From positions 62,001 to 126,000 of the forward strand of contig NW_020847100.1 in the NCBI RefSeq assembly GCF_003704095.1: 64,000 nucleotides of DNA, read 5' to 3'. Below, piece after piece: positions 1-64,000 of this stretch (position 1 is its first letter; the number at the start of each line of letters is the position of its first letter). Below the pieces are notes generated by a model. It ran no database searches. It was not told where the DNA came from and saw nothing but the letters and a program-made list of their open reading frames with translations. The translations under genes were made by a program, and so were the position numbers. This stretch comes from Pocillopora damicornis. Its lineage: Eukaryota.

Positions 1-1234
1 GCAATTTTCACTCGACTGACACCGCAAAGTGCAGCAATGAAAAGAATCTTAAATTTAATTGTGGTCTCTATTTATTGCGTATTGTTTTCGTGAGGCAAGT
101 TTGAACAGATGCAGGGAGGAGGGTCAGTTTACAAGTCGCCCGAGCATACACACCGGCTAACACGAGCCGACAAAGAATGCTACTTACCATCATTTTAGAT
201 GTTTAATTTGCCGAAAAGATACGAGAAAAAGAAAACACTCTTGAAATGGATTAAGAAACTCTAGCGAAGCCAAAAGTGCCGCCAACATTTAAGACGGCGT
301 AATGCTAGCTAATGTGAATCAAGCGAAGTAAAGCGATTTGTCGAAATTTTGTCCGCAGGGCAAAGGCCCCAAATGAAGCGTTGTCAAACGCCTTTTCCTT
401 TTCTGCTTTCGAGTAACGAGTATTGGGTTGCTTTGCCCGAGTGTTTTAGTCGCTGTTATGTTTTGCAGTCCAAACAAGTCGGATATTTGTATCTCGCAGT
501 TGGTTTCAAACCACACAGCAATTAGTTGTACATTGATGGAACCGCGTTGAAAGTTAATTATTGCAAAACCCAAATCAAAACATATCTTCCAAAATAAACA
601 ACGAATCTACTCAACGCGAACGAGAACTAGGAATTATATCCTAATTTAGCACAAATATCGAGTTCAAGACGGCTAGTCGCCTGGCGATAGCAGCTGTATT
701 CGATTTTCGCATTCACATGGTGGTCTCCAGAACATATGATACGTGATACTTTGTTAAAAGCATGTGCTTGTGCGCTCTCTGAAGACACGAAAACTTCTCA
801 GCGAAAGGAATAGGTGTAGAACCCACAGCTGAAACGACAATAGCGCAAGAATGAAGAATAAATCCCTCGTGAAAAGCTAGAGTGAGATGTGAATCGTGTC
901 AATTTCCATTTGTATTGGAACTGTGTGTTGTCACGAGCATAAATAGCAACCAAAGGGAGATTTTATCATAATGCTTTCAAAAACATCCTATGATTATTCG
1001 CATCAAACAACCCCGTGAAAACATAATTTTTTGTGTCATTCATAGAACTAATCTGAACGCTAATGGCCCTGAAACGTTTCGAAAGCGACTCGGTCGTCCA
1101 ACGCCAAGACGATGAAATAAGCAAGGTAATCAAAACCATTCTAGATTTCATAGTGCGGACGCCTCGAAGCCAATATGATACGAAGAAATTGCTATGTTTT
1201 GTAGAAAACAACTTCAAAAAGATGAAGGACCTAC

Positions 1235-1294
1235 CGTAATCAGCAAAGAGCTCCCGAAAATAGTCGCCAGAAGCGCGAGAGAGCGCGCTACCAT
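1235..1294 (-). CDS. Probable first coding exon (signal-peptide-like) of a gene continuing beyond the left edge
   Basis: AAGATGG start context; encodes MVARSLALLATIFGSSLLIT (hydrophobic), followed by donor ACG|gtaggt (phase 0). No further exon could be assigned with confidence. Confidence 0.5.
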
Positions 1295-1389
1295 CTTTGG
1301 TCCCTCCTCGATCCGCGAAAATGCTAAGCTCGGCAATCTTTTGAAGGTCGACCCCACGTGAGTGTGTTCGGGTTTTTTTCCCTTCCATG

Positions 1390-1397
1390 TGACGTCA
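1390..1397. promoter_or_regulatory. Palindromic CRE/ATF site (TGACGTCA) about 100 bp upstream of the putative start at 1294
   Basis: Perfect GTGACGTCAC palindrome at 1389-1398, a CACGTG E-box nearby, and a second TGACGTCA at 2043-2050. Function is inferred from motif and position only. Confidence 0.35.
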
Positions 1398-3726
1398 CTG
1401 TTTATTTTTGTCATGCCTTGATTCCCATGGGTTCCCGCGACATTCTTGAAAGTCTCGTACATTAGAGGGATTTGGTAAAGAAACTTATTAATTGGATTAA
1501 CTTTATGTTAAGAGAGTAAACACCTCAAAGAATGATAGCAACGTATTGTTTTAGAGCCAGAGAATTATTTGAATTAATTTGTGACTGAAATGACAGGGAA
1601 AGGAAAAATCAAAAGTGGTTTTATTCGAGAATGGAGCAGATGTCATCGACCAGAGGCCCATCGCCGCTAATACTGCTCAATTGATAAGACCTACATTCAG
1701 GCAGACTCTTTTGAAAGAAAAAAAAGAACAAAATTATTCTTCTTCCAAGATCGGTTGAAAAAAAATAATGAATAACTGTTTATGTTTAGTGACCACCAAA
1801 GTTTTGAAGGTAAAAGATTACCGTCACAGAAAGTGGGGCCAAGGTAATCAAATGGATCGACAAGATACTTTAAGTGCCATATGCGGAAATAATTTAACTG
1901 GCAGAGAGTGATAAGCGCGTGATGGCCTCTTTACAGGCGCGCGAGATTGAAACGCCCTCCGAATCCTTTGATCAGTTCTTATTATACTGTTATATTCGCC
2001 CGATTACTTTCCACAATTGACGAACGGGTTTCGGAAATCATCTGACGTCATAAGCTTTAGCTCATCTAATTGTAAAAGTGTATATATACTTCAAGTTTAC
2101 TTCCCACAAAATACCTCTACAGTCTGGGAGTCTAGAAATGTAACAAAGCATGTTGTTATTCTGATGTATCAAACAAGCTAGGCATCTTTTTCATTTCTGT
2201 CAGTAATTGTTATAAATGGTATATAGAATACCCCAGGTCAAAGAGGTCATAATCTCTTTTTTGATTTATTCCTGCCGCTTGGTTCATTCAAACTTGATCC
2301 GAAGAACAACAAGGACGAAGGGGTTGGAAATTTTTGCACTCAAATATTGACGTCGTCTCTCAACAGTAAAGAAAAGAGTTCCTTATGATTAGATATCGAG
2401 GAAAGTTGTCACAAAAAGAGGAATTTTGTCATCGACTTCTTAAATTTCAATAGGTTTAAATCCCCTTTATCATTTCCAGAACGCCGTACGTAATTTGCCC
2501 TTTATGGGAGTGGCCGACTCAGTGCTTTGGGAATGTCAGTGAACCAGTATCAGATCGTTAAAGGAATGTGTTTATATTACCATGATCAGACCAATTGACG
2601 ACTCGTCGCAATTTCGAACTCAAAACAATTCATTTGTTTGGTAACATAACTCCAAAATTAGCAAGTTTCGACTTTGGTGTGACTCCCAGTTTAAAAAGGT
2701 TTTCTCTCTGAGCTGAAAATAGAACGAAATCAATCTACGAATCATTTGCCGCTCACAGGTGAAAACCCCAAGTCTCTTAAAAAAACATTGCATGCTTATA
2801 AAAGCACGAGCCTTTTCCAATTTAAGATCTTCTTTCATTTTGGGGTAATGTGATGTAAAATAATCTCTTCGGCGCCTATTCGAAACGATTATTTTAATAG
2901 CTCGGCTTTTTTTCTTCTCTACTTCCGGCGACTGCCCAAATTGAACACAACCAGGCTAATAACGGCATCAGGCGAATTGCTCAAAGAAAAATTAATAATT
3001 TTCGCAAAAGTTCTGATTCGACGCCGCTTCATCAATCAGTTCTTAAAGTTCGATTTGAGTCCCTGGAGGCTGGGAAAGCGCAAGGATATTCGATGAAAAA
3101 GTCAAAGAGGAAGTGATAAACCGTGATCAATCGCAGCGGGATGTTTGAGAACGAGACGATTCAATGACATTTAGACGGCTTGATGATTATGACAAAGCTT
3201 TCACGAACACTTATTTTGTCGTTTCACCTTAAACGAGACTTTGGTTTTTATAGACATTGGACCTAAGTTCTGTTAAAAAAAAAAAAAAAAAAGGGTAAAT
3301 GGCATGCTTTTGAATAAGTGTGTCATCCTGTTGAAGCTTTTCACGGTTTCTAGGGCACGAGGCGACAACGGGTATTGATATGCTAATCCCCTTGAATGGC
3401 ATGATAATCTTATATCATCGCAATTTCATCCAACAATGGCTTTAAGTGTCTCTGACAGTTTGCCATCACTTGCATATTTGTACTGCCACGTCTTCTTTGT
3501 CCAGATGCAAAATATGTCAGGAAGAAATATTCAACGCACTGTGCAAAAAATTCTCTCTGTTGAGCAAGATAAATATTTTTCCAATAGTCGACAAATCAAA
3601 GCACACACGCGACGAATGGAAAATAATTCTAACCCTTTTTTCTCAAGTGCTCTTTGCCCCGATTTCATGTGCAAGTGTTCACAACTTTGATCAATATCGA
3701 CCTAGTAACAGCTTAGCTCTCTTACT

Positions 3727-3860
3727 GCTCTCTGTAGCTCAAGGTAGAGCATCGGAGCGCGGTATACGTCGAACAAAGGTCTGAAGTTCGATTTCTCAAT
3801 GAGGACTTCAATAATTTTATTTGTTCTACGCTCGTGACGAGATGAATAACACTTTCTTTG
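3727..3860 (+). mobile_element. tRNA-derived SINE-like fragment
   Basis: GTAGCTCAAGGTAGAGC (A-box/D-arm-like) and GTTCGATT (B-box-like); no intact cloverleaf. Confidence 0.55.
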
Positions 3861-3944
3861 ACAAGATCACAATTAGACTCGGTGATCAGTTCACTGAGTG
3901 ATTCAAGTTATTAAACGTGCAGTGATATAAGAAGATCCTTTATC

Positions 3945-4092
3945 AACCTTTTACATCCTAGCACCAGTATGCATATTCTCCACACTGTTCTCTGTACATT
4001 TCCCAAGGTGCTCGCCCGGAGAATTTATTTAACAATCAAGAGCTTCTTTAGGGAGAAATTAGATACTAGATACTCACAGGGGTCAAAGGGAA
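3945..4092. mobile_element. Degenerate MITE-like element with piggyBac-type ends
   Basis: Ends resemble AACCCTT...AAGGG; same end type as the element at 57512-57727. Confidence 0.4.
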
Positions 4093-5541
4093 ATGTATTT
4101 TACTGATAGGAGGGCATCACGTCAAGGAGTCAGAGTATCTGCGAACACTTCTTGCATTGCTCAATTTATGATTTATAAACAAGATTTAAGCATCGCTTTG
4201 ACCTTTACTAATTAAAAAAAATATGGATCAAAGGCACAAATACTCGAGTTATTGGTAGAATCGAATAGCATACAAGGCCATAACTGCTTCTTTACTCGCC
4301 TTCTAAGGCTGCTAATAGCATATCTCTCTGCATGATTCATAAACAATTTTATGCGTTTGGGACGCGTTGAATCCGTTGCTTAAAATATTTGTGTTCACAT
4401 ACAGTAAAATATTAACCCTTTTTATTATTTCTACCCATTATCAGATAAAAAATATTGCTTGGGTATTCAAATGCAAGCGCTGTTTAAATGATTTCGAGTT
4501 CCCAAATGATGTCAACAGCTTATTCTAAACAAACACACAGCATTCGCTTTCTATCCTTAGAGGAGAAAAAAAGTAACCTAACTTTTTTAGTAACGGGGCA
4601 GTACACCGTTGTCAAAGATGAAATTATCGGCCTTAAAAGCGGAAATAAGTTATGCGAAAATTCCATATATATTGGAACCCAGCGGTAATGAAGAGACGGT
4701 TACATTAACCGAAAAGGCGCCTCACCTTTAGGCGACGGCGGCCTCTTAGATGCAGCGTTTACTCCGGGGCGAAGCCGATAAGAATGAATACACTGCTTAA
4801 GGCTTTATGCGGCCAATTGCATCTCATAGAAGTGGAGAAAAAACTACAATCTAAGGCCGTGTTCTAATTAGGATGAACCGTTTCAACCGCAACCGATAAA
4901 GGTTGAAGTGGTTGTTATCTCGAAATATAAATCCCTTGACCATCTATTTTCGGTTGAAAATAGCTTGTGGTAAAAGTCATTATCAAACAAAAAATTCCAA
5001 TCATTCTTCTTCTTGTGGCACGATTCCTACTCCTTCTTCGCTAATTTGCACACTTTTGAATTTCCTTTAATTCCGAATTTCTTTCAGTTTTACTCGTTAC
5101 TTGTTTTCACGATAACAATACTTTTTTTTTTCTTTTTTTTCCCCTCACGTTCATAGCGAGCGCGGAAGCCGCCGAATAAAGCCTGCGGTCACCATTATAT
5201 AAGCATGAGACGACAACGGTTGCTACCCATTTTATTTCAACCTGGTTTGACCGATTGAAAGAGTTGATCAACCAAATCCACTTAAAACGGTTTTTCCTTG
5301 TTGGAAAATTGAAAACCAAAATGAGGGAACCAACCGAAAGACCATAAAACGGCTAATATCGGTAGAACACGAAATAAGTTACTGTAAGCCAGCTCTCCGG
5401 TTCCCAGGTCTCCCGCAGTAAAGAGACTGATACCTAAGAAATATTGTAGACGAGCAAAAGGGATTGGCTTTTAACCACACGCACTGTTTTAAATTACTTT
5501 TTGGCCTCTTGGAGCAGCTTTTGACATAATTTCTGTACATT

Positions 5542-8500
5542 TTAAGAACACCATCCGCAGCTGTATTTGCAGTATTGTCTCATAATACCCATAGCACTTC
5601 GGCTTTTGCAAAGTCCTTCTCTAGCTAAGTTATGGCAATCTGCCACCTCATCTAAGCACATGCGTCCTGAAAATGATCATAAACACATAACTGAATCAAC
5701 GATCTGAAACAAAATATAGAAATTTTCGCCTGAAGAAGACCAGCAGTATGCAGTCGAAACGTCGCGATCTACGATTACGAAACGATTATGTTTCTTTTTT
5801 GAAGTAGAAATTTTCAAACGAGTGTCAAAAGTAACCCGGTAAAGCTTGGTGGTTATCCTTCCCTTGATTTTGCTCTATGATTGGTTCAGATAACTCGCGA
5901 AATTTTCTCAACCAATCATATTAAAAACTGAAACTAATCTTAACTTTTTCATTTGCGTCTTCTTGCTTCAAATATTTTTTAGTTCTGTGTGGTTTCGGTT
6001 TGACGTCACTCTGCACTCTTCTCTAACAAGCAGACAGTGACTGTCGTGAGGAGCCGCGCACTTTTTTCGGGGAAGCGCAAGTTACTTACTGGACTATAAC
6101 GTTAATTTTGTTCTTGGTTTACTTACCGTTTTTATATCCCCCTGCCATACAAGACTCCCTACAGTTTTGCAACATAAACTCTTGGTGAAGGTAACAATCA
6201 CCATTCCGCACCCACGATCTGCATCCTCTTGGCATTCTATCACGTGCTGTCTTCTCAACTAAAAATAGTATTCATACATTATTTAGTAAGAGAAACCGAA
6301 GTTGCGTCACTCTAACGCAGGTTCGACTATTCAACTAATAGTCCTATGAAAAGCTGAATCATACATCTATGTTGACTGGTTCCTACTTACGACTAACAGA
6401 CACATAGATGACGTCACCATTAACGATATTTTGTATTTTATCTTCTGAAGTATCAGTGACACACTGAGTGCGCCGCGTGTACCTTTTCTTTGATAGAACA
6501 GGCCATCAGGGTCACCAGCTGACTATTTGTTAAAAGTAATTAATCTCACTTATATTCTGCTGTCTTTCCTTTCTGTGTAACCTCTACCTTGGGACCTTGA
6601 GATTTTTTTTCCAACTAACAGTTGTAACTTTGAAGGCTTATAGCGATGTTACACGAAAAATATCTAGATGACAAAAGTAAAAAAAAAGAAGAGAAAAAGA
6701 AATCCTCCCTTCAAAAAGGATCGGTCCATCACATTTCAGTTTTTTCTCTCTTTCAGTCCTCTTTCAGTCCTCTTTCAGTCCTTTCACGAAGGGGGAACCA
6801 TCGTCGCTAGCAGAGTATAAAGGGGGACGCGCCCGGGAGTATAGAAATATGACTGCAAACTGGAGGGGGGTCATTAGATTACTAAAAGGCCTTGGGGGAG
6901 GGGAGAATCAGATCAGGTAAATTTCATTGTGACACAATCAAAATCCTCAGACCCNNNNNNNNNNNNNNNNNNNNNNNNNNNNNNNNNNNNNNNNNNNNNN
7001 NNNNNNNNNNNNNNNNNNNNNNNNNNNNNNNNNNNNNNNNNNNNNNNNNNNNNNNNNNNNNNNNNNNNNNNNNNNNNNNNNNNNNNNNNNNNNNNNNNNN
7101 NNNNNNNNNNNNNNNNNNNNNNNNNNNNNNNNNNNNNNNNNNNNNNNNNNNNNNNNNNNNNNNNNNNNNNNNNNNNNNNNNNNNNNNNNNNNNNNNNNNN
7201 NNNNNNNNNNNNNNNNNNNNNNNNNNNNNNNNNNNNNNNNNNNNNNNNNNNNNNNNNNNNNNNNNNNNNNNGAATAGCGCTGAGCCCAAAAAATTAGGTC
7301 TCTGTAGAGCTGTTGGTATTAAGAAAAGGCTTAAAAAGTATTCCACGATCGCATTAGGCTTGCTCTTAAACGCCTCCGTTTTCGTCCAGAGAACATGCGC
7401 AGTCCTCGCTACCAGTCAGATGCAAAACTAAAAACCAATCGCAGCTGGGTCACCTGCCTTTCCCGTTAGCCATTGTGATAGAGCAGGAGATTATAATTTC
7501 ATGTAGTTTATCAATGAAAACCCATTGTAGAAACAGGTAAACTACCAAAACCACGGGAAACACGGGTAACCAAGCCACGATTTACACTCGTTTTGACTCT
7601 CACTGCTTGAGAGGATGATGCGAGTTTTCAGGACCAATTGGAATCAAAGTAAGGCAAAAAATGATCCCGGATAACTTTCGCCACTGGATTGATAAATCCT
7701 CTATTTACCTGCGGAAGTTTTTTTTCGATTTTCGGATACTGTTAATAAGTTGATAGGGGATGCCCTTGCAAGTTCAGATTAAAGGCACAATTTTTCAAGG
7801 CTTTCTTCAAACTCATGATTAAATTAACAAGTTGACGCACCATGACACAAAAGTGTAAATCCAATTGAGTTTCATTTTCAGTGGGACAGCAGATTATATA
7901 AACTCAATCTGGTCCCCAATGCCGATTCCCATATAGAGTTGTTGTGGTTAAGTTTCGAAAAACCGAAAGCAATATAGTCACAGCCGTCAATCGGAGCGAA
8001 GGTCGACATCATCGTTAGCCAATGAAAATTCAAAGTTGAAATTTCATGAAGCGCGGAACAATGTAAGTGATAAAATCACGATTGGTTTTGGTTTTGAATC
8101 TGATTGGTTGAGAAGGTGGCGTGAGTTTTCGGGACCAATCATGAAGCGAAATTAAGCAAAACCAAAGGAAGGAGAGCCCCTGAGAAAGCCCCTACAGCCT
8201 CGTACTTACCTAACTTCATAGGCGCACACTTGTGGCAACTCCATGGACACATTTCGTGCATTTCTTCAGGATCCTTTTGACATAATCCTTGCTTTGCCCA
8301 TTGTCGACAATCATCATTTAGATCGTCACACTCTCCCCAATGAAAAAATTTCTCGTTCACTTCTCTTATATCACGATATACTAAAAGATTAATTTTATAT
8401 ATCTATCATTTAGGGTATGGGTAAAGTTAAAGATAATTGCAATTCATTTCTCGATAAAATGCGTCTTATTTTTCAAAACTTACATTTAGGAAAACAGTAG

Positions 8501-10493
8501 CCCCATCTCTTGTCCTTGTTGTAGTCAGTTGTTGTCGCACACCATGTTTTTTTATTAAAGCGTAGACAGTTATACACGAGTCTGTTTTTAAAGAAAAACG
8601 GAAATTTACAAGGTTTTCCTCGCCCATTTCCTCCATGGGTGCACAAGCCGCAAGATCGTGGGCACTTTTTACACATGTACGGGGCATTGACTACACATTC
8701 GCCATCCATCGCCCAAGTTCCGCAACGACTGTGAAGGTCAATGCAATCGGTTACGTCCTTGTCTGTCTGACAGTGACCCCACTTCTTATCTCTGTCGTAG
8801 TTGTTGGTTGTTGCGCACCAAGGCAGGTTATGTTTGCAGTCCTTGTAGGTGCATGATGTGTAGTTCTTACCGTCGTAGTAAAATGGAAAAACGCAAGGGG
8901 CGTTGTGGTCGTTTCCTGATAATGTGTAGACTGGAAAAAGCGAGAAAAATAGTGTTATTTGGTACAGATTTGTTATCTTTTGAAGCAGCTGAATACTTTC
9001 CAATGTCTCGTTTGCAAGGAATAAAGAAAGTCTCACAAACGAGGAAAATGGTTCACAATGCCAAAGTCTATCCCACTTTGACTGACGTAGTGTTACTAGA
9101 AATCTTTAATTTCTTCTCCCCGGATTAAATGCTGAGCTCTTCAGTACTTTCTCAAGTTTTCCCGAGTTTTGCACCTTCCCAATCTTGACTCAAAAAGGAT
9201 GAGTAAATTGTTTTGCTCAAGAACAGCCCGACAACCCTGACTAGTGTTCAAACCCGAACATTTTGATGCGAAGTTTAGCGCACCAACAACTGGTTTCTAA
9301 CGTTTACCCTCAATTGTAACTTGGAAGCGGGTAGCCCCTCCTTTCTGGATAAACCAACTTTGGGTTAAAACTGTAGACTTACTCCGCATCCCTTCCAAAA
9401 TTACAAACCAGACTTTAAAATGATCGAGCGCTTTCAAAGAGCTAATCAGAACATGCCTAAATGTCACACTGAGCTGATCAGAACTCAGAGTAAACTACCT
9501 TAAGCGCAGTGCAGCTACCTTAAGCGCAGTGAAGCTACCTTAAGCGCAGTGCAGCTACCTTAAGCGCAGGAGTTACCTGCTGGTTTCCATTTGATTGGCT
9601 GAAAGTTTGGCGCAAGTAATTGAGGACAATCGTAAAAGCCAATGAAGCGAGACTAAAACAACCCTTGAACATCTTCGACATTCAATTAAAAACTTCTTAC
9701 ACCTTTCACAAGACTGAGTCAAATAATATGATAATGATATGATGATGTTATGTGATATTTAATATTTAATTAATCTGATCTTACCTACGCTTGTCCGACC
9801 TTCTTGATAAAGAACTGAGCCGGAAGTATCGTGACGAGACACTCGGTGTTCACTTGAACGATGCACTACATCATGTACGGATTTCAAAGACATAATTATA
9901 TGATTCAGAATGCAGGAACTTGAAAAAGTGTCCAACAATTGTCGTAACTGCTTGAAAAGTGGCGAACCATTTATGGAGTACTGAATAAATGGGGCAAGTT
10001 TCTAAAGAAACTGTGGTGCTACGTCGGTAGAAAAGTATATCAGGGTAATTTGGTATTATTAACTGAGTTGATAACGTAAATTGGCCACCGTAAAGAGTTT
10101 CAAAGCGGACGTTTCGAGCGTTAGCCCTCCGCCAGGGCGAAAGACGAAGGGCTAACGCTCGGAACATCCGCTTTGGAACTTTTAACAGTGGCCAACTTAC
10201 GTTAATCAACTTAGTTGATAGTGCCAAACTACCTCACTAATGGAATGTTTTGACAAGAAGATAGAAAAATATGAGACTCAGTGCTACCACTCGCACTATC
10301 TTTGTGAATCCTACTGCTGTCAAATGTATTTGCGAATATGACCTCGGGATAATTTGTCTAACGACTGATCGTTACAAGAAGGGAAAGTTATTACAATAAT
10401 TTTAAATTTTAGCATCTCACCTTTCGCCCTCGTTTCGACAACACTGAAGAAAAATCCCCATAACAGCAACACAGGATTGAAAAGGAAGAACAT
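5542..10493 (-). CDS. Secreted fibronectin type II plus ShK domain protein (SP-FN2-ShK-FN2-ShK-ShK[4Cys]-ShK), about 342 aa
   Basis: Exons on minus strand: 10493-10421 (MFFLFNPVLLLWGFFFSVVETRAK signal peptide), 9865-9785 (least certain), 8930-8484 (two FN2 motifs PCVFPFYY...WCATTNNYDRDKKWGHC and PCKFPFFF...WCATTTDYNKDKRWGYC flanking a ShK domain), 8380-8210 (ShK), 6258-6127 (4-Cys ShK-like), 5666-5542 (ShK, TAA). All introns are GT-AG phase 1. The gap at 6955-7271 could hide further exons. Confidence 0.85.
5717..5771 (+). ncRNA. Minimal hammerhead-ribozyme-like motif (Penelope-like element remnant)
   Basis: tcgc-CTGAAGA-a-GAC(12 nt loop)GTC-GAAA-CG-TC-gcga: core boxes present, stem II GAC/GTC, stem I tcgc/gcga, palindromic ACGT stem III. 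Confidence 0.5.
6955..7271. other. Assembly gap (N run)
   Basis: N run. Other gaps: 12612-12711, 34471-34480, 43954-44093, 55976-56075, 57307-57406, 61060-61159. Confidence 0.99.
7965..8165 (+). repeat. Copy of an interspersed repeat family (gccaat...gaagcgcgg...gattggttttgg...tgattggttgaga...gaccaatca)
   Basis: Related copies seen at about 5820-5990, 7540-7700, 9420-9700, 13840-13950 (reverse) and 14075-14430 (two tandem copies). Confidence 0.6.
9494..9569 (+). repeat. 20-bp minisatellite, 4 copies (ctaccttaagcgcagtg[c/a]ag)
   Basis: Directly visible tandem array inside a repeat copy in an intron of the FN2/ShK gene. Confidence 0.9.
10041..10233. mobile_element. Palindromic (head-to-head) Penelope-like terminal-repeat remnant
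   Basis: About 90-bp imperfect inverted arms; each arm carries a degenerate ctgacgaagggctaacgctcgaaacgtc hammerhead-like motif; homologous to 43460-43648. Confidence 0.6.
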
Positions 10494-10678
10494 GTTGAGT
10501 GTCTTTATGTGGATACAGAAGAGTGAGAGCAATATTTCTGTGAGCAAAGGTTTATTCCCTCGATCAGTATGCAGAACAATCTATCTGAAGGATATTTAAG
10601 CATCTTTAAATTGAACTTATGATATTTTGCTAAAGAAATAGATAAATATATATCGAAGGAAATATGTGGGAAAGGGAA

Positions 10679-11081
10679 TACCGTATTTCCTGGAATGGGT
10701 GCACAGGTAGTTATTTAAAGATTCGGCTAAAAGGAGGGGCATTTATTGGAAGGAGTGCGTTTATCGAAGAGGGACTTATCGACTTAGTGTAGTAGTGAAG
10801 GACAAAAATTAACAAAAAGAGATGACGCGCATAAAAGAACTCTGCGATCACATGGGCATGGATAAACTGGCACAGAAAAGAGACGTTTTTCCCGTACTGA
10901 TTCCGTTCTAGTTAAAACCTAAAAAGTTGAAGATAAAGAAATGGAAACTTGCTGTCTAAGAGAGTGAGAGAAGGGGGAGGGGGAAGGGGGGCGCTTTTTT
11001 GACATTATGGCTTGGGGGGTAGGCACTTGTTCGGGGGAGGGCGCTTATAAGAGGTTGGGCGCTTATTCGAGGAAATACGCT
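10679..11081. mobile_element. MITE with terminal inverted repeats
   Basis: Left end taccgtatttcctggaat, right end attcgaggaaatacg(c)ta; internal ggggcgcttatt-type subrepeats; TA flanks. Confidence 0.65.
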
Positions 11082-13503
11082 ACGTTATGTTATAGAAACA
11101 TCATTTTTCTTACTTTAAAATTTTGTAAAAAAAATTGGATCTGTATTTCCCTTTATCTTAAAATCGAAATCTAAAGGAAGAAAAGAAAGTCTGCCATTTT
11201 GGAATGTTTTCAACCAAGAAAGAGCTGAGAATAACAAAAAACACGAAAATATAAATCAGCTAATGAGATTCTCTGCCTTAGGAGATAAAAGATTAATCGC
11301 TCTCAGAAGGTCAGTGACATCTAACGGTCTCGAATAACTGACACCAGAACAAAGTAATTTATTGTCAATTTCATTGAAAGTAAATTATTTCATCTTTTAC
11401 TTCTTTTTTCGCGGAATGTTTTTCCTGGGGATACATATTTTGGCAAATCAAGGACAATCAACAACAGTTTAATCCCGCAAAATTGTTATATTATTCACTA
11501 AATCAAAAAAAGAATGGTGGGGCCATTTGAAAACTGTTCGGAGAGGGTGGTACTTTGTCACTCTATGATTCGAGCAATTCAATGACCAAGCAGGTAAAAA
11601 GATTCGTGGGGGTTTAGAATTCCTTTGATATCTTTGGGAAAAAATTTTTTTTTTGTTCCATTGGCCCCCTTTTTTTTTTGTTCCATTTTCCCTTTGTTTT
11701 TCAGTCAAATGACTTTGTTAAATCTATGATAATATTCGTTTAAATTGCCGCGTCCTCACTTTATTCACAACTTTACTCAAGTGGTATCCCGTAGAAAAAT
11801 GTTAACTTATGATTTGAATACTCTTGATTGTGCTACTGATGATGTTCAAAATTAACCAAACGTTTCAAACTAATTAAATCTCTTGTTTTCTTCAATTTAT
11901 CAAGTCTGAACTCCTTACAAACAAAAAAAAAAGCGAAAAAAAAGTCGAAGTTATATTCCTAAAAATACGCCAATTTCACTATTTTTTTTTCTCGAAACGA
12001 CAACGTTTTGAAACAGTCTCTCGAGTTGATTTGCTATATACATGTGTGTGGACAGGCGTAATTACATATGGAAAGGCTTTGTATTATTACATTCCCGTAC
12101 GGGCCAATATCACTTACCTGGCCGTAAGGTCTAAACACGCCTCTCACAATTTCCCAGCTAGTACTGTCTGCTATCACTCTTGACCACAGATACTCGGATT
12201 ATCTCCGGAAGATTATAAAGAACATTATGAGCACTGAAAAGGCCTCGCCTCTAGGGAAACATCGTACTTAACAAGTTATCTGTGTAGCATCTGCTACTAC
12301 CTGCTTAATTTAGAATATGTCACCTGGTCAAAGCAATTAATAGTGCATAGGCCAGCGTCTAAAGATCCAGCTCTCTCGAAAGGAAAATTTATGCCCTTCA
12401 ATGTTTTTTTATGTCTGGCAGCCATGAACCAAATTTCTTTAAATCTAAATTACACCTTTTATTGATCTATTTCTATACTTTGTATGAAAAGACAAGTAGC
12501 TGAGTGTTGTTGTCCATATCAGTGCACATTATTCGCACGCTAATGCATAATCGCTGTTATGCACCAGCGGTAACATAAACCCATAACAACTTAACTTACG
12601 TGTATTGCAGANNNNNNNNNNNNNNNNNNNNNNNNNNNNNNNNNNNNNNNNNNNNNNNNNNNNNNNNNNNNNNNNNNNNNNNNNNNNNNNNNNNNNNNNN
12701 NNNNNNNNNNNGGGGCAGGAGGAAGGAGACCTGCTTTGAGTGAAACTGGGATGAACTCCAGAGAATATCAGTGGTTACAGCTTCGCCTTTTATTAAGATT
12801 CATTCAGTGATTTAATCCATTCTTTTGAATTCATACGCTCCCAGGTTACTTGATGGAAAACTTGTAATAGCGTTATTGGTAGTGGTTAATGTGATTGGAT
12901 TGTATGGTCCTGTTACAACATGTCTTTTGTTTTGTAACTGTGATACAGGCTTTGGATTGGAAAGGTTTTGTTTCTATGTTGCCAAAAATTCGTGTGGCTT
13001 TCGCAGAAAAAATTTTCCATATAGAATACCTTTATTTATGTGATGAAGCCTATATAATTTGACCTCCTCGTTAGAGATTTTCTCACTCTTGACGTGGCAT
13101 AAGTCTTTTTTTCCTTCTGGTAAGAAACAAAAGTAATGATAAACAAATCGACCCATTTGTAAATTGTTAACATGAGATGGAGCAATTTTCTATTTACTGA
13201 ATGTGGTAAAACCAGGACCAAAGTATTTAAAGAAATACTCGCAAGTAAATACTTAGAGAACTAGTGAAAACTTAAAGTAAAAAGAGCAAACTAACTGAGA
13301 GCATTAAAAATTCTTAAGACATCACAGTGACTGAGTATGCACGTGTATCCAATTGGTCATGGAGAAACGTAATAGTTTTCTAAAACAACCAGAGTGTAAA
13401 GCAAACAAATGAACAACTGCAATCGTGGTCTAGTCACTAAACGCTCAATTGAAAATTGCTCCATACCATGAATCTTCAATTTTTTATTTGAGTGAGCAAG
13501 AGT

Positions 13504-13737
13504 CTACATTACTGGACAATTTTTCCCTTCCTTGTACGGGTTTCCGCCCGCGGGAATCCCTTGGAGAAGACAATCGTCCTGTGCATTTTCTAGGCAATAG
13601 TTCATTATTTCTTCAGCTGTTCTGGAAACTTTCATCCTTTGCATCTTCGCCTGCCTACGAAGGAGGTCTACAGTTTCTTTAAGAGCTGATTTCTTAGCAG
13701 GCAACGTGCAGTAGTTTTGTTTCGAAGGAGAAGACAT
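13504..13737 (-). CDS. Heterotrimeric G-protein gamma subunit (GGL domain), 77 aa, single coding exon
   Basis: Contains LKETVDLLRRQAKMQRMKVSRTAEEIMNYC, DCLLQG and NPYKE, and ends in the CaaX box CPVM. A splice acceptor near 13770 implies a non-coding 5' exon. Confidence 0.93.
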   Translation of the reverse strand: MSSPSKQNYCTLPAKKSALKETVDLLRRQAKMQRMKVSRTAEEIMNYCLENAQDDCLLQGIPAGGNPYKEGKNCPVM

Positions 13738-14074
13738 TGTCTTAATCCAAAGTCCTGTCGAAGTTCTTTCTACAAAGGAAAAAACAATCAAGAGAGTATT
13801 TTTTTTACTGACTGGTTCACCTCTGTTTTAACCGCGCTATGAGCAGCTTGCTTTTTTATTCCCTCATGTGAATTCTCACTGGCCATTTGTGATATTTTCC
13901 ATCGTTCGGATTTGCTGGTGTGATTACTTTGGCCCAAATGTTTTTACGACACCCAATGTCAGTCTGGCAGATGAATATGTATATATAGAGTCTGCAGTAA
14001 ACTTCGTCAAAATTTTTTTTCAAGATTTTCCTTCAGTTAATTTTGTCATGAGCGCTTTTTGATTTAGGGTCTAT

Positions 14075-14430
14075 AAAACAAAGTAATCACAACAGCCAAT
14101 CCAATTAAAGGAGGGAAATAACTTTCAGGCCCAATGAGAACTCAAAGTAAGAACAATCCAACTGCCTGAAGCGCGGGGAAACGTGGGCGACCAAATCACG
14201 ATTGGTTTTTTTTAGTTTTGCCTCTGATTGGATGAGAGAGTAGTGTTGTGTTTGAGCGCTTTTTGATTGAGTTTCGATACACCAAAGTAATCACAACAGC
14301 CAATCCAAAGAAAGCAGGGAAAATACTTGAACTTTAAGCGCCAATGATAAGTCAAAGCAAAAATAACCAAATTGCCTGAAGCGCGGGAAAACGCTGGCGA
14401 CCAAGTCATAAATGGTTTTAGTTTAGCCTC
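14075..14430 (+). repeat. Two tandem copies of the interspersed repeat family
   Basis: aaagtaatcacaacagccaatcca...gcctgaagcgcgg[g/a]aaacg...gcgacca occurs at about 14080 and about 14285. Confidence 0.75.
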
Positions 14431-17400
14431 CACGTTCCTTACTCAGTCAGTTCTCGGAAGCAGTGCACAGTCTAGACAATGATATTCCTAGGATGGACCA
14501 AATTAACCAAACAATTGCAAAAGTATACTACTTATTAAGGTGACAATAGTTTCACTTCACCATTTGAACACGTGTGCTCGCGCCAAAACATTTGACGCGA
14601 GCACAAGTTTAACTTACTTACATGTAAATAAAAATATTCCGGTAAAAAATAACTCACATTCTGCGTGTTGTGGATGTACGTCGATATGGAACAAAAAGGC
14701 ACGCGGTCTATTGCTAGTGCGAGTTCCGCTCTAGACGGCCTTAAAGAATACAAAATGGCCTTTGAAAACAGAATTTACATAACCGAAATGGAAAATGTAA
14801 AGTAAAATTGTTAACACACTCAAATCAAGGCATGAAAAATTAGCTGTTTCGTGGACACTTAAAAAACGTTTTATCAAAGTCCGTAAATATATTGATCATA
14901 TCTTAGCCATATGCTTGGTGCTCAAAATTGACATTTCGCGCGTAGAGTCTTATTTAGAGTTAACCTGAATTTATCGCCGTGTTGCGCGCCGAACACATCA
15001 CTCAAGCTTTCAGGTAGTGTGGTGCTTTAGGCCAATCCTAAATGCAAGGAAAGGGACTATTGTACCATTAAAATAAAATGGTCGCGTTTAAAGTCTTTTT
15101 TACTGTTTTAAATCATTTCAGAGCAATTTAATCTCCGAAGAAATCGGTTTCTATACACAATGGCGGTCAGTGTGGATAGGCGGCGAGGAATCTGCATATG
15201 ATTGATAAACATCGCAATGTTTTGCTGGTAAGTTTAAAGTTGGTCATTCCGAACTTTGCGCCATTTGAGGTCGAAAGGCTTCAACTTAGCGAGATTCCAT
15301 TGCAATGCACAGTGTTTTCGCCTGACGGTAAAAAACACTGGGCTTTGCAATGGAACTTCTTCCTGTGTTTAGCTCACTAAACATGCTATGGCAATCCTAT
15401 AAATTTTTTCGCTCGTCAATCAACTTTAAAGTGCTTCTTATTTTGGAAACAAAACTCTTTCACGAAGACAATGACCTTCACACAAATATTTATAAGGCTT
15501 GTGCCCGAGAAATATCACTTCAGTCGACACTTTCCTCGTCTTTGTCGTCGTAACGAGCGATGGAACAAACTCATCCTGTACATCGCTATCAAAACAAGTC
15601 ATCGTGATTCATTACATCGCTGCAACTATACTTGCGATTATTTCCAACCTATTTCAAAGAAAAGGTTCTTTCACAGGAACATTGCTTTCAAAAAATTTTT
15701 CAGTATACTACGCGGGGGGAAACTGGGCTGCCCCCGCGTTAAATTGCGGTTGCTTTTGCGCGTTCGAGGTCTCCTATCAAACACAAAGACGCAGGAAAAT
15801 GTTTCATATTGTGTTTAGACGTACATCTTGTATCCTCAGGTTTGCCATTACACTTGAATTTCTAAACCACTTAGCCGGCTGGGCTGAATTGAAGTCAATC
15901 CTAATTTATTTTCATCATTTGACGCGTTAAAAGTGCGAAGGAGGTCAATACTTTTAAAGCTCAGTATAATTAATATATCTCAAGATTTCTTTCTCTTTTT
16001 AAAATGATTGAGAAATCGATTTCCATGCTCTAACAGGGAAGCGCTCAAAATCAAATACAAAATGTTTCCTTTCATTATATTAATAATAATAGCTTCCAGA
16101 TCTAAAGCAGGAAAACGGCAAACTGTTTACGCTAAAAGCTCGTTTTTCAGTATTTCTTACGAGATACAAGACCTTTGCCGACTTGAAAGTTCAACAGGAA
16201 AGAACAATTTTTGAAAGACAGTCACTGTGATAAGTTAAGAAGAAACCAGAGTAACTAACGACGAAGACAATTGAAAAGGGTTAGCAATCGACGAACTTGA
16301 ATCATTTCGCTGAATTTTGTAGGATGCACACCAAACTGCAAAGTCTTGCTACAGAGAGGAAAGCGAAATTAACGCCTTGGTCAACACTAGAACTTTATGT
16401 TAACCGATGACTGTGCTGATGACGTATTCGGTTCAGTTGTTCTTTGCATGGAGCCATGTTGACATAGAGAGGTAAATATTCGAATCGAGCGATGATTTCA
16501 GAAGACAAAGAATTAAAGAAAAATGAACATACACTCCGATTTAAAGGCACAAAAAGCGGAAGACAACATGGCTAAAACGTTCGCCAAAATCTCCCTGATT
16601 TAGAATTTATCGTTTGTTTTGTTTAAGAAATATACATTCTTTTTTTTTAATTACACTGCACTGTCTAACTATTAACATGAACGAATTATTTAAACATGAA
16701 ATGCAGTCGAAATGAAAAAATACGCGAGATCGCTACCTCCTTCATTTAAAAAAAAGGTGTTTCAGATACATAATGCTCTTTACTTATGTTCTAGGAAATA
16801 AATATACAAAAAAACATTTCACTACCTTTAAAATCCTTAGAAATCTGTCTTGTCTTTTCTCGCTTTTCCCCCGAATCCTTTCAGCTGCCGTAGGTTTCCT
16901 TGTTTACAAATGAAATTCCTACCATCCGAAGGTTTCCTCTCTGTTATGCCTTTTTACATTTATTTTGGTGGTTATCCTGTCGGTTTGAAACAAAATCGGC
17001 GTTCCGTCAGATAGGTTGCTCTTCTGAATTCGTAGAAAGCGCTTGGTCTGACGAAACAAAAGCTTCCAGCTATGTCAGCTACAATGCGAAATTAATTATT
17101 TTTTTTTACAATCATACACTAGAGAAATTCGCAATGAATCACGTGTGGATTCAGAATCGGCGACTTGAAACATCCATCTTGTGTTTTCTCCCTCTTTTGA
17201 ACCGAAACTTTCCCAATTTACGTAACGGGTCTTACGCAGAATTTCCGTCTTTATAGCTTTCCAATTGTGAATATAAATTTCTTTTCGGCGGGTATTCAAG
17301 TAGTTAACTCATCAATCGCTATACCAGATTAGATAAAAATTCGTGTAAGACACCAAAAACCCCCTTTCGTAGAGGTCGATTTTCAACGTGCTGTCCACTG

Positions 17401-19282
17401 AGGAGAAATGTGCCTGATCTATTTGTGGTCACAATTCTGAATTCATGTCAATTAGGCTTGTCTAAGGGTGCATATTAATCTCCTTGTAGGTGACTATCCA
17501 CCTCCAACTAATTTGCATTTGAACCGTCAGAGGAGACAAAAACAAACTGCATTGGAAATATTAGAGAGATTGGCAGTTAATTCATTACGGTCGTTGGCAG
17601 CAAGGAGAGAATGAATTCAAGCGTTTTTGTCTTAAATAATAAAATAAATTCAACCAGAAATTCATTGAGGCGCATTGTTTCAAGGTAAAAGTTTCAATTT
17701 AGGTTGTAAACAATTTAAACCAAAAATTATAATTCGCCGACTTAAAATTCACCGTCCACCAATGACTCTGCCTATTCACTTTTTAAATACAGATGTTCTC
17801 CACCGGGTAATTTCCATATGAAAGAAGCCGCATTATAGAACTGACACTTTTTAAAACGGATGATTTGATCTCAAGTGTCCATAGATGCAATACCTTTTAG
17901 CTGACGCCGAAGCCATCGTGCTGACTTCTGTACGTTTTACGAAATCCTTTGAGGCTCAGAGCACAATTATTATTCATAAAACATGTGAAATGAAATAACA
18001 TCGTATTTGGTTATAGTGGAAGATAAAATTATTTTCCTTCAAATCTCATAGATTCAGGTATTGTCTTAAGATTTAAGTTATGCAAACATTTGGGTAACAT
18101 TGTGGATTACAGTATGTAATATAAAATGTCTAATTTCATGAATTTCTTGTTGCACGTCAAATATTACATTCAATTTGCGAAACCAAAAAGAAAAACAGGT
18201 GAATTTGCGTTATGCAGATGTCAGAAGTCTCGCTGTTTTCCATCTCTTCAGTCGTGAGGTAATTCCCAAAACCTGAGTACAGTCTCTACCATTTTGAATC
18301 GGCATGTTTGATCAGCAGACCGCAAAATCGTGCATTTGTATTTTGAAATGATAACGATTTAAAAAAATTAGAAGCAGGTGTTTTTTGGGCAGCATGACAA
18401 AGTTTTTTTAGATTTACTAATTAACTTGTTGAAGCGATGATCGGACTTTATTCACACTTCGTCCACGATTAATCCTGGGTTAGAAGAGTCTTTAGTTCGT
18501 TGAAGTTTTGCTTCATGTAACTGTCTTGCATACAGTTTAGTGTTTACTTTTCGTTTCATTCCATTTCATCCCATGCATGTGTTGAACTAAAACTTCACAA
18601 AACCGCGAAATCCCAAAGGCACACCTTAATCGAGAATAAACCAAACCGAGGTTGACTGTTAAATCCTGACACTGGAAAATAAACAGAGGAATATCTTTAG
18701 AGGAAGCTGCAGACCTTAAACTAAGTTTAGATTAGGTCAATTTTGAGCACTACCATTACATTTTAGGGCAAAAGGAGTGCGAAGATGGGCGCACCCACCA
18801 CCCCTAGCGGTCGTGCTCGGGCGTTTGAGACATGAAAGAAAATGAAAAAAAAGTTCGTGAGGCTATAACGGCAAACGTTTCAAACCATTCGGGTTTTCTT
18901 TAAGACCTATCTTGTTGGGATCGATCGATTTCTGTGAAGTATCTTCGGAAGATTTTTTTAGATCGATTATCTACCATTGTCGGTAGTCGGTTGGTCGTGT
19001 ATTGTTCGTCGGTTAATGTCAAATTGTCAATTGTTGCGTGTTTATCATAGGTCGCGACCACATTCGACGACAATATTCTCGCGGCTGTCAAATTTTCTTC
19101 CCCCGGGTCGGCTGTTAATCGGTGCAAAGATTATTGTGGGCCACAACTGACACTTTGGAAGTGGCTGCCTCGGAAGAATAAGAGGCATGAACTCATATTC
19201 TTGCAAAGAGCGTTTAAATAAAAAGAAGCTGGGAAATCAAAACTTTCGTCTTTTAGTATAAATGATTTTGTCTTCAAGTGAA

Positions 19283-19551
19283 TTTGAATATATGAAAATC
19301 ATATATGTGAACTGCGTATCAAAAAATGAATATGAAAGTGATCTTCGCAGTAATGCACATTACTTAAACATTGGTGAATGTAAGGCCTGATAAAGTTTCA
19401 GGCCTGTATAGGATTTGAACTCATGACCTCTGCAGTAACGGTGCAGCGCTCTACCAACTGAGTCAACCAGCCAACCGGGAGCTGGTCATTAAGTTGGCTC
19501 GTAATAAACCCGTCAAGTGATGAACAAACATCAGTCAGAGAAAGTACGAAA

Positions 19552-19583
<32 letters not shown>
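19283..19583 (-). mobile_element. tRNA-derived SINE-like repeat with adjoining (TA)n
   Basis: Reverse strand reads ctcagttggtagagcgctgcaccgttactgcagaggtcatgagttcaaatcc (A and B boxes); aaggcctga/tcaggcct hairpin; same family as 49495-49705. Confidence 0.7.
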
Positions 19584-19588
<5 letters not shown>

Positions 19589-19883
19589 GTCTTTGATACA
19601 CATTACATATCACAGGCTAATATATATTTTTATATCTCACGCTTGTGACCAGGTGCCGAGCAGCTTATGTTATAATAATTTTCAATCAGTGAAGGTGTTT
19701 CTTTTTTATCCAAATATGAATTGTAATTTACAGCTTTGATTTTTAACTTAAGGAGTGAAATAAAGGCTAAAACGAGATTTGAAAATTATACCGTCAATTT
19801 ACGAGGACCTCCTTCAAAGCGGCTTCTAAAGTGAAAAATTTGTTAATCGGAAAAATACGCCTGTGGCACAAAAATGCATGGGT

Positions 19884-19985
19884 GGAGGCGCGGTGGCCTC
19901 ATGGTTAGTGCACTCGACTCCAGATCGGGTGGTCCGGTTTCGAGCCCTGGCCGGGGTCACTGTGTTGTGTTCTTAGGCAAGACAT
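19884..19985 (+). mobile_element. SINE 5' head (tRNA-derived), truncated
   Basis: GGAGGCGCGGTGGCCTCATGGTTAGTGC (A box), GGTTTCGAGCCC (B box), then ctgtgttgtgttcttaggcaagaca, typical of invertebrate tRNA-SINE bodies. Confidence 0.7.
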
Positions 19986-21751
19986 GCATGGCAATTGGAC
20001 AGAATTGCAATTTACATGTAGACCCTGCAATTTGATATGAATCTACAGAGAAATTAGGAACTGAACTTGTTTAAAGTTACAGACGTTAATGTAACTTTTA
20101 TCAATCTCAAAATCCCTTCACTCGGGCGAAAGAACTCTTGGCTGGATGAAACTTTTGAAAGTATGTTTTAGCTTCCAGTCCACAGGAAGAATTATTCATG
20201 GGAAAGTGAATTATAATATAGCTAATTTAGCTATAATAAAATTATAATTTTTGGTTTTAGCTATAATTTAAGGTAACTCTGAAGAAAATTGTCTCTAGTG
20301 CCCAAGACCACAGAAATGGGCCCATGAACTGCAAGTAATTTCAACGATATCGATTAGCCAATGAACCAGTTAACACTTTCACTACGATTAAACATTTTTG
20401 CCAATTAATGACAAGCTCATTAAAAACTTAGGCAAGTATCAATCTTCCCTCCCAGTTATAGTCATAATCATCGGCCAAATCTTCACCACAAGAACTGCGA
20501 CCAATTAATAGTTGTAAATTCAAGACTTTCATAAGGAGTGATGGAAAGTGGATAGAGCCTAACTTGGCAATTTCTGCAGGGGGGATGACCTGCAATGGAG
20601 CCACTAATCCCAGTGTTTCTACGACTTGTCTCAACAGGTTATAATTTACTCTGCCGACAGCTGAAAAAACTCAATTCGTCAGTAGTTGCAAACTCAAACC
20701 TAGAATACGGATGTGGAAATAAAAGAAAATGCGACCAACTTTGCCGCATTCTTTTTTTGTTGCTAGCTTCGCATAGGAATAACCTTTGATTTAACCATAA
20801 TTTCCTGTATTTCTACGACTTGTTTCAACAGGTTACAATTCACGTTACCGAGGGCTAAAAAACCGGTGGTTTAGGTCGCAAGCAATAAAAAATTAAGCAA
20901 AATTTCCTTGAGACGTCAATTGTTATGAAAACTTGAGTAGGATGTCCGAAACGATTCAATTAACCTATAAACAATATAAGGTGAGAACAGTTTAACTAGT
21001 TGACCTGCAAGAAATGTGCTTACATCTGTTGAAAAGCCGTTAACAAAGGCTGAAAAGCTACTTCAATGATTAGTCTAACAGCCTTTGTCTTCAAGAACGC
21101 CAGTTGAAACAGATGTCTTCTTAATTCAATCAAGGTAAGAAATTGATGCTTTTAGATAAACTAAAACAAAATTTAACTAACCAAAACCTGGAATGGAACG
21201 GAAGAAGCCTACTTGAAGGCTTAGAGTTCTGGATGAAATTCTCTCATCGGTCTGCGCTCACCTGAATCGCTCCATCGTGTCGTGAGATAGCAGCGACGCA
21301 TAATTATAAAGTGGTTTTATGATGATCTACTTATTAAAGGTCAAAAGTTAAACTGCAAGCTTAAAATTTGTAGATTTGGGGAACAGTTAACTTCAACATC
21401 AAATTATCGCTTGAGTAAGCACTCAATATTAAATATTGTAACGGCGTTATCGAAGCATAACCGCTTCTTTGAGTTTTTGTCTAATAAATTAGCTCTTGAT
21501 TGGTTGGTGTTTACAACAGACGATTACGTTGAAAGTGAATTTATCGTCGGGATTTATGACACATGAGATCTTCGGATGCAGGGCTTCTAGTCCGCCTGGA
21601 ATGATGTTAGACTGATAGAACTGCTGTGTCGCTAGAATGAGAAATTTGCGGTCACCAGATCATCCTGATCGCATGAGATACTCCTTGTACTTCTCGTAGT
21701 AGTGAGTTAAGCAAATCGGTAAATTATACTTCTAACAATTTTAACAGGGCA

Positions 21752-24700
21752 ATGCTTTTACTTCTGAAGTTCGCATGCGTTCTTTCAGTTGTTATTCTGT
21801 ACATGCCTCTGCTGTTCGTTTGCAAGTCAGTGTCCACGACCGTGAATAAAAAGCCAAACTCGCGAAGAACAAATGGCTGTAAGTACTAAACTTGAATAAG
21901 ATACGTAATCCTCACATGGTGAAATCATTCTGAAAGAAAACACGATTATCACAATTTAAACGATCTGTTGGAAGACAGACGCATATATGACATCAACAAT
22001 GAAAAAATTTTCTTCTTTATTGCAAAAAACAAATTGATTCTAAGTTGCTGTGGGTCTGTTTGGTAATAGATCACAAAAGACGTCATGACACGGTAAGAAC
22101 ATCTGTAACATACTCAACTGCGCTTTGTGTGCCACTTTTTTGTTTACCACATTTTAATGCCATCTGTAATCTATAACTAAACAGATGCACAGGTGAAATA
22201 ATTTTGAAAGGATTTACGATAATCCCAAACTGGTGAATAAGATTCCCTAAGCAGTCGTTCAGTTGTTGTGCCAATTCTAGCAGATAGTTCAGGCCGGTGC
22301 AGCAACCAAGGTGAATAAGGTCGTCTTCTGCATTATTTGTCTCTCAATGCTAAGAGTTGTTGTAGAGGTTAAAGAAAGAAGGTTTAATAGGACTCGGGTT
22401 TATAAGTGTCTCAATAGACCAGTTGTCGTTGAAATATATGTTTGGTATAATAAACTAATACTTGATTACGTTTTATGCCATTTTTTGGTTCCCGCCCCAA
22501 AATAGAACCGACTTCAATTAAGCATCTTTGTGGATTGCAAAAGGTATCTGAGAGCACATAAGAATAATTCTAATTGTGCTCTTTAACCTTTTTCATTAGA
22601 TGTGGAATCTTGCTTTGATACTGAGCCAGAACGTTGCAAGAATTTCAAATTTTACTGCCTAACGCGATCTCAGTTCATGAGCCAAAATTGCAAGCTAACC
22701 TGCCAGATGTGTCATCCAGGTGGGTGAGCCTCGTTTCAAAGCTTCTTTCATGAACTGACTGTAAACATCAATCCTCGATTTTCCTTGACTTTCCGAAGCT
22801 TTGTGCTGAGACTGGTTATGAACACCTCTACCACTCATTCGCCACCAATCAGAGGCTAAAGTGATTCCTCTCGCGAATTAGTTAGAGCGTTTTCCTGAGC
22901 TTTAGGTAGATTGCATGTGCTTACATCGGTCCCTTGAGGTGTTAATCTTTGCCCCACTTGGCCATCGAGATTTCTTCGATTTATAATTTTGCGATTCTCG
23001 ATCAAAATGCACTCTATGTGAAATTGCGTTCGCACAGGTCCTCATTTCCACAGAGAAAATGAAAATATTAGTACTTGCGAACACCAACATAAACGAGGCA
23101 CAACCCAGACCCCGTAACCCTGTACCACCCAGTACCATTGTGCTGACTGTGAATCTTTAGTGATGATTCTCCTTCCTAGCTGATCCGTGATTAATCTTTT
23201 CATATTACTTCTTAGGTGATCCTGTTTTCGATTTATCAAGCAAATGTGCTGTAGAGCTGGATAAGCGCCAGGAGGAACTTTGTATACTAAACGAATGGAC
23301 TAGAGTCTGTCCACATACATGCAAAGGCAAGTTACCTTTTACTTTGTAAGTGATATAGAATCTCGATGGCGGGGTATGGCTTCTACCTGTACTAGCTTCA
23401 GGCAGTTGAAACGCCCCATGATATTTCCACCAGGATGAACTGTAAAACTTTTTAGTAGGTATTTCCTCGTCCCCATGTTTTACAACTTCATTAAATTGAT
23501 GTTGTTTCAGTGAAAAAATTTCACGACTTATCGTGCAGTGACGACATCGATAGTGGACCCAAAGAGCGTGATGCATGTGCGTGCGTGCTTTCATTGTTTA
23601 TTGTCGATGTTAATTTCTGCTTAAATTCGCTCGTACTGAGAACAGTTGGTTTTGAAAAGTAGACCATGTTAGTGAGGTTCTCTTCTCCTCTGAGAAAACA
23701 CACAAAATAAAAGTGAGTCATCGTTCAACCAGCTTGTTTGTTTGTTTGTTTGTTTTGCCATTTACAGAGTACATCTGCGCTGACAAGGAGCAAGATTGTG
23801 CAAGTTTAGCGAGTCGCAATGGCTGCCTTTTACAACATGCGTACATGACAGAGAAATGTATGCTGTCATGTGCCATGTGCACTCCAGGTATAGGTCAAAA
23901 GTCATTTTGCTGACCTTTTTGGTTTCTGGGACCTTTTCTGTCATTTTCCCGAAGTGTCAACTTTTGGAATTTTAGGATGCTTTCTCAAGGCTTAGTTTTA
24001 TAGAGGCGGCCAAAAGGTGTCTAATGCTGATGTTCGCTCATAACAATTATTTACCGAGGACGAGATGATTAATTGTTTTAGTATCTACCACACATAAGCA
24101 AAAGAAATTAGTTCATTTCTGTCAGTTTACCAAAAATTGGTCGGAAAGTAAATTGTTGACGCGAGATTTCGTATCTTTGGCTGCTCGGAGGTGAATAGTG
24201 ATAATTACAAACGAACCAGCCGAACAAAGTGCGTGAAAAGTACCATTCACCTGTGTGTTATATACTAATTCTTGGTATAATTCTTCAATCAACCGTACTC
24301 TAACGTTATCATCTTTCTTACACTATCTGCACATGAGATTTTTAAAGAAGGTATCGATTATAGTACCGATCTTGAAGAGCACCCAACCGCGAATAAAAAA
24401 AATCCTTATACGGCACTTACGAAATTCTTTACTTGTCTTAAGCCCATGAAGAACTATTTTTCCCATTTAATTTTGACTTCCTTAGGTAATACTGTGATGG
24501 ACACAACCAGTGAGTGCAACCCTAAACAAGATCTTTGTCGAACTGACTGGGAATGGAGAAGTATTTGTCCACATACATGTAAAAGCTATATTCAAAGTCA
24601 ACCACAAGTATCAGCACAAGTCGTGCAACCCCAGGTGCAGTCAGGCGCGGCAGTGCAACCTCAGCAACCAGTTGCTAATTATCCCGCACTACCAACTGTT

Positions 24701-26330
24701 CAACAGCTCCCGACAGCTGCTCAAACGCAGCTACAGCAAACAGGCGGGGCAGTGCAACCTCAGCAACCAGTTGCTAATTATCCTGCACTACCAACTATTC
24801 AACAGCTCCCGACAGCTGCTCAAACGCAGCTACCGCAAACAGCGCAATTGCAGCCTCAAGCCCAGCACCCTGGCCTGGTCATTCAGCCACAATTAAATTC
24901 TGCTCTTCAAGCTGGTCAGGTGGGCTCCGTGGTGCAGCCTGGTACCATGCAGCCACAAACACCTGCCGCAGCCGCTCAGCAGATAAACCCAGGTATACGA
25001 ACCAATCAAATACAAACACAGACTCAAATAACTCCTCCGATAAACCAAGAAGTGCAACCTGGACAAGTACAACCTCAAGTTCAACAAACACTTCCTCAAG
25101 TGAACCCTGCAGCACAGACTGCCCAAAATTATCCTCAAGTGCAACAAGTGCAACAGGCAGCCCCCCAAGTGAATCCAGCTATTCAACCGCAGGCCCTTGC
25201 TGTGCAACAACAAGCTCAGCAACCTTACACTCTACCAGGTGTATCTCAGTACCCTAATGAGGCACAAGTTAACACGGGTAAATCTTTATTGTAAATACCA
25301 TATGACTCAGCAAACTATATAGGAATGTAAAATAGTTTTGAATATAAGGTTAAATTTTATTATTTCATAGGCCTTATATGGAGGTAAAAAAGAAAATGTG
25401 ATCTCTAGTGATTACAAATGGAAAACTATTTATATCTGGCTGTGATGGCCCCAAACAAAGAGTCAAAAACGAGTCAAAGGATAAATATTCTCACACTTTT
25501 GCGCAACCTATTTTAATTACTTTGGTTAACTCTAAGGTTAGTTACAAGGACTAAAATAGGACTTCATCAGGAACTACATTGAGATATCTAATATAAGATA
25601 TGATGGATATGCGAGGTATTCGTTAACAATGAAGAGGAAATACTGTGTGCAGCGGGTCTGTTGAGCTATGGTTGAACCTCGGCATTACTAAACTAGGGAT
25701 CCAGAGGCCAGTTTCAAGCCTGTAATTCAATGTTCTACTACAGGTCAGACCCATCAACCATTCTTACAACAGCCTCAGCCCGGAACAGTTCGAGGACCAA
25801 CAGAACGAGAGAAGGGACCTGAGAAGTCAAAGTCTGCCAAAGTAACTCCTGCGGAGGAGACAAGCCAAATGGGAAAAATGGCCAAAAAGAAAGAGAATAA
25901 GAAAAATGTTTCTGCCAAAAAGACTCCTGAAGAGGAGACAGGAAAAGAGGATAAAATGGTCAAAAAGAAAGGGAATAAGAAGCATGATTCTGCCAAAGGG
26001 ACTGCTGCTAACGATAAATTGAAAGTGGATAAAATGGCCGAAATGGAAGATAAGGAGAAAAGTGATTCTGCCAAGGAAACGGCTGTAGAAGAGACAGAGA
26101 AACTTGATAAAATGGCCAAAATGGAAGATAATAAAAAAGATGATTCTACCAAATGGACTGCTACAGAGGAGAGAGGGAATGTGGATAAAATGGCGAACAA
26201 GAACGAAAAAAAAAAGAAAGATGATTCCCAAAAAGAGTTGAACGTTAATCTTGGAGGTGAAGCAAAGAACAAAAACCACAAGAAGACAAGGGAATATGAA
26301 GATAGAGCTCAAGTAAAGGAGAGCATCTAA
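21752..26330 (+). CDS. Secreted ShK-array protein A: SP-(ShK-ShK[4Cys])x2, Gln/Pro-rich region, Lys/Glu 26-aa repeats; about 618 aa
   Basis: Exons 21752-21878 (MLLLLKFACVLSVVILYMPLLFVCKS), 22600-22719, 23216-23326 (GC donor), 23768-23887, 24486-25277, 25744-26330. All introns are phase 1 and the total of 1857 nt is in frame. Probable UTR exon ends at 21134 (aag|gtaag). Confidence 0.85.
24040..24272 (+). repeat. Interspersed repeat copy (intronic)
   Basis: Shares tcggaaagt..a...ttgacgc...gatttcgt, ctgctcggag.tgaa and acctgtgtgt.atatatac with 45690-45960. Confidence 0.6.
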
Positions 26331-29300
26331 TGAGCCACAATGGGAAACCAAAAACGGTATCAACAAGACTGAAGTGAGGCTGACTTACAACACAGGGTAG
26401 AAACTAAGCCAGGGAACCGATGAAGCCGAAATAAAGGATAGTCAAAGTTTCTTGTTAGAAAACATTCGATTCATGTTTACAATTTTGTCCAGCCGGCTGG
26501 AGATGACAAACATATTACAGTCCTATGAAAACTTATTTGACTAATGGAGCATGTTTAGTTTTTTTAGAAATTTTATTCCGTATTTGTAGGTGTGTTGAAG
26601 GAAGACCATGAATAAAACTTGAAAACGGAATAGTTCAAACGTTTAAGAATCGATGTTGCATATTGAAATAACCGGTTGTTCCAAAAGCCAATGGTTTTTC
26701 CTTGCTCGAAAAGGTGTCTTCCAGAAATTCCACTAAGAAGGAGTGGGCCAGATTTGAAGGGAAAGATTTACAAAAGCATGCAGTATATTGATAAAAAAGA
26801 CAACTTTTCCAGGACACTAACCCTTCCTAGATCTCCCAACCGCATTCAAAATTCAGCCTGAAAAGTGTTTAGGTCGTCGAAGCCTGAATTTTCTGCAATG
26901 GCTTAAATTGTAGTTCAGCTGCGAGGGTCATTTCTGCGCTTGTACGGAAACTGCTGAGAACATATCAGCGTAAGAGGAGGGAAACTGAAAGGCCTTTTAC
27001 TTCAGATTAGAAGGAATTGCCCAGGATTGTACCTGTTTATCAAACTTGACACAAACATTTCTTGTAGCTGTAAATTCTTCCTTTCTTTGTAAAACGATCT
27101 GCCATGTACTTTTTTTTAATAATAACTTTTTGTCATTGCAGTTATTTGGTAACACAGAATGCTGTTTATTTTAAAGGGCATTCATTTAAATGAAAATCTT
27201 CCAGTCGAGGCTCGGTCAGTTCAGGTAAATAAATAGCGTGTAACGTATCTAACGATCACATAGCACAGAATCAGCCACGTTGGAGAACATGGTGCATCTT
27301 ATGACATCTGAAACAGAGAGAGGGTTGATCCTGAGTTGTTTTCTGTGTCCCAGTAATCCTATATCACGTGGTCGTAGAAGGTTTCTTTCGAATAAATATA
27401 GCTCTCCTGACCCCGGTTTGTTTGAGGTCTCTTCAATATTGGGTTCCAACCGTGAAATAGCGTTTTGAGTCGATGAATGAAAAGGAGGAAAACATTTGGA
27501 TACTTTTGACTTCGAAATGGGCGGTTTTATGGTTCTCAATTCATTGACCCGTGAAAAAAAACAACTAATCGTCACCACGCAATAGTAAATTTCTCAATTT
27601 TACGACAGTCTCAAAGTGCTTGTTTGCTAAAATTTCCAAAACCTCTTACAAGCTACGACTTTTTGTAGATCAGTCAAAAAGTTCATCTCACAAAGAAGAG
27701 ATCGAAGAAAAACTATGGAAACAGGGACATTTAATGATAACATTGTAGTTTGACCGAAATTCCGTCATTGTTGGATCTACTTGACATTTCAATTCCTTCT
27801 CATTATTTCCATGATATGAAGGTGGCGTCAGCAAATACCTTAAGGTCTAGGTAAGACATAAAAACGATGACCAATTTCGGCAAGAGGGATATATCTTCAA
27901 GCTCCATTTCTCACAATGAACAGAGTCATAGCCTAAAGAATTAAACAAGTATTCCTCGGTTCTGAATAACTTGAAAAGGTAAATAACTTGTCTGCTTGGT
28001 CGTCCAAACAAGCCAGAGCTTAAACGCAGTGAACTTTGACGAAAATTACTGATCCTTTAGGAATTTGCTTGTGGCCTTTTGTTCTCGTTTAATTATTTAC
28101 TGGTCATATGTCCAAACGGGTTGTTGCATCCTTCGTTCAGTGAGATTGCCTTGGCAGTATTTTGACTGCAACAAGTTTGTTTTGTCCGCAGCCACGCGCA
28201 AAAAATCAGGTAGGTCATCTATCGCTCACTGAATCTTTCGCTTTGTATGCTTTTAAATAAGCATGCTTGGGTCGGTTGTTTTAGGCACTCTAAGGTTTTT
28301 ACGTCAAGGGCAAAAAACCCTCCGAGTACACCATGCAAATCTACTTCGTTAAATTTGCCTAGCAGTAGTGAGCCATCAGTGCTCAGGGATAAAGTTCAAG
28401 GAGTTGTCGACTTCAAAATGAAGCTTTCGATTGTTTCGTTTTCTCTCCTTTTTAATTTTAATACTTATTCTGGCCTTCGAAATAATTTTTAGGTTATAAT
28501 AAGTTGAAAGAAAATAGAACGCCCTGGCATTCCATCTAATAATGCTTTAAAGCGAATTTCGCACTCAGCTGGCAACATGGATTATTGCTTTGACTAGCAG
28601 ATGCGAAAAAAATGCTTCGGTTGATATCAGTCAAACTACTTTAATGTGATGGTCTGATGAACTGTTTGAGAGACTTAAACTGATTAAAATCTCTCTCAAA
28701 ATGTTGCCCAGAAACCAGCTTATAAGGTTCTGACTTTGAATTTGATGTAACTTACATGAATGACTATTTACGCTTTTTTTTCAACCTTGTTTAACAAGTT
28801 TGTACAACTTTTCCTGTTGGCCTGCGTTTATGAAATAATATGGACTCAAAGCGCTCCGTACCTGTTCGGAAAATGACTGATTATTTCAACCATCTTCATA
28901 AGGTCACGCTAAACCCATAAGTGTATTATGACACTGATAGTCAAAATTAAGTTTGTTTCGCATTGAAATCATGCAAGTTTGGGGTCTAAAATTCCCAAAT
29001 TCAAGCAACGTCAATGCTGAAAACAGGACAAATTTGTGCTTGACTGGTAGAAATGATACGAGCAATTGACCGCCTTACATGCTTTGCTGGTGGCCGGAGT
29101 ATTTCAAACATTGTTACTTCCATTTACGATGGAAGTAACTTTCTATTAGAAACAAAATAACAGAGAAAAAACATTGGGGGACATGTTTTCTGTTGAACAT
29201 CCCGGTGTCTCTTGGCTATTGACGGCTGATGCGATCGTGTTATGTGATTTTCTGAGTAAAAGAATTTCTGTACAGGACTTTAATCACAGACTGACGGTTC

Positions 29301-30639
29301 GAAGACTCGAGCATAAGTTGTTGCAAGAGTCAAGTGTAAAGTTTGAGAAAGTGAAATGTTGAATGTCCAGTTCGCACAACTTGGCGCTTATTTGAAACTC
29401 TCAGTTACTGAGTTTCACCTAAAATAAAAGAAATATAAAGTAAAGAAGAGCAAGCAAAGTCATCTTCTGAAAAAATATTGGAACTGTCACAGAAAATTTG
29501 GTTTTGAGTAATTACCCCCCAGAAGGTCGATGACGTTTGCATAAGATCATTGATCTACTGAAGGGTCCAAAGTGACACCTAAAATTCACAACAAGCAAAA
29601 GGCCTTTAGAACAAAAAGCTGTGGGTGTATTCAAGGTGAGATGATATCTTTAATACGAAGAATATACACGATATCACGGATGGTACCGTTACTTTGTTCT
29701 CTTGCAATCATTTCTCGGCCATTTCGACAAAATTAAGTGAATGACATAACCTTCCTAAGATGCTATATAGGAGTCAATTGCTTGCTTTGATTCTATTAAG
29801 TCCAAATTAGGAAACTCTGACCTCATTATAGTAATAATCATGTGAAACTTAAAAGAAAAAGTAAATGTTCCGGAGATCTATTACTCTTTCAAATGTTCAA
29901 TTGTGAACATAAAAGTGTTTCAAATTCAAATTGTGGCACTACCTGTCAAACCTAATAGACGGTGGCGGATTGGATTCATGTACTAGATTTTCAAAAACAT
30001 TCAAAATTTCAAATTATTTTGAAATGCTTTGGTCCAAAGAGGGGTTACAGAGAATAAAAAGGAATTCCATCCCGTAGAAATTATATGATGATCCAAGTTC
30101 ATTTTGTCTGGTTCCGAATCAATTTCATGATTAAAATGGTGCACTTCTGAAAATCAAGCAAGATTCTAAATGTGCGTTGTTTCCTCTTAAAAAAAAAAAC
30201 TAAACTAAATTTCCACAAGCAAGTTTGTTTTGTGTCGTATGTTTTTTATAGAAAATTGCTTGTTGTATCCACAAACAAAAAAAAAACCTGCCAGCAACTG
30301 TAAATTCTCAAAGCTAAGTAACTGTACAAGACTGCTCTGAAATTTCCACGGGAAAGTGTCCTCAGTAAGTCATCTGTACTCGCTAGTTTCGCCGACGCCA
30401 GGATTGTTCACGACAACTCTCCTTTTGCAAAAACTGTATGTTAATAATTTAAATCGCCAAAGATAAATTTTCTGCTGATTATCGCAAATGCTTGGAGTTT
30501 TCACTCTTCTTGTCCAAGTGGAGTCTAGAGTTTGGAGGAGTTATTAGCTTGCAATTGTTAAATTAACTAACTTACTAACTAAACTGACTAAATACTTCAT
30601 AAGCAACTGCTGTTCTTTCTTTATAGAAGGCAAGTGGCA

Positions 30640-33221
30640 ATGAAATCAACGGTGGTTTTTGTTTTGTTGACGATATTCGGCTCCTTGTGTCAAGGAAAGC
30701 CTGTTGAAAAAAAGAAGGCTGCGAAATTGAAGGATAAGCCACAAAAAGGTATGAAAATACCAAGTCCTGAAACGTGATTGTTGTGTAAGGCTGACCTAAT
30801 TTTGTGCTACATCAAGATGACACGCTTTGGTTGTTAAGTCTGTATTTGAGGTTGCTTGACGCGTACATGCAAGAGTTTGCAGTAGGGTATGGTTATGAGA
30901 AGTTCAAGTCTTTGATTTGTTTTGGTTTCTTTTTGCTTTTGTTCTTCAGACAGCGTGTGTTTTGACAAGGATGTGAGATTCTGCAAAAAATGGGCGCCCC
31001 TGGGTTACTGTGCGAAAAGCCATTCTGTCATGTCAGGGAAATGCAAGTTAGCCTGCAAAATGTGTTCTCCAGGTACGAAGAAGCAAATAAAAATTGGTTT
31101 GTTCTTGCAGTACACTCATTCGTCCATTTATTTCCTCATTCATAGATTGCCTTAAACTGCTTGGGCGCTTTTCAGTATAATTAATGTAGTTATCAATCTT
31201 GGTGATTAAGCGTACTATCATAATCGGTCGTAGGTTCAATAATTCTTTATTATCCATCTACATCAGTAATCTTTTAAATGCGTTTAATATGCTCAGCTCA
31301 CTCGTGTATACATTGTTTGCGATATCGAAAAAAGCAAATATTTTCCGAAACTAAAGCATGTAACAAACGATCGAAGAACACGGAAAGGGATCAGAATTAT
31401 TTCTCAAATTTTTTCTCAGCCTCGAGGTCTGACTAATCATTTTTTTCTTAGTCTTTCACTGCTACGTTCATGAAGTAATCCTTGGACATTTTACATATTG
31501 TAGGGGAAATGCTAATGGATGACGACAGCAGATGCAGCAACTGGAAGAGTTCTGATTTTTGCGCCAAAGCAAATCATCAGCCTTATATGTTTAAACACTG
31601 CAAGTTTAGTTGCAAAGGGTTTGTTGCTTTACCATCCGTCCCTGAGAAGAAACTTGGTGACACCTTTGGAATGGGTGGACGATACGGACAACAGCCAATG
31701 GCTGGAAGGTTTGGTCAACAGCCGTATGGAAGACCACCATATGGTGCACAACCAAACATGCAACAACAATATGGTCAGTATGGGCAGCAACCCTACGGAC
31801 AACAGCCTTATGGTCAGCAACCCTACGCTCAACAGCCTTATGGGCAGCAACCCTACGCTCAACAGCCCTATGGGCAGCAACCTTACGGACAACAACCCCA
31901 ATATGGACAACCATCATTTGGTCAGCAGCCATCGTATGGCCAACAAGGAATGATGCAACAGCCTTGTGGTCAACCTCAAATGACTACGGATCCTTGTGCT
32001 CCTCCTTGTCCACCTCAGCCACCTTGCGGTCAGCCACCGTGCCCACCACCACAACCACAACCCCCATGTGGAGGTCCACAGGCGCCTCTGCCTCCCCAGC
32101 CACCAGCTCTTCCACCACCACCACCAACGGAAGAAAAAGAGGGAAAAGAGGAGGAAAAAGAAGAAAAGGGAGAGAAAGAAGGATCGCTGAAGCGGCCACC
32201 TGCCGTTGACGCCCGCCGTCCTCCACCTAGGCAGCCATACCGACCTTACCAGCCTTATGGAGCTCAAACTCCTTACGGCCGCCCACCATATGGACAGCAG
32301 CCACCCTATGGACAGCAACCACCCTATGGACAGCAACCGCCCTATGGACAGTCGGCATATGGACAGGCTGGCTACCAACAACCCTACAATCCATACGGTT
32401 CAGATCCCTATGCCCAGCAACCATCTCCTTACCAGCAACCTTCTTACCAGCAACAACAATATTATGGACAAAATAGGCAACCTCAAGCGCCAGTCCAGCA
32501 AGTTCCTCAGCCAGCACAACCTGCACCTGTTGCTCAGCCTGTCGCACCTGCTGCTCAGCCCGCAGCACCTGTTGCTCAGCCTGCCGCCCCTGCTGCTCAG
32601 CCTGCCGCTCCTGTTGCTCAGCCCGCTGCACCCGGTAGGTTAAAGTGTCTTTGCCCTGCCACACAATCACGTCCCTTCAACCTTCCACCTGCGTCTATAT
32701 GTCTGATCATCTGTTTCCCCGCTCCTTGTACCATTTTTCTATCTTCGTTTACCCCTTCCCTCTTTTGCACCTTTCCTACGTCCATAGAGCTAACCAACCA
32801 AACTCTCCAACTTCCTATACCCTTTCTGCCTTCCTTAGAAGCACCCAGCCTTCCTTCCTTCATTTAGACTCTAAAGGACTCAAATTCTGATACTATTCTA
32901 AAGTTCCTTGTTTATCATCGAAGGGTTTTCAGTCATATTCTTGCATGCAGTTTCATTTAAGATAGCTTTAAAGTACCTTACACTCATCAACATCTCTCTT
33001 TCTAAAACTCCTTAGTCGGTCCGGCGGCTGGACCCGCTGGTCCCGCGGCCCCTGAACCACAATCTGATTTCGCGCAACCGGGAGGTCAAACGTATGTCAT
33101 TCAACATCCTTGGCCAGGAACAGAAGGTCCACTCACTATCAAGAAGGAAGGTGTAGAGCAAAAGAAAGTAGAGCCGAAAAAAGATCTAAAGCTGGCTGCT
33201 GATGAAGTAGTAGTGGCATAA
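30640..33221 (+). CDS. Secreted ShK-array protein B: SP-ShK-ShK[4Cys], YGQQP repeats, Cys/Pro block, Glu/Lys block, YGQQPP, AQPAAP repeats; about 522 aa
   Basis: Exons 30640-30748 ([21 protein letters not shown] signal peptide), 30950-31072, 31504-32634, 33016-33221 (TAA). GT-AG phase-1 introns; 1569 nt in frame. Confidence 0.88.
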
Positions 33222-35572
33222 GTTTTTAGACTTTTTAAGGTAAATAGTCCGCTTTATCGCGAACCTCGAGTTTTCCGCCGCAATTTTTTAATATGTGAAA
33301 TGCGGTCGTATTCAAATGCATTTGGTCTTTATTAAAATTACCTTTTCGTTTATAAGACCTTATAACCTTGAGGGAAGCTTTATAAAGGAATTCATGATTT
33401 TCATTTGAAATTACCTAATATTTAGACTCGAAAGATGGATTTTGATCTCTTTAGAGAGTTATTTTTATCAAATATGCCTCGTAAGTGTTATCTATTGCAG
33501 TCCTCGAATAAGTGTCTGGAGTTATCTGGAATTCTTTGGTTTTGCTTCATTTTTCACTTTGGTGAACTCCTTCTGCATTTTGAACTTATCAAAAAGACAA
33601 CTTAAAAACTTGGAAACTTGCCTTTTTTTTTTGCGTCCGTGGTAAGACATTCTCCTGTATTCATTAAGTGTGTGAAGCTTAGCTTTTTAGATCGATCGCT
33701 TCAAATTATTTTTAGACACGTTTTCATGAGACTCAGTTGAAGTATTTTTGTTTATTTTCAGGCGAAACACCAACGAATGACTCAGTTATGAGTTGCTAAT
33801 CGTTTATGACGCTGTACGCAAAAGTGTTGCGACTTCTCTTTGCATCTGATGAAGAAAGAGCTCGATTATGGCATGCGTATTAAGTTATTACACTTGAATA
33901 CACAGGAGCCTCAATGAATGATCGGCTGCATCATGCTATATTCCTATCAGTCATTTTTATTTCTCCTAAATGGCAAGACGAATGGTCTTTTGATTCAAAG
34001 ACTACTTTTATCTTTTAAAAAATAAATCACCAAGACTGAAGAATTTTTTTTATTTTTGTTATGTGCGTTCAACAACCAACAAAACTGGAGTTCAGTGACA
34101 TTCTTGCACATTTAGTTAAATCTTATGTTTCCACTGTCTCGCTCAAAAAAATTCACCAGACGTATTTGTCAATTCAGACGTTGGCTTTTTTTGTTTTTAA
34201 ACTCGCAAAATAGAATCTAAGCATAAATTAAAATAAAGTTAATTTCTTCCTTGAGTTCTTCATTGATTAATGCATCGGAATCTAAATTCTCCACATCGGC
34301 TTGAAGTACGCTTTCCTTTTCCACCCACTCTGCGTCGCTCACCAGGGCTTTAAGCCATTGTTACGTTACACGATAGCGGATATGGCACTGAATTCCCCCA
34401 TCCTTCAACTCCAAACCTGGGTTATTCGGTGAACTAATTTGCATTGATGGTACTCATTCGTACTCATGATNNNNNNNNNNGTGTTGATCAAGAACAACGC
34501 AATATGTCGTCTAGGGCTCAAGTCCAGACCCCATCGATCAAGAGTCAAAAGACAGCTGCACGTCTCCGTCATCAGTATGAATTTCCTTGGGAAAGGGAAA
34601 GACTTTGATATTTATTATGTGACTGAATTATGCTTTGGAGGAATATCCGAATAAGTTGAACCACCAGTTTTTTCCAACGAGGTACCTGTCGACATGGAAA
34701 AAAAACGATCGCAAAGATTTTCTTCATTCAGTTGAAGATGTTGAAACTTTTAACCGTGGTAATCGTTTTCTGGTAAGAGTCCTATACTTTATATTACTCA
34801 GGTTTTAAATCAAAGTGTCGAGGGAACAAGACAGGATAATGGCCTTAATTCAGCTCTTTTCTTATGTTTCGTCTTTCACGATAAACGATTTGAAAACATG
34901 GCGTGTTCTTAGTTGCTGGCTTTCATAGAATCTAAACATTTTCTTTAAAAAATGAATATAAACAAGAAAGAAAAATAATTTGTCATGAATAGCAGGAGTT
35001 CTTAAAACCCAGAAAAACACAGCCTAGATTTTGGAATAAATATAAAGTAAAATTGGCTTACTGTGTTTTTATAATAAGAAACTTAGAGAGGTTTTCAACT
35101 CATTGCTTGTAAGAGGCTAGCACTTCACCACGGTTCCACCAAACAAATGTTTACGAGGATTCTATTTCAAAACGATAAATTCTTTCACACTGCAGTTTTG
35201 TGATAGGTAGCACCTGTCAAATCTATCCACGCAAGGCTGACCGCTTTCATTGATTCGTTCAATTCGACGTGGATTTGTGTTCTACAAATTATGAAGTAAA
35301 AACTAGCTATAGACGGTAAGTTTTCTCTTTCTAAATAAACTAACGGGCTTCCAGCGACAGAAAGTTTCTCCTAATACGTGTTTTTCTTAAATTTATTAGG
35401 AACAATTTTCAAATTTTATTTCATGACTGATAAAAAAATTGTATATATATAAAATTGATCGATGAGAATTCAATTTACATAGACTCAACTATGGAAATAA
35501 AATAGAACGTAAGCTTTTTTCTATACAAACCTTTTTATTTAATTCTTCAGATACCACGAAACTTATGACGGG

Positions 35573-38500
35573 ATGGTTGAATGCGGACAAAAGACTCAAA
35601 ATGCTGTCTTCTCTATCATTTTATATGTCATTGTCTCAGGTACAGTGTAAGCAACAGTCTTGTGGTAGACCCACTTGTAAATAAACTAATGTGTTCCGGC
35701 GAGGAGATTAACCAACTGCTTATTCAAATTACAAACTGCCTTCTTTCTTACCTTTTCACTGCTGAGAACAGAATGTTATGGCAGATTACAATTTTGTCTC
35801 TTTTTAATTTTTCAGTTATTAATCAGCAAGATTGTCTCAGCTACGCAATCTCAACAATTTAAAACTATACGGTTTATTTAATGAGGTACTGAATTGATGG
35901 GAAAACACTCACATGGATGTTGTAACATTTGGACGTGCATCAAATAGAAGACTAGTTTCCCAAGCAGTTTCATTTACATTAGCGTTAGTACATTGCGTGT
36001 TATATTCAAAGCTAGCATATTTCGTGTTTGTTTGGTTGTTTCAGTATTTTATCTTTGTACGAAAGAAGCCGTGCAAGGTGCCCCGATAGCATTAGATGTC
36101 TCTCAAGGTAAGACATATTCAAAACCCAGTAATTTAGCTTAATTGCGTCATAAGGCTCTCGTCGTTAACTACACTCACAACCTTTCTTCGTGAATGGATG
36201 CTCATCTTTGAATTTCTCAGTATCTGTGGGTTTGATCGAAAGCAGACTCTGATGATCATTTGGGAGTTCTATCATTAACGTTGTTGTTGCTTTTGTTTTT
36301 TTGTTTTGTTTTGCTTTTTAACAATGGCCTATCTCGAACTCTCTAACTGTACTGTTTTCTACGATTAAAAAATACGCTCTATCACATAATTGTATCAGAA
36401 AAGGGGAAAGATAGATGACAATATCGTGTTGCTAAGTAAATGCGACCTAAAGACACTTTCTATTCATTGTACTCTTGATGAATGATTGACATTTTTACTA
36501 AATCAATCATATATATATATGCATCGTTATATATGCATCGTTACATGGGGTAGTCACGTCAAAACTTCTTTTCCATTTTATTGACCCTGTAGTTCGTATC
36601 AATCCACTGGAGTGTTATGATAGGGTCAAATCGTGCTCAAAAGAAGCTAAAAATGGATTCTGCGCGTCCAACTATCATTACATGATTGACAGATGTCCAT
36701 GGAGCTGCCGGTTCTGCAGAAAAGCTGGAGGTAATAAATCGATCATATTATTAAACGATAAGGCACTAGATTTTTTAAGTGACCAGCACTGGACCGGACA
36801 TGATACATTTTATAAGATATTCTTCCCTTGCGATGCTGACGTCAACGTAGTAGACAGAGAAGGAGCGTAATTTCAGGAGGCGATGTGGCTGAGTGATTTT
36901 TGTGCGCTGTTTCACTTGGAAAGTGGCAACAGTCAAACGTTTTTTACATCTACCTTCTCAATTAGATCTTTATCTCGGTGCCCCTATTCAACTCTTGAAT
37001 CGAGATCAAATATTTTTTTCTTCTACCTGCTCAAATAGATCTGCTTCTCGGTTGCACCCTTGTCAATTCTTCTGCAGCGGCCGTGTAAAGAAAACCAGTT
37101 GAACGTCATATCCAACTGGTTTACTGGGATTTACAACAATTTAGGTTTCGTTTGCTCCAATTGGATTTGTTTCTCCTTAGTCCCCGCTAAATTCCTCGGC
37201 TACATATTTCAAAGGCCAACTGGCTTCCTTCCTTCCACTGAATTAAAAATTAGAGGAATGATACGTTTGATTTAAGTGGGGTGCGTATGAACAACCTGGA
37301 CTTATGTAGCTATGTACACCTCTGCGGCGAGATGAAATATAAACTATTTAAAAAAAAGGGGAGTAAAAATTACCAAGTCTACGCTTTCTAACCATGTAAG
37401 GGCCAAACGGTTAAATTTTTGAGGGGTTAATCCCTGTATGGAAGGGCGACTCAAGCTGGAAAACCTTTCTATCGTCTCCTTGGATGATGCATATGATTGG
37501 TTGTTTAATCGTCAATGATTCGGCAATATTCTTGAACGTGTTAATAACTTGGAAGATTTGCTGAATTCATGTTAGGAGATACTGACAAATGTGAAGATAT
37601 CGATCAGCACTGTCCAGAATGGGTGTCAAACAATGAATGCGCGACGCGACCAGACTACATGGCTCAGAACTGCAAAAAGAGCTGCGAGATGTGTGGTCCA
37701 GGTGAGTTGCTTTTGACAATCCAAAGGTGTTTCTTTAATATCGTGATCCTAGCGGGCTCCTTGCAAAATGATAATAAATCGGTGAATAATTTTTTTTCGC
37801 AAAGAAAATCATAGAACATTCTTTTCAGAATAGCAATAAGAACCATGTTTTCTATCTGCTAAAAAACTATAAAACTGGCGTCTGGGAACGCTTTCCAGGA
37901 GTATGACTGATTGTACTGTATTTCATTCATAACAAGAAGAAGGTTTCTTCATTTAATATGTTCAAACTGTTTGTATTTTGGGGAATACGGATTAGGAGTG
38001 TAGCACCAAGAAACATTCTTCGCCCTATGAAGTATTGGATGGCTTTCTAGATCTCTTACGCTTGGATATGGAATGTTAGGCCATTAGTATGTATTAATGT
38101 TTGCGAAGGTTGTCCGCTAGTTTGCATTTCTATTGATGAAGGAATATGATTTAAGCAACTTTCTCAGAAGAATTAAAAACGGAACTACAGCCAAATCTAA
38201 GCCTTACCCTGATTCGTTCGTGGTCTATAGCATAATTTATCTTATCCCTAGTAGTTTTTGCGATTTCAAATTAAACGGCTCAATCGTTTTTAATTCTTGT
38301 TTCTATAGAAAGCGAGTACAAAGTGAGTGACTCGGAACCCAGTTGTCCAATCTGGGCCAAAGCTGGTTGGTGCCAGAAAAATTCAGACCTGCTTAAAAAA
38401 TGTCCGCACAGTTGTCAAAAGTTCGGTTATATGGGTGCAAATTCCATGGAAGAACGCTACATAACAGTCAACTTTCAGAATACTTCACAAGTAACAGCCA

Positions 38501-40311
38501 CAAATGTCACTGATTTTGCTGCACCGCCGCCGCCATCTGCTGCTATTCGTCCTCATTCAGAACTGGAATCGGTAAGACTTGGATATAGACAGAGTTAGTC
38601 ATAAGAAAAAGTGCATGAAGTTTTCCTCATCAAAAAAATGAATTGGCATTTCAGGCCTTTTAGTTCATTATTGCTGAGCTTGTCTGAGTTTCCAAGGAAT
38701 GAAGCGTCTAGTAGTACGGTACTATATTGCCATTCGTCCTTGACCCCTTGAGAACAAACCCATGCATAGTTCTTTAAGATTTTCTGACAGTTTGCTAGTT
38801 TTTATCGACAGTCTTGGGTGGAGAAAGACTTCGCCTCGCTCATGGACGCATCATTTAGCTTCACCAAAAAAAAAACACTTTAAGATTGTAAATTTTGCAA
38901 TTTCGAGTGAAATCTCGATTTGCATGTGAAGGTAATTTTAATCTACAGTTTAATTCTAATTTATGTTTTATTTTCCCGACTCAGCTTCCTGCCGACCTGA
39001 AGTCGGTTCTCGAAAAGGAATGGTGGAACTCAAAACTGTTACAACTGACTCAAAAGCAAAATGAGTATGTGACTCACCCAGAGCTACGCCAACCTTCTTT
39101 TCCACTGTACACGAACAGCTCTGCTCAGTCAGGTAACAACACTCTATTAGGAAGAAAACAGATCAACGGATCCCAAGTGCTAACAAACTCGACAAGTTCA
39201 CAAGGGTTCATTAATCAGTCATCAATATTGCAAGGTACGTATACAATATTGTCTCTACGGTTTTCAATTATATACCTCTCTTCCGTTTCTTCAACTGAAC
39301 GCCAGCTAAACCAGTTCCTTAGCGAGGCAATTTTGCAGGTTAGAATTTACTGTCGGTTGCTTGTTATGCGTAGAGAAAGGAAACCATTGCATAATCCGAT
39401 AAAATCTAATTAGCTTTGTGATATACGCGTTAATGATATTGCGAGCCTTTAAGTGAGATTTGCCCTTAATTATCTCCCCTTACACCTTCTCGATAAAAAT
39501 ATAACGATAATCAAGAAATCACAGCAAAACCCTCAGTTGTATCATTTTTACAGGTGGAAATAAACAAGAACAGTTGAACGAACCTCCTGCCCCTGCTCCT
39601 CCTCCTCGACCGTACGACTCTCTTCTTCCACAACTAGCCGTCAGTGGTCTGACATGGAATGGTAAACGAAAAAAGGCGGAAGAAAATCAGGCTGACGGAC
39701 AAACAGCTCAGGAGACTGAATCAAGTCAAGACGTAATATGGAAAGAAGAAAAAGAGGAAGACGAGGATTTAGAAGCCGAAAATGGTCAACAAAAAGAAGA
39801 GGTTCCTGTGATAGTTTCAGGGAATGATGAAATTTCAAGTGGCCACGAACCGAGGGATGAAATGCTTCCGTTAGGTAATAAAGAAGTAAAGCACGCGAAA
39901 ACACACGAGAGCCAACTAACAACTTCGGGTGAGAATTTTGAAAACTATCACGAGAATACGGAAGGACACGTAACGTCTTCTTCTGGAAGTGGCGAAGAGA
40001 TGGATTCAGAAGAACAACATGATGTATCGATGTACAACAGTCCCGAAAGTACTCAAGAAGGCGATGTAAAACAGGTCTTTCCAGAAAGTGACATTTCTGG
40101 GAGCGGGCAGCATTCAGCGCAGGAAATTGATGACAATGAGACCAGCTCAGATGGAAGTAGACGGGAGGACAATGTCAAACAAGGCTTTCCCAAAAATAAC
40201 ATCCGTAGTGGCAGTCAGCTTTATAAACAGGAAAGTGGTGACTTTGAATCCAGTTCATCTGGTAGTAACCAGTATGAGGACGATGTAACGTTCTCTGGGA
40301 GTGGAGAGTAG
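35573..40311 (+). CDS. Secreted ShK-array protein C: SP-ShK-ShK-ShK[4Cys], Ser/Thr/Asn linker, acidic Ser-Gly tail; about 554 aa
   Basis: Exons 35573-35639 (start least certain), 36045-36107, 36593-36730, 37576-37701, 38309-38571, 38985-39234, 39554-40311. Intron phases 1,1,1,1,0,1 are consistent; 1665 nt. Confidence 0.8.
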
Positions 40312-43300
40312 AGCGTTAGGGGTAGCCTAAATATCTAATTTGGAAGAGTAATAAATAGACATTTCCTGATGCTCAATTATTTTCCATTTTGTCTGGTTCC
40401 TTTTATTAAGTTAAACGTAGTTTTGATCTTAAAACGGCGAAGCGGAGTTGAGAAATTTGATAGGGGGTTTGAAGCCGTTGGATCATTCATAAGTCAAAAT
40501 TAGTTCAATACACACGACAGAGGACAAGAAAAGAGATAAGATTTTGGCATTTCCACGTCATAAAACATTGTGAAAGGTACCAATATCGGTGAGCTTGCAC
40601 TGTATTGCTGACTATATTACTGTTTTTAGCTAATGACTTTGGAAATTAAATTGTAAATGAGTGTAATAGTAGACAGGAATATCAACCGGTTCAGATGTAA
40701 ATTCCAGAGGTATGTTTTGTACTAAATGTGATATGAACAACCAAAACGTAGTTAATTTGACCTACACAATCGTGATTATGCATGCTCAAAGCAAAGTTTA
40801 GCTTTATACAGATGATTTTTCTTCTTTTAATTTCAGGGTTGTACTATAGAGAAATCTAAAACGGCATATGGTATCAAATGAGTTTTTTGCTCTCTTGTTA
40901 AGAAATAAAATTTGCATCTCAAGCCAAACATGTCTTAATTTAAAAAGAAAAAAATTAAAGATGACTTTTTAGATTCAATAAAATCAAGAGATTAAACGTT
41001 TCACTCACCTCGTCAATAAAATGTAGCATGTTCCGTAGAACTGTGGTTTCCATGGCCGTTCATTTCAGAGACTAAATTGGAGATCTGAAATATCAAAAGC
41101 CCTGTTTCGAGCTCAGCGACAATCCATCATGACTACTTGCTTTTGTTCCTTAGGCCCGAGAAGAGAGGAATAGTATTCATTTGAAATTGAGGAGGAGGAT
41201 ATGAGGACTGGGAAGAGAGTTGAGCTCTAATCTATCCCTAAGTTTACCTCCCTAACACCGGCTCCCTGAGGCAAAGCTGGCTCCCTGAGTGGAAAACATT
41301 AATCGAATTATTTTTTCTAAATTTCAGCTTGGATAAGCACAAAATTTTTTTATGCGGTCTCAACTCTCGTCAGCTTTACCTCTGTGTTCAGTTGTTGACG
41401 GAGGTGGAATGAACACAAAAGAGAAAACAATAAAAACAGTAACTGAAAAACCAAAGCCAGACAAATCACTGACAATGCAGAGGTTGTTCGGTGTAGACTC
41501 TTTATTAGAAAGAAATCGCCATAAATCACGGACATGTGCCCCAGGGAGAGACTAGATGAGTCATGTTACATGTAGTGACTGACATGACTATACCTGGTTG
41601 ATCCGAATACGTGACACAGGTAGTTATATATTTTTTTTTTCCTGAACAGTATTGCAAGAAGGTAAACCTCGGAGGGTGGCTTTAAAATGCATAGGAAGAT
41701 CTGAGAAAAAAAGTACGATCTATAACGATAATAAAAACCTGGCATAAAAGAAATTAAATCAAACGTGGTACACTGCTATAGAAAAATACCAACACCTCTA
41801 ACTCCTGTGGCCTCGAAAAATTGATTCAGGACTTACTCTGTTTTATGCAGCGTAGATTGATCAGAACAGCAAGTGCAATCTTGTTCCAACTCTAACCATA
41901 CCATTTCTCTTTTGAAAACTACTGAAATTTGCCTAAATGATCCTGAAAACGCATTTAGCCACGTAAATATTGTCGGAAATTGTTATGTCCTTAAGAAATT
42001 TTATTTCCCACACTCCAAGCAAGAGAACGATTTTCTTATATAAACACCCCAGGGTCATGGACAACAATCGAAAAGCTCAAGAGACAAACTGATCTCAAAA
42101 TATTTCCCTGCCACTTTTTCAAGGATATAAGATATAATGATGAATGAGAACTAAAACCAGTTTAAATATTGTGGACTTATTGTTGGAAAAACTGGTATCC
42201 TAGGGACAAACAATATTACCAAAATACTCCTTTTTACCTGAAAAGCATTGTCAAAATGACTTTTCCCTGCTTCTTACGCGCAAATCAATACGACTTTTTC
42301 CTGCCTCTTACGCGCAAGTTACCGGTCGCGCGGTCTTATGACGCTATTACTCTAACCTTTATAATCACCTCTTCCAGCTCAATTAAGGCATAGCACAGTC
42401 TTAAACATTATAACTTAAATGCAAGCAAACTTAAGGAACAATTTCTTTTGCGACAATAATAATGGCATTAACTAAGCAGACCAAAGCTGTTATCAATTGC
42501 GATTACTTTGAGCAAATACCTGTCCAAAGAGAATTCTGTTTCACTAGCTAACGATACGTGACAACTTGACTTCAGGGCAATGCAGGTTTGACAGGTTTCA
42601 ATTAAAATCTTTTGTTTAACGTTAATTCCAGTGACTTTTAGACGTTTTCAACTTACTGCTTCGTCGAGTCTATTACATTAGGTAAGAAGAAGTTAAAACA
42701 GAGCGCTAGAATCTCATGGTTCCCACATTAAAAAGTGATCACTGTCGGCCATTATACCTGCATGCCATGGCCATTACTCTCTTGATATGCTTGGATAGAC
42801 AAAACTCTTTTTAGCTATTTGTCATATTCCCCCATCGCAAATTAATTTGCCATCCAAGAAGTATTTTTACGAGTTAATTGTTAGGGAGACAACTCGAAAA
42901 AGGTAAGTGTAACGAAACATTTTTATTTACTGGCTGAGTTTCGGAGTGGGCCTAAAACCCTTGAGTTTAAAGCGATGAATAAACAACTCATTACTGTTTT
43001 GTTCGCGAAAGGCTTTCTTTGTTACAGTCGAAGTGGTTTTGCTTAAATAGACCTTTGTCTTCCTTTTAACAAGATACCTTTCATTTTATCTTCCTATCAA
43101 TGGGAAGACAAAAAAGATAAACATCCTAAAGTCAGTCGATTTATATTAAGTTGCAATCGTTGGTGTAATGTTAATATTTTTCGTGGTATCGCTGATGGAG
43201 CTCAAGATTAAGATGGAATCATGAAGATAGGTCCACCAACACGGCGAACTCAAGAAATGATGCGACGCCTTAGAAAAGGCAAAGGGCTAACGTTCGAAAC

Positions 43301-43459
43301 ATCACAGTAACTTAATTTATTATATTCACTCATTTATCTTTATTAAACCCACATGTATATCCAGCTTAGCGTTTTACTTGTCGGCCTGTCTGCCTGTTCG
43401 CTTAGTCAGAATTGACAAAAAGTTAAGGGGGTAAGTTTCGTCAGTGGGAGAGTATAACA

Positions 43460-43648
43460 GGTAATTTGGTGTTAACAACTGACTTGAAAACGTAAATTAG
43501 CTACCGTAAAGAGTTGAAAGGCTGAAGTTTTGAGCGTTATCCCTTCGTCAGTGGGGGGGACTAGGGGCTAACGCTCAAAACGTTAGCCTTTAACTCTTTC
43601 CGGTGGGTAATTTATTTTTTCAACTCAGTTGTTAACACTAAATTGACT
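43460..43648. mobile_element. Palindromic Penelope-like terminal-repeat remnant
   Basis: Inverted arms (aatttggtgttaacaactga ... tcagttgttaacactaaatt). Minus strand reads ctgacgaagggataacgctcaaaac. Homologous to 10041-10233. Confidence 0.6.
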
Positions 43649-44107
43649 AGGGGTTAGTTTTTTCATTAATTCTTGAGCAACCTTTGTATAGACGAAAGAC
43701 AACCATAAATAGAAGAGGGTAGTCAAACTTACTCGATTCTATTCCCCCTCCACCGGCAGATTTTTTGCCTCAATTTCTTTTTCGCAATGACAGTGTTTCC
43801 AACTTTCTACCGTCGCCGGGTGCTACTTTTGACTTGAGGAAATCTCTCTACCCTGGTTTACAACAGGGAATATACACATTTACAGAATAGCTTAGGTGGT
43901 TAGATCTGTCCTCTTGTGTCAGATCTCCCTCTCCACACGTTTGCCTATTCCCCNNNNNNNNNNNNNNNNNNNNNNNNNNNNNNNNNNNNNNNNNNNNNNN
44001 NNNNNNNNNNNNNNNNNNNNNNNNNNNNNNNNNNNNNNNNNNNNNNNNNNNNNNNNNNNNNNNNNNNNNNNNNNNNNNNNNNNNNNNNNNNNNTCCCCTG
44101 AAGAATG

Positions 44108-44110
<3 letters not shown>

Positions 44111-44143
<33 letters not shown>
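44111..44143. repeat. (TA)n microsatellite
   Basis: Directly visible, next to an assembly gap. Confidence 0.95.
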
Positions 44144-44147
<4 letters not shown>

Positions 44148-44659
44148 CAAAAGCTTTCTTTGCCTCTTAGAGAGAAAATTTTCAACATGAGGACATCTGA
44201 AGGAGTGGCTCACTAATTATCAAAAGCTAATTAATTATCATGCATCTGTGTCACTATCCGATTCTGATCGCCTGCAAGCAAGAATCCAACTTTGGTTGGC
44301 AGTGTTTTGGTAAAATCACCCCCAAAACAAGCATTTCCGAGCATCCATGATAGAACAAACAAGACAAATGATTGAATTTGGATGGCAAGAACTAATAAGG
44401 CCTTGGTTTATGTTACACGCCTAACCCCATGGCTCAGTTCGAAAGATAAGACGAGCCTCGACCTTGACAATCAATCGTTATCATGCTAAACCCATTCTAA
44501 CCGTTGTTTGATAACATTTGTAAACGAAAGGAACAATCTGTCGAGGTAACAACTCGCAACCCGAAGTTGTAATCATTGTCTGACAGTGACGGATTATTTT
44601 TTCAGGATTTTTGTCAAATAATCTATACTTTGTTTGCAGATAGTGAGCCGAAATAGAAG

Positions 44660-47600
44660 ATGAAGTTCGGTCTTGGTTGGTGCGCATTATTTATTATAGG
44701 CTTTATAGTCGCCTCCTCTGTCCTTGGTAGGTATCAATTTTCTATCCAGCGGCAGTAATAAACTGTCGAAGGAATCGATTCTACCGTCAAAATTTAAAGA
44801 GATCTTTAAACGTCGAAATTTCTTGGAGCAAAACCAAATGGATTGCTTTTTTGATTTCTTTTCACTTTTTTTTTTTATCAAAGTTGCTAATTTGGGTCAG
44901 GGAAGTTTGGCGACTGTTTAAATAGGAGAGGTTTTCCTGAAGTGGGTCAAACTAACTCTTCCGTTGAAGGAAAAGGCTATGATAACACATTGGACTTTGC
45001 TGCACGTTTCGACAATGCCCTTCACCGTTTCAGATTGTACAGTAATGGTACAAATTTGGGAAGAGGTGCCGAAAAACTTTTTCATGAGGTAATGGCATGA
45101 TTGAAACATGACTTAACTAACTGGGATGACAAAGATTTCCCTGTGACACTCAAAAGTCTTTAGAAACCTTTGTTTTGGTCATGCAATCAAAGATCTTCCT
45201 TACAATAATTTTCTAGCTAAAGAGAATTGCAAAATGTAGAATTCATCCCGAAGTGGAAAAAAGCGGAAACTATGTCAATTTGTAAATATTTGTAAATAAA
45301 TATCACACACTCTTCTAGGAACCGAGGAACAAAAGGGTGTATTTACTTCCGCTGATGAGCCAGGTTCTGGATCTGGAAGTGATTCCGGAAGCGGAGATGC
45401 ACTTAATGAGAGAGATGAGGAGGGGCAGAAAATTCTTGACTTGATGTCTACGATTCCTTACAAAGAAGGTAAATGAAATACAGTTAGCTCAATTTTTCCT
45501 TGAAAAATAGGGGCTGGGTCTTACTACACTCTTACTTTGCCTGTAGGGAACTATAAGGCTAATCTTCAAAACAGAAATTTCCGCGAACGTCACGTCTATT
45601 TTGGAAAAAAATAAACAGGGAAAGAAATCAATTGCCTATACCACGGAAAAAGTAAAACTTAAAAGCCTAGTATCTTGATTGTGCCATAATAAACAATCAT
45701 CCACCGAAGTGGAGGCAAATATCCATCAATTTTACTGACCCTGAGGTGAATAATTTCTATAGTATATACCACATAGAAACCCCCAAAATACTTATTTAAT
45801 TAGCGTCAATGTACCGAAAAGTTGTCGGAAAGTGAACTCTTGACGCTCGATTTCGTCTTCGACTGCTCGGAGATGAAAAGTACTTGCTGATCGAGTCTTA
45901 CCTAGCCAATCAACATGAGGTAAATGCATTATTTACCTGTGTGTCATATATACTATTAAAGGATATACTGCTCTCAGAAAAAAACGTAAACATTGATAAT
46001 CACTGACTAAGTTAACTAGTATACGTGTCAGAAACACGGATTGCAACATAAAAATAACTGGACAGAAATAAAGGAATATGCAAATAGCTGATAGAAATAA
46101 CAATAGAAAAAATAACAAAAATCTCTAAATAAACAAAGCCATAACTTCAGTCAGATATCCGCTATAGATGGATTGAATCAAAAAAAAAAAAACCCTTAAT
46201 GACTACCAGTGATATCTGGGCTATACAACCGTGCTAACAGCTTAGGTTTTTTTGCTGTTTTTGTTGTTCGTAGCTTATAACATAAAAAAATGTGAAGATA
46301 ACCCAGAAGTTGACTGTAAAGGCAAGACTTCTACGGAATGTCTAAAAGATTTTCATGATATGGTGCGAGATTGCCCATTATCTTGTCACCTGTGCGCAAA
46401 AAGAGGAGGTACGTGATTTGAATTGCATTTCTGTGCCATTACTCGCGGTTGATCATTCCAAACCATTTTAACCATGGGGGTAGAAGAGAAGTAATCCAAG
46501 TCTGAGTAAGGAACTGTCGTCGAGTTATTCAAGGGCCGACCTTTGTTTATGACAAGATTAGTATATTTTGCCACTCTGTGAGAAGCAGTGTTGGTAAAAT
46601 TGAATGAGCAGATGAATTTCGCAATGAATCAGTAAAACAGGGCTATGGAAAAAGCCATGAATAGACGAGTATTTGAAAAAAGAACTTCACTTACTATCTT
46701 TGTTGTTTTTTGCCTGGTATATTTTAATCAATTAAGAAAAACAATAACTTCTTCATTTTTTTAATAATACTTTGTTAGGAGCCACTGAGAAATGCGAGGA
46801 TCTTGATGAAAATTGTGACGTAGGGGTCCGCAGACGCAAATGTCAGCTACTTCCTGATTACATGATGCAAATATGTAAACTTAGAAAAACAATAACTTCT
46901 TCATTTTTTAAAAAATACTTTGTTATATTTTAATCAATCAAGAAAAAACAATAACGTCTTCATTTTTTTTAATAATACTTTGTTAGGAACCACTGAGAAA
47001 TGCGAGGATCTTGGTGAAAATTGTGACGTAGGGGTCCGCAGACGCGAATGTCAGCTACTTCCTGATTACATGATGCAAAACTGTAAACTTTCCTGCCAAT
47101 TCTGCGGCCCAGGTAGGAAAATCTGGCACCCATGATAAAAAAAACCAAGGAAGTGATAAAGTATGGTAAATCACTCTTCGACTCCATTTTCGTGAGGCTG
47201 AATTTCAAATACTACAGGCAATATTCTATTCCACAGCGCAGGAAGTAGTTTTTTTGGGTAGCGATTTGTTATCTATCCCATACGTTTGACATTGCCTTTG
47301 TAATGCGACTATACTTCTACTCTTAAGGTGGGAGTTCAATTAAGCTTTTGTATATTGATTGGGATTATTAGCTCAAATGAAAAGTCACAGGCTTGTATAA
47401 TTCCATGTTTGATTTAAAGTTATAATGAGCTTTTTTTAGAACCTCGAAGGAGAGAAACTGAAGAAAGATATACGTCAAATACCTTTTAAAAACCAGGAAA
47501 TAAGAAGCTTAAAACCTGTTTAACCTTCTTCCTTTCAGAGTCTGGGTTTGGAAAAATGGACAAACATCCCGTTTGCCCAATATGGGGAGAATATGGCTAC

Positions 47601-49112
47601 TGTCAAACAGACTCTGACATAAGGAGAGAATGTCCTCATAGTTGCACGAAGTACCATGGAGTCAGGCCAGCCCCCGAACCATATCCCTACCCCGTAAAGG
47701 CTCTGCATCCCTATCAATTCCAGCCTGGACAATATCCGATTCCTTCTGGGTACCCATATCCCGCGCGATACCCGAGCCCATATCCTTCTCCTTACCCGTA
47801 CCCGTATCCCTATCCATCTCCGTACCCCTCTCCCTATCCCTATCCATCTCCGTACCCCTCTCCTTACCCCCACCCTAACCCATATCCAACTCCTCATCCG
47901 ACACCAGCACCACAGGTAGGGTATTTTTTTTCGATGTGCTCAGGTCATCTTGTTCAAGTTAATTTGTTTTTTCAGGATTTTTAACTTTAAACCTGTTGTA
48001 ATAGGAGAATTTTGTAGTAAATTTTGTAGCGTAGCGGAGGGACATGGCACGCAAACAATAAACACCAGTAGGAGGGCAGAACTAAAACAATAAATTCCGA
48101 CGACATATTAAAAACCAGCCAATAAATTAGAGTACGAAATGATGAAATCTCAACTGGTTGACTGTAAGTTGTTGACTAAGTTACAAAAGAAGTAAAGACC
48201 GCAGCACTCTAAGGGCATTACTTGTAAATTTATATAGGCAAACTGTAACAGATTTTCCAAGAAGCCCCTTGAGTGATCTATTTCTGGGTTGCCTCGTTTC
48301 CAGTTTAAGGCATTCTAATGGGCTAAATCGTGTCAGATGAACTTTAAAAATCTCAGGCCGACATTTGAATCCAATCCTTTTTCTTTTTTCTCTGTTTATT
48401 TAAATTCCTCGCCTGCCCATGGTGGCATTTATCATCTGCATTTAAAAATGCCAATTGTTAATTAAACGAGCCAGCAACATGATTGAATCCTATAAGGACA
48501 GTTCATTTTGAATGTGTTTGAACGTATCTAAACGTATGCAATGTTCAGTTCAGTGAAATCAGCCTTGAAGTCGATAGCCACCTTAACTTTGAGGAACTCT
48601 TTCCTCCATCGTGCAGTAAGGATAGTTAATCTGGATTTTTGTTGCAGCCGAGTCCAGTACCCACACCAGTGCCCTCCCCAGAACCTTCTCCAGTGCCCGC
48701 TCCATCTCCTTCTCCAGAGCCCTCTCCATCACCAGCCCCGGCCCCTTATCCAACACCAAGTCCGGCCCCTAATCCAACACCAGCACCAGCTCCGGCCCCT
48801 TATCCAGCACCAGCACCGGTTCCGGCCCCTTATCCAGCACCAGCACCAGCACCGGCCCCTTATCCAGCACCAGCACCAGCACCAGCACCAGCACCGGCTC
48901 CTTATCCAGCACCAGCACCGGCCCCGTATCCAGCTCCAGCAGCGGCCCCTTATCCAGCACCAGCTCCTGCACCGTATCCAGCGGCGGTTCCCCCTGCAGC
49001 ACCTGCAACTTACGACAAAGGTCACAAGTCAGAGAAAAGCGAACAAAAGAAGCACAAGGACCATAAGAGGAAAAATCATGACTCGAAGAAACGCAAAGGA
49101 AGAAGAAATTGA
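44660..49112 (+). CDS. Secreted ShK-array protein D: SP, acidic GSGSGS linker, ShK-ShK-ShK[4Cys], Tyr-Pro/Ser-Pro and PAPAPY repeats, Lys/His/Arg tail; about 439-488 aa
   Basis: Exons 44660-44726 (MKFGLGWCALFIIGFIVASSVLG), candidate 44901-45047, 45319-45468, 46274-46408, 46987-47112, 47539-47915, 48648-49112. Phases are consistent. Exon pattern and motifs (KCED...CGP; CPIW...CPHSC) match protein C. Confidence 0.85.
46779..46882 (+). pseudogene. Truncated duplicate of ShK exon 46987-47112 (pseudo-exon)
   Basis: Near-identical acceptor and ATEKCEDLDENCDVGVRRRKCQLLPDYMMQICKL, then runs into duplicated intron sequence and an in-frame TAA; lacks the final CxxC and the normal donor. Confidence 0.75.
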
Positions 49113-49494
49113 GTCGCCGAAATCTTCACCCGTTATCACAGTTCAACGCATCCTGTAACTGAAAGTAAAATGCCTGTCGGAGATAGATTAAGTATTCTTT
49201 ACTGATAAATCTCTTGGAACAGCCGGAATTAATGTTTTATACACAAATTACAGCACAGGTTGAGACGTTCGTCTCAAGTACGATTCCTTGGTCAGTATCT
49301 CATATTGTGAAGACCTAAAGGAGAAATAAATTATAAAACGACAAATCTCGAAAGGGAATTTAAATTTCTCATAATATTTACCTATGTTTTTCACACTTGA
49401 TGCTATTCAATTTCAATCCCAACGGTACGGTGGGGTTACTCTTATTTACGTGAATCTCCAAGAATTCAAACACATTTGTGAACAATATTCCATC

Positions 49495-49705
49495 TGTGAA
49501 TATGAAAGCGATCTTCCCAGTTATGAACACTACTTAATCAGTAGTGAAAAGAAGGCCTGAAAAAAACTCAGGCCTGCATGTACGGGATTTGAACCCATGA
49601 CCTCTGCGATACCGGTGCAGTGCTCTACCAACTGAGCTAACTGGGAGCTGGTTACTGTGTTGGTTCAAAATAAACCCGTGAAGTGGTGAATAAACGACTG
49701 AATAT
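49495..49705 (-). mobile_element. tRNA-derived SINE-like repeat
   Basis: Reverse strand reads ttagctcagttggtagagcactgcaccggtatcgcagaggtcatgggttcaaatcccgtac; flanks shared with 19283-19560. Confidence 0.7.
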
Positions 49706-51885
49706 TCCATGTAGACAAATGAGGAATTCGGTCGGAGCCTCCAAACTTAGTCCCTGTTACTACTGGGTCAACCAGTTCCAAATGATATATCACAATTTGA
49801 GCGTCTTTGCCGATCAATTCAAATTTGCATTTGGTAGCACCAAAACTGCTCTCTCTGTCAGGGCTGGGTTTTTTCGTTCTTTTTTTTTAGCGTACAAGTG
49901 AGTGAGCTTTTTGTCTATCATTGCACAATCCCTAACGTCATTTTGTGACTGATCTTTCCTAAAGCACACAAAGCCAAACTTTCCCTCACAAGGCTAACTG
50001 GGTAGTTAGGCATTAACACAGCATAAGTGTAGTTTGCTTACTCTTTACTCGAGCGGCGGCCGTCCATACCTCTTGGCCAAGAAAGGCGCAGCAAGATCGA
50101 GAGCAACTTTTCTTGAGGTTAGCTAAGGGTGAAAGGCGCGTTTTTTTTTTTTTTTTTTTCATTTCGTGCTTAATAATTAGCGAAATGTTATGCGAAATTT
50201 TATATGTGCTGTTCAGAAAATCTTAGGGCGTTACAGACAAAGACACCGCCAGGGACCAAGCAGAGATGTCATCCTAAACGTCTCTAAGCCCTAACTCGTC
50301 ACTCATCGAGATTTTTATTGGGAATAAAGACAATTCAACAACTCTCCACTCGGAGACAGTGTCATCTATGGCTTAAATCATAAAGCGAGTTGGAGAGGAG
50401 TAGAGAAATCTTCTTGCCGTGGATTCCCTGATGGTATCAGCGAGGAAAAACTAACAAGAAAGCCATCTTAAAAAAACATTAATCTACTGGCATAGAGATG
50501 TTTGCGAAGGTACTTTTAAGAGAGATTGCGAAAACATACAAAATCATTTCGGACCGTTTCAACTAAGGGATTTGGACTGAGAGCAACTGAATTTGTTATA
50601 TTTGATGAGACGAACTAATCATGAAGGAGATGAATCGGTAGTGGTGAACTTGAACTGGGGCGAAACCTCCCGATACCTGTCAGAATTAAGCTATAATCAA
50701 CGAGTTAAAAACAATCTCACTATTTAATAAGTCACATGCTTTAAAAACGTAGCAATAGTAACTGGATAAAGTTACTGCCCGAGAATTATTTAGTCCTTTC
50801 TTTTTATTTGGAAATTACGCGTGTCCTGGTTGTCATTGAAGATTTTATGCTGGAAATTGGCATGCGCCTGGCCCAAAATTGGTTCAGCAGCGCATGCCCA
50901 CGTTTGACCGTGTCGCACTCAGACCTCTCTCACTCAGCGGGATAATTGATTACTCTGCACCAGGTTTCCTCAGTGATTTTAGATACACATGCATACCCAG
51001 AAGTAAACGTTTTCAAAAAGAGAATAAATTTCCTCATAATATGTTTCTCTTTAAAAGTTATTTTTCTTTGTTTAAATTCACATTTTTTTCCGTCAATCCT
51101 GTTTTATTTTATAATGAAATCCATATTAATTGTTTGAATATTTGTTGAAGCCGTTTGTTTCCATGGCCTTAGCGCCTTGGTATAAAAATTCCTTCAATCG
51201 ATGGAAATGCATCGTGTTAAAAACGTAGCAAGACCACAGATAAATTTACAGTCCTCGATATTTTCATATTGTGGTGTTAAGAATATCTATTGATAAAATA
51301 AAGTCTCGCTCTCAAAGTTTAGAGACCATTTGAAATTTGGCATAAATTTAGGCTTAAGACGCTTCCGCTGAAAAATTATTCAAAGTGTTTCAGAATTTTT
51401 TATGCTATTTACCATATCATGTTACCTAAAGCTATCAATGGATTAAATATCCGCTTTAGTAGAGCGTTTTCATTGTCAAAATATCAGATTCTTATGAAAT
51501 GCATTTGAGTCCTTCGAGAGAAACTGTAACCACGGTGTTTGTTTCATTTCATATGAATGGCACCTTGCCGAGCACCGAGGCTGTGAGGTTGATGTGTTTT
51601 GCAATTATTCGATGATAAAAATGTCAAATTTAGTGACTAAAATCCTAAACACCTGTCGTTTTTGAATAATTCATAACGTGACAATTTCATCTAGACCAAT
51701 GAAAATGGCTGTTGTGGCTTGACTCGAAACGGCCGAATGAATTTTGAGACGAAAGATCGAGTGGTTTGTGACAAAACTCTAGGGCAACCGCATAATTATT
51801 TGGAATATTGTTGAAGTATATTCCGTGGAAATTTTCTTTTCCGCTGTTTAGCTTGAGAAGAGTTGCAATTACTTGCAGCGACAGC

Positions 51886-54423
51886 ATGGCCGAAGAGAGC
51901 CCGGTTGAAAACAGAGGAACTGTGGAAGCGGCGTATAATAAATTGATAGATATCGAGTTTACTGCCGAGAATGGAAATTCTAGTCGTGAAAGATCACCAC
52001 AGGAAAACACAGATAACGCTCCACTATTGACACAAATCACTCCACGCTCCTCTGAATCGCCATCTTTAGAAGGTAACCATTCTTATCTCTGCAGTTTCCG
52101 TCAGCTATTCCGTGTGAAAAAGCTAGCGAATTCTTTAAACCAGAATCGTCTGTATAGCTATAGGTGACAGTTCCACCTGTTATGTTACAGATGAACTCTC
52201 CGCCATTGTCTTTTCTCGAGGAGAATCCTTTGAATGAAAACCATTTAACATACAAATGCGTAGGGGATAAATTAGCATAGGGACACAAGGGAAGAAATTT
52301 GTGAAAAAGAGACATTGCGGGTGTTTGATCAAGCGATAATTTTTAAAGAAAACAAGCGGAAACTTGCCAACCACCGTCTGAGACTGAGTAAATATTGCTT
52401 GAGTCTGTGTCGATACACCTCCAAAATACTTAAAAACGAAACTTGATCTTAGAGAGCAATTGTGCCTGTTTTTAAATGTAATTTCAGCTTTCGTTCGCGA
52501 AAATTTTAACAAGTCTGTATATCAAATTTACGCGCAATGCAAATCAAAGGAACGCGAACTGTGTTAGTTCACCTCCTCGTCTCTTTTGTCTTCTGTTTTA
52601 TGGCTATTTATGTACGGATTTGAACTCAACCCTTAAGAAATACTTCATTTCCAAACCTTGCCATCTTGCAGTCTCAGAAGCAATCTAACTTTCCTCAGAT
52701 AAGCCTTCGTAACCTCACAGAATCTCTTTCATTTTTCTCATTATATAACTTGATAACAACTCGACGAGAAGCTTACTCGCATTAAATTCTTACCCTCGTA
52801 TGGTGTAAGCAGCGAGCTGTTTGATCTTACATAGGCTTCTTTAATGTGTAAAAAGCCTTTTAAGATTTCAAATGTCGATTAAATTTCGTTCAAATGAACT
52901 GTGTCTTATCAAAAGCTTGCAGTCTTCATGTCGAAACGGAATAGACAACTGATTTGATTATATATCAACTCAAACTGGAATCCAAGATTAGGCAGCTCTT
53001 ATGCTTCCCACCCATGACCAATAACAGTATTCAATCCTCATGTTTGTGCCAAAACAATTTAATCCATAGGTCTCGTTGTATTTTATCCCTTTAACCTGCA
53101 ACAAACTTTTAAAATGAAGATGCCATAATTATCATGGACAAGCTTGAAATTATGATTCAAAAATGAAACTGCATATATTGGTTGCTCACAAATAATTCTC
53201 ATTTTAAGTGCTGATTTTCATAGTTAAGGTAATGGAATCTACAAAGAGAACGCAATTTCTTGCCAGAGGACCACAAAGAAATTAGAATTGATGTCATTAA
53301 TCAAGTCTACTTTTATTACCATTACGGTTTTGATCTCGAAATTTGACATACCCGACATATTCAACGCTTCTCGCCTTTACATGTAATTAGTGAAAGTGTG
53401 ATTTTTGCACAGAAGAATGATTAGGAAAATTGGCTGCCAATACATCAGAATTAAACACATGAATTAAGAAAAAAATGGCTTTAAAGCCAGACCAAATTTC
53501 AAAGAGAATAAAAAAACCTCAGACATAAGAGCTTTGAGTGTGGTAAAATATTCGGAATTACAACCTAGAGAAGACTTCTGTCTCTGCCTAAACCAGAACT
53601 GACAAGACTGCGAATAGACAGCAACTGCAGAAAACGTCAAGCTTTTTAATTTAGTAGTGTACATGTGCTTTTCATTTCAGGTACTGATGAAGGCAAGTAT
53701 ATCAATCAAGCAGAATTACACAGAGCATCTCTTTGCAGCGGACAAAAAACGTAAGTTGAAAAATTTTGTTCAGTTAATCTAGAGTAAAATGGAGAATTTA
53801 TACAGTTATATTAGCCACTACTGTATTTCGTCCATAAAAGTCCCATCCCAGACTTCCCTAGACAATTCTCTAACGTAGCCCCTGAGTTCTCCCCCTAACT
53901 ATGCTATGTTTAGCTTGTACCGCGGTGGCTTGCTTCCTGCTCCTTGGTCCCTCAAATTCACCATACTTGATGGATGTTCATTTATCCTTTTTTCTCTCTT
54001 CCTTCAGTTTTATTAACTAAATTGAGTATACAGATCATGATATTCATTAGGATTGCGAAAATAATTCAAAGGCTAACTCTTTCGCCTCATTGCGTTCACA
54101 TAATTCTTGAAAGGGAAAGGATGGAGGCGGTTACAACGTTGATTCCCAGAATTTTGTACACATAAGCTTACAGCGGAACACGATTCTTTTGCAGGGACCA
54201 AGAAAGCAAGCATTTTACACAAAGCGAAGTTCATAGGAATGAAGAAGGAAAAAATAGTGATGTTGCTACCGAAAACAAAGAAAACTTAGAAGGTGTACCT
54301 TCAGAAACAGTTGAAAAAGAGGAGGGAAATTATGAAGAACTTGTTTGCTTAGTTAGACAATTCTATGTCGAGCGACCAGTGAACCCAGCCGCTATCGCTT
54401 ATCAGAATATTGAAACTTGTTAG
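51886..54423 (+). CDS. Uncharacterised acidic, disordered protein (about 161 aa) with several Tyr-based motifs; may be the C-terminal part of a longer gene
   Basis: Exons 51886-52072 (GAAG|gtaacc, phase 1), 53681-53750 (phase 2 donor gtaagt), 54195-54423 (TAG) join in frame (486 nt). An acceptor at 51876-51878 lies just before the ATG. Confidence 0.6.
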
Positions 54424-54717
54424 CGACACATGTCATTTGCAGTCCTTCGTCTACGTGGCTTCAGCCATTCAGCGAAATGTGGAGGTTTATCACGGAAAGA
54501 GGATTCCTCTTGAATCCAAATGGCAGCTCATCGTTGGACGCCCTGACTCAACTGACTCAAACGAAATTTTCATTGCAGAAATTGTTTTGGTCATAGGAGT
54601 ACCCCTTCGAAAGGCCACATTCTGGGTGAACTAGGCGCACTCCACTGTGTCTCTTTGAATTTGAGACTCAGTACGACCTGAATAGCTGTGTAGTCCGTTG
54701 AGCGATCGAATAAGGAT

Positions 54718-57127
54718 CGAATTAAACTGTGCTTACGTTGAGCGCGTTAGGATAAGAGCTTCTGAAATTCTTCGTTGTTCAAGGAATATTCTCCTTTAAA
54801 ATTTTGATAAGAATTTATGAAATTGCTGAAAATAAATAGGCGAAAGAGTCACGAAAAGTGGTTTTTTTTTTTCTTAAACATGGTTACTTCGTTGAATATT
54901 ATTTTCTTTCGTAACGGAAGCAAACTACTTTTTGCCTAATCAAGCTACGGGCATGCCGTGGAGAGAACAGGTAAAATCAGTGGGTGGGCTTAATACTAGA
55001 GACAATCAGAAGGACTTTTCATGCCTGTGTGTTTGTCTGATAGACGTCATGACAGTTAGTTAGCTTGGGGTGAAAAAGATAAGATCAATTGCTATATATA
55101 GGTGGAATCAGATAAATGCAGATGGGTGGAATCAAATCATCATGAGAGAGCACACTGTTCTTTGCAGTGGAAAATGGCTTTCATAGTACAAGCTTTAAAG
55201 GCATCTGAGCACTTTTCAGTCACTGCATTTATATGAAGCCCATTGCTCTGATGTTTGCTCCGCCATTATCTGTTGAGGCAAAATTTCCACACTTGATACT
55301 ATCGTTCGGAAAACAGTTAATACCAAATTTGATTCTAGAATCGCATGAGAAGCAGTCATCTTCATTTTCAGCGACCATGAAATTCTTGCTTGAGCATTTC
55401 TCCTATAAAAGCGTTCAGCACTGAATCCTTCCTTACCACAGTAATACTACAAAGATGCTTGTAAACCAATAATCGCCTTTCAGGAGTCACGACACAGTAA
55501 ATAGAGTCGGTCTGCTTGATGGTGACAATGAACCTGAGCTGTGGGTCGATCTATATACCAAGACAGATCTTTGAGAAGGAAGTGTTCAAGAATTGTCTCA
55601 TTTTCATCAGTCCAATGCTTTGAGTGATAATCAAGGGTGGTCTGTCAAGGAATTAAACATTCCGGAACTCATATCTTTTACCTGATTGAGTTATGATTAG
55701 GATATATTTCATAAGCACTGAATATATGGTACAAAACGATACTGTACAGCGGCGGAATGAGTGCGCATGCTCGGCGGATATGGCGCGTTCAGGGAGCGTT
55801 TTGTGACTCTAGCGTGAATGATTTTCGTTGATGAACGAACAGAAAATCGTTTCACACTTTTTTGGACAGTAATTAATGTGAAACAAGGAAACAATTAATG
55901 GAGGTTGCTCTTATGGAAAAATCTGAAGGTTAGGAAGCATTTTTTAAATTAAAGGTCATCGTAAGCAGTTTTAAANNNNNNNNNNNNNNNNNNNNNNNNN
56001 NNNNNNNNNNNNNNNNNNNNNNNNNNNNNNNNNNNNNNNNNNNNNNNNNNNNNNNNNNNNNNNNNNNNNNNNNNNCATGCGCACTCATTCCGCCGCTTTA
56101 CAGTATCGTTTTGTACCATATATTCAGTGCTTATGAAATATATCCAAATCATAACTCAATCAGGTAAAAGATATGAGTTCCGGAATCTTTAATTCCTTGA
56201 CAGACCACCCTTGATTATCACTCACAGCATTGGACTGATGAAAATGAGACAATTCTTGAACACTTCCTTCACAAAGATCTGTCTTGGTATATAGATCGAC
56301 CCACAGCTTAGGTTCATTGTCACCATCAAGCAGACCGACTCTATTTACTGGGTCGTGACTCGTGAAAGGCGATTATTGGTTTACAAGCATCTTTGTAGTA
56401 TTACTGTGGTAAGGAAGGATTCAGTGCTGAATGCTTTTATAGGAGAAATGCTCAAGCAAGAATTTCATGGTCGCTGACAATGAAGACGACTGCTTCTCAT
56501 GCGATTCTAGAATCAGATTTGGCATTAACTGTTTTCCGGACGATAGTATCAAGTGTGGAAATTTTGCCCCAACAGATAATGGCGGAGCAAACATCAGAGC
56601 AATGGGCTTCATATAAATGCGGTGACTGAAAAGTGCTCAGATGCCTTTAAAGCTTGTACTATGAAAGCCATTTCCCACTGCAAAGAACAGTGTGCTCTCT
56701 CATGATGATTTGATTCCACCCATCTGCATTTATCTGATTCCACCTATATATGGCAATTGATCTTATCTTTTTCACCCCAAGCTAACTAACTGTCATGACG
56801 TCTATCAGACAAACAGACAGGCATGAAAAGTCCTTCTGATTGTCTCTAGTTTTAAGCCCACCCACTGATTTTACCTGTTCTCTCCATGGCATGCCCGTAG
56901 CTTGATTAGGCAAAAAATTGTTTCCTTCCGTTACGGAAGAAAATAATATTCAATCAAGTAACAATATTTAAGAAAAAAAGAACCACTTTTCATGACTCTT
57001 TCGCCTATTTATTTTCCGCAAATTTCATAAATTCTTATCAAAATTTTCAAAGAGAATGTTCTTTGAACAACGAAAAATTTCAGAAGCTCTTATCCTAACG
57101 CGCTCAACGTAAGCACAGTTTCATTCG
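54718..57127. repeat. About 1.05-kb inverted repeat: arms 54718-55769 and 56076-57127, around a spacer containing a gap
   Basis: Arms are reverse complements with scattered substitutions; the mirror ORFs 55233-55424(+) and 56421-56612(-) are near-identical. Confidence 0.92.
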
Positions 57128-57216
57128 GTTTACGGTCAACTCGCCGACGGACCAACTCGCCGACACCAACTCGCCGACGTATAAAATCGAGTAGAGACGT
57201 CGGCGAGTTGGTCGTC
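57128..57216. mobile_element. Probable DNA-transposon end with subterminal repeats
   Basis: caactcgccgac three times in direct orientation plus one inverted copy (gtcggcgagttg), abutting the right arm of the inverted repeat. Confidence 0.5.
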
Positions 57217-57406
57217 GATCCAATACAACTTATTAGAAGCTAAACATACAGGAAATTAAACGATATTTAGTAAAAAAACATTGGACATTGGTGAACATCA
57301 AACAGANNNNNNNNNNNNNNNNNNNNNNNNNNNNNNNNNNNNNNNNNNNNNNNNNNNNNNNNNNNNNNNNNNNNNNNNNNNNNNNNNNNNNNNNNNNNNN
57401 NNNNNN

Positions 57407-58651
57407 CTTTGTCCGTGTTTCCATTAAACTCCTTAATAGGATAAATTAAGAATTAATAATGATAATGGATAAAATTCAAGAATTGGCAGCTTAGACCTGT
57501 CAGTTTTGATCAACACCCTAACTCCCAAGATCTGATTGGTGATTCTCCCTAATAGCTGCAATACATTTCCATGTAAATAACAGTTATGACAATTTGGTGT
57601 CATATCATGATAACAAATCATATCTGATAAGTTCGTCTGAGTATTCTCTTGAACTGCTTGATGGATAATGTATAGATATTAAGGAGAGAAGTTAAGTGTT
57701 GATCACTTCTGGGTGTTAAGGGGTTAACAAGAGGAATTAACTCTCTTTTCTGAGAGCTTTTCCCCTAGTTAAGCTGTCAAGTACGTTCGGTTCATTTATG
57801 TTTCCAACTGATCTTGCTAAGGATATCAAAACCTTATGTACATGTGGTACACTTGATACTCTTTCTTTTTAAACACGTTTTAAAATTATTTTAATTATTC
57901 TGACGAAAAGATGCACGCACGAACAAATGTATGGAGGTATACGAGAACATTCGCATGAAATTTGCACTCCTACTTTATCAGCACTTTGTCCTTCTTCCTT
58001 GAAATATTGCAAGCTTCCTTCATCATTACCATACTGCAGTTTGTACTTTCTAACCCTCTGACGATTTCTACTCCTTCCCTGCGTTCCTACGCGAGTAACT
58101 TTGGTCTGTTGATCTCTCAGATCAATCTGCAGCCACTGTTCATCATTATTTCTCCTCGCTGCCCAGGCTCCTCCTTTTTGGGGGCCTTGTTCATGATTTA
58201 GTCTGCCATTTTTGGGGCTAAGACTGCTGTCCCATTGTGAAGAGGCGCTAATTTGACTGTCAGATATTGCACCGTTTTCCATGCCAAGAGGGTACGTATA
58301 TTCGCATTCTAAAAGTTTTTTCAGTAGTAAAAAAAATAAGCACAAATACGTCTTCTAACGACAAAATAAATATCTTACGTTCAGAAAAATCCAGGCCCTG
58401 GAAGAACAGGTGCTTAATTAACATCTTCAGATACAAATACTTGAGATATTGAAGGGAAAGGTTGTCTATCCTCTCAAAACCTCGAGAATTTATCGAGTGA
58501 CCAAGATTGATAATTAAAGCAAATTTAGCACGGAAACTTCGTAGACACTTGCATTAGGTTATTTACCTTCTGGAGCAGTGGTACAGTGGAAAAGATAACT
58601 TCCCCAGAGGAAAAACGATAACGTGCGAGCTAACTCAAAATGGTGTTTCAT
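57407..58651 (-). CDS. Secreted F5/8 type C (discoidin) domain protein, 3' end lost in gap
   Basis: Exons 58651-58567 (MKHHFELARTLSFFLWGSYLFHCTTAPE, signal-like), 58308-57974 (C...PLGMENGAISDSQISASS...GRLN...AW...QWLQIDL...VGTQGR...YKLQY), and 57431-57407 (EFNGNTDK, running into the N gap). Confidence 0.85.
57512..57727. mobile_element. MITE with piggyBac-like ends (intronic)
   Basis: Left aacaccctaactcccaagatctgattgg, right cttctgggtgttaaggggttaa; imperfect TIR with TTAA at the right end. Confidence 0.55.
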
Positions 58652-59226
58652 TTTCAGCAATGATGCAGGATAATTAAACAGTTCTTTGATCGTAGTGCAA
58701 TCAAACAACCACAGAAAGTTGATGGACTGTGAGAACCTGTTTATCAAATCACAATAAAGTCAGTTTACTTAGCCGGATCATTGACTTTTCCATTTACTTG
58801 ACCTGAGGATAAATTTTGAAATAACATCGACTCTTTAAATTTGTTTTTCCCATTTTTTTAGAGCGGAGTCACATTCTACTGTTTAAAGTACATAAGCATT
58901 CTGAGTTTGGCTAACATCTACCCCAACCAAATTAACCAATCAGAACGAAGCCATGAAGCCTGAACATGATGTTATCAAACCCTTAAATTTTAAATCAACG
59001 AGCCTTCAAAATTTACCCTTATCACGCATTTGAAGTACTAAAATAATTTAAGATAAGAACTTACCACCTCGATTGTTCCAGGAAAATATATTGATTTTTC
59101 TATATGGTTGTTTGGAATATATTTATTCGTAAACTTTTCATATTCAACCATTCTTATTTTATTCGAGTTCATTCAAGTTCTTTCAGTCTAAGTAAATCAA
59201 AAAATATATAAAAAGCCAGAGGGGTT

Positions 59227-62200
59227 TTTGAGTAGTAAACTAAGATATTCTTGTTTCGTTGCTTGCTTTCATTTTACAGCTACATGTCGGTACTTTTGTT
59301 GACCACTGTCTGTGAAATTTTTAGGTAAATATAACTTTTAATGGTCTTTCTGAAAAAATTAGTTCTCATGGTAGTTGGCAGCTGAGTTTTTGCTCGTAAT
59401 TTCAGTTTCCTTTCGTACGATAATTTCCAAAACCAACTTTGCATAGATAAGCGGAAATTGCATAGATAAGCGGAAATTGCATAGATAAGCAGAAATTTTT
59501 AACTGCTTTTCCACTTTTATTTCCTAAGCTGTTCTACTTTAATTAAGAGAGGTATATTTTCAATATCAGAGCTGTGAATTCTCACCTCAGTTTCCTATTT
59601 TTAATGGCCTAGAGTTTATTGACTCCTCTTCCTTAATTTGACAATTCTCACATCAGTTCATACTTAAGCAAATACATTGTAAAGCTTTTTCGATTACATA
59701 GACGACTGCGTGCCGATTACATTGATTACGAAGTTGATTATGCTAAAGGCATATCAGTTGTTGGTCCGACCTAGTAATAAAGTCTACTGTGGAACCAAAA
59801 CGCTGTCTTATCCTTGAAGTCCGTAAAAGCTCGCTTGAAGTAGATCGTTGTGTGCTAGGAAATCGTGACGAGTTTCCGTTCTCACTGCCGAGTTGCCTCT
59901 ACAGAGCTATTTTTCCCCCATTTTTGTTGTGCCTTCTACGGGAGTTCAGTTGTGCACGAAAACCTTATCTTTACACAATAGCGTCTGAAGACTATTACAA
60001 AAATGCTGAGTAGCGTAACAGCACACCACAAAGAAATTATAATGATTTAAAAAAATAGAAAAAAATTGTCATCCAGCCGTCGATATAACGAACAATTTGC
60101 TTGTTTTTACGCAAATTCGTTGTATCGAAGTTTTCGATATTACGAACCCTCAATATAACGAACCATTTTTGCCACTCCCTCGGCATTTCGTTAAATCGAG
60201 GTTCCACTGGGTATAGCAATTCAAATTGCACAGTTTCGGCATTACACGAAAAATGTTTCTGTCAGATAGCTGCAAACTTAGATATTAACTTTCTCTTTGT
60301 CTTCCGATTAATGTAAAACATTGTTGTTTCAAGGACATCTGCAGTCTTCTGTTGACCGATTTCTTGTTTCACAGTGAAAATCTTATTTGTATCGAACTAT
60401 TCTCCTTCTTTGTCATGATTTCTGTTACCTTTTTATTCCCGAGCTCTTCCCTCGCCCATGTTGTGAATGTTGGGAATCGTTGCAAAAGTCAACCAACAAA
60501 GTATTCTCTTAGAAAAAGTTTACATTTTGAGAGTGTCTCCGCGTGTAGCCCTGCATTGATAATAGAGACCAACAGAAGAATAAGAAGTAATTAAAAAAAG
60601 ATATCAGATAAGTTATGTTTTGATTACCCGACTATCTTCAACAGCTTGTGTTTCTTACATGTAAATTTCGATGTAACGTTTGACATCGAACTTGAAACGG
60701 TTTTCTTTACTTTTAAAATTCAGATATAACTTTTGCGTTCATGATGTGAAACGTACCTCCAGGAGACAAATAACCGAACTTCTAGTTTGATATTTTTCGA
60801 TATTTGCTCTTCATTCTTTTAAAACAGACCCCACAGGTTGACTTTTTTTTTTATGCCGGCTAAGAAATTATTAAGATGACCAACGTTTCATGGTGATAGC
60901 CAGTTGTTTGTGCTTTGTTTGGTGTTTCGTTGATCCAAAATTAAACAAGCTCAGTCCGAATGCAACTTCCACAGTTCTTTGAGTAAATTTCGTGGTCTTA
61001 CTTACCCATTTCGTAGCTCCTGAGGGCAAATTTTTTAACGAGACCACAACACAGCAACANNNNNNNNNNNNNNNNNNNNNNNNNNNNNNNNNNNNNNNNN
61101 NNNNNNNNNNNNNNNNNNNNNNNNNNNNNNNNNNNNNNNNNNNNNNNNNNNNNNNNNNNTTTTGAGTAGTAAACTAAGAGATTCTTGTTTTGTTGCTTGC
61201 TTTCATTTTACAGCTACATGTCGGTAATTTTGTTGACCACTGTCTGTGAAATTTTTAGGTAAATATAATTTTTAATGGTCTTTATGGAAAAATTATTTCT
61301 CATGGTAGTTGGCAGCTGAGTTTTTGCTCGTAATTTCAGTTTCCTTTCGTACGATAATTTCCCACACCAACTTTGCATAGATAAGCCGAATTTGCATAGA
61401 TAAGCAGAAATTTTTAACTGCTTTTCCACTTTTATTTCCTAAGCTGTTCTACTTTAATTAAGAGAGGTATATTTTCAATATCAGAGCTGTGAATTCTCAC
61501 CTCAGTTTCCTACTTTTAATGGCCTAGAGTTTATTGAATCCTCTTCCTTAATTTGACAATTCTCACACCAGTTCATACTTAAGCAAGTACATTGTAAAGC
61601 TTTTTCGATTACATAGACGACTGCGTGCCGATGACATTGATTACGAAGTTGAGTATACTAAAGGTCATGTCAGTTGTTGGCCTGACTTAGTAAAAAAGTC
61701 TACCGCGGAACTAAAACGCTGTCTTATCCTTGACGTCCGTAAAAGCTCGCTTGAAGTAGATCGCTGTGTACTAGGAAATCATGACGAGTTTCCGTTCTCA
61801 CTGCCGAGTTGTCTCTACAGAGCTATTTTCCCCCCATTGTTGTCGTGCCTTCTGCGAGAGTTCAGTTGTGCACGAAAACCTTATCTTTACACAATAGCGT
61901 CTGAAGACTATTACGAAAATGCTGAGTAGCGTAACAGCACACCACAAAAAATTTTTAATGATTTAAAAAAATAGAAAAAAATTGTCATCCAGCCGTCAAT
62001 ATAACGAACAATTTGGTTGTTTTTACGCAAATTCGTTGAATCGAAGTTTTCGATATAACGAACCCTCGATATAACGAACCCTCGATATAACGAACCAGTT
62101 TTGCCACTCCCTCGGCATTTCGTTAAATCGAGGTTCGACTGTATGTAGCAATTCAAATTGCACAGTTTCGGCATTACACGAAAAAATTTTCTGTCAGATA

Positions 62201-62958
62201 GCTGTAAACTTAGATATTAACTTTCTCTTTGTCTTCCGAGTACTGTAAAACATGTTTGTCTCAAGGACATCTGCGGTCTTCTGTTGACCAATTTCATGTC
62301 TCACAGTGAAAATCTTATTTGTCTCGAACTATTCTCCTTCTTTGTTATGATTTCTGTTACCTTTTTATTCCCGAGCTCTTCCCTCACCCATGTTGTGAAT
62401 GTTGGGAATCGTTGCAAAAATCAACCAAGAAAGTATTCTCTTAAAAAAATATACATTTTGAGAGTGTCTCCGCGTGTATCCTTGCATTGATAATAGAGAA
62501 CAATTCAAGTATAAAAAGTAATTAATAAAAGATATCAGATATATGTTATAATTACCCGACTGTATTCAACAGCTTGTGTTTCTTAAATTTCGATGTAACG
62601 TTTGACATCAAACTTAAAACGGTTTTCTTTACTTTTAAAATTCAGATTTAACTTTTGCGTTCAAGATGTGAAACGTACCTCCAGGAGACTAATAACTGAA
62701 CTTCTAGTTTGATATTTTTTCGATATTTGCTCTTCATTCTTTTAAAACAGACCCCACAGGTAGACTTTTTTTGTTATGCCGACTAAGAAATTGAAGATGA
62801 TTGACGTTGCATGGTGATAGCCAGTTGTTCGTGCTTAGTTTGGTGTTTTGTTGTTCCAAAGTTAAACAAGCTCAATCCGAATGCAACTTCTGCAATTCTT
62901 TGAGTAAATTTCGTAGCTCCTGAGGGCAAATTTTTTAACGAGACCACAACACAGCAAC
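59227..62958 (+). repeat. About 1.8-kb direct duplication: 59227-61059 and 61160-62958, separated by a 100-N gap
   Basis: Collinear copies with substitutions and small indels; paired ORFs 60352-60594 and 62284-62490. Confidence 0.92.
61990..62143 (-). mobile_element. pogo/Tigger-like MITE end (second copy at about 60075-60212)
   Basis: Reverse strand begins TA-CAGTCGAACCTCGATTTAACGAA, with internal cgatataacgaaccct subrepeats. Confidence 0.55.
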
Positions 62959-63310
62959 ACAGCGGTCAAACGTGGAGCATGCCCAAGTGAATCATTTTTG
63001 GCCGACTCCGTCAATTTCCTGTGAAACATTTCAAAGGAAAACAGTTGTCGCGCAAAGCTATAAGAAACAATCGAAACGTTCGTAAAAATAAGGGCAAGTG
63101 ACCAGACATTTCAAGAAGTTAGAAAAATAGAAGTCATGCCGTCAAGAGACTTACTTTGGTAAAGTCATTCTGTTGCTCTTACTTCCTCACTTCAACACCT
63201 GGGTTCCCTGTGGTACTGCTGTCTTTTGGACCCAGGTCTCCCATTTGGTCAGTCATTAGTGTCCACGAAACCTGTCTCGCTGTCCACCCTTAACCAATAT
63301 CTTATCGAAA

Positions 63311-64000
63311 ATGATAGGTTTCCTCGAGATATGTGTTTTTCTGTTTGTCGTCTTGCACATCTTGAGGATTTATTTTGCCGATTGCGATGCAGTACTACAT
63401 TTCTACGAGAGATTTGCAAAGCCACCGGATAAAAGACTACGAGGTAAAGTGATTTGGATTACTGGTGCATCGAGCGGAATCGGCGAACATTTAGCGTACA
63501 AGCTAACTGAATTTGGCTGCAAACTGGTACTATCAGCGAGGAGAAAAGACGAATTAGACAGAGTGAAAAATCAGTGCAAGAGTAAGTTATGCTCTAAGTT
63601 ATTTTAGTTTTTAAAACTTCATTCTACACGAGGTGAGGGAAAGCAGTCGCGTGGGGGGACGGGAGCTTAAGAATTTTTTTTACTTCCATTAATTTCTCAG
63701 ACTTTTTCAAACCAAAAGAAGGCGACTCACTTACATGTCATTGAATAAGTTTATTGTGTTATGCCTCGATCTTCAAAACCTACCGACACATGTAAATGAG
63801 GTGGACCAAAGTGGCAGGGTATTCTGCAGTTGCTCCAAAAATGATTGAAGTTCAGTTATATATTGTAACTATCAATAATAGTCTTTGTTTTCTTGTTACA
63901 TAGGCTTGGCAGGAAAGCTTTTTCCATTAACATTTGAGGAAGACTTTCTTGTTGTCCCATTGGATATTACAAATTTCGCTTCACACGAAGACTGCGTTAC
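63311..64000 (+). CDS. DHRS7: Short-chain dehydrogenase/reductase, DHRS7-like, 5' partial (exons 63311-63581 and 63904 to beyond 64000)
   Basis: N-terminal hydrophobic anchor, ADCD, LRGKVIWITGASSGIGEHLAY (TGxxxGxG), KLVLSARRKDELDRVKNQC. The second exon (FLVVPLDITNFASHE) joins in phase 1. Confidence 0.85.

What the first reader, a model, noticed from the sequence alone, without database searches (positions are those of the whole stretch)
6127..47660. Recurrent 6-Cys ShK plus 4-Cys ShK-like doublet in which the C1-C6 disulfide is replaced by a hydrophobic/aromatic pair
Seen: six 4-Cys domains (exons at 6127-6258, 23216, 24486, 31504, 38309, 47539), each directly after a canonical ShK ending CxxCxP. 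All keep the conserved Asp and C2-C5. In the five array copies the C6 position is aromatic (CKEY, CKSY, CKGF, CQKF, CTKY) and the C1 position is V, V, L, V or K. Known: ShK pairs C1-C6, C2-C4 and C3-C5, so exactly one bridge is lost. Inference: a distinct subfamily forming an obligate bi-domain unit that standard ShK profiles may miss. I recall reduced-cysteine ShK-like peptides from sea anemones, so novelty needs checking.
Basis: partly seen in the sequence, partly recalled or inferred. Interest (0 to 1): 0.7.

Follow-up and report, generated by a model that had tools for sequence, protein, structure and literature searches.

The report
Coral ShK domains missing one disulfide
Five neighbouring stony-coral genes carry small ShK domains that lack one of the usual three disulfide bridges, a variant already known from snails and common elsewhere, and four of them likely encode secreted mucin-like or proteoglycan-like matrix proteins rather than toxins.

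Summary
Six ShK domains lack C1 and C6 but keep the Asp and C2-C5. They lie in five genes (A-D plus strand, E minus strand) of a Pocillopora-type coral, and RNA contigs show splicing in all five. Loss of C1+C6 is already described in snail ShKT proteins (PMC6409789). Pfam ShK passes its cut-off for 4 of the 6. Gene E has Ala/Gly at the two sites (C6 site Gly in 17 of 17 homologs). What survives is family-level: genes A-D keep a ShK6-xP-linker-ShK4(Tyr/Phe) pair across stony corals (aromatic in 23 of 24 homolog domains), largely by descent from few ancestors. The genes have signal-like starts and Gln/Pro/Tyr-rich tails, and show no Lys-Tyr dyad. C and D have significant Ser-Gly clusters, so they are likely proteoglycan cores. 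Neither the fold of the four-Cys domain nor an interface was shown. Low novelty.

The parts
5453..5666 (-). Gene E last exon: six-Cys ShK and stop
   Evidence: Pfam 36.5 bits; RNA joint to the 6127 exon
6127..6258 (-). Gene E four-Cys ShK exon (C1 site Ala, C6 site Gly)
   Evidence: (24.0 bits, over cut-off)
6955..7271 (.). N gap that probably hides a further six-Cys ShK exon of gene E, the true upstream neighbour of the four-Cys domain
   Evidence: inferred from homologs P0003/P0262/P0264 and RNA contig length
8210..8380 (-). Gene E six-Cys ShK exon ending CHKCAP (boundaries approximate)
8484..8930 (-). Gene E exon: FN2 - six-Cys ShK - FN2
   Evidence: Pfam fn2 twice and ShK; RNA contig
21748..21878 (+). 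Gene A first coding exon, signal-like hydrophobic start
   Evidence: P0002
22600..22719 (+). Gene A six-Cys ShK (A1 partner), ends CHP
23216..23326 (+). Gene A four-Cys ShK A1; GC donor; the C6-site Tyr comes from the next exon
   Evidence: no Pfam hit
23768..23887 (+). Gene A six-Cys ShK (A2 partner), ends CTP
24486..25279 (+). Gene A four-Cys ShK A2 (V...CKSY) and Gln/Pro-rich tail
   Evidence: no Pfam hit
25737..26330 (+). Gene A Lys/Glu-rich last exon (start approximate)
   Evidence: (P0002 tail)
30625..30697 (+). Gene B first exon, signal-like start (end approximate)
30950..31072 (+). Gene B six-Cys ShK, ends CSP
31504..32634 (+). Gene B four-Cys ShK (L...CKGF) and Pro/Gln/Gly/Tyr-rich tail
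   Evidence: (25.8 bits)
33016..33239 (+). Gene B last coding exon; a further intron follows in the 3' UTR
35487..36107 (+). Gene C first two exons (35487-35639, 36045-36107), signal-like start
   Evidence: homologs
36593..36730 (+). Gene C first six-Cys ShK, followed by a dibasic RK (RR in 8 of 8 homologs)
37576..37701 (+). Gene C six-Cys ShK partner, ends CGP
38309..38571 (+). Gene C four-Cys ShK (V...CQKF) and a conserved ERYITVNF motif
   Evidence: (25.1 bits)
38985..40311 (+). Gene C last two exons; acidic tail with 13 Ser-Gly (3 SGSG), candidate glycosaminoglycan sites
44640..45468 (+). Gene D signal-like exon (44640-44726) and acidic SGSG exon (45319-45468)
46274..46408 (+). Gene D first six-Cys ShK, followed by KR
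   Evidence: (19.2 bits, under cut-off)
46987..47112 (+). Gene D six-Cys ShK partner, ends CGP
47539..47915 (+). Gene D four-Cys ShK (K...CTKY) and Pro/Tyr repeat
   Evidence: (23.1 bits)
48648..49112 (+). Gene D Pro/Ala/Tyr repeat and basic tail, stop

Best explanation
Genes A-D are a conserved stony-coral cluster of likely secreted matrix or mucus glycoproteins, in which a six-cysteine ShK domain is followed by a ShK domain that has lost its outer C1-C6 cysteines and then by a long low-complexity tail. The outer bridge is the one that ShK domains lose readily. The two inner bridges (C2-C4, C3-C5) are inferred to hold the core, and a Tyr/Phe three residues after C5 likely caps it. The pattern repeats mainly because a two-exon unit was duplicated (A1/A2, C/D, possibly B), not because each copy found the same solution. 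Gene E (FN2-ShK protein) appears to have lost the bridge separately, with Ala/Gly. The ShK heads would act as binding or assembly modules, as is proposed for nematode ShK mucins. The tails would be glycosylated: C and D probably carry glycosaminoglycan chains on Ser-Gly sites. Shown: sequence, splicing, conservation, Ser-Gly enrichment. Inferred: secretion, fold, glycosylation and role.
For: Splicing of the six-Cys to the four-Cys exon in RNA contigs for B, C and D. Hydrophobic N-termini and no later hydrophobic segment in 5 of 5 full-length homologs tested, plus hydrophobic first exons of B and D. Tails 28% Q (A), 25% P/22% Q (B), 43% P/22% Y (D). Ser-Gly: 13 in the gene C last exon against a shuffle mean of 3.0 (0 of 5000 reach it), 12-16 in 6 of 6 homolog tails (0 of 5000 each), and 4 in gene D exon 2 (23 of 5000). 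No K[YF] between C3 and C4 in 15 of 15 domains tested. Pair conserved in 4 of 4 full-length gene A homologs and 8 of 8 gene C homologs. Pro at C6+2 in 5 of 5 partners against 2 of 94 other genome domains. A1/A2 and C/D are nearest neighbours among 109 domains. A profile of the six four-Cys domains finds the MMP23 ShK domain 2k72 at E=4.5e-4. Four-Cys ShK is common and mostly non-aromatic elsewhere and is in print (PMC6409789). ShK plus mucin architecture is known in Toxocara and C. elegans (PMC3611597, PMC2563036).
Against: No localisation, glycan or proteomic data. Signal peptides were judged by hydropathy only. The fold of the four-Cys domain was not confirmed: the isolated gene C model had pLDDT 47.7, and in the gene A model only the six-Cys domain 79-114 matched solved ShK folds. 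The tree is unresolved beyond A1/A2, so one origin for A-D is neither shown nor excluded. Dibasic sites after the first ShK of C and D would also fit a peptide precursor, and a jellyfish ShK peptide blocks Kv channels without the KY dyad (PMC11122761).
Confidence: 0.6

Rival explanations
1. Within genes A-D the six-Cys and four-Cys domains form one rigid unit. The four-Cys domain needs its neighbour to fold, and the Tyr/Phe sits in the interface or packs on the C1-site residue.
For: Pair, xP linker of 8-10 residues to the Asp, and aromatic kept in 4 of 4 full-length A and 8 of 8 C homologs across Pocillopora, Montipora, Acropora, Porites and Desmophyllum. Aromatic at the C6 site in 23 of 24 parsed A2/B/C/D homolog domains against 7 of 83 elsewhere. 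Four-Cys segments scored pLDDT about 63-78 inside the four-domain gene A model but 46-61 in the isolated gene C model; these are different domains with different alignments.
Against: Conservation among orthologs also follows from common descent. Four-Cys domains stand first or in all-four-Cys runs in many proteins, so the class needs no partner. The C1 site is Lys in window gene D, Tyr in its 2 homologs, and gene D homolog P0183 has Gln at the C6 site.
Confidence: 0.2
2. The genes are precursors of ShK-type toxins or antimicrobial peptides, cut at basic sites, with the tails as propeptides.
For: RK/RR follows the first ShK of gene C in the window and in 8 of 8 homologs, and KR follows that of gene D. 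Coral antimicrobial peptides carry ShK domains (PMC12496222). NEP3 has a cleavage signal between its first and second ShKT domains (PMC5832418).
Against: No dibasic site separates the six-Cys and four-Cys domains or follows the four-Cys domain in the linkers listed. No K[YF] in 15 of 15 domains. Tails are 200-400 residues with conserved Ser-Gly clusters, which suits a matrix protein better than a propeptide.
Confidence: 0.15
3. The four-Cys domains are decaying copies without function.
For: The two gene A copies fall below Pfam detection.
Against: C2-C5 are kept in homologs from several coral families, and the gene C domain is 56-98% identical over its exon in 12 homologs. Exactly the paired cysteines are lost together.
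Confidence: 0.05

Closest known systems
Cumia reticulata multiShKL 2-4 and CreM12-ShK 1 and 7 (PMC6409789; passages read)
   Same: ShKT domains lacking Cys1 and Cys6; in multiShKL it is the second domain of a secreted multi-ShK protein with a proline-rich low-complexity region.
   Different: Snail salivary proteins; the passages read do not say which residues replace the cysteines; the low-complexity part lies before the ShK domains, not after them.
Toxocara canis MUC-1 to MUC-5 and C. elegans PHAT proteins (PMC3611597, PMC2563036; passages read)
   Same: Signal peptide, tandem ShK domains and a low-complexity, probably glycosylated region; surface or lumen coat role.
   Different: Nematode tails are Ser/Thr-rich and the motifs are described as six-cysteine. 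The coral tails are Gln/Pro/Tyr-rich or acidic Ser-Gly-rich, and the last ShK has four cysteines.
Pfam ShK PF01549; solved ShK-type domains MMP23 (2k72) and the Brugia peptide (2mcr)
   Same: Conserved Asp, C2-C5 spacing, profile match; the six-Cys domain of gene A superposes at 1.0-1.6 A.
   Different: No C1-C6 pair; no Lys-Tyr dyad.
Four-Cys ShK arrays in non-orthologous proteins, e.g. the Chrysotila carterae 2OG-Fe(II) oxygenase P0111
   Same: Same loss of C1 and C6 with the Asp kept.
   Different: Runs of four-Cys domains without a six-Cys partner; mostly non-aromatic at the C6 site.
Nematostella NEP3 family and coral ShK antimicrobial peptides (PMC5832418, PMC12496222; passages read)
   Same: Secreted cnidarian multi-ShK precursors.
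   Different: Processed to active peptides; the passages read describe no long Gln/Pro/Tyr or Ser-Gly tail. No activity is shown for the genes here.

Membership tests
ShK/ShKT domain (PF01549) | Profile score over the curated cut-off (20.9 bits) | tested here: met
   4 of 6 four-Cys domains pass (23.1-25.8 bits); the two gene A copies give no hit
ShK/ShKT domain (PF01549) | Conserved Asp and C2-C5 with CxxxC spacing | tested here: met
   invariant in 6 of 6
ShK/ShKT domain (PF01549) | Six cysteines with a C1-C6 bridge | tested here: not met
   C1 and C6 are absent in 6 of 6; these are ShKT-like, as in PMC6409789
ShK/ShKT domain (PF01549) | ShK helical fold in the four-Cys domain | tested here: inconclusive
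   three short helices predicted in each four-Cys segment, but low confidence and no structural match for those segments
Type 1 Kv-channel toxins (ShK, BgK) | Lys-Tyr/Phe dyad between C3 and C4 | tested here: not met
   0 of 15 domains; the domain at 8641 was left out of the count and shows none by eye
Type 1 Kv-channel toxins (ShK, BgK) | Release as a free peptide and channel block | not testable with these tools
   dibasic sites only after the first ShK of genes C and D
ShK mucins (Toxocara MUC, C. elegans PHAT) | Signal peptide plus tandem ShK domains | tested here: met
   hydropathy and exon reading; no dedicated signal-peptide predictor was run
ShK mucins (Toxocara MUC, C. elegans PHAT) | Ser/Thr-rich mucin tract | tested here: not met
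   tails are Gln/Pro/Tyr/Ala-rich or Glu/Ser/Gly-rich; works like, but is not a member
Proteoglycan core proteins | Clustered Ser-Gly in acidic context (consensus recalled, from no call) | tested here: met
   genes C and D and 6 of 6 gene C homolog tails exceed shuffles
Proteoglycan core proteins | Attached glycosaminoglycan chains | not testable with these tools
   needs biochemistry
Proposed obligate ShK6-ShK4 doublet subfamily | Four-Cys domain always directly after a six-Cys domain, with an aromatic at the C6 site | tested here: not met
   3 of 83 directly after a six-Cys domain and 7 of 83 aromatic outside the coral orthologs; 0 of 17 aromatic in gene E homologs. Holds only inside genes A-D.
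Proposed obligate ShK6-ShK4 doublet subfamily | Shared interface between the two domains | not tested

The most novel reading that the evidence does not exclude
Genes A-D are an unstudied, stony-coral-wide family of secreted matrix proteins built on a rigid ShK6-ShK4 head in which a Tyr/Phe replaces the outer disulfide. Genes C and D are ShK-headed proteoglycans whose first ShK domain is cut off at a conserved dibasic site as a free peptide.
Probability: 0.15. Interest if true: 0.45.

Novelty: new member of a known kind. Interest (0 to 1): 0.2.

Why it matters
The headline claim adds little, since ShK domains without C1-C6 are known and common. The useful residue is annotation. These genes are labelled 'mediator subunit 15', 'fibronectin', 'tyrosinase-like' or 'uncharacterized' in public records, and ShK hits invite a toxin label. 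They look instead like secreted coral matrix or mucus proteins, two of them candidate proteoglycan cores. If the aromatic does replace the bridge, the family would be a natural example of a two-disulfide ShK scaffold.

Tried and rejected
Structure: the four-domain gene A model (P0002 residues 44-200; 20-row alignment that includes 15 unrelated multi-ShK proteins and so leans to the ShK fold) had pLDDT 73.1 and pTM 0.44. Foldseek gave no match at E<=0.001, and its two ShK rows map to the six-Cys domain only. The isolated gene C four-Cys model (pLDDT 47.7) matched nothing in PDB by either method, which is uninformative. Coordinates are not returned, so the packing of the two substitute residues could not be measured. 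Tree: 31 columns for 109 rows, unresolved apart from A1/A2; both one origin and several stay open. No sea-anemone ortholog appeared among named hits, but these searches are too insensitive to show absence. ESM Atlas returned only generic ShK clusters. Earlier findings of this scan: none by place or by words. Literature: eight searches listed no paper whose title or abstract start names this coral gene family; most listed papers were not opened. Pennington 1999 on ShK disulfide removal is not held, so my memory that the outer bridge is the most dispensable is recalled, not checked. The supplements of the Stylophora cell atlas (PMC8162421) could not be seen and may give the cell type. The four-Cys counts come from a regex parse with some likely mis-parses (e.g. 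P0168). The query profile was built from the window's own four-Cys domains, so it should favour aromatic ones if anything.
Full report
WHAT IS THERE. The window is animal DNA with introns. Its proteins are nearly identical to named Pocillopora coral proteins. Sixteen ShK-type domains are readable: ten with six cysteines and six with four. They belong to five genes. Gene E (minus strand, about 5.4-10.5 kb) is FN2-ShK-FN2-ShK-ShK-ShK4-ShK. Genes A-D (plus strand, about 21-49 kb) are A: ShK6-ShK4-ShK6-ShK4-tail; B: ShK6-ShK4-tail; C and D: ShK6-ShK6-ShK4-tail. RNA contigs show GT-AG joints through B, C and D, including the six-Cys to four-Cys joint, in 2 to 3 of the 4 runs laid. They show joints in A and E too. 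Contigs show presence only, not expression level.

OBSERVATION. Two corrections. The gene E copy has Ala/Gly and follows a different six-Cys domain ending CKQCAK, which is probably hidden in the N gap at 6955-7271. The local density is real: 6 of 16 here against 1 four-Cys among 131 hits in 40 other stretches of the genome, with the caveat that those stretches were mostly chosen by Pfam hits.

DO PROFILES MISS THEM? Mostly not. PF01549 passes its cut-off for the E, B, C and D copies and finds nothing for A1 and A2. None of the six appears in the genome-wide list at E<=0.001, so a strict scan can overlook them.

IS IT AN OBLIGATE DOUBLET? A profile of the six domains was run over 1.84 billion representatives (best 150 of 519 listed). 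After removing orthologs of genes A-E, 124 proteins held 666 parsed cores, 83 of them four-Cys, in 33 proteins. Of these 24 are the first domain, 44 follow another four-Cys domain, 9 follow a five-Cys one, 3 directly follow a six-Cys one and 3 follow one at a distance. Seven are aromatic at the C6 site and 2 have both a hydrophobic C1 site and an aromatic C6 site. Several proteins consist only of four-Cys domains. One cluster is named, a haptophyte 2OG-Fe(II) oxygenase; most are unnamed. Inside the coral family the pattern holds: aromatic in 4 of 4 A2, 1 of 1 B, 17 of 17 C and 1 of 2 D homolog domains, and in 4 of 4 A1. Gene E has Gly in 17 of 17. These homologs are relatives, not independent events.

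ORIGIN. With the C1 and C6 sites excluded, A1 and A2 are each other's nearest neighbours among 109 domains (tree support 100/95), and so are C and D. B and E rank far from the others. The linker still ties A-D together: Pro two residues after C6 in 5 of 5 partners against 2 of 94 other domains, and 8-10 residues to the next Asp. The five aromatic copies thus stand for one to three events, and E likely for another. Orthologs of A, C or E are named in Montipora, Acropora, Porites, Oculina, Orbicella, Stylophora and Desmophyllum. C and E lie on contigs of the same length in four Acropora species and have near-consecutive locus numbers in A. palmata, which suggests an old cluster.

STRUCTURE. Inconclusive. 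Both models place three short helices in the four-Cys segments, the last running past C5 over the aromatic site in A2 and C. Only a six-Cys domain matched solved ShK folds, and the isolated four-Cys model is too weak to search with. By sequence, the four-Cys profile finds the MMP23 ShK domain (E=4.5e-4). The interface could not be tested.

WHAT THE PROTEINS LIKELY DO. All have a hydrophobic start, and the five full-length homologs tested have no later hydrophobic segment, so secretion is inferred. No domain has a K[YF] dyad (0 of 15). The tails are low-complexity. Gene C's acidic tail holds 13 Ser-Gly against 3.0 in shuffles (0 of 5000), as do 6 of 6 homolog tails, and gene D exon 2 holds 4 (23 of 5000; SGSG 2 of 5000). 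Three gene A proteins have no acidic Ser-Gly. Acidic Ser-Gly clusters are the usual glycosaminoglycan attachment signal (recalled knowledge). The best reading is a family of secreted matrix or mucus glycoproteins with ShK heads, working like nematode ShK mucins (PMC3611597, PMC2563036; passages) without being members of that family. A conserved dibasic site after the first ShK of C (8 of 8 homologs) and D keeps a processed-peptide reading alive.

WHAT IS KNOWN. PMC6409789 (passages) reports that the second ShKT domain of snail multiShKL 2-4 and domains of CreM12-ShK 1 and 7 lack Cys1 and Cys6. Passages of PMC11857629, PMC6917819, PMC10985097, PMC12549020 and PMC8162421 added nothing on four-Cys ShK domains or on these genes. 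The eight searches named under Tried and rejected listed no paper on this coral family, which is weak evidence of absence.

VERDICT. A real, conserved feature, but a known kind of variant. The general doublet claim fails, a family-level version remains possible, and the more useful finding is the likely matrix or proteoglycan nature of the host proteins. Interest 0.2.

Noticed in passing
window 39556-40308 and 45319-45468 (+): Acidic Ser-Gly/SGSG clusters far above shuffles and conserved in gene C homologs: candidate proteoglycan core proteins.
   Followed up: partly
window 46718-47090 (+): A 208-bp tandem duplication leaves a truncated copy of gene D's six-Cys exon near 46750; RNA contigs use the copy at 46987.
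   Followed up: partly
window 23326/23327 (+): GC-AG intron in gene A according to the NCBI model P0002.
   Followed up: partly
window 33239-33762 (+): Intron in the 3' UTR of gene B, seen in 3 of 4 runs.
   Followed up: no
window 38430-38480 and 47670-47740 (+): Short motifs conserved after the four-Cys domains (ERYITVNF in gene C; YPxKALHPYQ-like in gene D), no predicted fold.
   Followed up: partly
window 12776-17463 (-): Spliced gene for a G-protein gamma subunit (Pfam G-gamma, E=2e-16).
   Followed up: yes
window 57872-58354 (-) and 63260-63604 (+): F5/8 type C domain exon and a short-chain dehydrogenase exon.
   Followed up: no
L001, L003 (G000:C1936); L015, L016 (G000:C3188): Other ShK variants in this genome: domains with a CC pair at C4 and no C6 at the usual place, so the outer bridge may have moved; also V-x-D domains whose last Cys is shifted or missing.
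   Followed up: no
L005, L006 (G000:C2150): ShK domains with C1 shifted two places upstream, Tyr at the C1 site and C6 shifted one place.
   Followed up: no
L022 (G000:C3765): Two ShK exon copies split between two reading frames, probably broken duplicates.
   Followed up: no

Follow-up and report, generated by a model that had tools for sequence, protein, structure and literature searches.

The combination of ShK domains with a mucin-like, low-complexity tail is an already known type of protein. In the nematode Toxocara, the mucins MUC-1 to -5, which possess a signal peptide as well as a low-complexity domain and two ShKT domains, make up the surface coat of the larva (PMC9477421), and the title of Loukas et al. 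(2000), as given there, speaks of common Cys-rich domains and a variable low-complexity domain. The PHAT proteins of C. elegans form the lining of the pharyngeal lumen and their genes, going by the cosmid names, are locally clustered (PMC2563036). A secreted protein of the coral Stylophora (XP_022806382.1), with two Pfam ShK domains and a low-complexity region, is reported to be expressed specifically in calicoblasts, in both the adult and the primary polyp (PMC8913943).

Four genes of this general kind (A to D) are present in the stretch of Pocillopora damicornis DNA analysed here, a window of 64,000 nucleotides on contig NW_020847100.1. They neighbour each other at positions 21752-49112 of the window, all on the + strand (as are all features below), and encode ShK heads with long repetitive tails of four kinds. 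Like the nematode ShK/SXC mucins (Toxocara canis TES-120/MUC-1 to MUC-5 and PHAT), their products combine a predicted signal peptide, paired ShKT domains and a low-complexity domain. However, the nematode proteins have Ser/Thr-rich mucin domains, whereas the coral tails are of Gln/Pro, Tyr/Gly/Gln/Pro, acidic Ser-Gly and Tyr/Pro types, and the coral ShK domains are N-terminal with the last of them lacking C1 and C6. As ShK exons are mobile phase-1 modules, the nematode and coral groups need not be whole-gene homologues. The general idea of the first-pass annotation, that of a shared head with diverse low-complexity domains, is one already known for the nematode mucins with their ShK/SXC domains; the cluster itself is confirmed and is conserved in other corals.

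All four genes follow a common plan, in which a signal peptide precedes one or two six-Cys ShK exons, a terminal four-Cys ShK-like domain and then the tail, with predicted sizes of 581 aa (A), 522 aa (B), 554 aa (C) and 439 aa (D). Canonical AG/GT sites leave the models open and in frame, and the ShK exons are all of phase 1-1. Searches were run exon by exon, with the joined protein models serving for checks of frame and composition, and the ShK/ShKT pattern used was one of approximately 35-40 residues with six Cys (C1..C2..C3..C4-x3-C5-x2-C6). Seven exons are matched by Pfam PF01549 (22600-22719, 23768-23887, 30950-31072, 36593-36730, 37576-37701, 46274-46408 and 46987-47112). Six cysteines are found in all seven, and six of the seven score 22.2-35.6 bits, above the Pfam gathering cut-off of 20.9 bits; the remaining one, the first ShK of gene D (46274-46408), lies just under it with 19.2 bits. 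Pfam, splice frames and alignment agree on four co-oriented genes with a signal peptide, phase-1 ShK exons and a 4-Cys domain, as first described. The assembly has two gaps here, both intergenic and touching no coding exon: one (34471-34480) lies between the gene B stop (33221) and the 5′UTR exon of gene C, and the other (43954-44093) lies between the 3′ end of gene C and the ATG of gene D (44660), where it could affect the promoter or 5′UTR of the latter. Genes A, B and D are predicted models, consistent in frame and backed by conserved orthologues.

Gene C was the gene checked against RNA. Contigs of about 2.3 kb from four independent studies (whole-colony libraries) confirm one spliced transcript, add an exon at 38985-39234 that is missing from the first description and show the signal peptide to be divided over two exons. 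The 5′UTR exon (34481-34771) is spanned by an RNA contig at 34481-34772 and is joined from 34771 to 35550 in X1 and X2; its start may lie in the gap at 34471-34480 or beyond. The first coding exon (35551-35639; RNA joints, translation) has its ATG at 35573 and encodes the signal peptide's first half, its 67 coding nt being the same number as in gene D. The second half is on exon 36045-36107, with RNA joints from 35635 to 36041 and from 36104 to 36591 in each of the four runs. Two six-Cys ShK exons follow, both supported by RNA, namely 36593-36730 (PF01549, 24.9 bits) and 37576-37701 (35.6 bits), the latter with 54% identity to its gene D counterpart. The 4-Cys exon (38309-38571; 21.9 bits, RNA) contains the ShK-like domain and a linker that carries N-glycosylation sequons as well as a PPPP motif, and its orthologues in eight representative proteins of other corals are 56-80% identical. 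The 4-Cys domain had been described as sharing its exon with the start of the tail in every gene, which holds for A, B and D but not for C, where the exon continues into this conserved, non-repetitive linker and the acidic Ser-Gly tail begins two exons downstream. Between them lies the exon known from RNA only (38985-39234; joints from 38570 to 38984 and from 39232 to 39552 in four of four runs), which is rich in Ser, Asn, Thr and Gln, is without repeats and has a counterpart in L003/L007. The last coding exon (39554-40311; RNA, composition) encodes an acidic tail with 13 Ser-Gly dipeptides, including SGSG motifs, and the 3′UTR extends beyond 40400. With 14% Ser this is the sole Ser-rich tail among A-D, and its L007 orthologue has 14 SG and five SGxG motifs.

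Gene D is predicted to begin with an exon of 67 nt (44660-44726) encoding the ATG and signal peptide, followed by a phase-matched exon (45319-45468) with an acidic Ser-Gly patch, EPGSGSGSDSGSGD. A search of all tail exons with Pfam gave nothing beyond one sub-threshold Serglycin match in this exon, a weak one with 15.4 bits where the cut-off is 30, and the Ser-Gly exon was sought and not found in L012. Its first ShK exon (46274-46408) has an L012 orthologue with support of 100/93, and the second (46987-47112) scores 24.8 bits. The 4-Cys ShK-like domain (47539-47915; 20.0 bits) runs on, in the predicted model, into a Tyr/Pro-rich tail with YPSP repeats, and orthologues of this exon occur in P0061 and at 14770-15525 of L012. 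The final exon (48648-49112) adds PAPAPYPA repeats and a Lys/His/Arg-rich C-terminus; the L012 orthologue also has a basic Lys/His end.

Exon 1 of gene A (21752-21878) is predicted from its ATG, hydrophobic N-terminus taken as the signal peptide, GT donor and frame continuity, and ends in phase 1. Two six-Cys ShK exons of phase 1-1 follow (22600-22719 and 23768-23887, each 22.2 bits), with L007 orthologues at 2089-2157 and 2976-3050 respectively. Exon 4 (24486-25277) joins a 4-Cys ShK-like domain, with C1 and C6 replaced, to a Gln/Pro/Ala-rich tail that contains a 99-nt repeat. Its L007 counterpart (3826-5301) shares this head and also carries a Gln/Pro-rich tail, and TARA contigs contain the exon with one extra 33-aa repeat. 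A putative exon 5 (25744-26330), encoding a Lys/Glu-rich tail with 78-nt repeats up to the stop, is suggested by an open frame of 212 codons and a phase-matched AG acceptor; this exon and its join are the least certain of the cluster, and no counterpart was seen in L007.

Gene B has an exon for the signal peptide and a Lys-rich linker (30640-30748; 99% identity in L001) and a single six-Cys ShK exon of phase 1-1 (30950-31072; 22.9 bits), which forms one clade with its L007 and L012 orthologues in the ShK domain tree (support 100/94). Exon 3 (31504-32634) encodes the 4-Cys ShK-like domain, YGQQP repeats, a six-Cys Cys-Pro block (Cys spacings 9/3/5/4/8) followed by polyproline, a Glu/Lys region, a second YGQQPP block and AQPAAP repeats. 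The order of the blocks is identical in L007, L012 has YGQQ repeats only, and differences from L001 are in-frame indels. Exon 4 (33016-33221), joined by a phase-matched splice, ends ...ADEVVVA before the stop, a motif kept in L012 as ...AEEVAVA. Word-based protein searches with the tail exons of A and B returned coral metagenome ORF fragments only, with no annotated full-length or named proteins, and an ESM Atlas search with the gene B tail exon gave no usable match.

The 4-Cys ShK-like domains open the exons at 24486, 31504, 38309 and 47539 and may retain the ShK fold, with the C2-C4 and C3-C5 pairs. PF01549 scores 21.9 bits for C, 20.0 for D and 19.9 for B, with no match for A. Aligned to ShK, they have Met/Val at C1 and Phe/Tyr at C6, so that the C1-C6 pair is lost, and the same replacements are common to all four genes and their orthologues. 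This provides an example of a terminal ShK domain with coordinated loss of the C1-C6 disulfide that is conserved between species. ShKT domains without Cys1 and Cys6 are also present in the multi-ShK and M12-ShK proteins of the gastropod Cumia reticulata; however, these are proteases of salivary or venom glands, or else short multi-ShK proteins, and have no long tails, and the loss in coral and gastropod is probably independent. An AlphaFold2 model of the gene C 4-Cys exon (12-row alignment) had a mean pLDDT of 51.6, a quality insufficient for confirming the fold or for searching with it.

A comparison of DNA among the four genes found no similarity apart from one shared intronic repeat, and paralogy was therefore assessed at the protein level. 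C and D, being 46-54% identical, are clear paralogues as first proposed, and A and B (first ShK 42% identical) are moderate ones; the best non-self genome matches of the first ShK of gene A are ShK exons of C and B. A profile of C and D did not rank the 4-Cys domains of A and B above generic ShK domains, and the case for a common origin of the A/B and C/D pairs is thus made by architecture, position and a tree of 37 columns with poor resolution. A single clade of all ten 4-Cys domains is not rejected (p-AU 0.705) and has a better likelihood than the free tree. Monophyly of the heads, raised in the first-pass annotation, is accordingly not rejected for the 4-Cys domains, but resolution is weak and the profile does not link the pairs; the heads of A-D are consistent with one origin, weakly resolved.

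The order of the array is kept in contigs of other corals, as A-B-C in L007 and B-C-D in L012, and in the L012 species the 10 kb upstream of B contain no A-like gene. The tail type of B, and in outline that of D, is the same in every species examined. The acidic Ser-Gly tail of gene C occurs in the nearer species but was looked for without success in the L012 species, which is more distant, and gene A keeps its Gln/Pro block but not its Lys/Glu exon. As tail types are mostly retained in orthologues, the tails are largely fixed. Their compositions, by composition and repeat analysis, are those first described, but the earlier term 'interchangeable' does not fit: the tail type is retained by B and, in outline, by D, and in part by C and A, and there is no sign of tail swapping. 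Between close lineages the tails differ by in-frame repeat indels (51, 6 and 513 nt), substitutions being few, and the tandem repeats within the tails of A-D all have periods that are multiples of three. With regard to a joint role, it counts against it that tandem paralogues often remain adjacent in slowly rearranging coral genomes without functional coupling.

Taken together, A-D are somewhat more probably than otherwise an old tandem cluster of paralogues encoding secreted extracellular matrix or surface-coat proteins, and not toxins. The head would be a small folded unit of one or two six-Cys ShK domains and the terminal four-Cys domain, possibly a stable binding or anchoring module as proposed for the ShK/SXC domains of nematode mucins and for ShK-capped proteases. 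The long, probably disordered tail would set the properties of the material: Gln/Pro-rich and then Lys/Glu-rich in A, silk- or glutenin-like YGQQP repeats flanking a putative Cys-Pro cross-linking node in B, and a Ser-Gly patch, extensin-like Tyr/Pro tail and polybasic end in D. Acidic clustered Ser-Gly is the classical context for glycosaminoglycan attachment. The C tail may resemble a glycosaminoglycan-bearing proteoglycan core, and both C (13 SG, three SGSG) and exon 2 of D (GSGSGSDSGSG) carry motifs comparable to those of serglycin-type cores, although the Pfam match is sub-threshold. The tails, whose compositions are structural, as first noted, and proteoglycan-like, may be glycosylated or cross-linked into an extracellular layer. 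The Stylophora protein XP_022806382.1 is from the same coral family and is a possible counterpart, its architecture being the one expected from a Pfam scan of A, C or D; the supplementary files consulted for the Stylophora cell atlas have no ShK or mucin entries. As to the site of action, the calicoblast/skeleton interface is a tentative first choice, the cnidocyst and gland/mucus or a general matrix are each slightly less likely and equal to one another, and other sites take the remainder. A more specific form of this reading is improbable, namely that stony corals have in A-D an anciently linked and co-regulated 'matrix cassette' of complementary components made by one cell type (e.g., calicoblasts or desmocytes), docked through ShK and condensing into the organic layer between tissue and skeleton or into an adhesive. 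If true, C would be its polyanionic, glycosaminoglycan-bearing core, A and D its cohesive Tyr/Pro- and Gln/Pro-rich parts with polybasic ends, and B an elastomer with a disulfide node.

An unlikely explanation, yet the strongest of the alternatives, is that the four proteins are structural components of cnidocysts (wall, tubule or matrix of nematocysts or spirocysts), with B a cnidoin-like elastomer that has a Cys-Pro cross-linking node and C and D cores of chondroitin-type proteoglycans in the developing tubule. The GXGQQ elastic motif is common to cnidoin and spidroin-2, lying in cnidoin between Cys-rich cross-linking domains, and the YGQQP repeats of B resemble it (PMC4321713); B also contains a Pro-rich block with six Cys and, after it, polyproline, C and D have acidic Ser-Gly motifs, and cnidocytes and gland cells are where most ShK genes of Stylophora are expressed (PMC8913943, PMC8162421). 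Like cnidoin, CPP-1 and the minicollagens of the Hydra nematocyst wall, the coral proteins join repetitive, disordered Gly/Gln/Pro-rich sequence to Cys-rich elements for cross-linking. However, their heads are ShK domains, and scans of the four proteins found no minicollagen CRD (regular expression CxxxCxxxCxxxCxxxCC), no Gly-X-Y runs of five or more and no propeptide with a Lys-Arg end after the signal peptide, while the L012 orthologue of B is without the Cys-Pro block.

Less probable again is that there is no joint system, with old tandem duplicates having acquired different tails, unrelated cell types and unrelated roles, and their adjacency reflecting inertia of genome order. The genes retain no mutual DNA similarity, the A/B and C/D pairs are barely connected by sequence, A is not adjacent to B in the L012 species and some tail modules vary between species. 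Against this, the derived head feature, loss of C1 and C6, is common to all four, and two other species, with a gene C exon that is only about 55% identical, have the same order and orientation, a finding that fits equally well if rearrangement is slow.

It is very improbable that the genes encode bioactive ShK peptides in precursor form (neurotoxins, or antimicrobials of the damicornin/AmAMP1 type) with active heads and the tails as carriers or pro-regions: sea-anemone K+ channel toxins and ShK-related coral antimicrobial peptides are built on the ShK fold (cited in PMC11269664) and toxin genes are often clustered, but none of the 11 domains has the Lys-Tyr (or Arg-Tyr) dyad, sought as a K/R-Y/F pair between C3 and C4, no dibasic processing sites flank the ShK domains, the terminal domain has lost one disulfide, and the tails make up most of each of these proteins of 439-581 aa and keep their type (B and D in every orthologue, C and A in nearer species), in line with the first-pass view that this is not a simple toxin cluster.

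As secreted matrix or surface-coat proteins, A-D would constitute a compact, conserved set of candidates for coral extracellular material, be it skeletal organic matrix, an adhesive between tissue and skeleton, capsule wall or mucus. The unique tail of each gene provides a sequence handle for antibodies, proteomics and in situ probes, and the gene models are now corrected, including the RNA-proven exon of gene C. The cluster also shows that coral ShK domains are not just appendages of toxins and proteases, but form the head of low-complexity proteins too, as they do in the surface mucins of nematodes. Gene D also contains a pseudo-exon (46779-46882), a truncated copy of its second ShK exon within a 208-nt tandem duplication, which is matched by the C/D ShK profile with 71.9 bits.

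A six-frame pattern scan together with Pfam identified seven + strand ShK exons of the canonical six-Cys type at 22600-47112, as well as four ShK-like domains with just four Cys, which begin the exons opening at 24486, 31504, 38309 and 47539. Three of the four genes carrying them were modelled from the genomic sequence on the + strand, each open and in frame: gene A (21752-21878, 22600-22719, 23768-23887, 24486-25277 and 25744-26330; 581 aa), gene B (30640-30748, 30950-31072, 31504-32634 and 33016-33221; 522 aa) and gene D (44660-44726, 45319-45468, 46274-46408, 46987-47112, 47539-47915 and 48648-49112; 439 aa). These are frame-consistent predictions built on canonical AG/GT splice sites and may have further unseen exons, as found in gene C, the least certain step being the join of the Q/P exon of A to its K/E exon (25744-26330). 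As described in the first-pass annotation, every ShK exon is of phase 1-1, a hydrophobic segment resembling a signal peptide is predicted at the N-terminus of all four proteins, and the differing compositions of the repetitive tails are borne out by the models. The tandem repeats of the tails have periods of 99, 78, 30, 21, 18, 24 and 42 nt, each a multiple of three.

In gene D, a 208-nt tandem duplication at 46718-47090 (1.8 copies, 94%) yields a truncated copy (46779-46882) of the second ShK exon. This copy has an acceptor site and lacks C5, C6 and a donor, and is therefore probably a dead pseudo-exon. An element of approximately 210 nt, 70% identical, is present in introns of A (24062-24267) and D (45743-45955); no other DNA similarity links the four genes, and the element is probably a dispersed repeat.

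The RNA evidence covers gene C alone (region 34481-40400), where 11 RNA-labelled runs contain 21-30% of the sampled words, which is about the exonic share. Contigs from four studies, approximately 2.3 kb in length (1667 nt in run X2), show gene C as one spliced transcript. On the + strand these possess a 5′UTR exon ending at 34771, a first coding exon at 35551-35639 (ATG at 35573), exons at 36045-36107, 36593-36730 and 37576-37701, the exon of the 4-Cys domain (38309-38571), an extra exon at 38985-39234, and a last exon at 39554-40311 followed by the 3′UTR. The translated protein is 554 aa. Its signal peptide is divided between two exons, with a first coding part of 67 nt, identical in length to that of D. 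The split signal peptide and the extra exon, both revealed by RNA, correct the picture drawn from sequence alone, in which each 4-Cys head was fused within its exon to the start of a repetitive tail. For C this does not hold, as the 4-Cys domain is followed in its exon by a conserved linker free of repeats, and the acidic Ser-Gly tail comes two exons later. An upstream out-of-frame ATG at 35565 in the first coding exon would encode a short uORF. One RNA run (X14) lacks 9 nt, in frame, within the region of the signal peptide (35588), and position 36105 is A-to-G (Gln to Arg) relative to the window in 4/4 RNA runs.

Alignment with canonical ShK domains shows that the terminal 4-Cys domain retains C2, C3, C4 and C5, while C1 and C6, the partners of one disulfide in ShK, are gone. 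All four genes and every orthologue have Met/Val in place of C1 (x-M/V-D-x4-C) and Phe/Tyr in place of C6 (C-x-K-F/Y). The same loss of C1/C6 is known from gastropod multi-ShK proteins (PMC6409789). A neighbouring gene on the − strand (5545-9105), which encodes a pair of fibronectin type II domains (PF00040, 104 bits), has several ShK exons (8235-8309, 6149-6223 and 5557-5637); of these, 6149-6223 likewise encodes a 4-Cys ShK-like domain, but does not share the M/V and F/Y replacements seen in A-D.

The proposed paralogy of C and D was upheld, their 4-Cys domains being 46% and their second ShK domains 54% identical, with equal exon sizes. The first ShK domains of A and B share 42% identity, and with that of A alone as query, the two best non-self matches genome-wide were the second ShK of C and the ShK of B. 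The genome is rich in ShK domains, with at least 144 exons matched. A C+D profile search did not retrieve the 4-Cys domains of A and B, and cross-pair profile matches were no better than those to generic ShK domains. A 70-domain tree over 37 columns only combined the domains of the window and orthologues with 40 ShK exons drawn at random from the genome. It recovered every orthologue group with strong support and united the 4-Cys domains of genes A, C and D (91/86), that of B being left without a resolved placement. Forcing all ten 4-Cys domains into one clade gave a likelihood above that of the free tree, with no rejection by the AU test (p 0.705). Monophyly of the heads is thus compatible with the data but weakly shown, and the grouping of the 4-Cys domains may be driven by their shared Cys loss.

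RNA and DNA runs containing the stretch carry coral or marine metagenome labels, and TARA Pacific metagenome contigs match the window sequence at 92-99%. In other corals, an exhaustive HMMER search with the 4-Cys exon of C as query picked out eight representative ORF fragments with 56-80% identity across the whole exon and the same splice donor end; P0061, an orthologue of D, and P0022, a C-like exon at greater distance, were also retrieved. Synteny is kept in two coral contigs: L007 (C exon 56% identical) has A-, B- and C-like genes in the order, orientation and domain counts of the window, and the more distant L012 has B-, C- and D-like genes, with no A-like gene within 10 kb upstream of B. 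The B tail is 25% Pro and 22% Gln in the window versus 26% and 20% in L007, and its Cys-Pro block has six Cys in both; the block is absent from L012. The C-terminus of B is common to the window (...EVVVA) and L012 (...EVAVA), the end of the L007 ORF being different. The C tail has 13 Ser-Gly dipeptides in the window versus 14 in L007, with SGSG motifs in an acidic context, and the D tail conserves its YPYP...ALxPYQ start and Lys/His-rich end. The acidic tail of C and the Ser-Gly exon of D were not found in L012, nor was the K/E exon after A seen in L007. Downstream of its D-like gene, L012 has an open frame (17770-18522) ending HPYPYPHPSPYP...SPYPSPYPSP, with no ShK exon seen nearby, which may be the tail of another family member.

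The heads share 99% identity between closely related Pocillopora lineages. In L001, a TARA Pacific scaffold of such a lineage, the B tail differs from the window by in-frame deletions of 51, 6 and 513 nt and by 9 substitutions in 521 aligned nt. Most TARA Pacific contigs (proteins P0106-P0137) have an A tail ORF of 315 aa, versus 282 aa in the window; one extra 33-aa (99-nt) repeat accounts for the difference (window repeat 24642-24842), a repeat-number polymorphism. The tails had been called interchangeable, a term that must be withdrawn: tail type largely follows the gene across orthologues, and between close lineages what changes is in-frame repeat number. The tails are therefore old and gene-specific, fluctuating in repeat number, and not interchangeable modules. 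L001 (aligned to 29317-37327) also has a 1-nt deletion in an A-run of the last exon of B, which is a frameshift or an assembly error, and its first 1.9 kb is a second copy of the gene C 5′ region upstream of B, a structural variant or a chimera.

The C tail and the second exon of D have the acidic Ser-Gly context in which glycosaminoglycans are classically attached, and are candidates for such attachment, with a weak Serglycin match (Pfam). The Tyr/Pro repeats of D are reminiscent of extensin-like, cross-linkable proteins. The repeats of B resemble the elastomeric GXGQQ-type sequences of cnidoin and spidroin-2 (PMC4321713), and the overall architecture of signal peptide, ShK domains and long low-complexity region is that of the nematode ShK/SXC mucins of the Toxocara surface coat and the C. 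elegans pharynx lining (PMC9477421, PMC2563036). Together with the lack of toxin or minicollagen marks, these features somewhat favour A-D being secreted proteins of a matrix or coat, with ShK heads that would serve for binding. That they are instead structural proteins of the cnidocyst seems doubtful; neither a minicollagen CRD nor a Gly-X-Y run is present in the four proteins. A set of neighbours with no joint function is a little less probable again. Toxin or antimicrobial precursors are very unlikely: the Lys-Tyr dyad found in ShK toxins that block K+ channels is absent from every A-D domain and no dibasic sites flank the ShK domains, so that the earlier view that this would not be a simple toxin cluster appears sound.

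It is already known that ShK/SXC domains are common to proteins with diverse low-complexity domains, that ShK domains without C1/C6 exist, and that a pocilloporid has a mucin-like ShK protein. New here are a cluster of four genes, conserved across corals, whose tails have four different chemistries, none of them mucin-type; the terminal 4-Cys domain common to A-D; and the corrected model of gene C.

No coding exon of A-D touches either of the assembly gaps at 34471-34480 and 43954-44093. The former lies between the B stop (33221) and the C 5′UTR exon, and the independent contig L001 is collinear with both its flanks. The latter, between the 3′ end of C and the D start codon (44660), could affect the D promoter or a D 5′UTR exon. 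A 907-nt inverted repeat (54863-55769 and 56076-56982, 97% complementary) is symmetric about a gap at 55976-56075; each arm has an open frame of 76 codons without a Pfam match, and the repeat could reflect either palindromic misassembly or a genuine hairpin-like duplication. Two unrelated flanking genes are marked by an F5/8 type C (discoidin) domain exon at 57872-58354 (− strand, 59 bits) and, at 63260-63604 (+ strand, 33.7 bits), by the first exon of a short-chain dehydrogenase.
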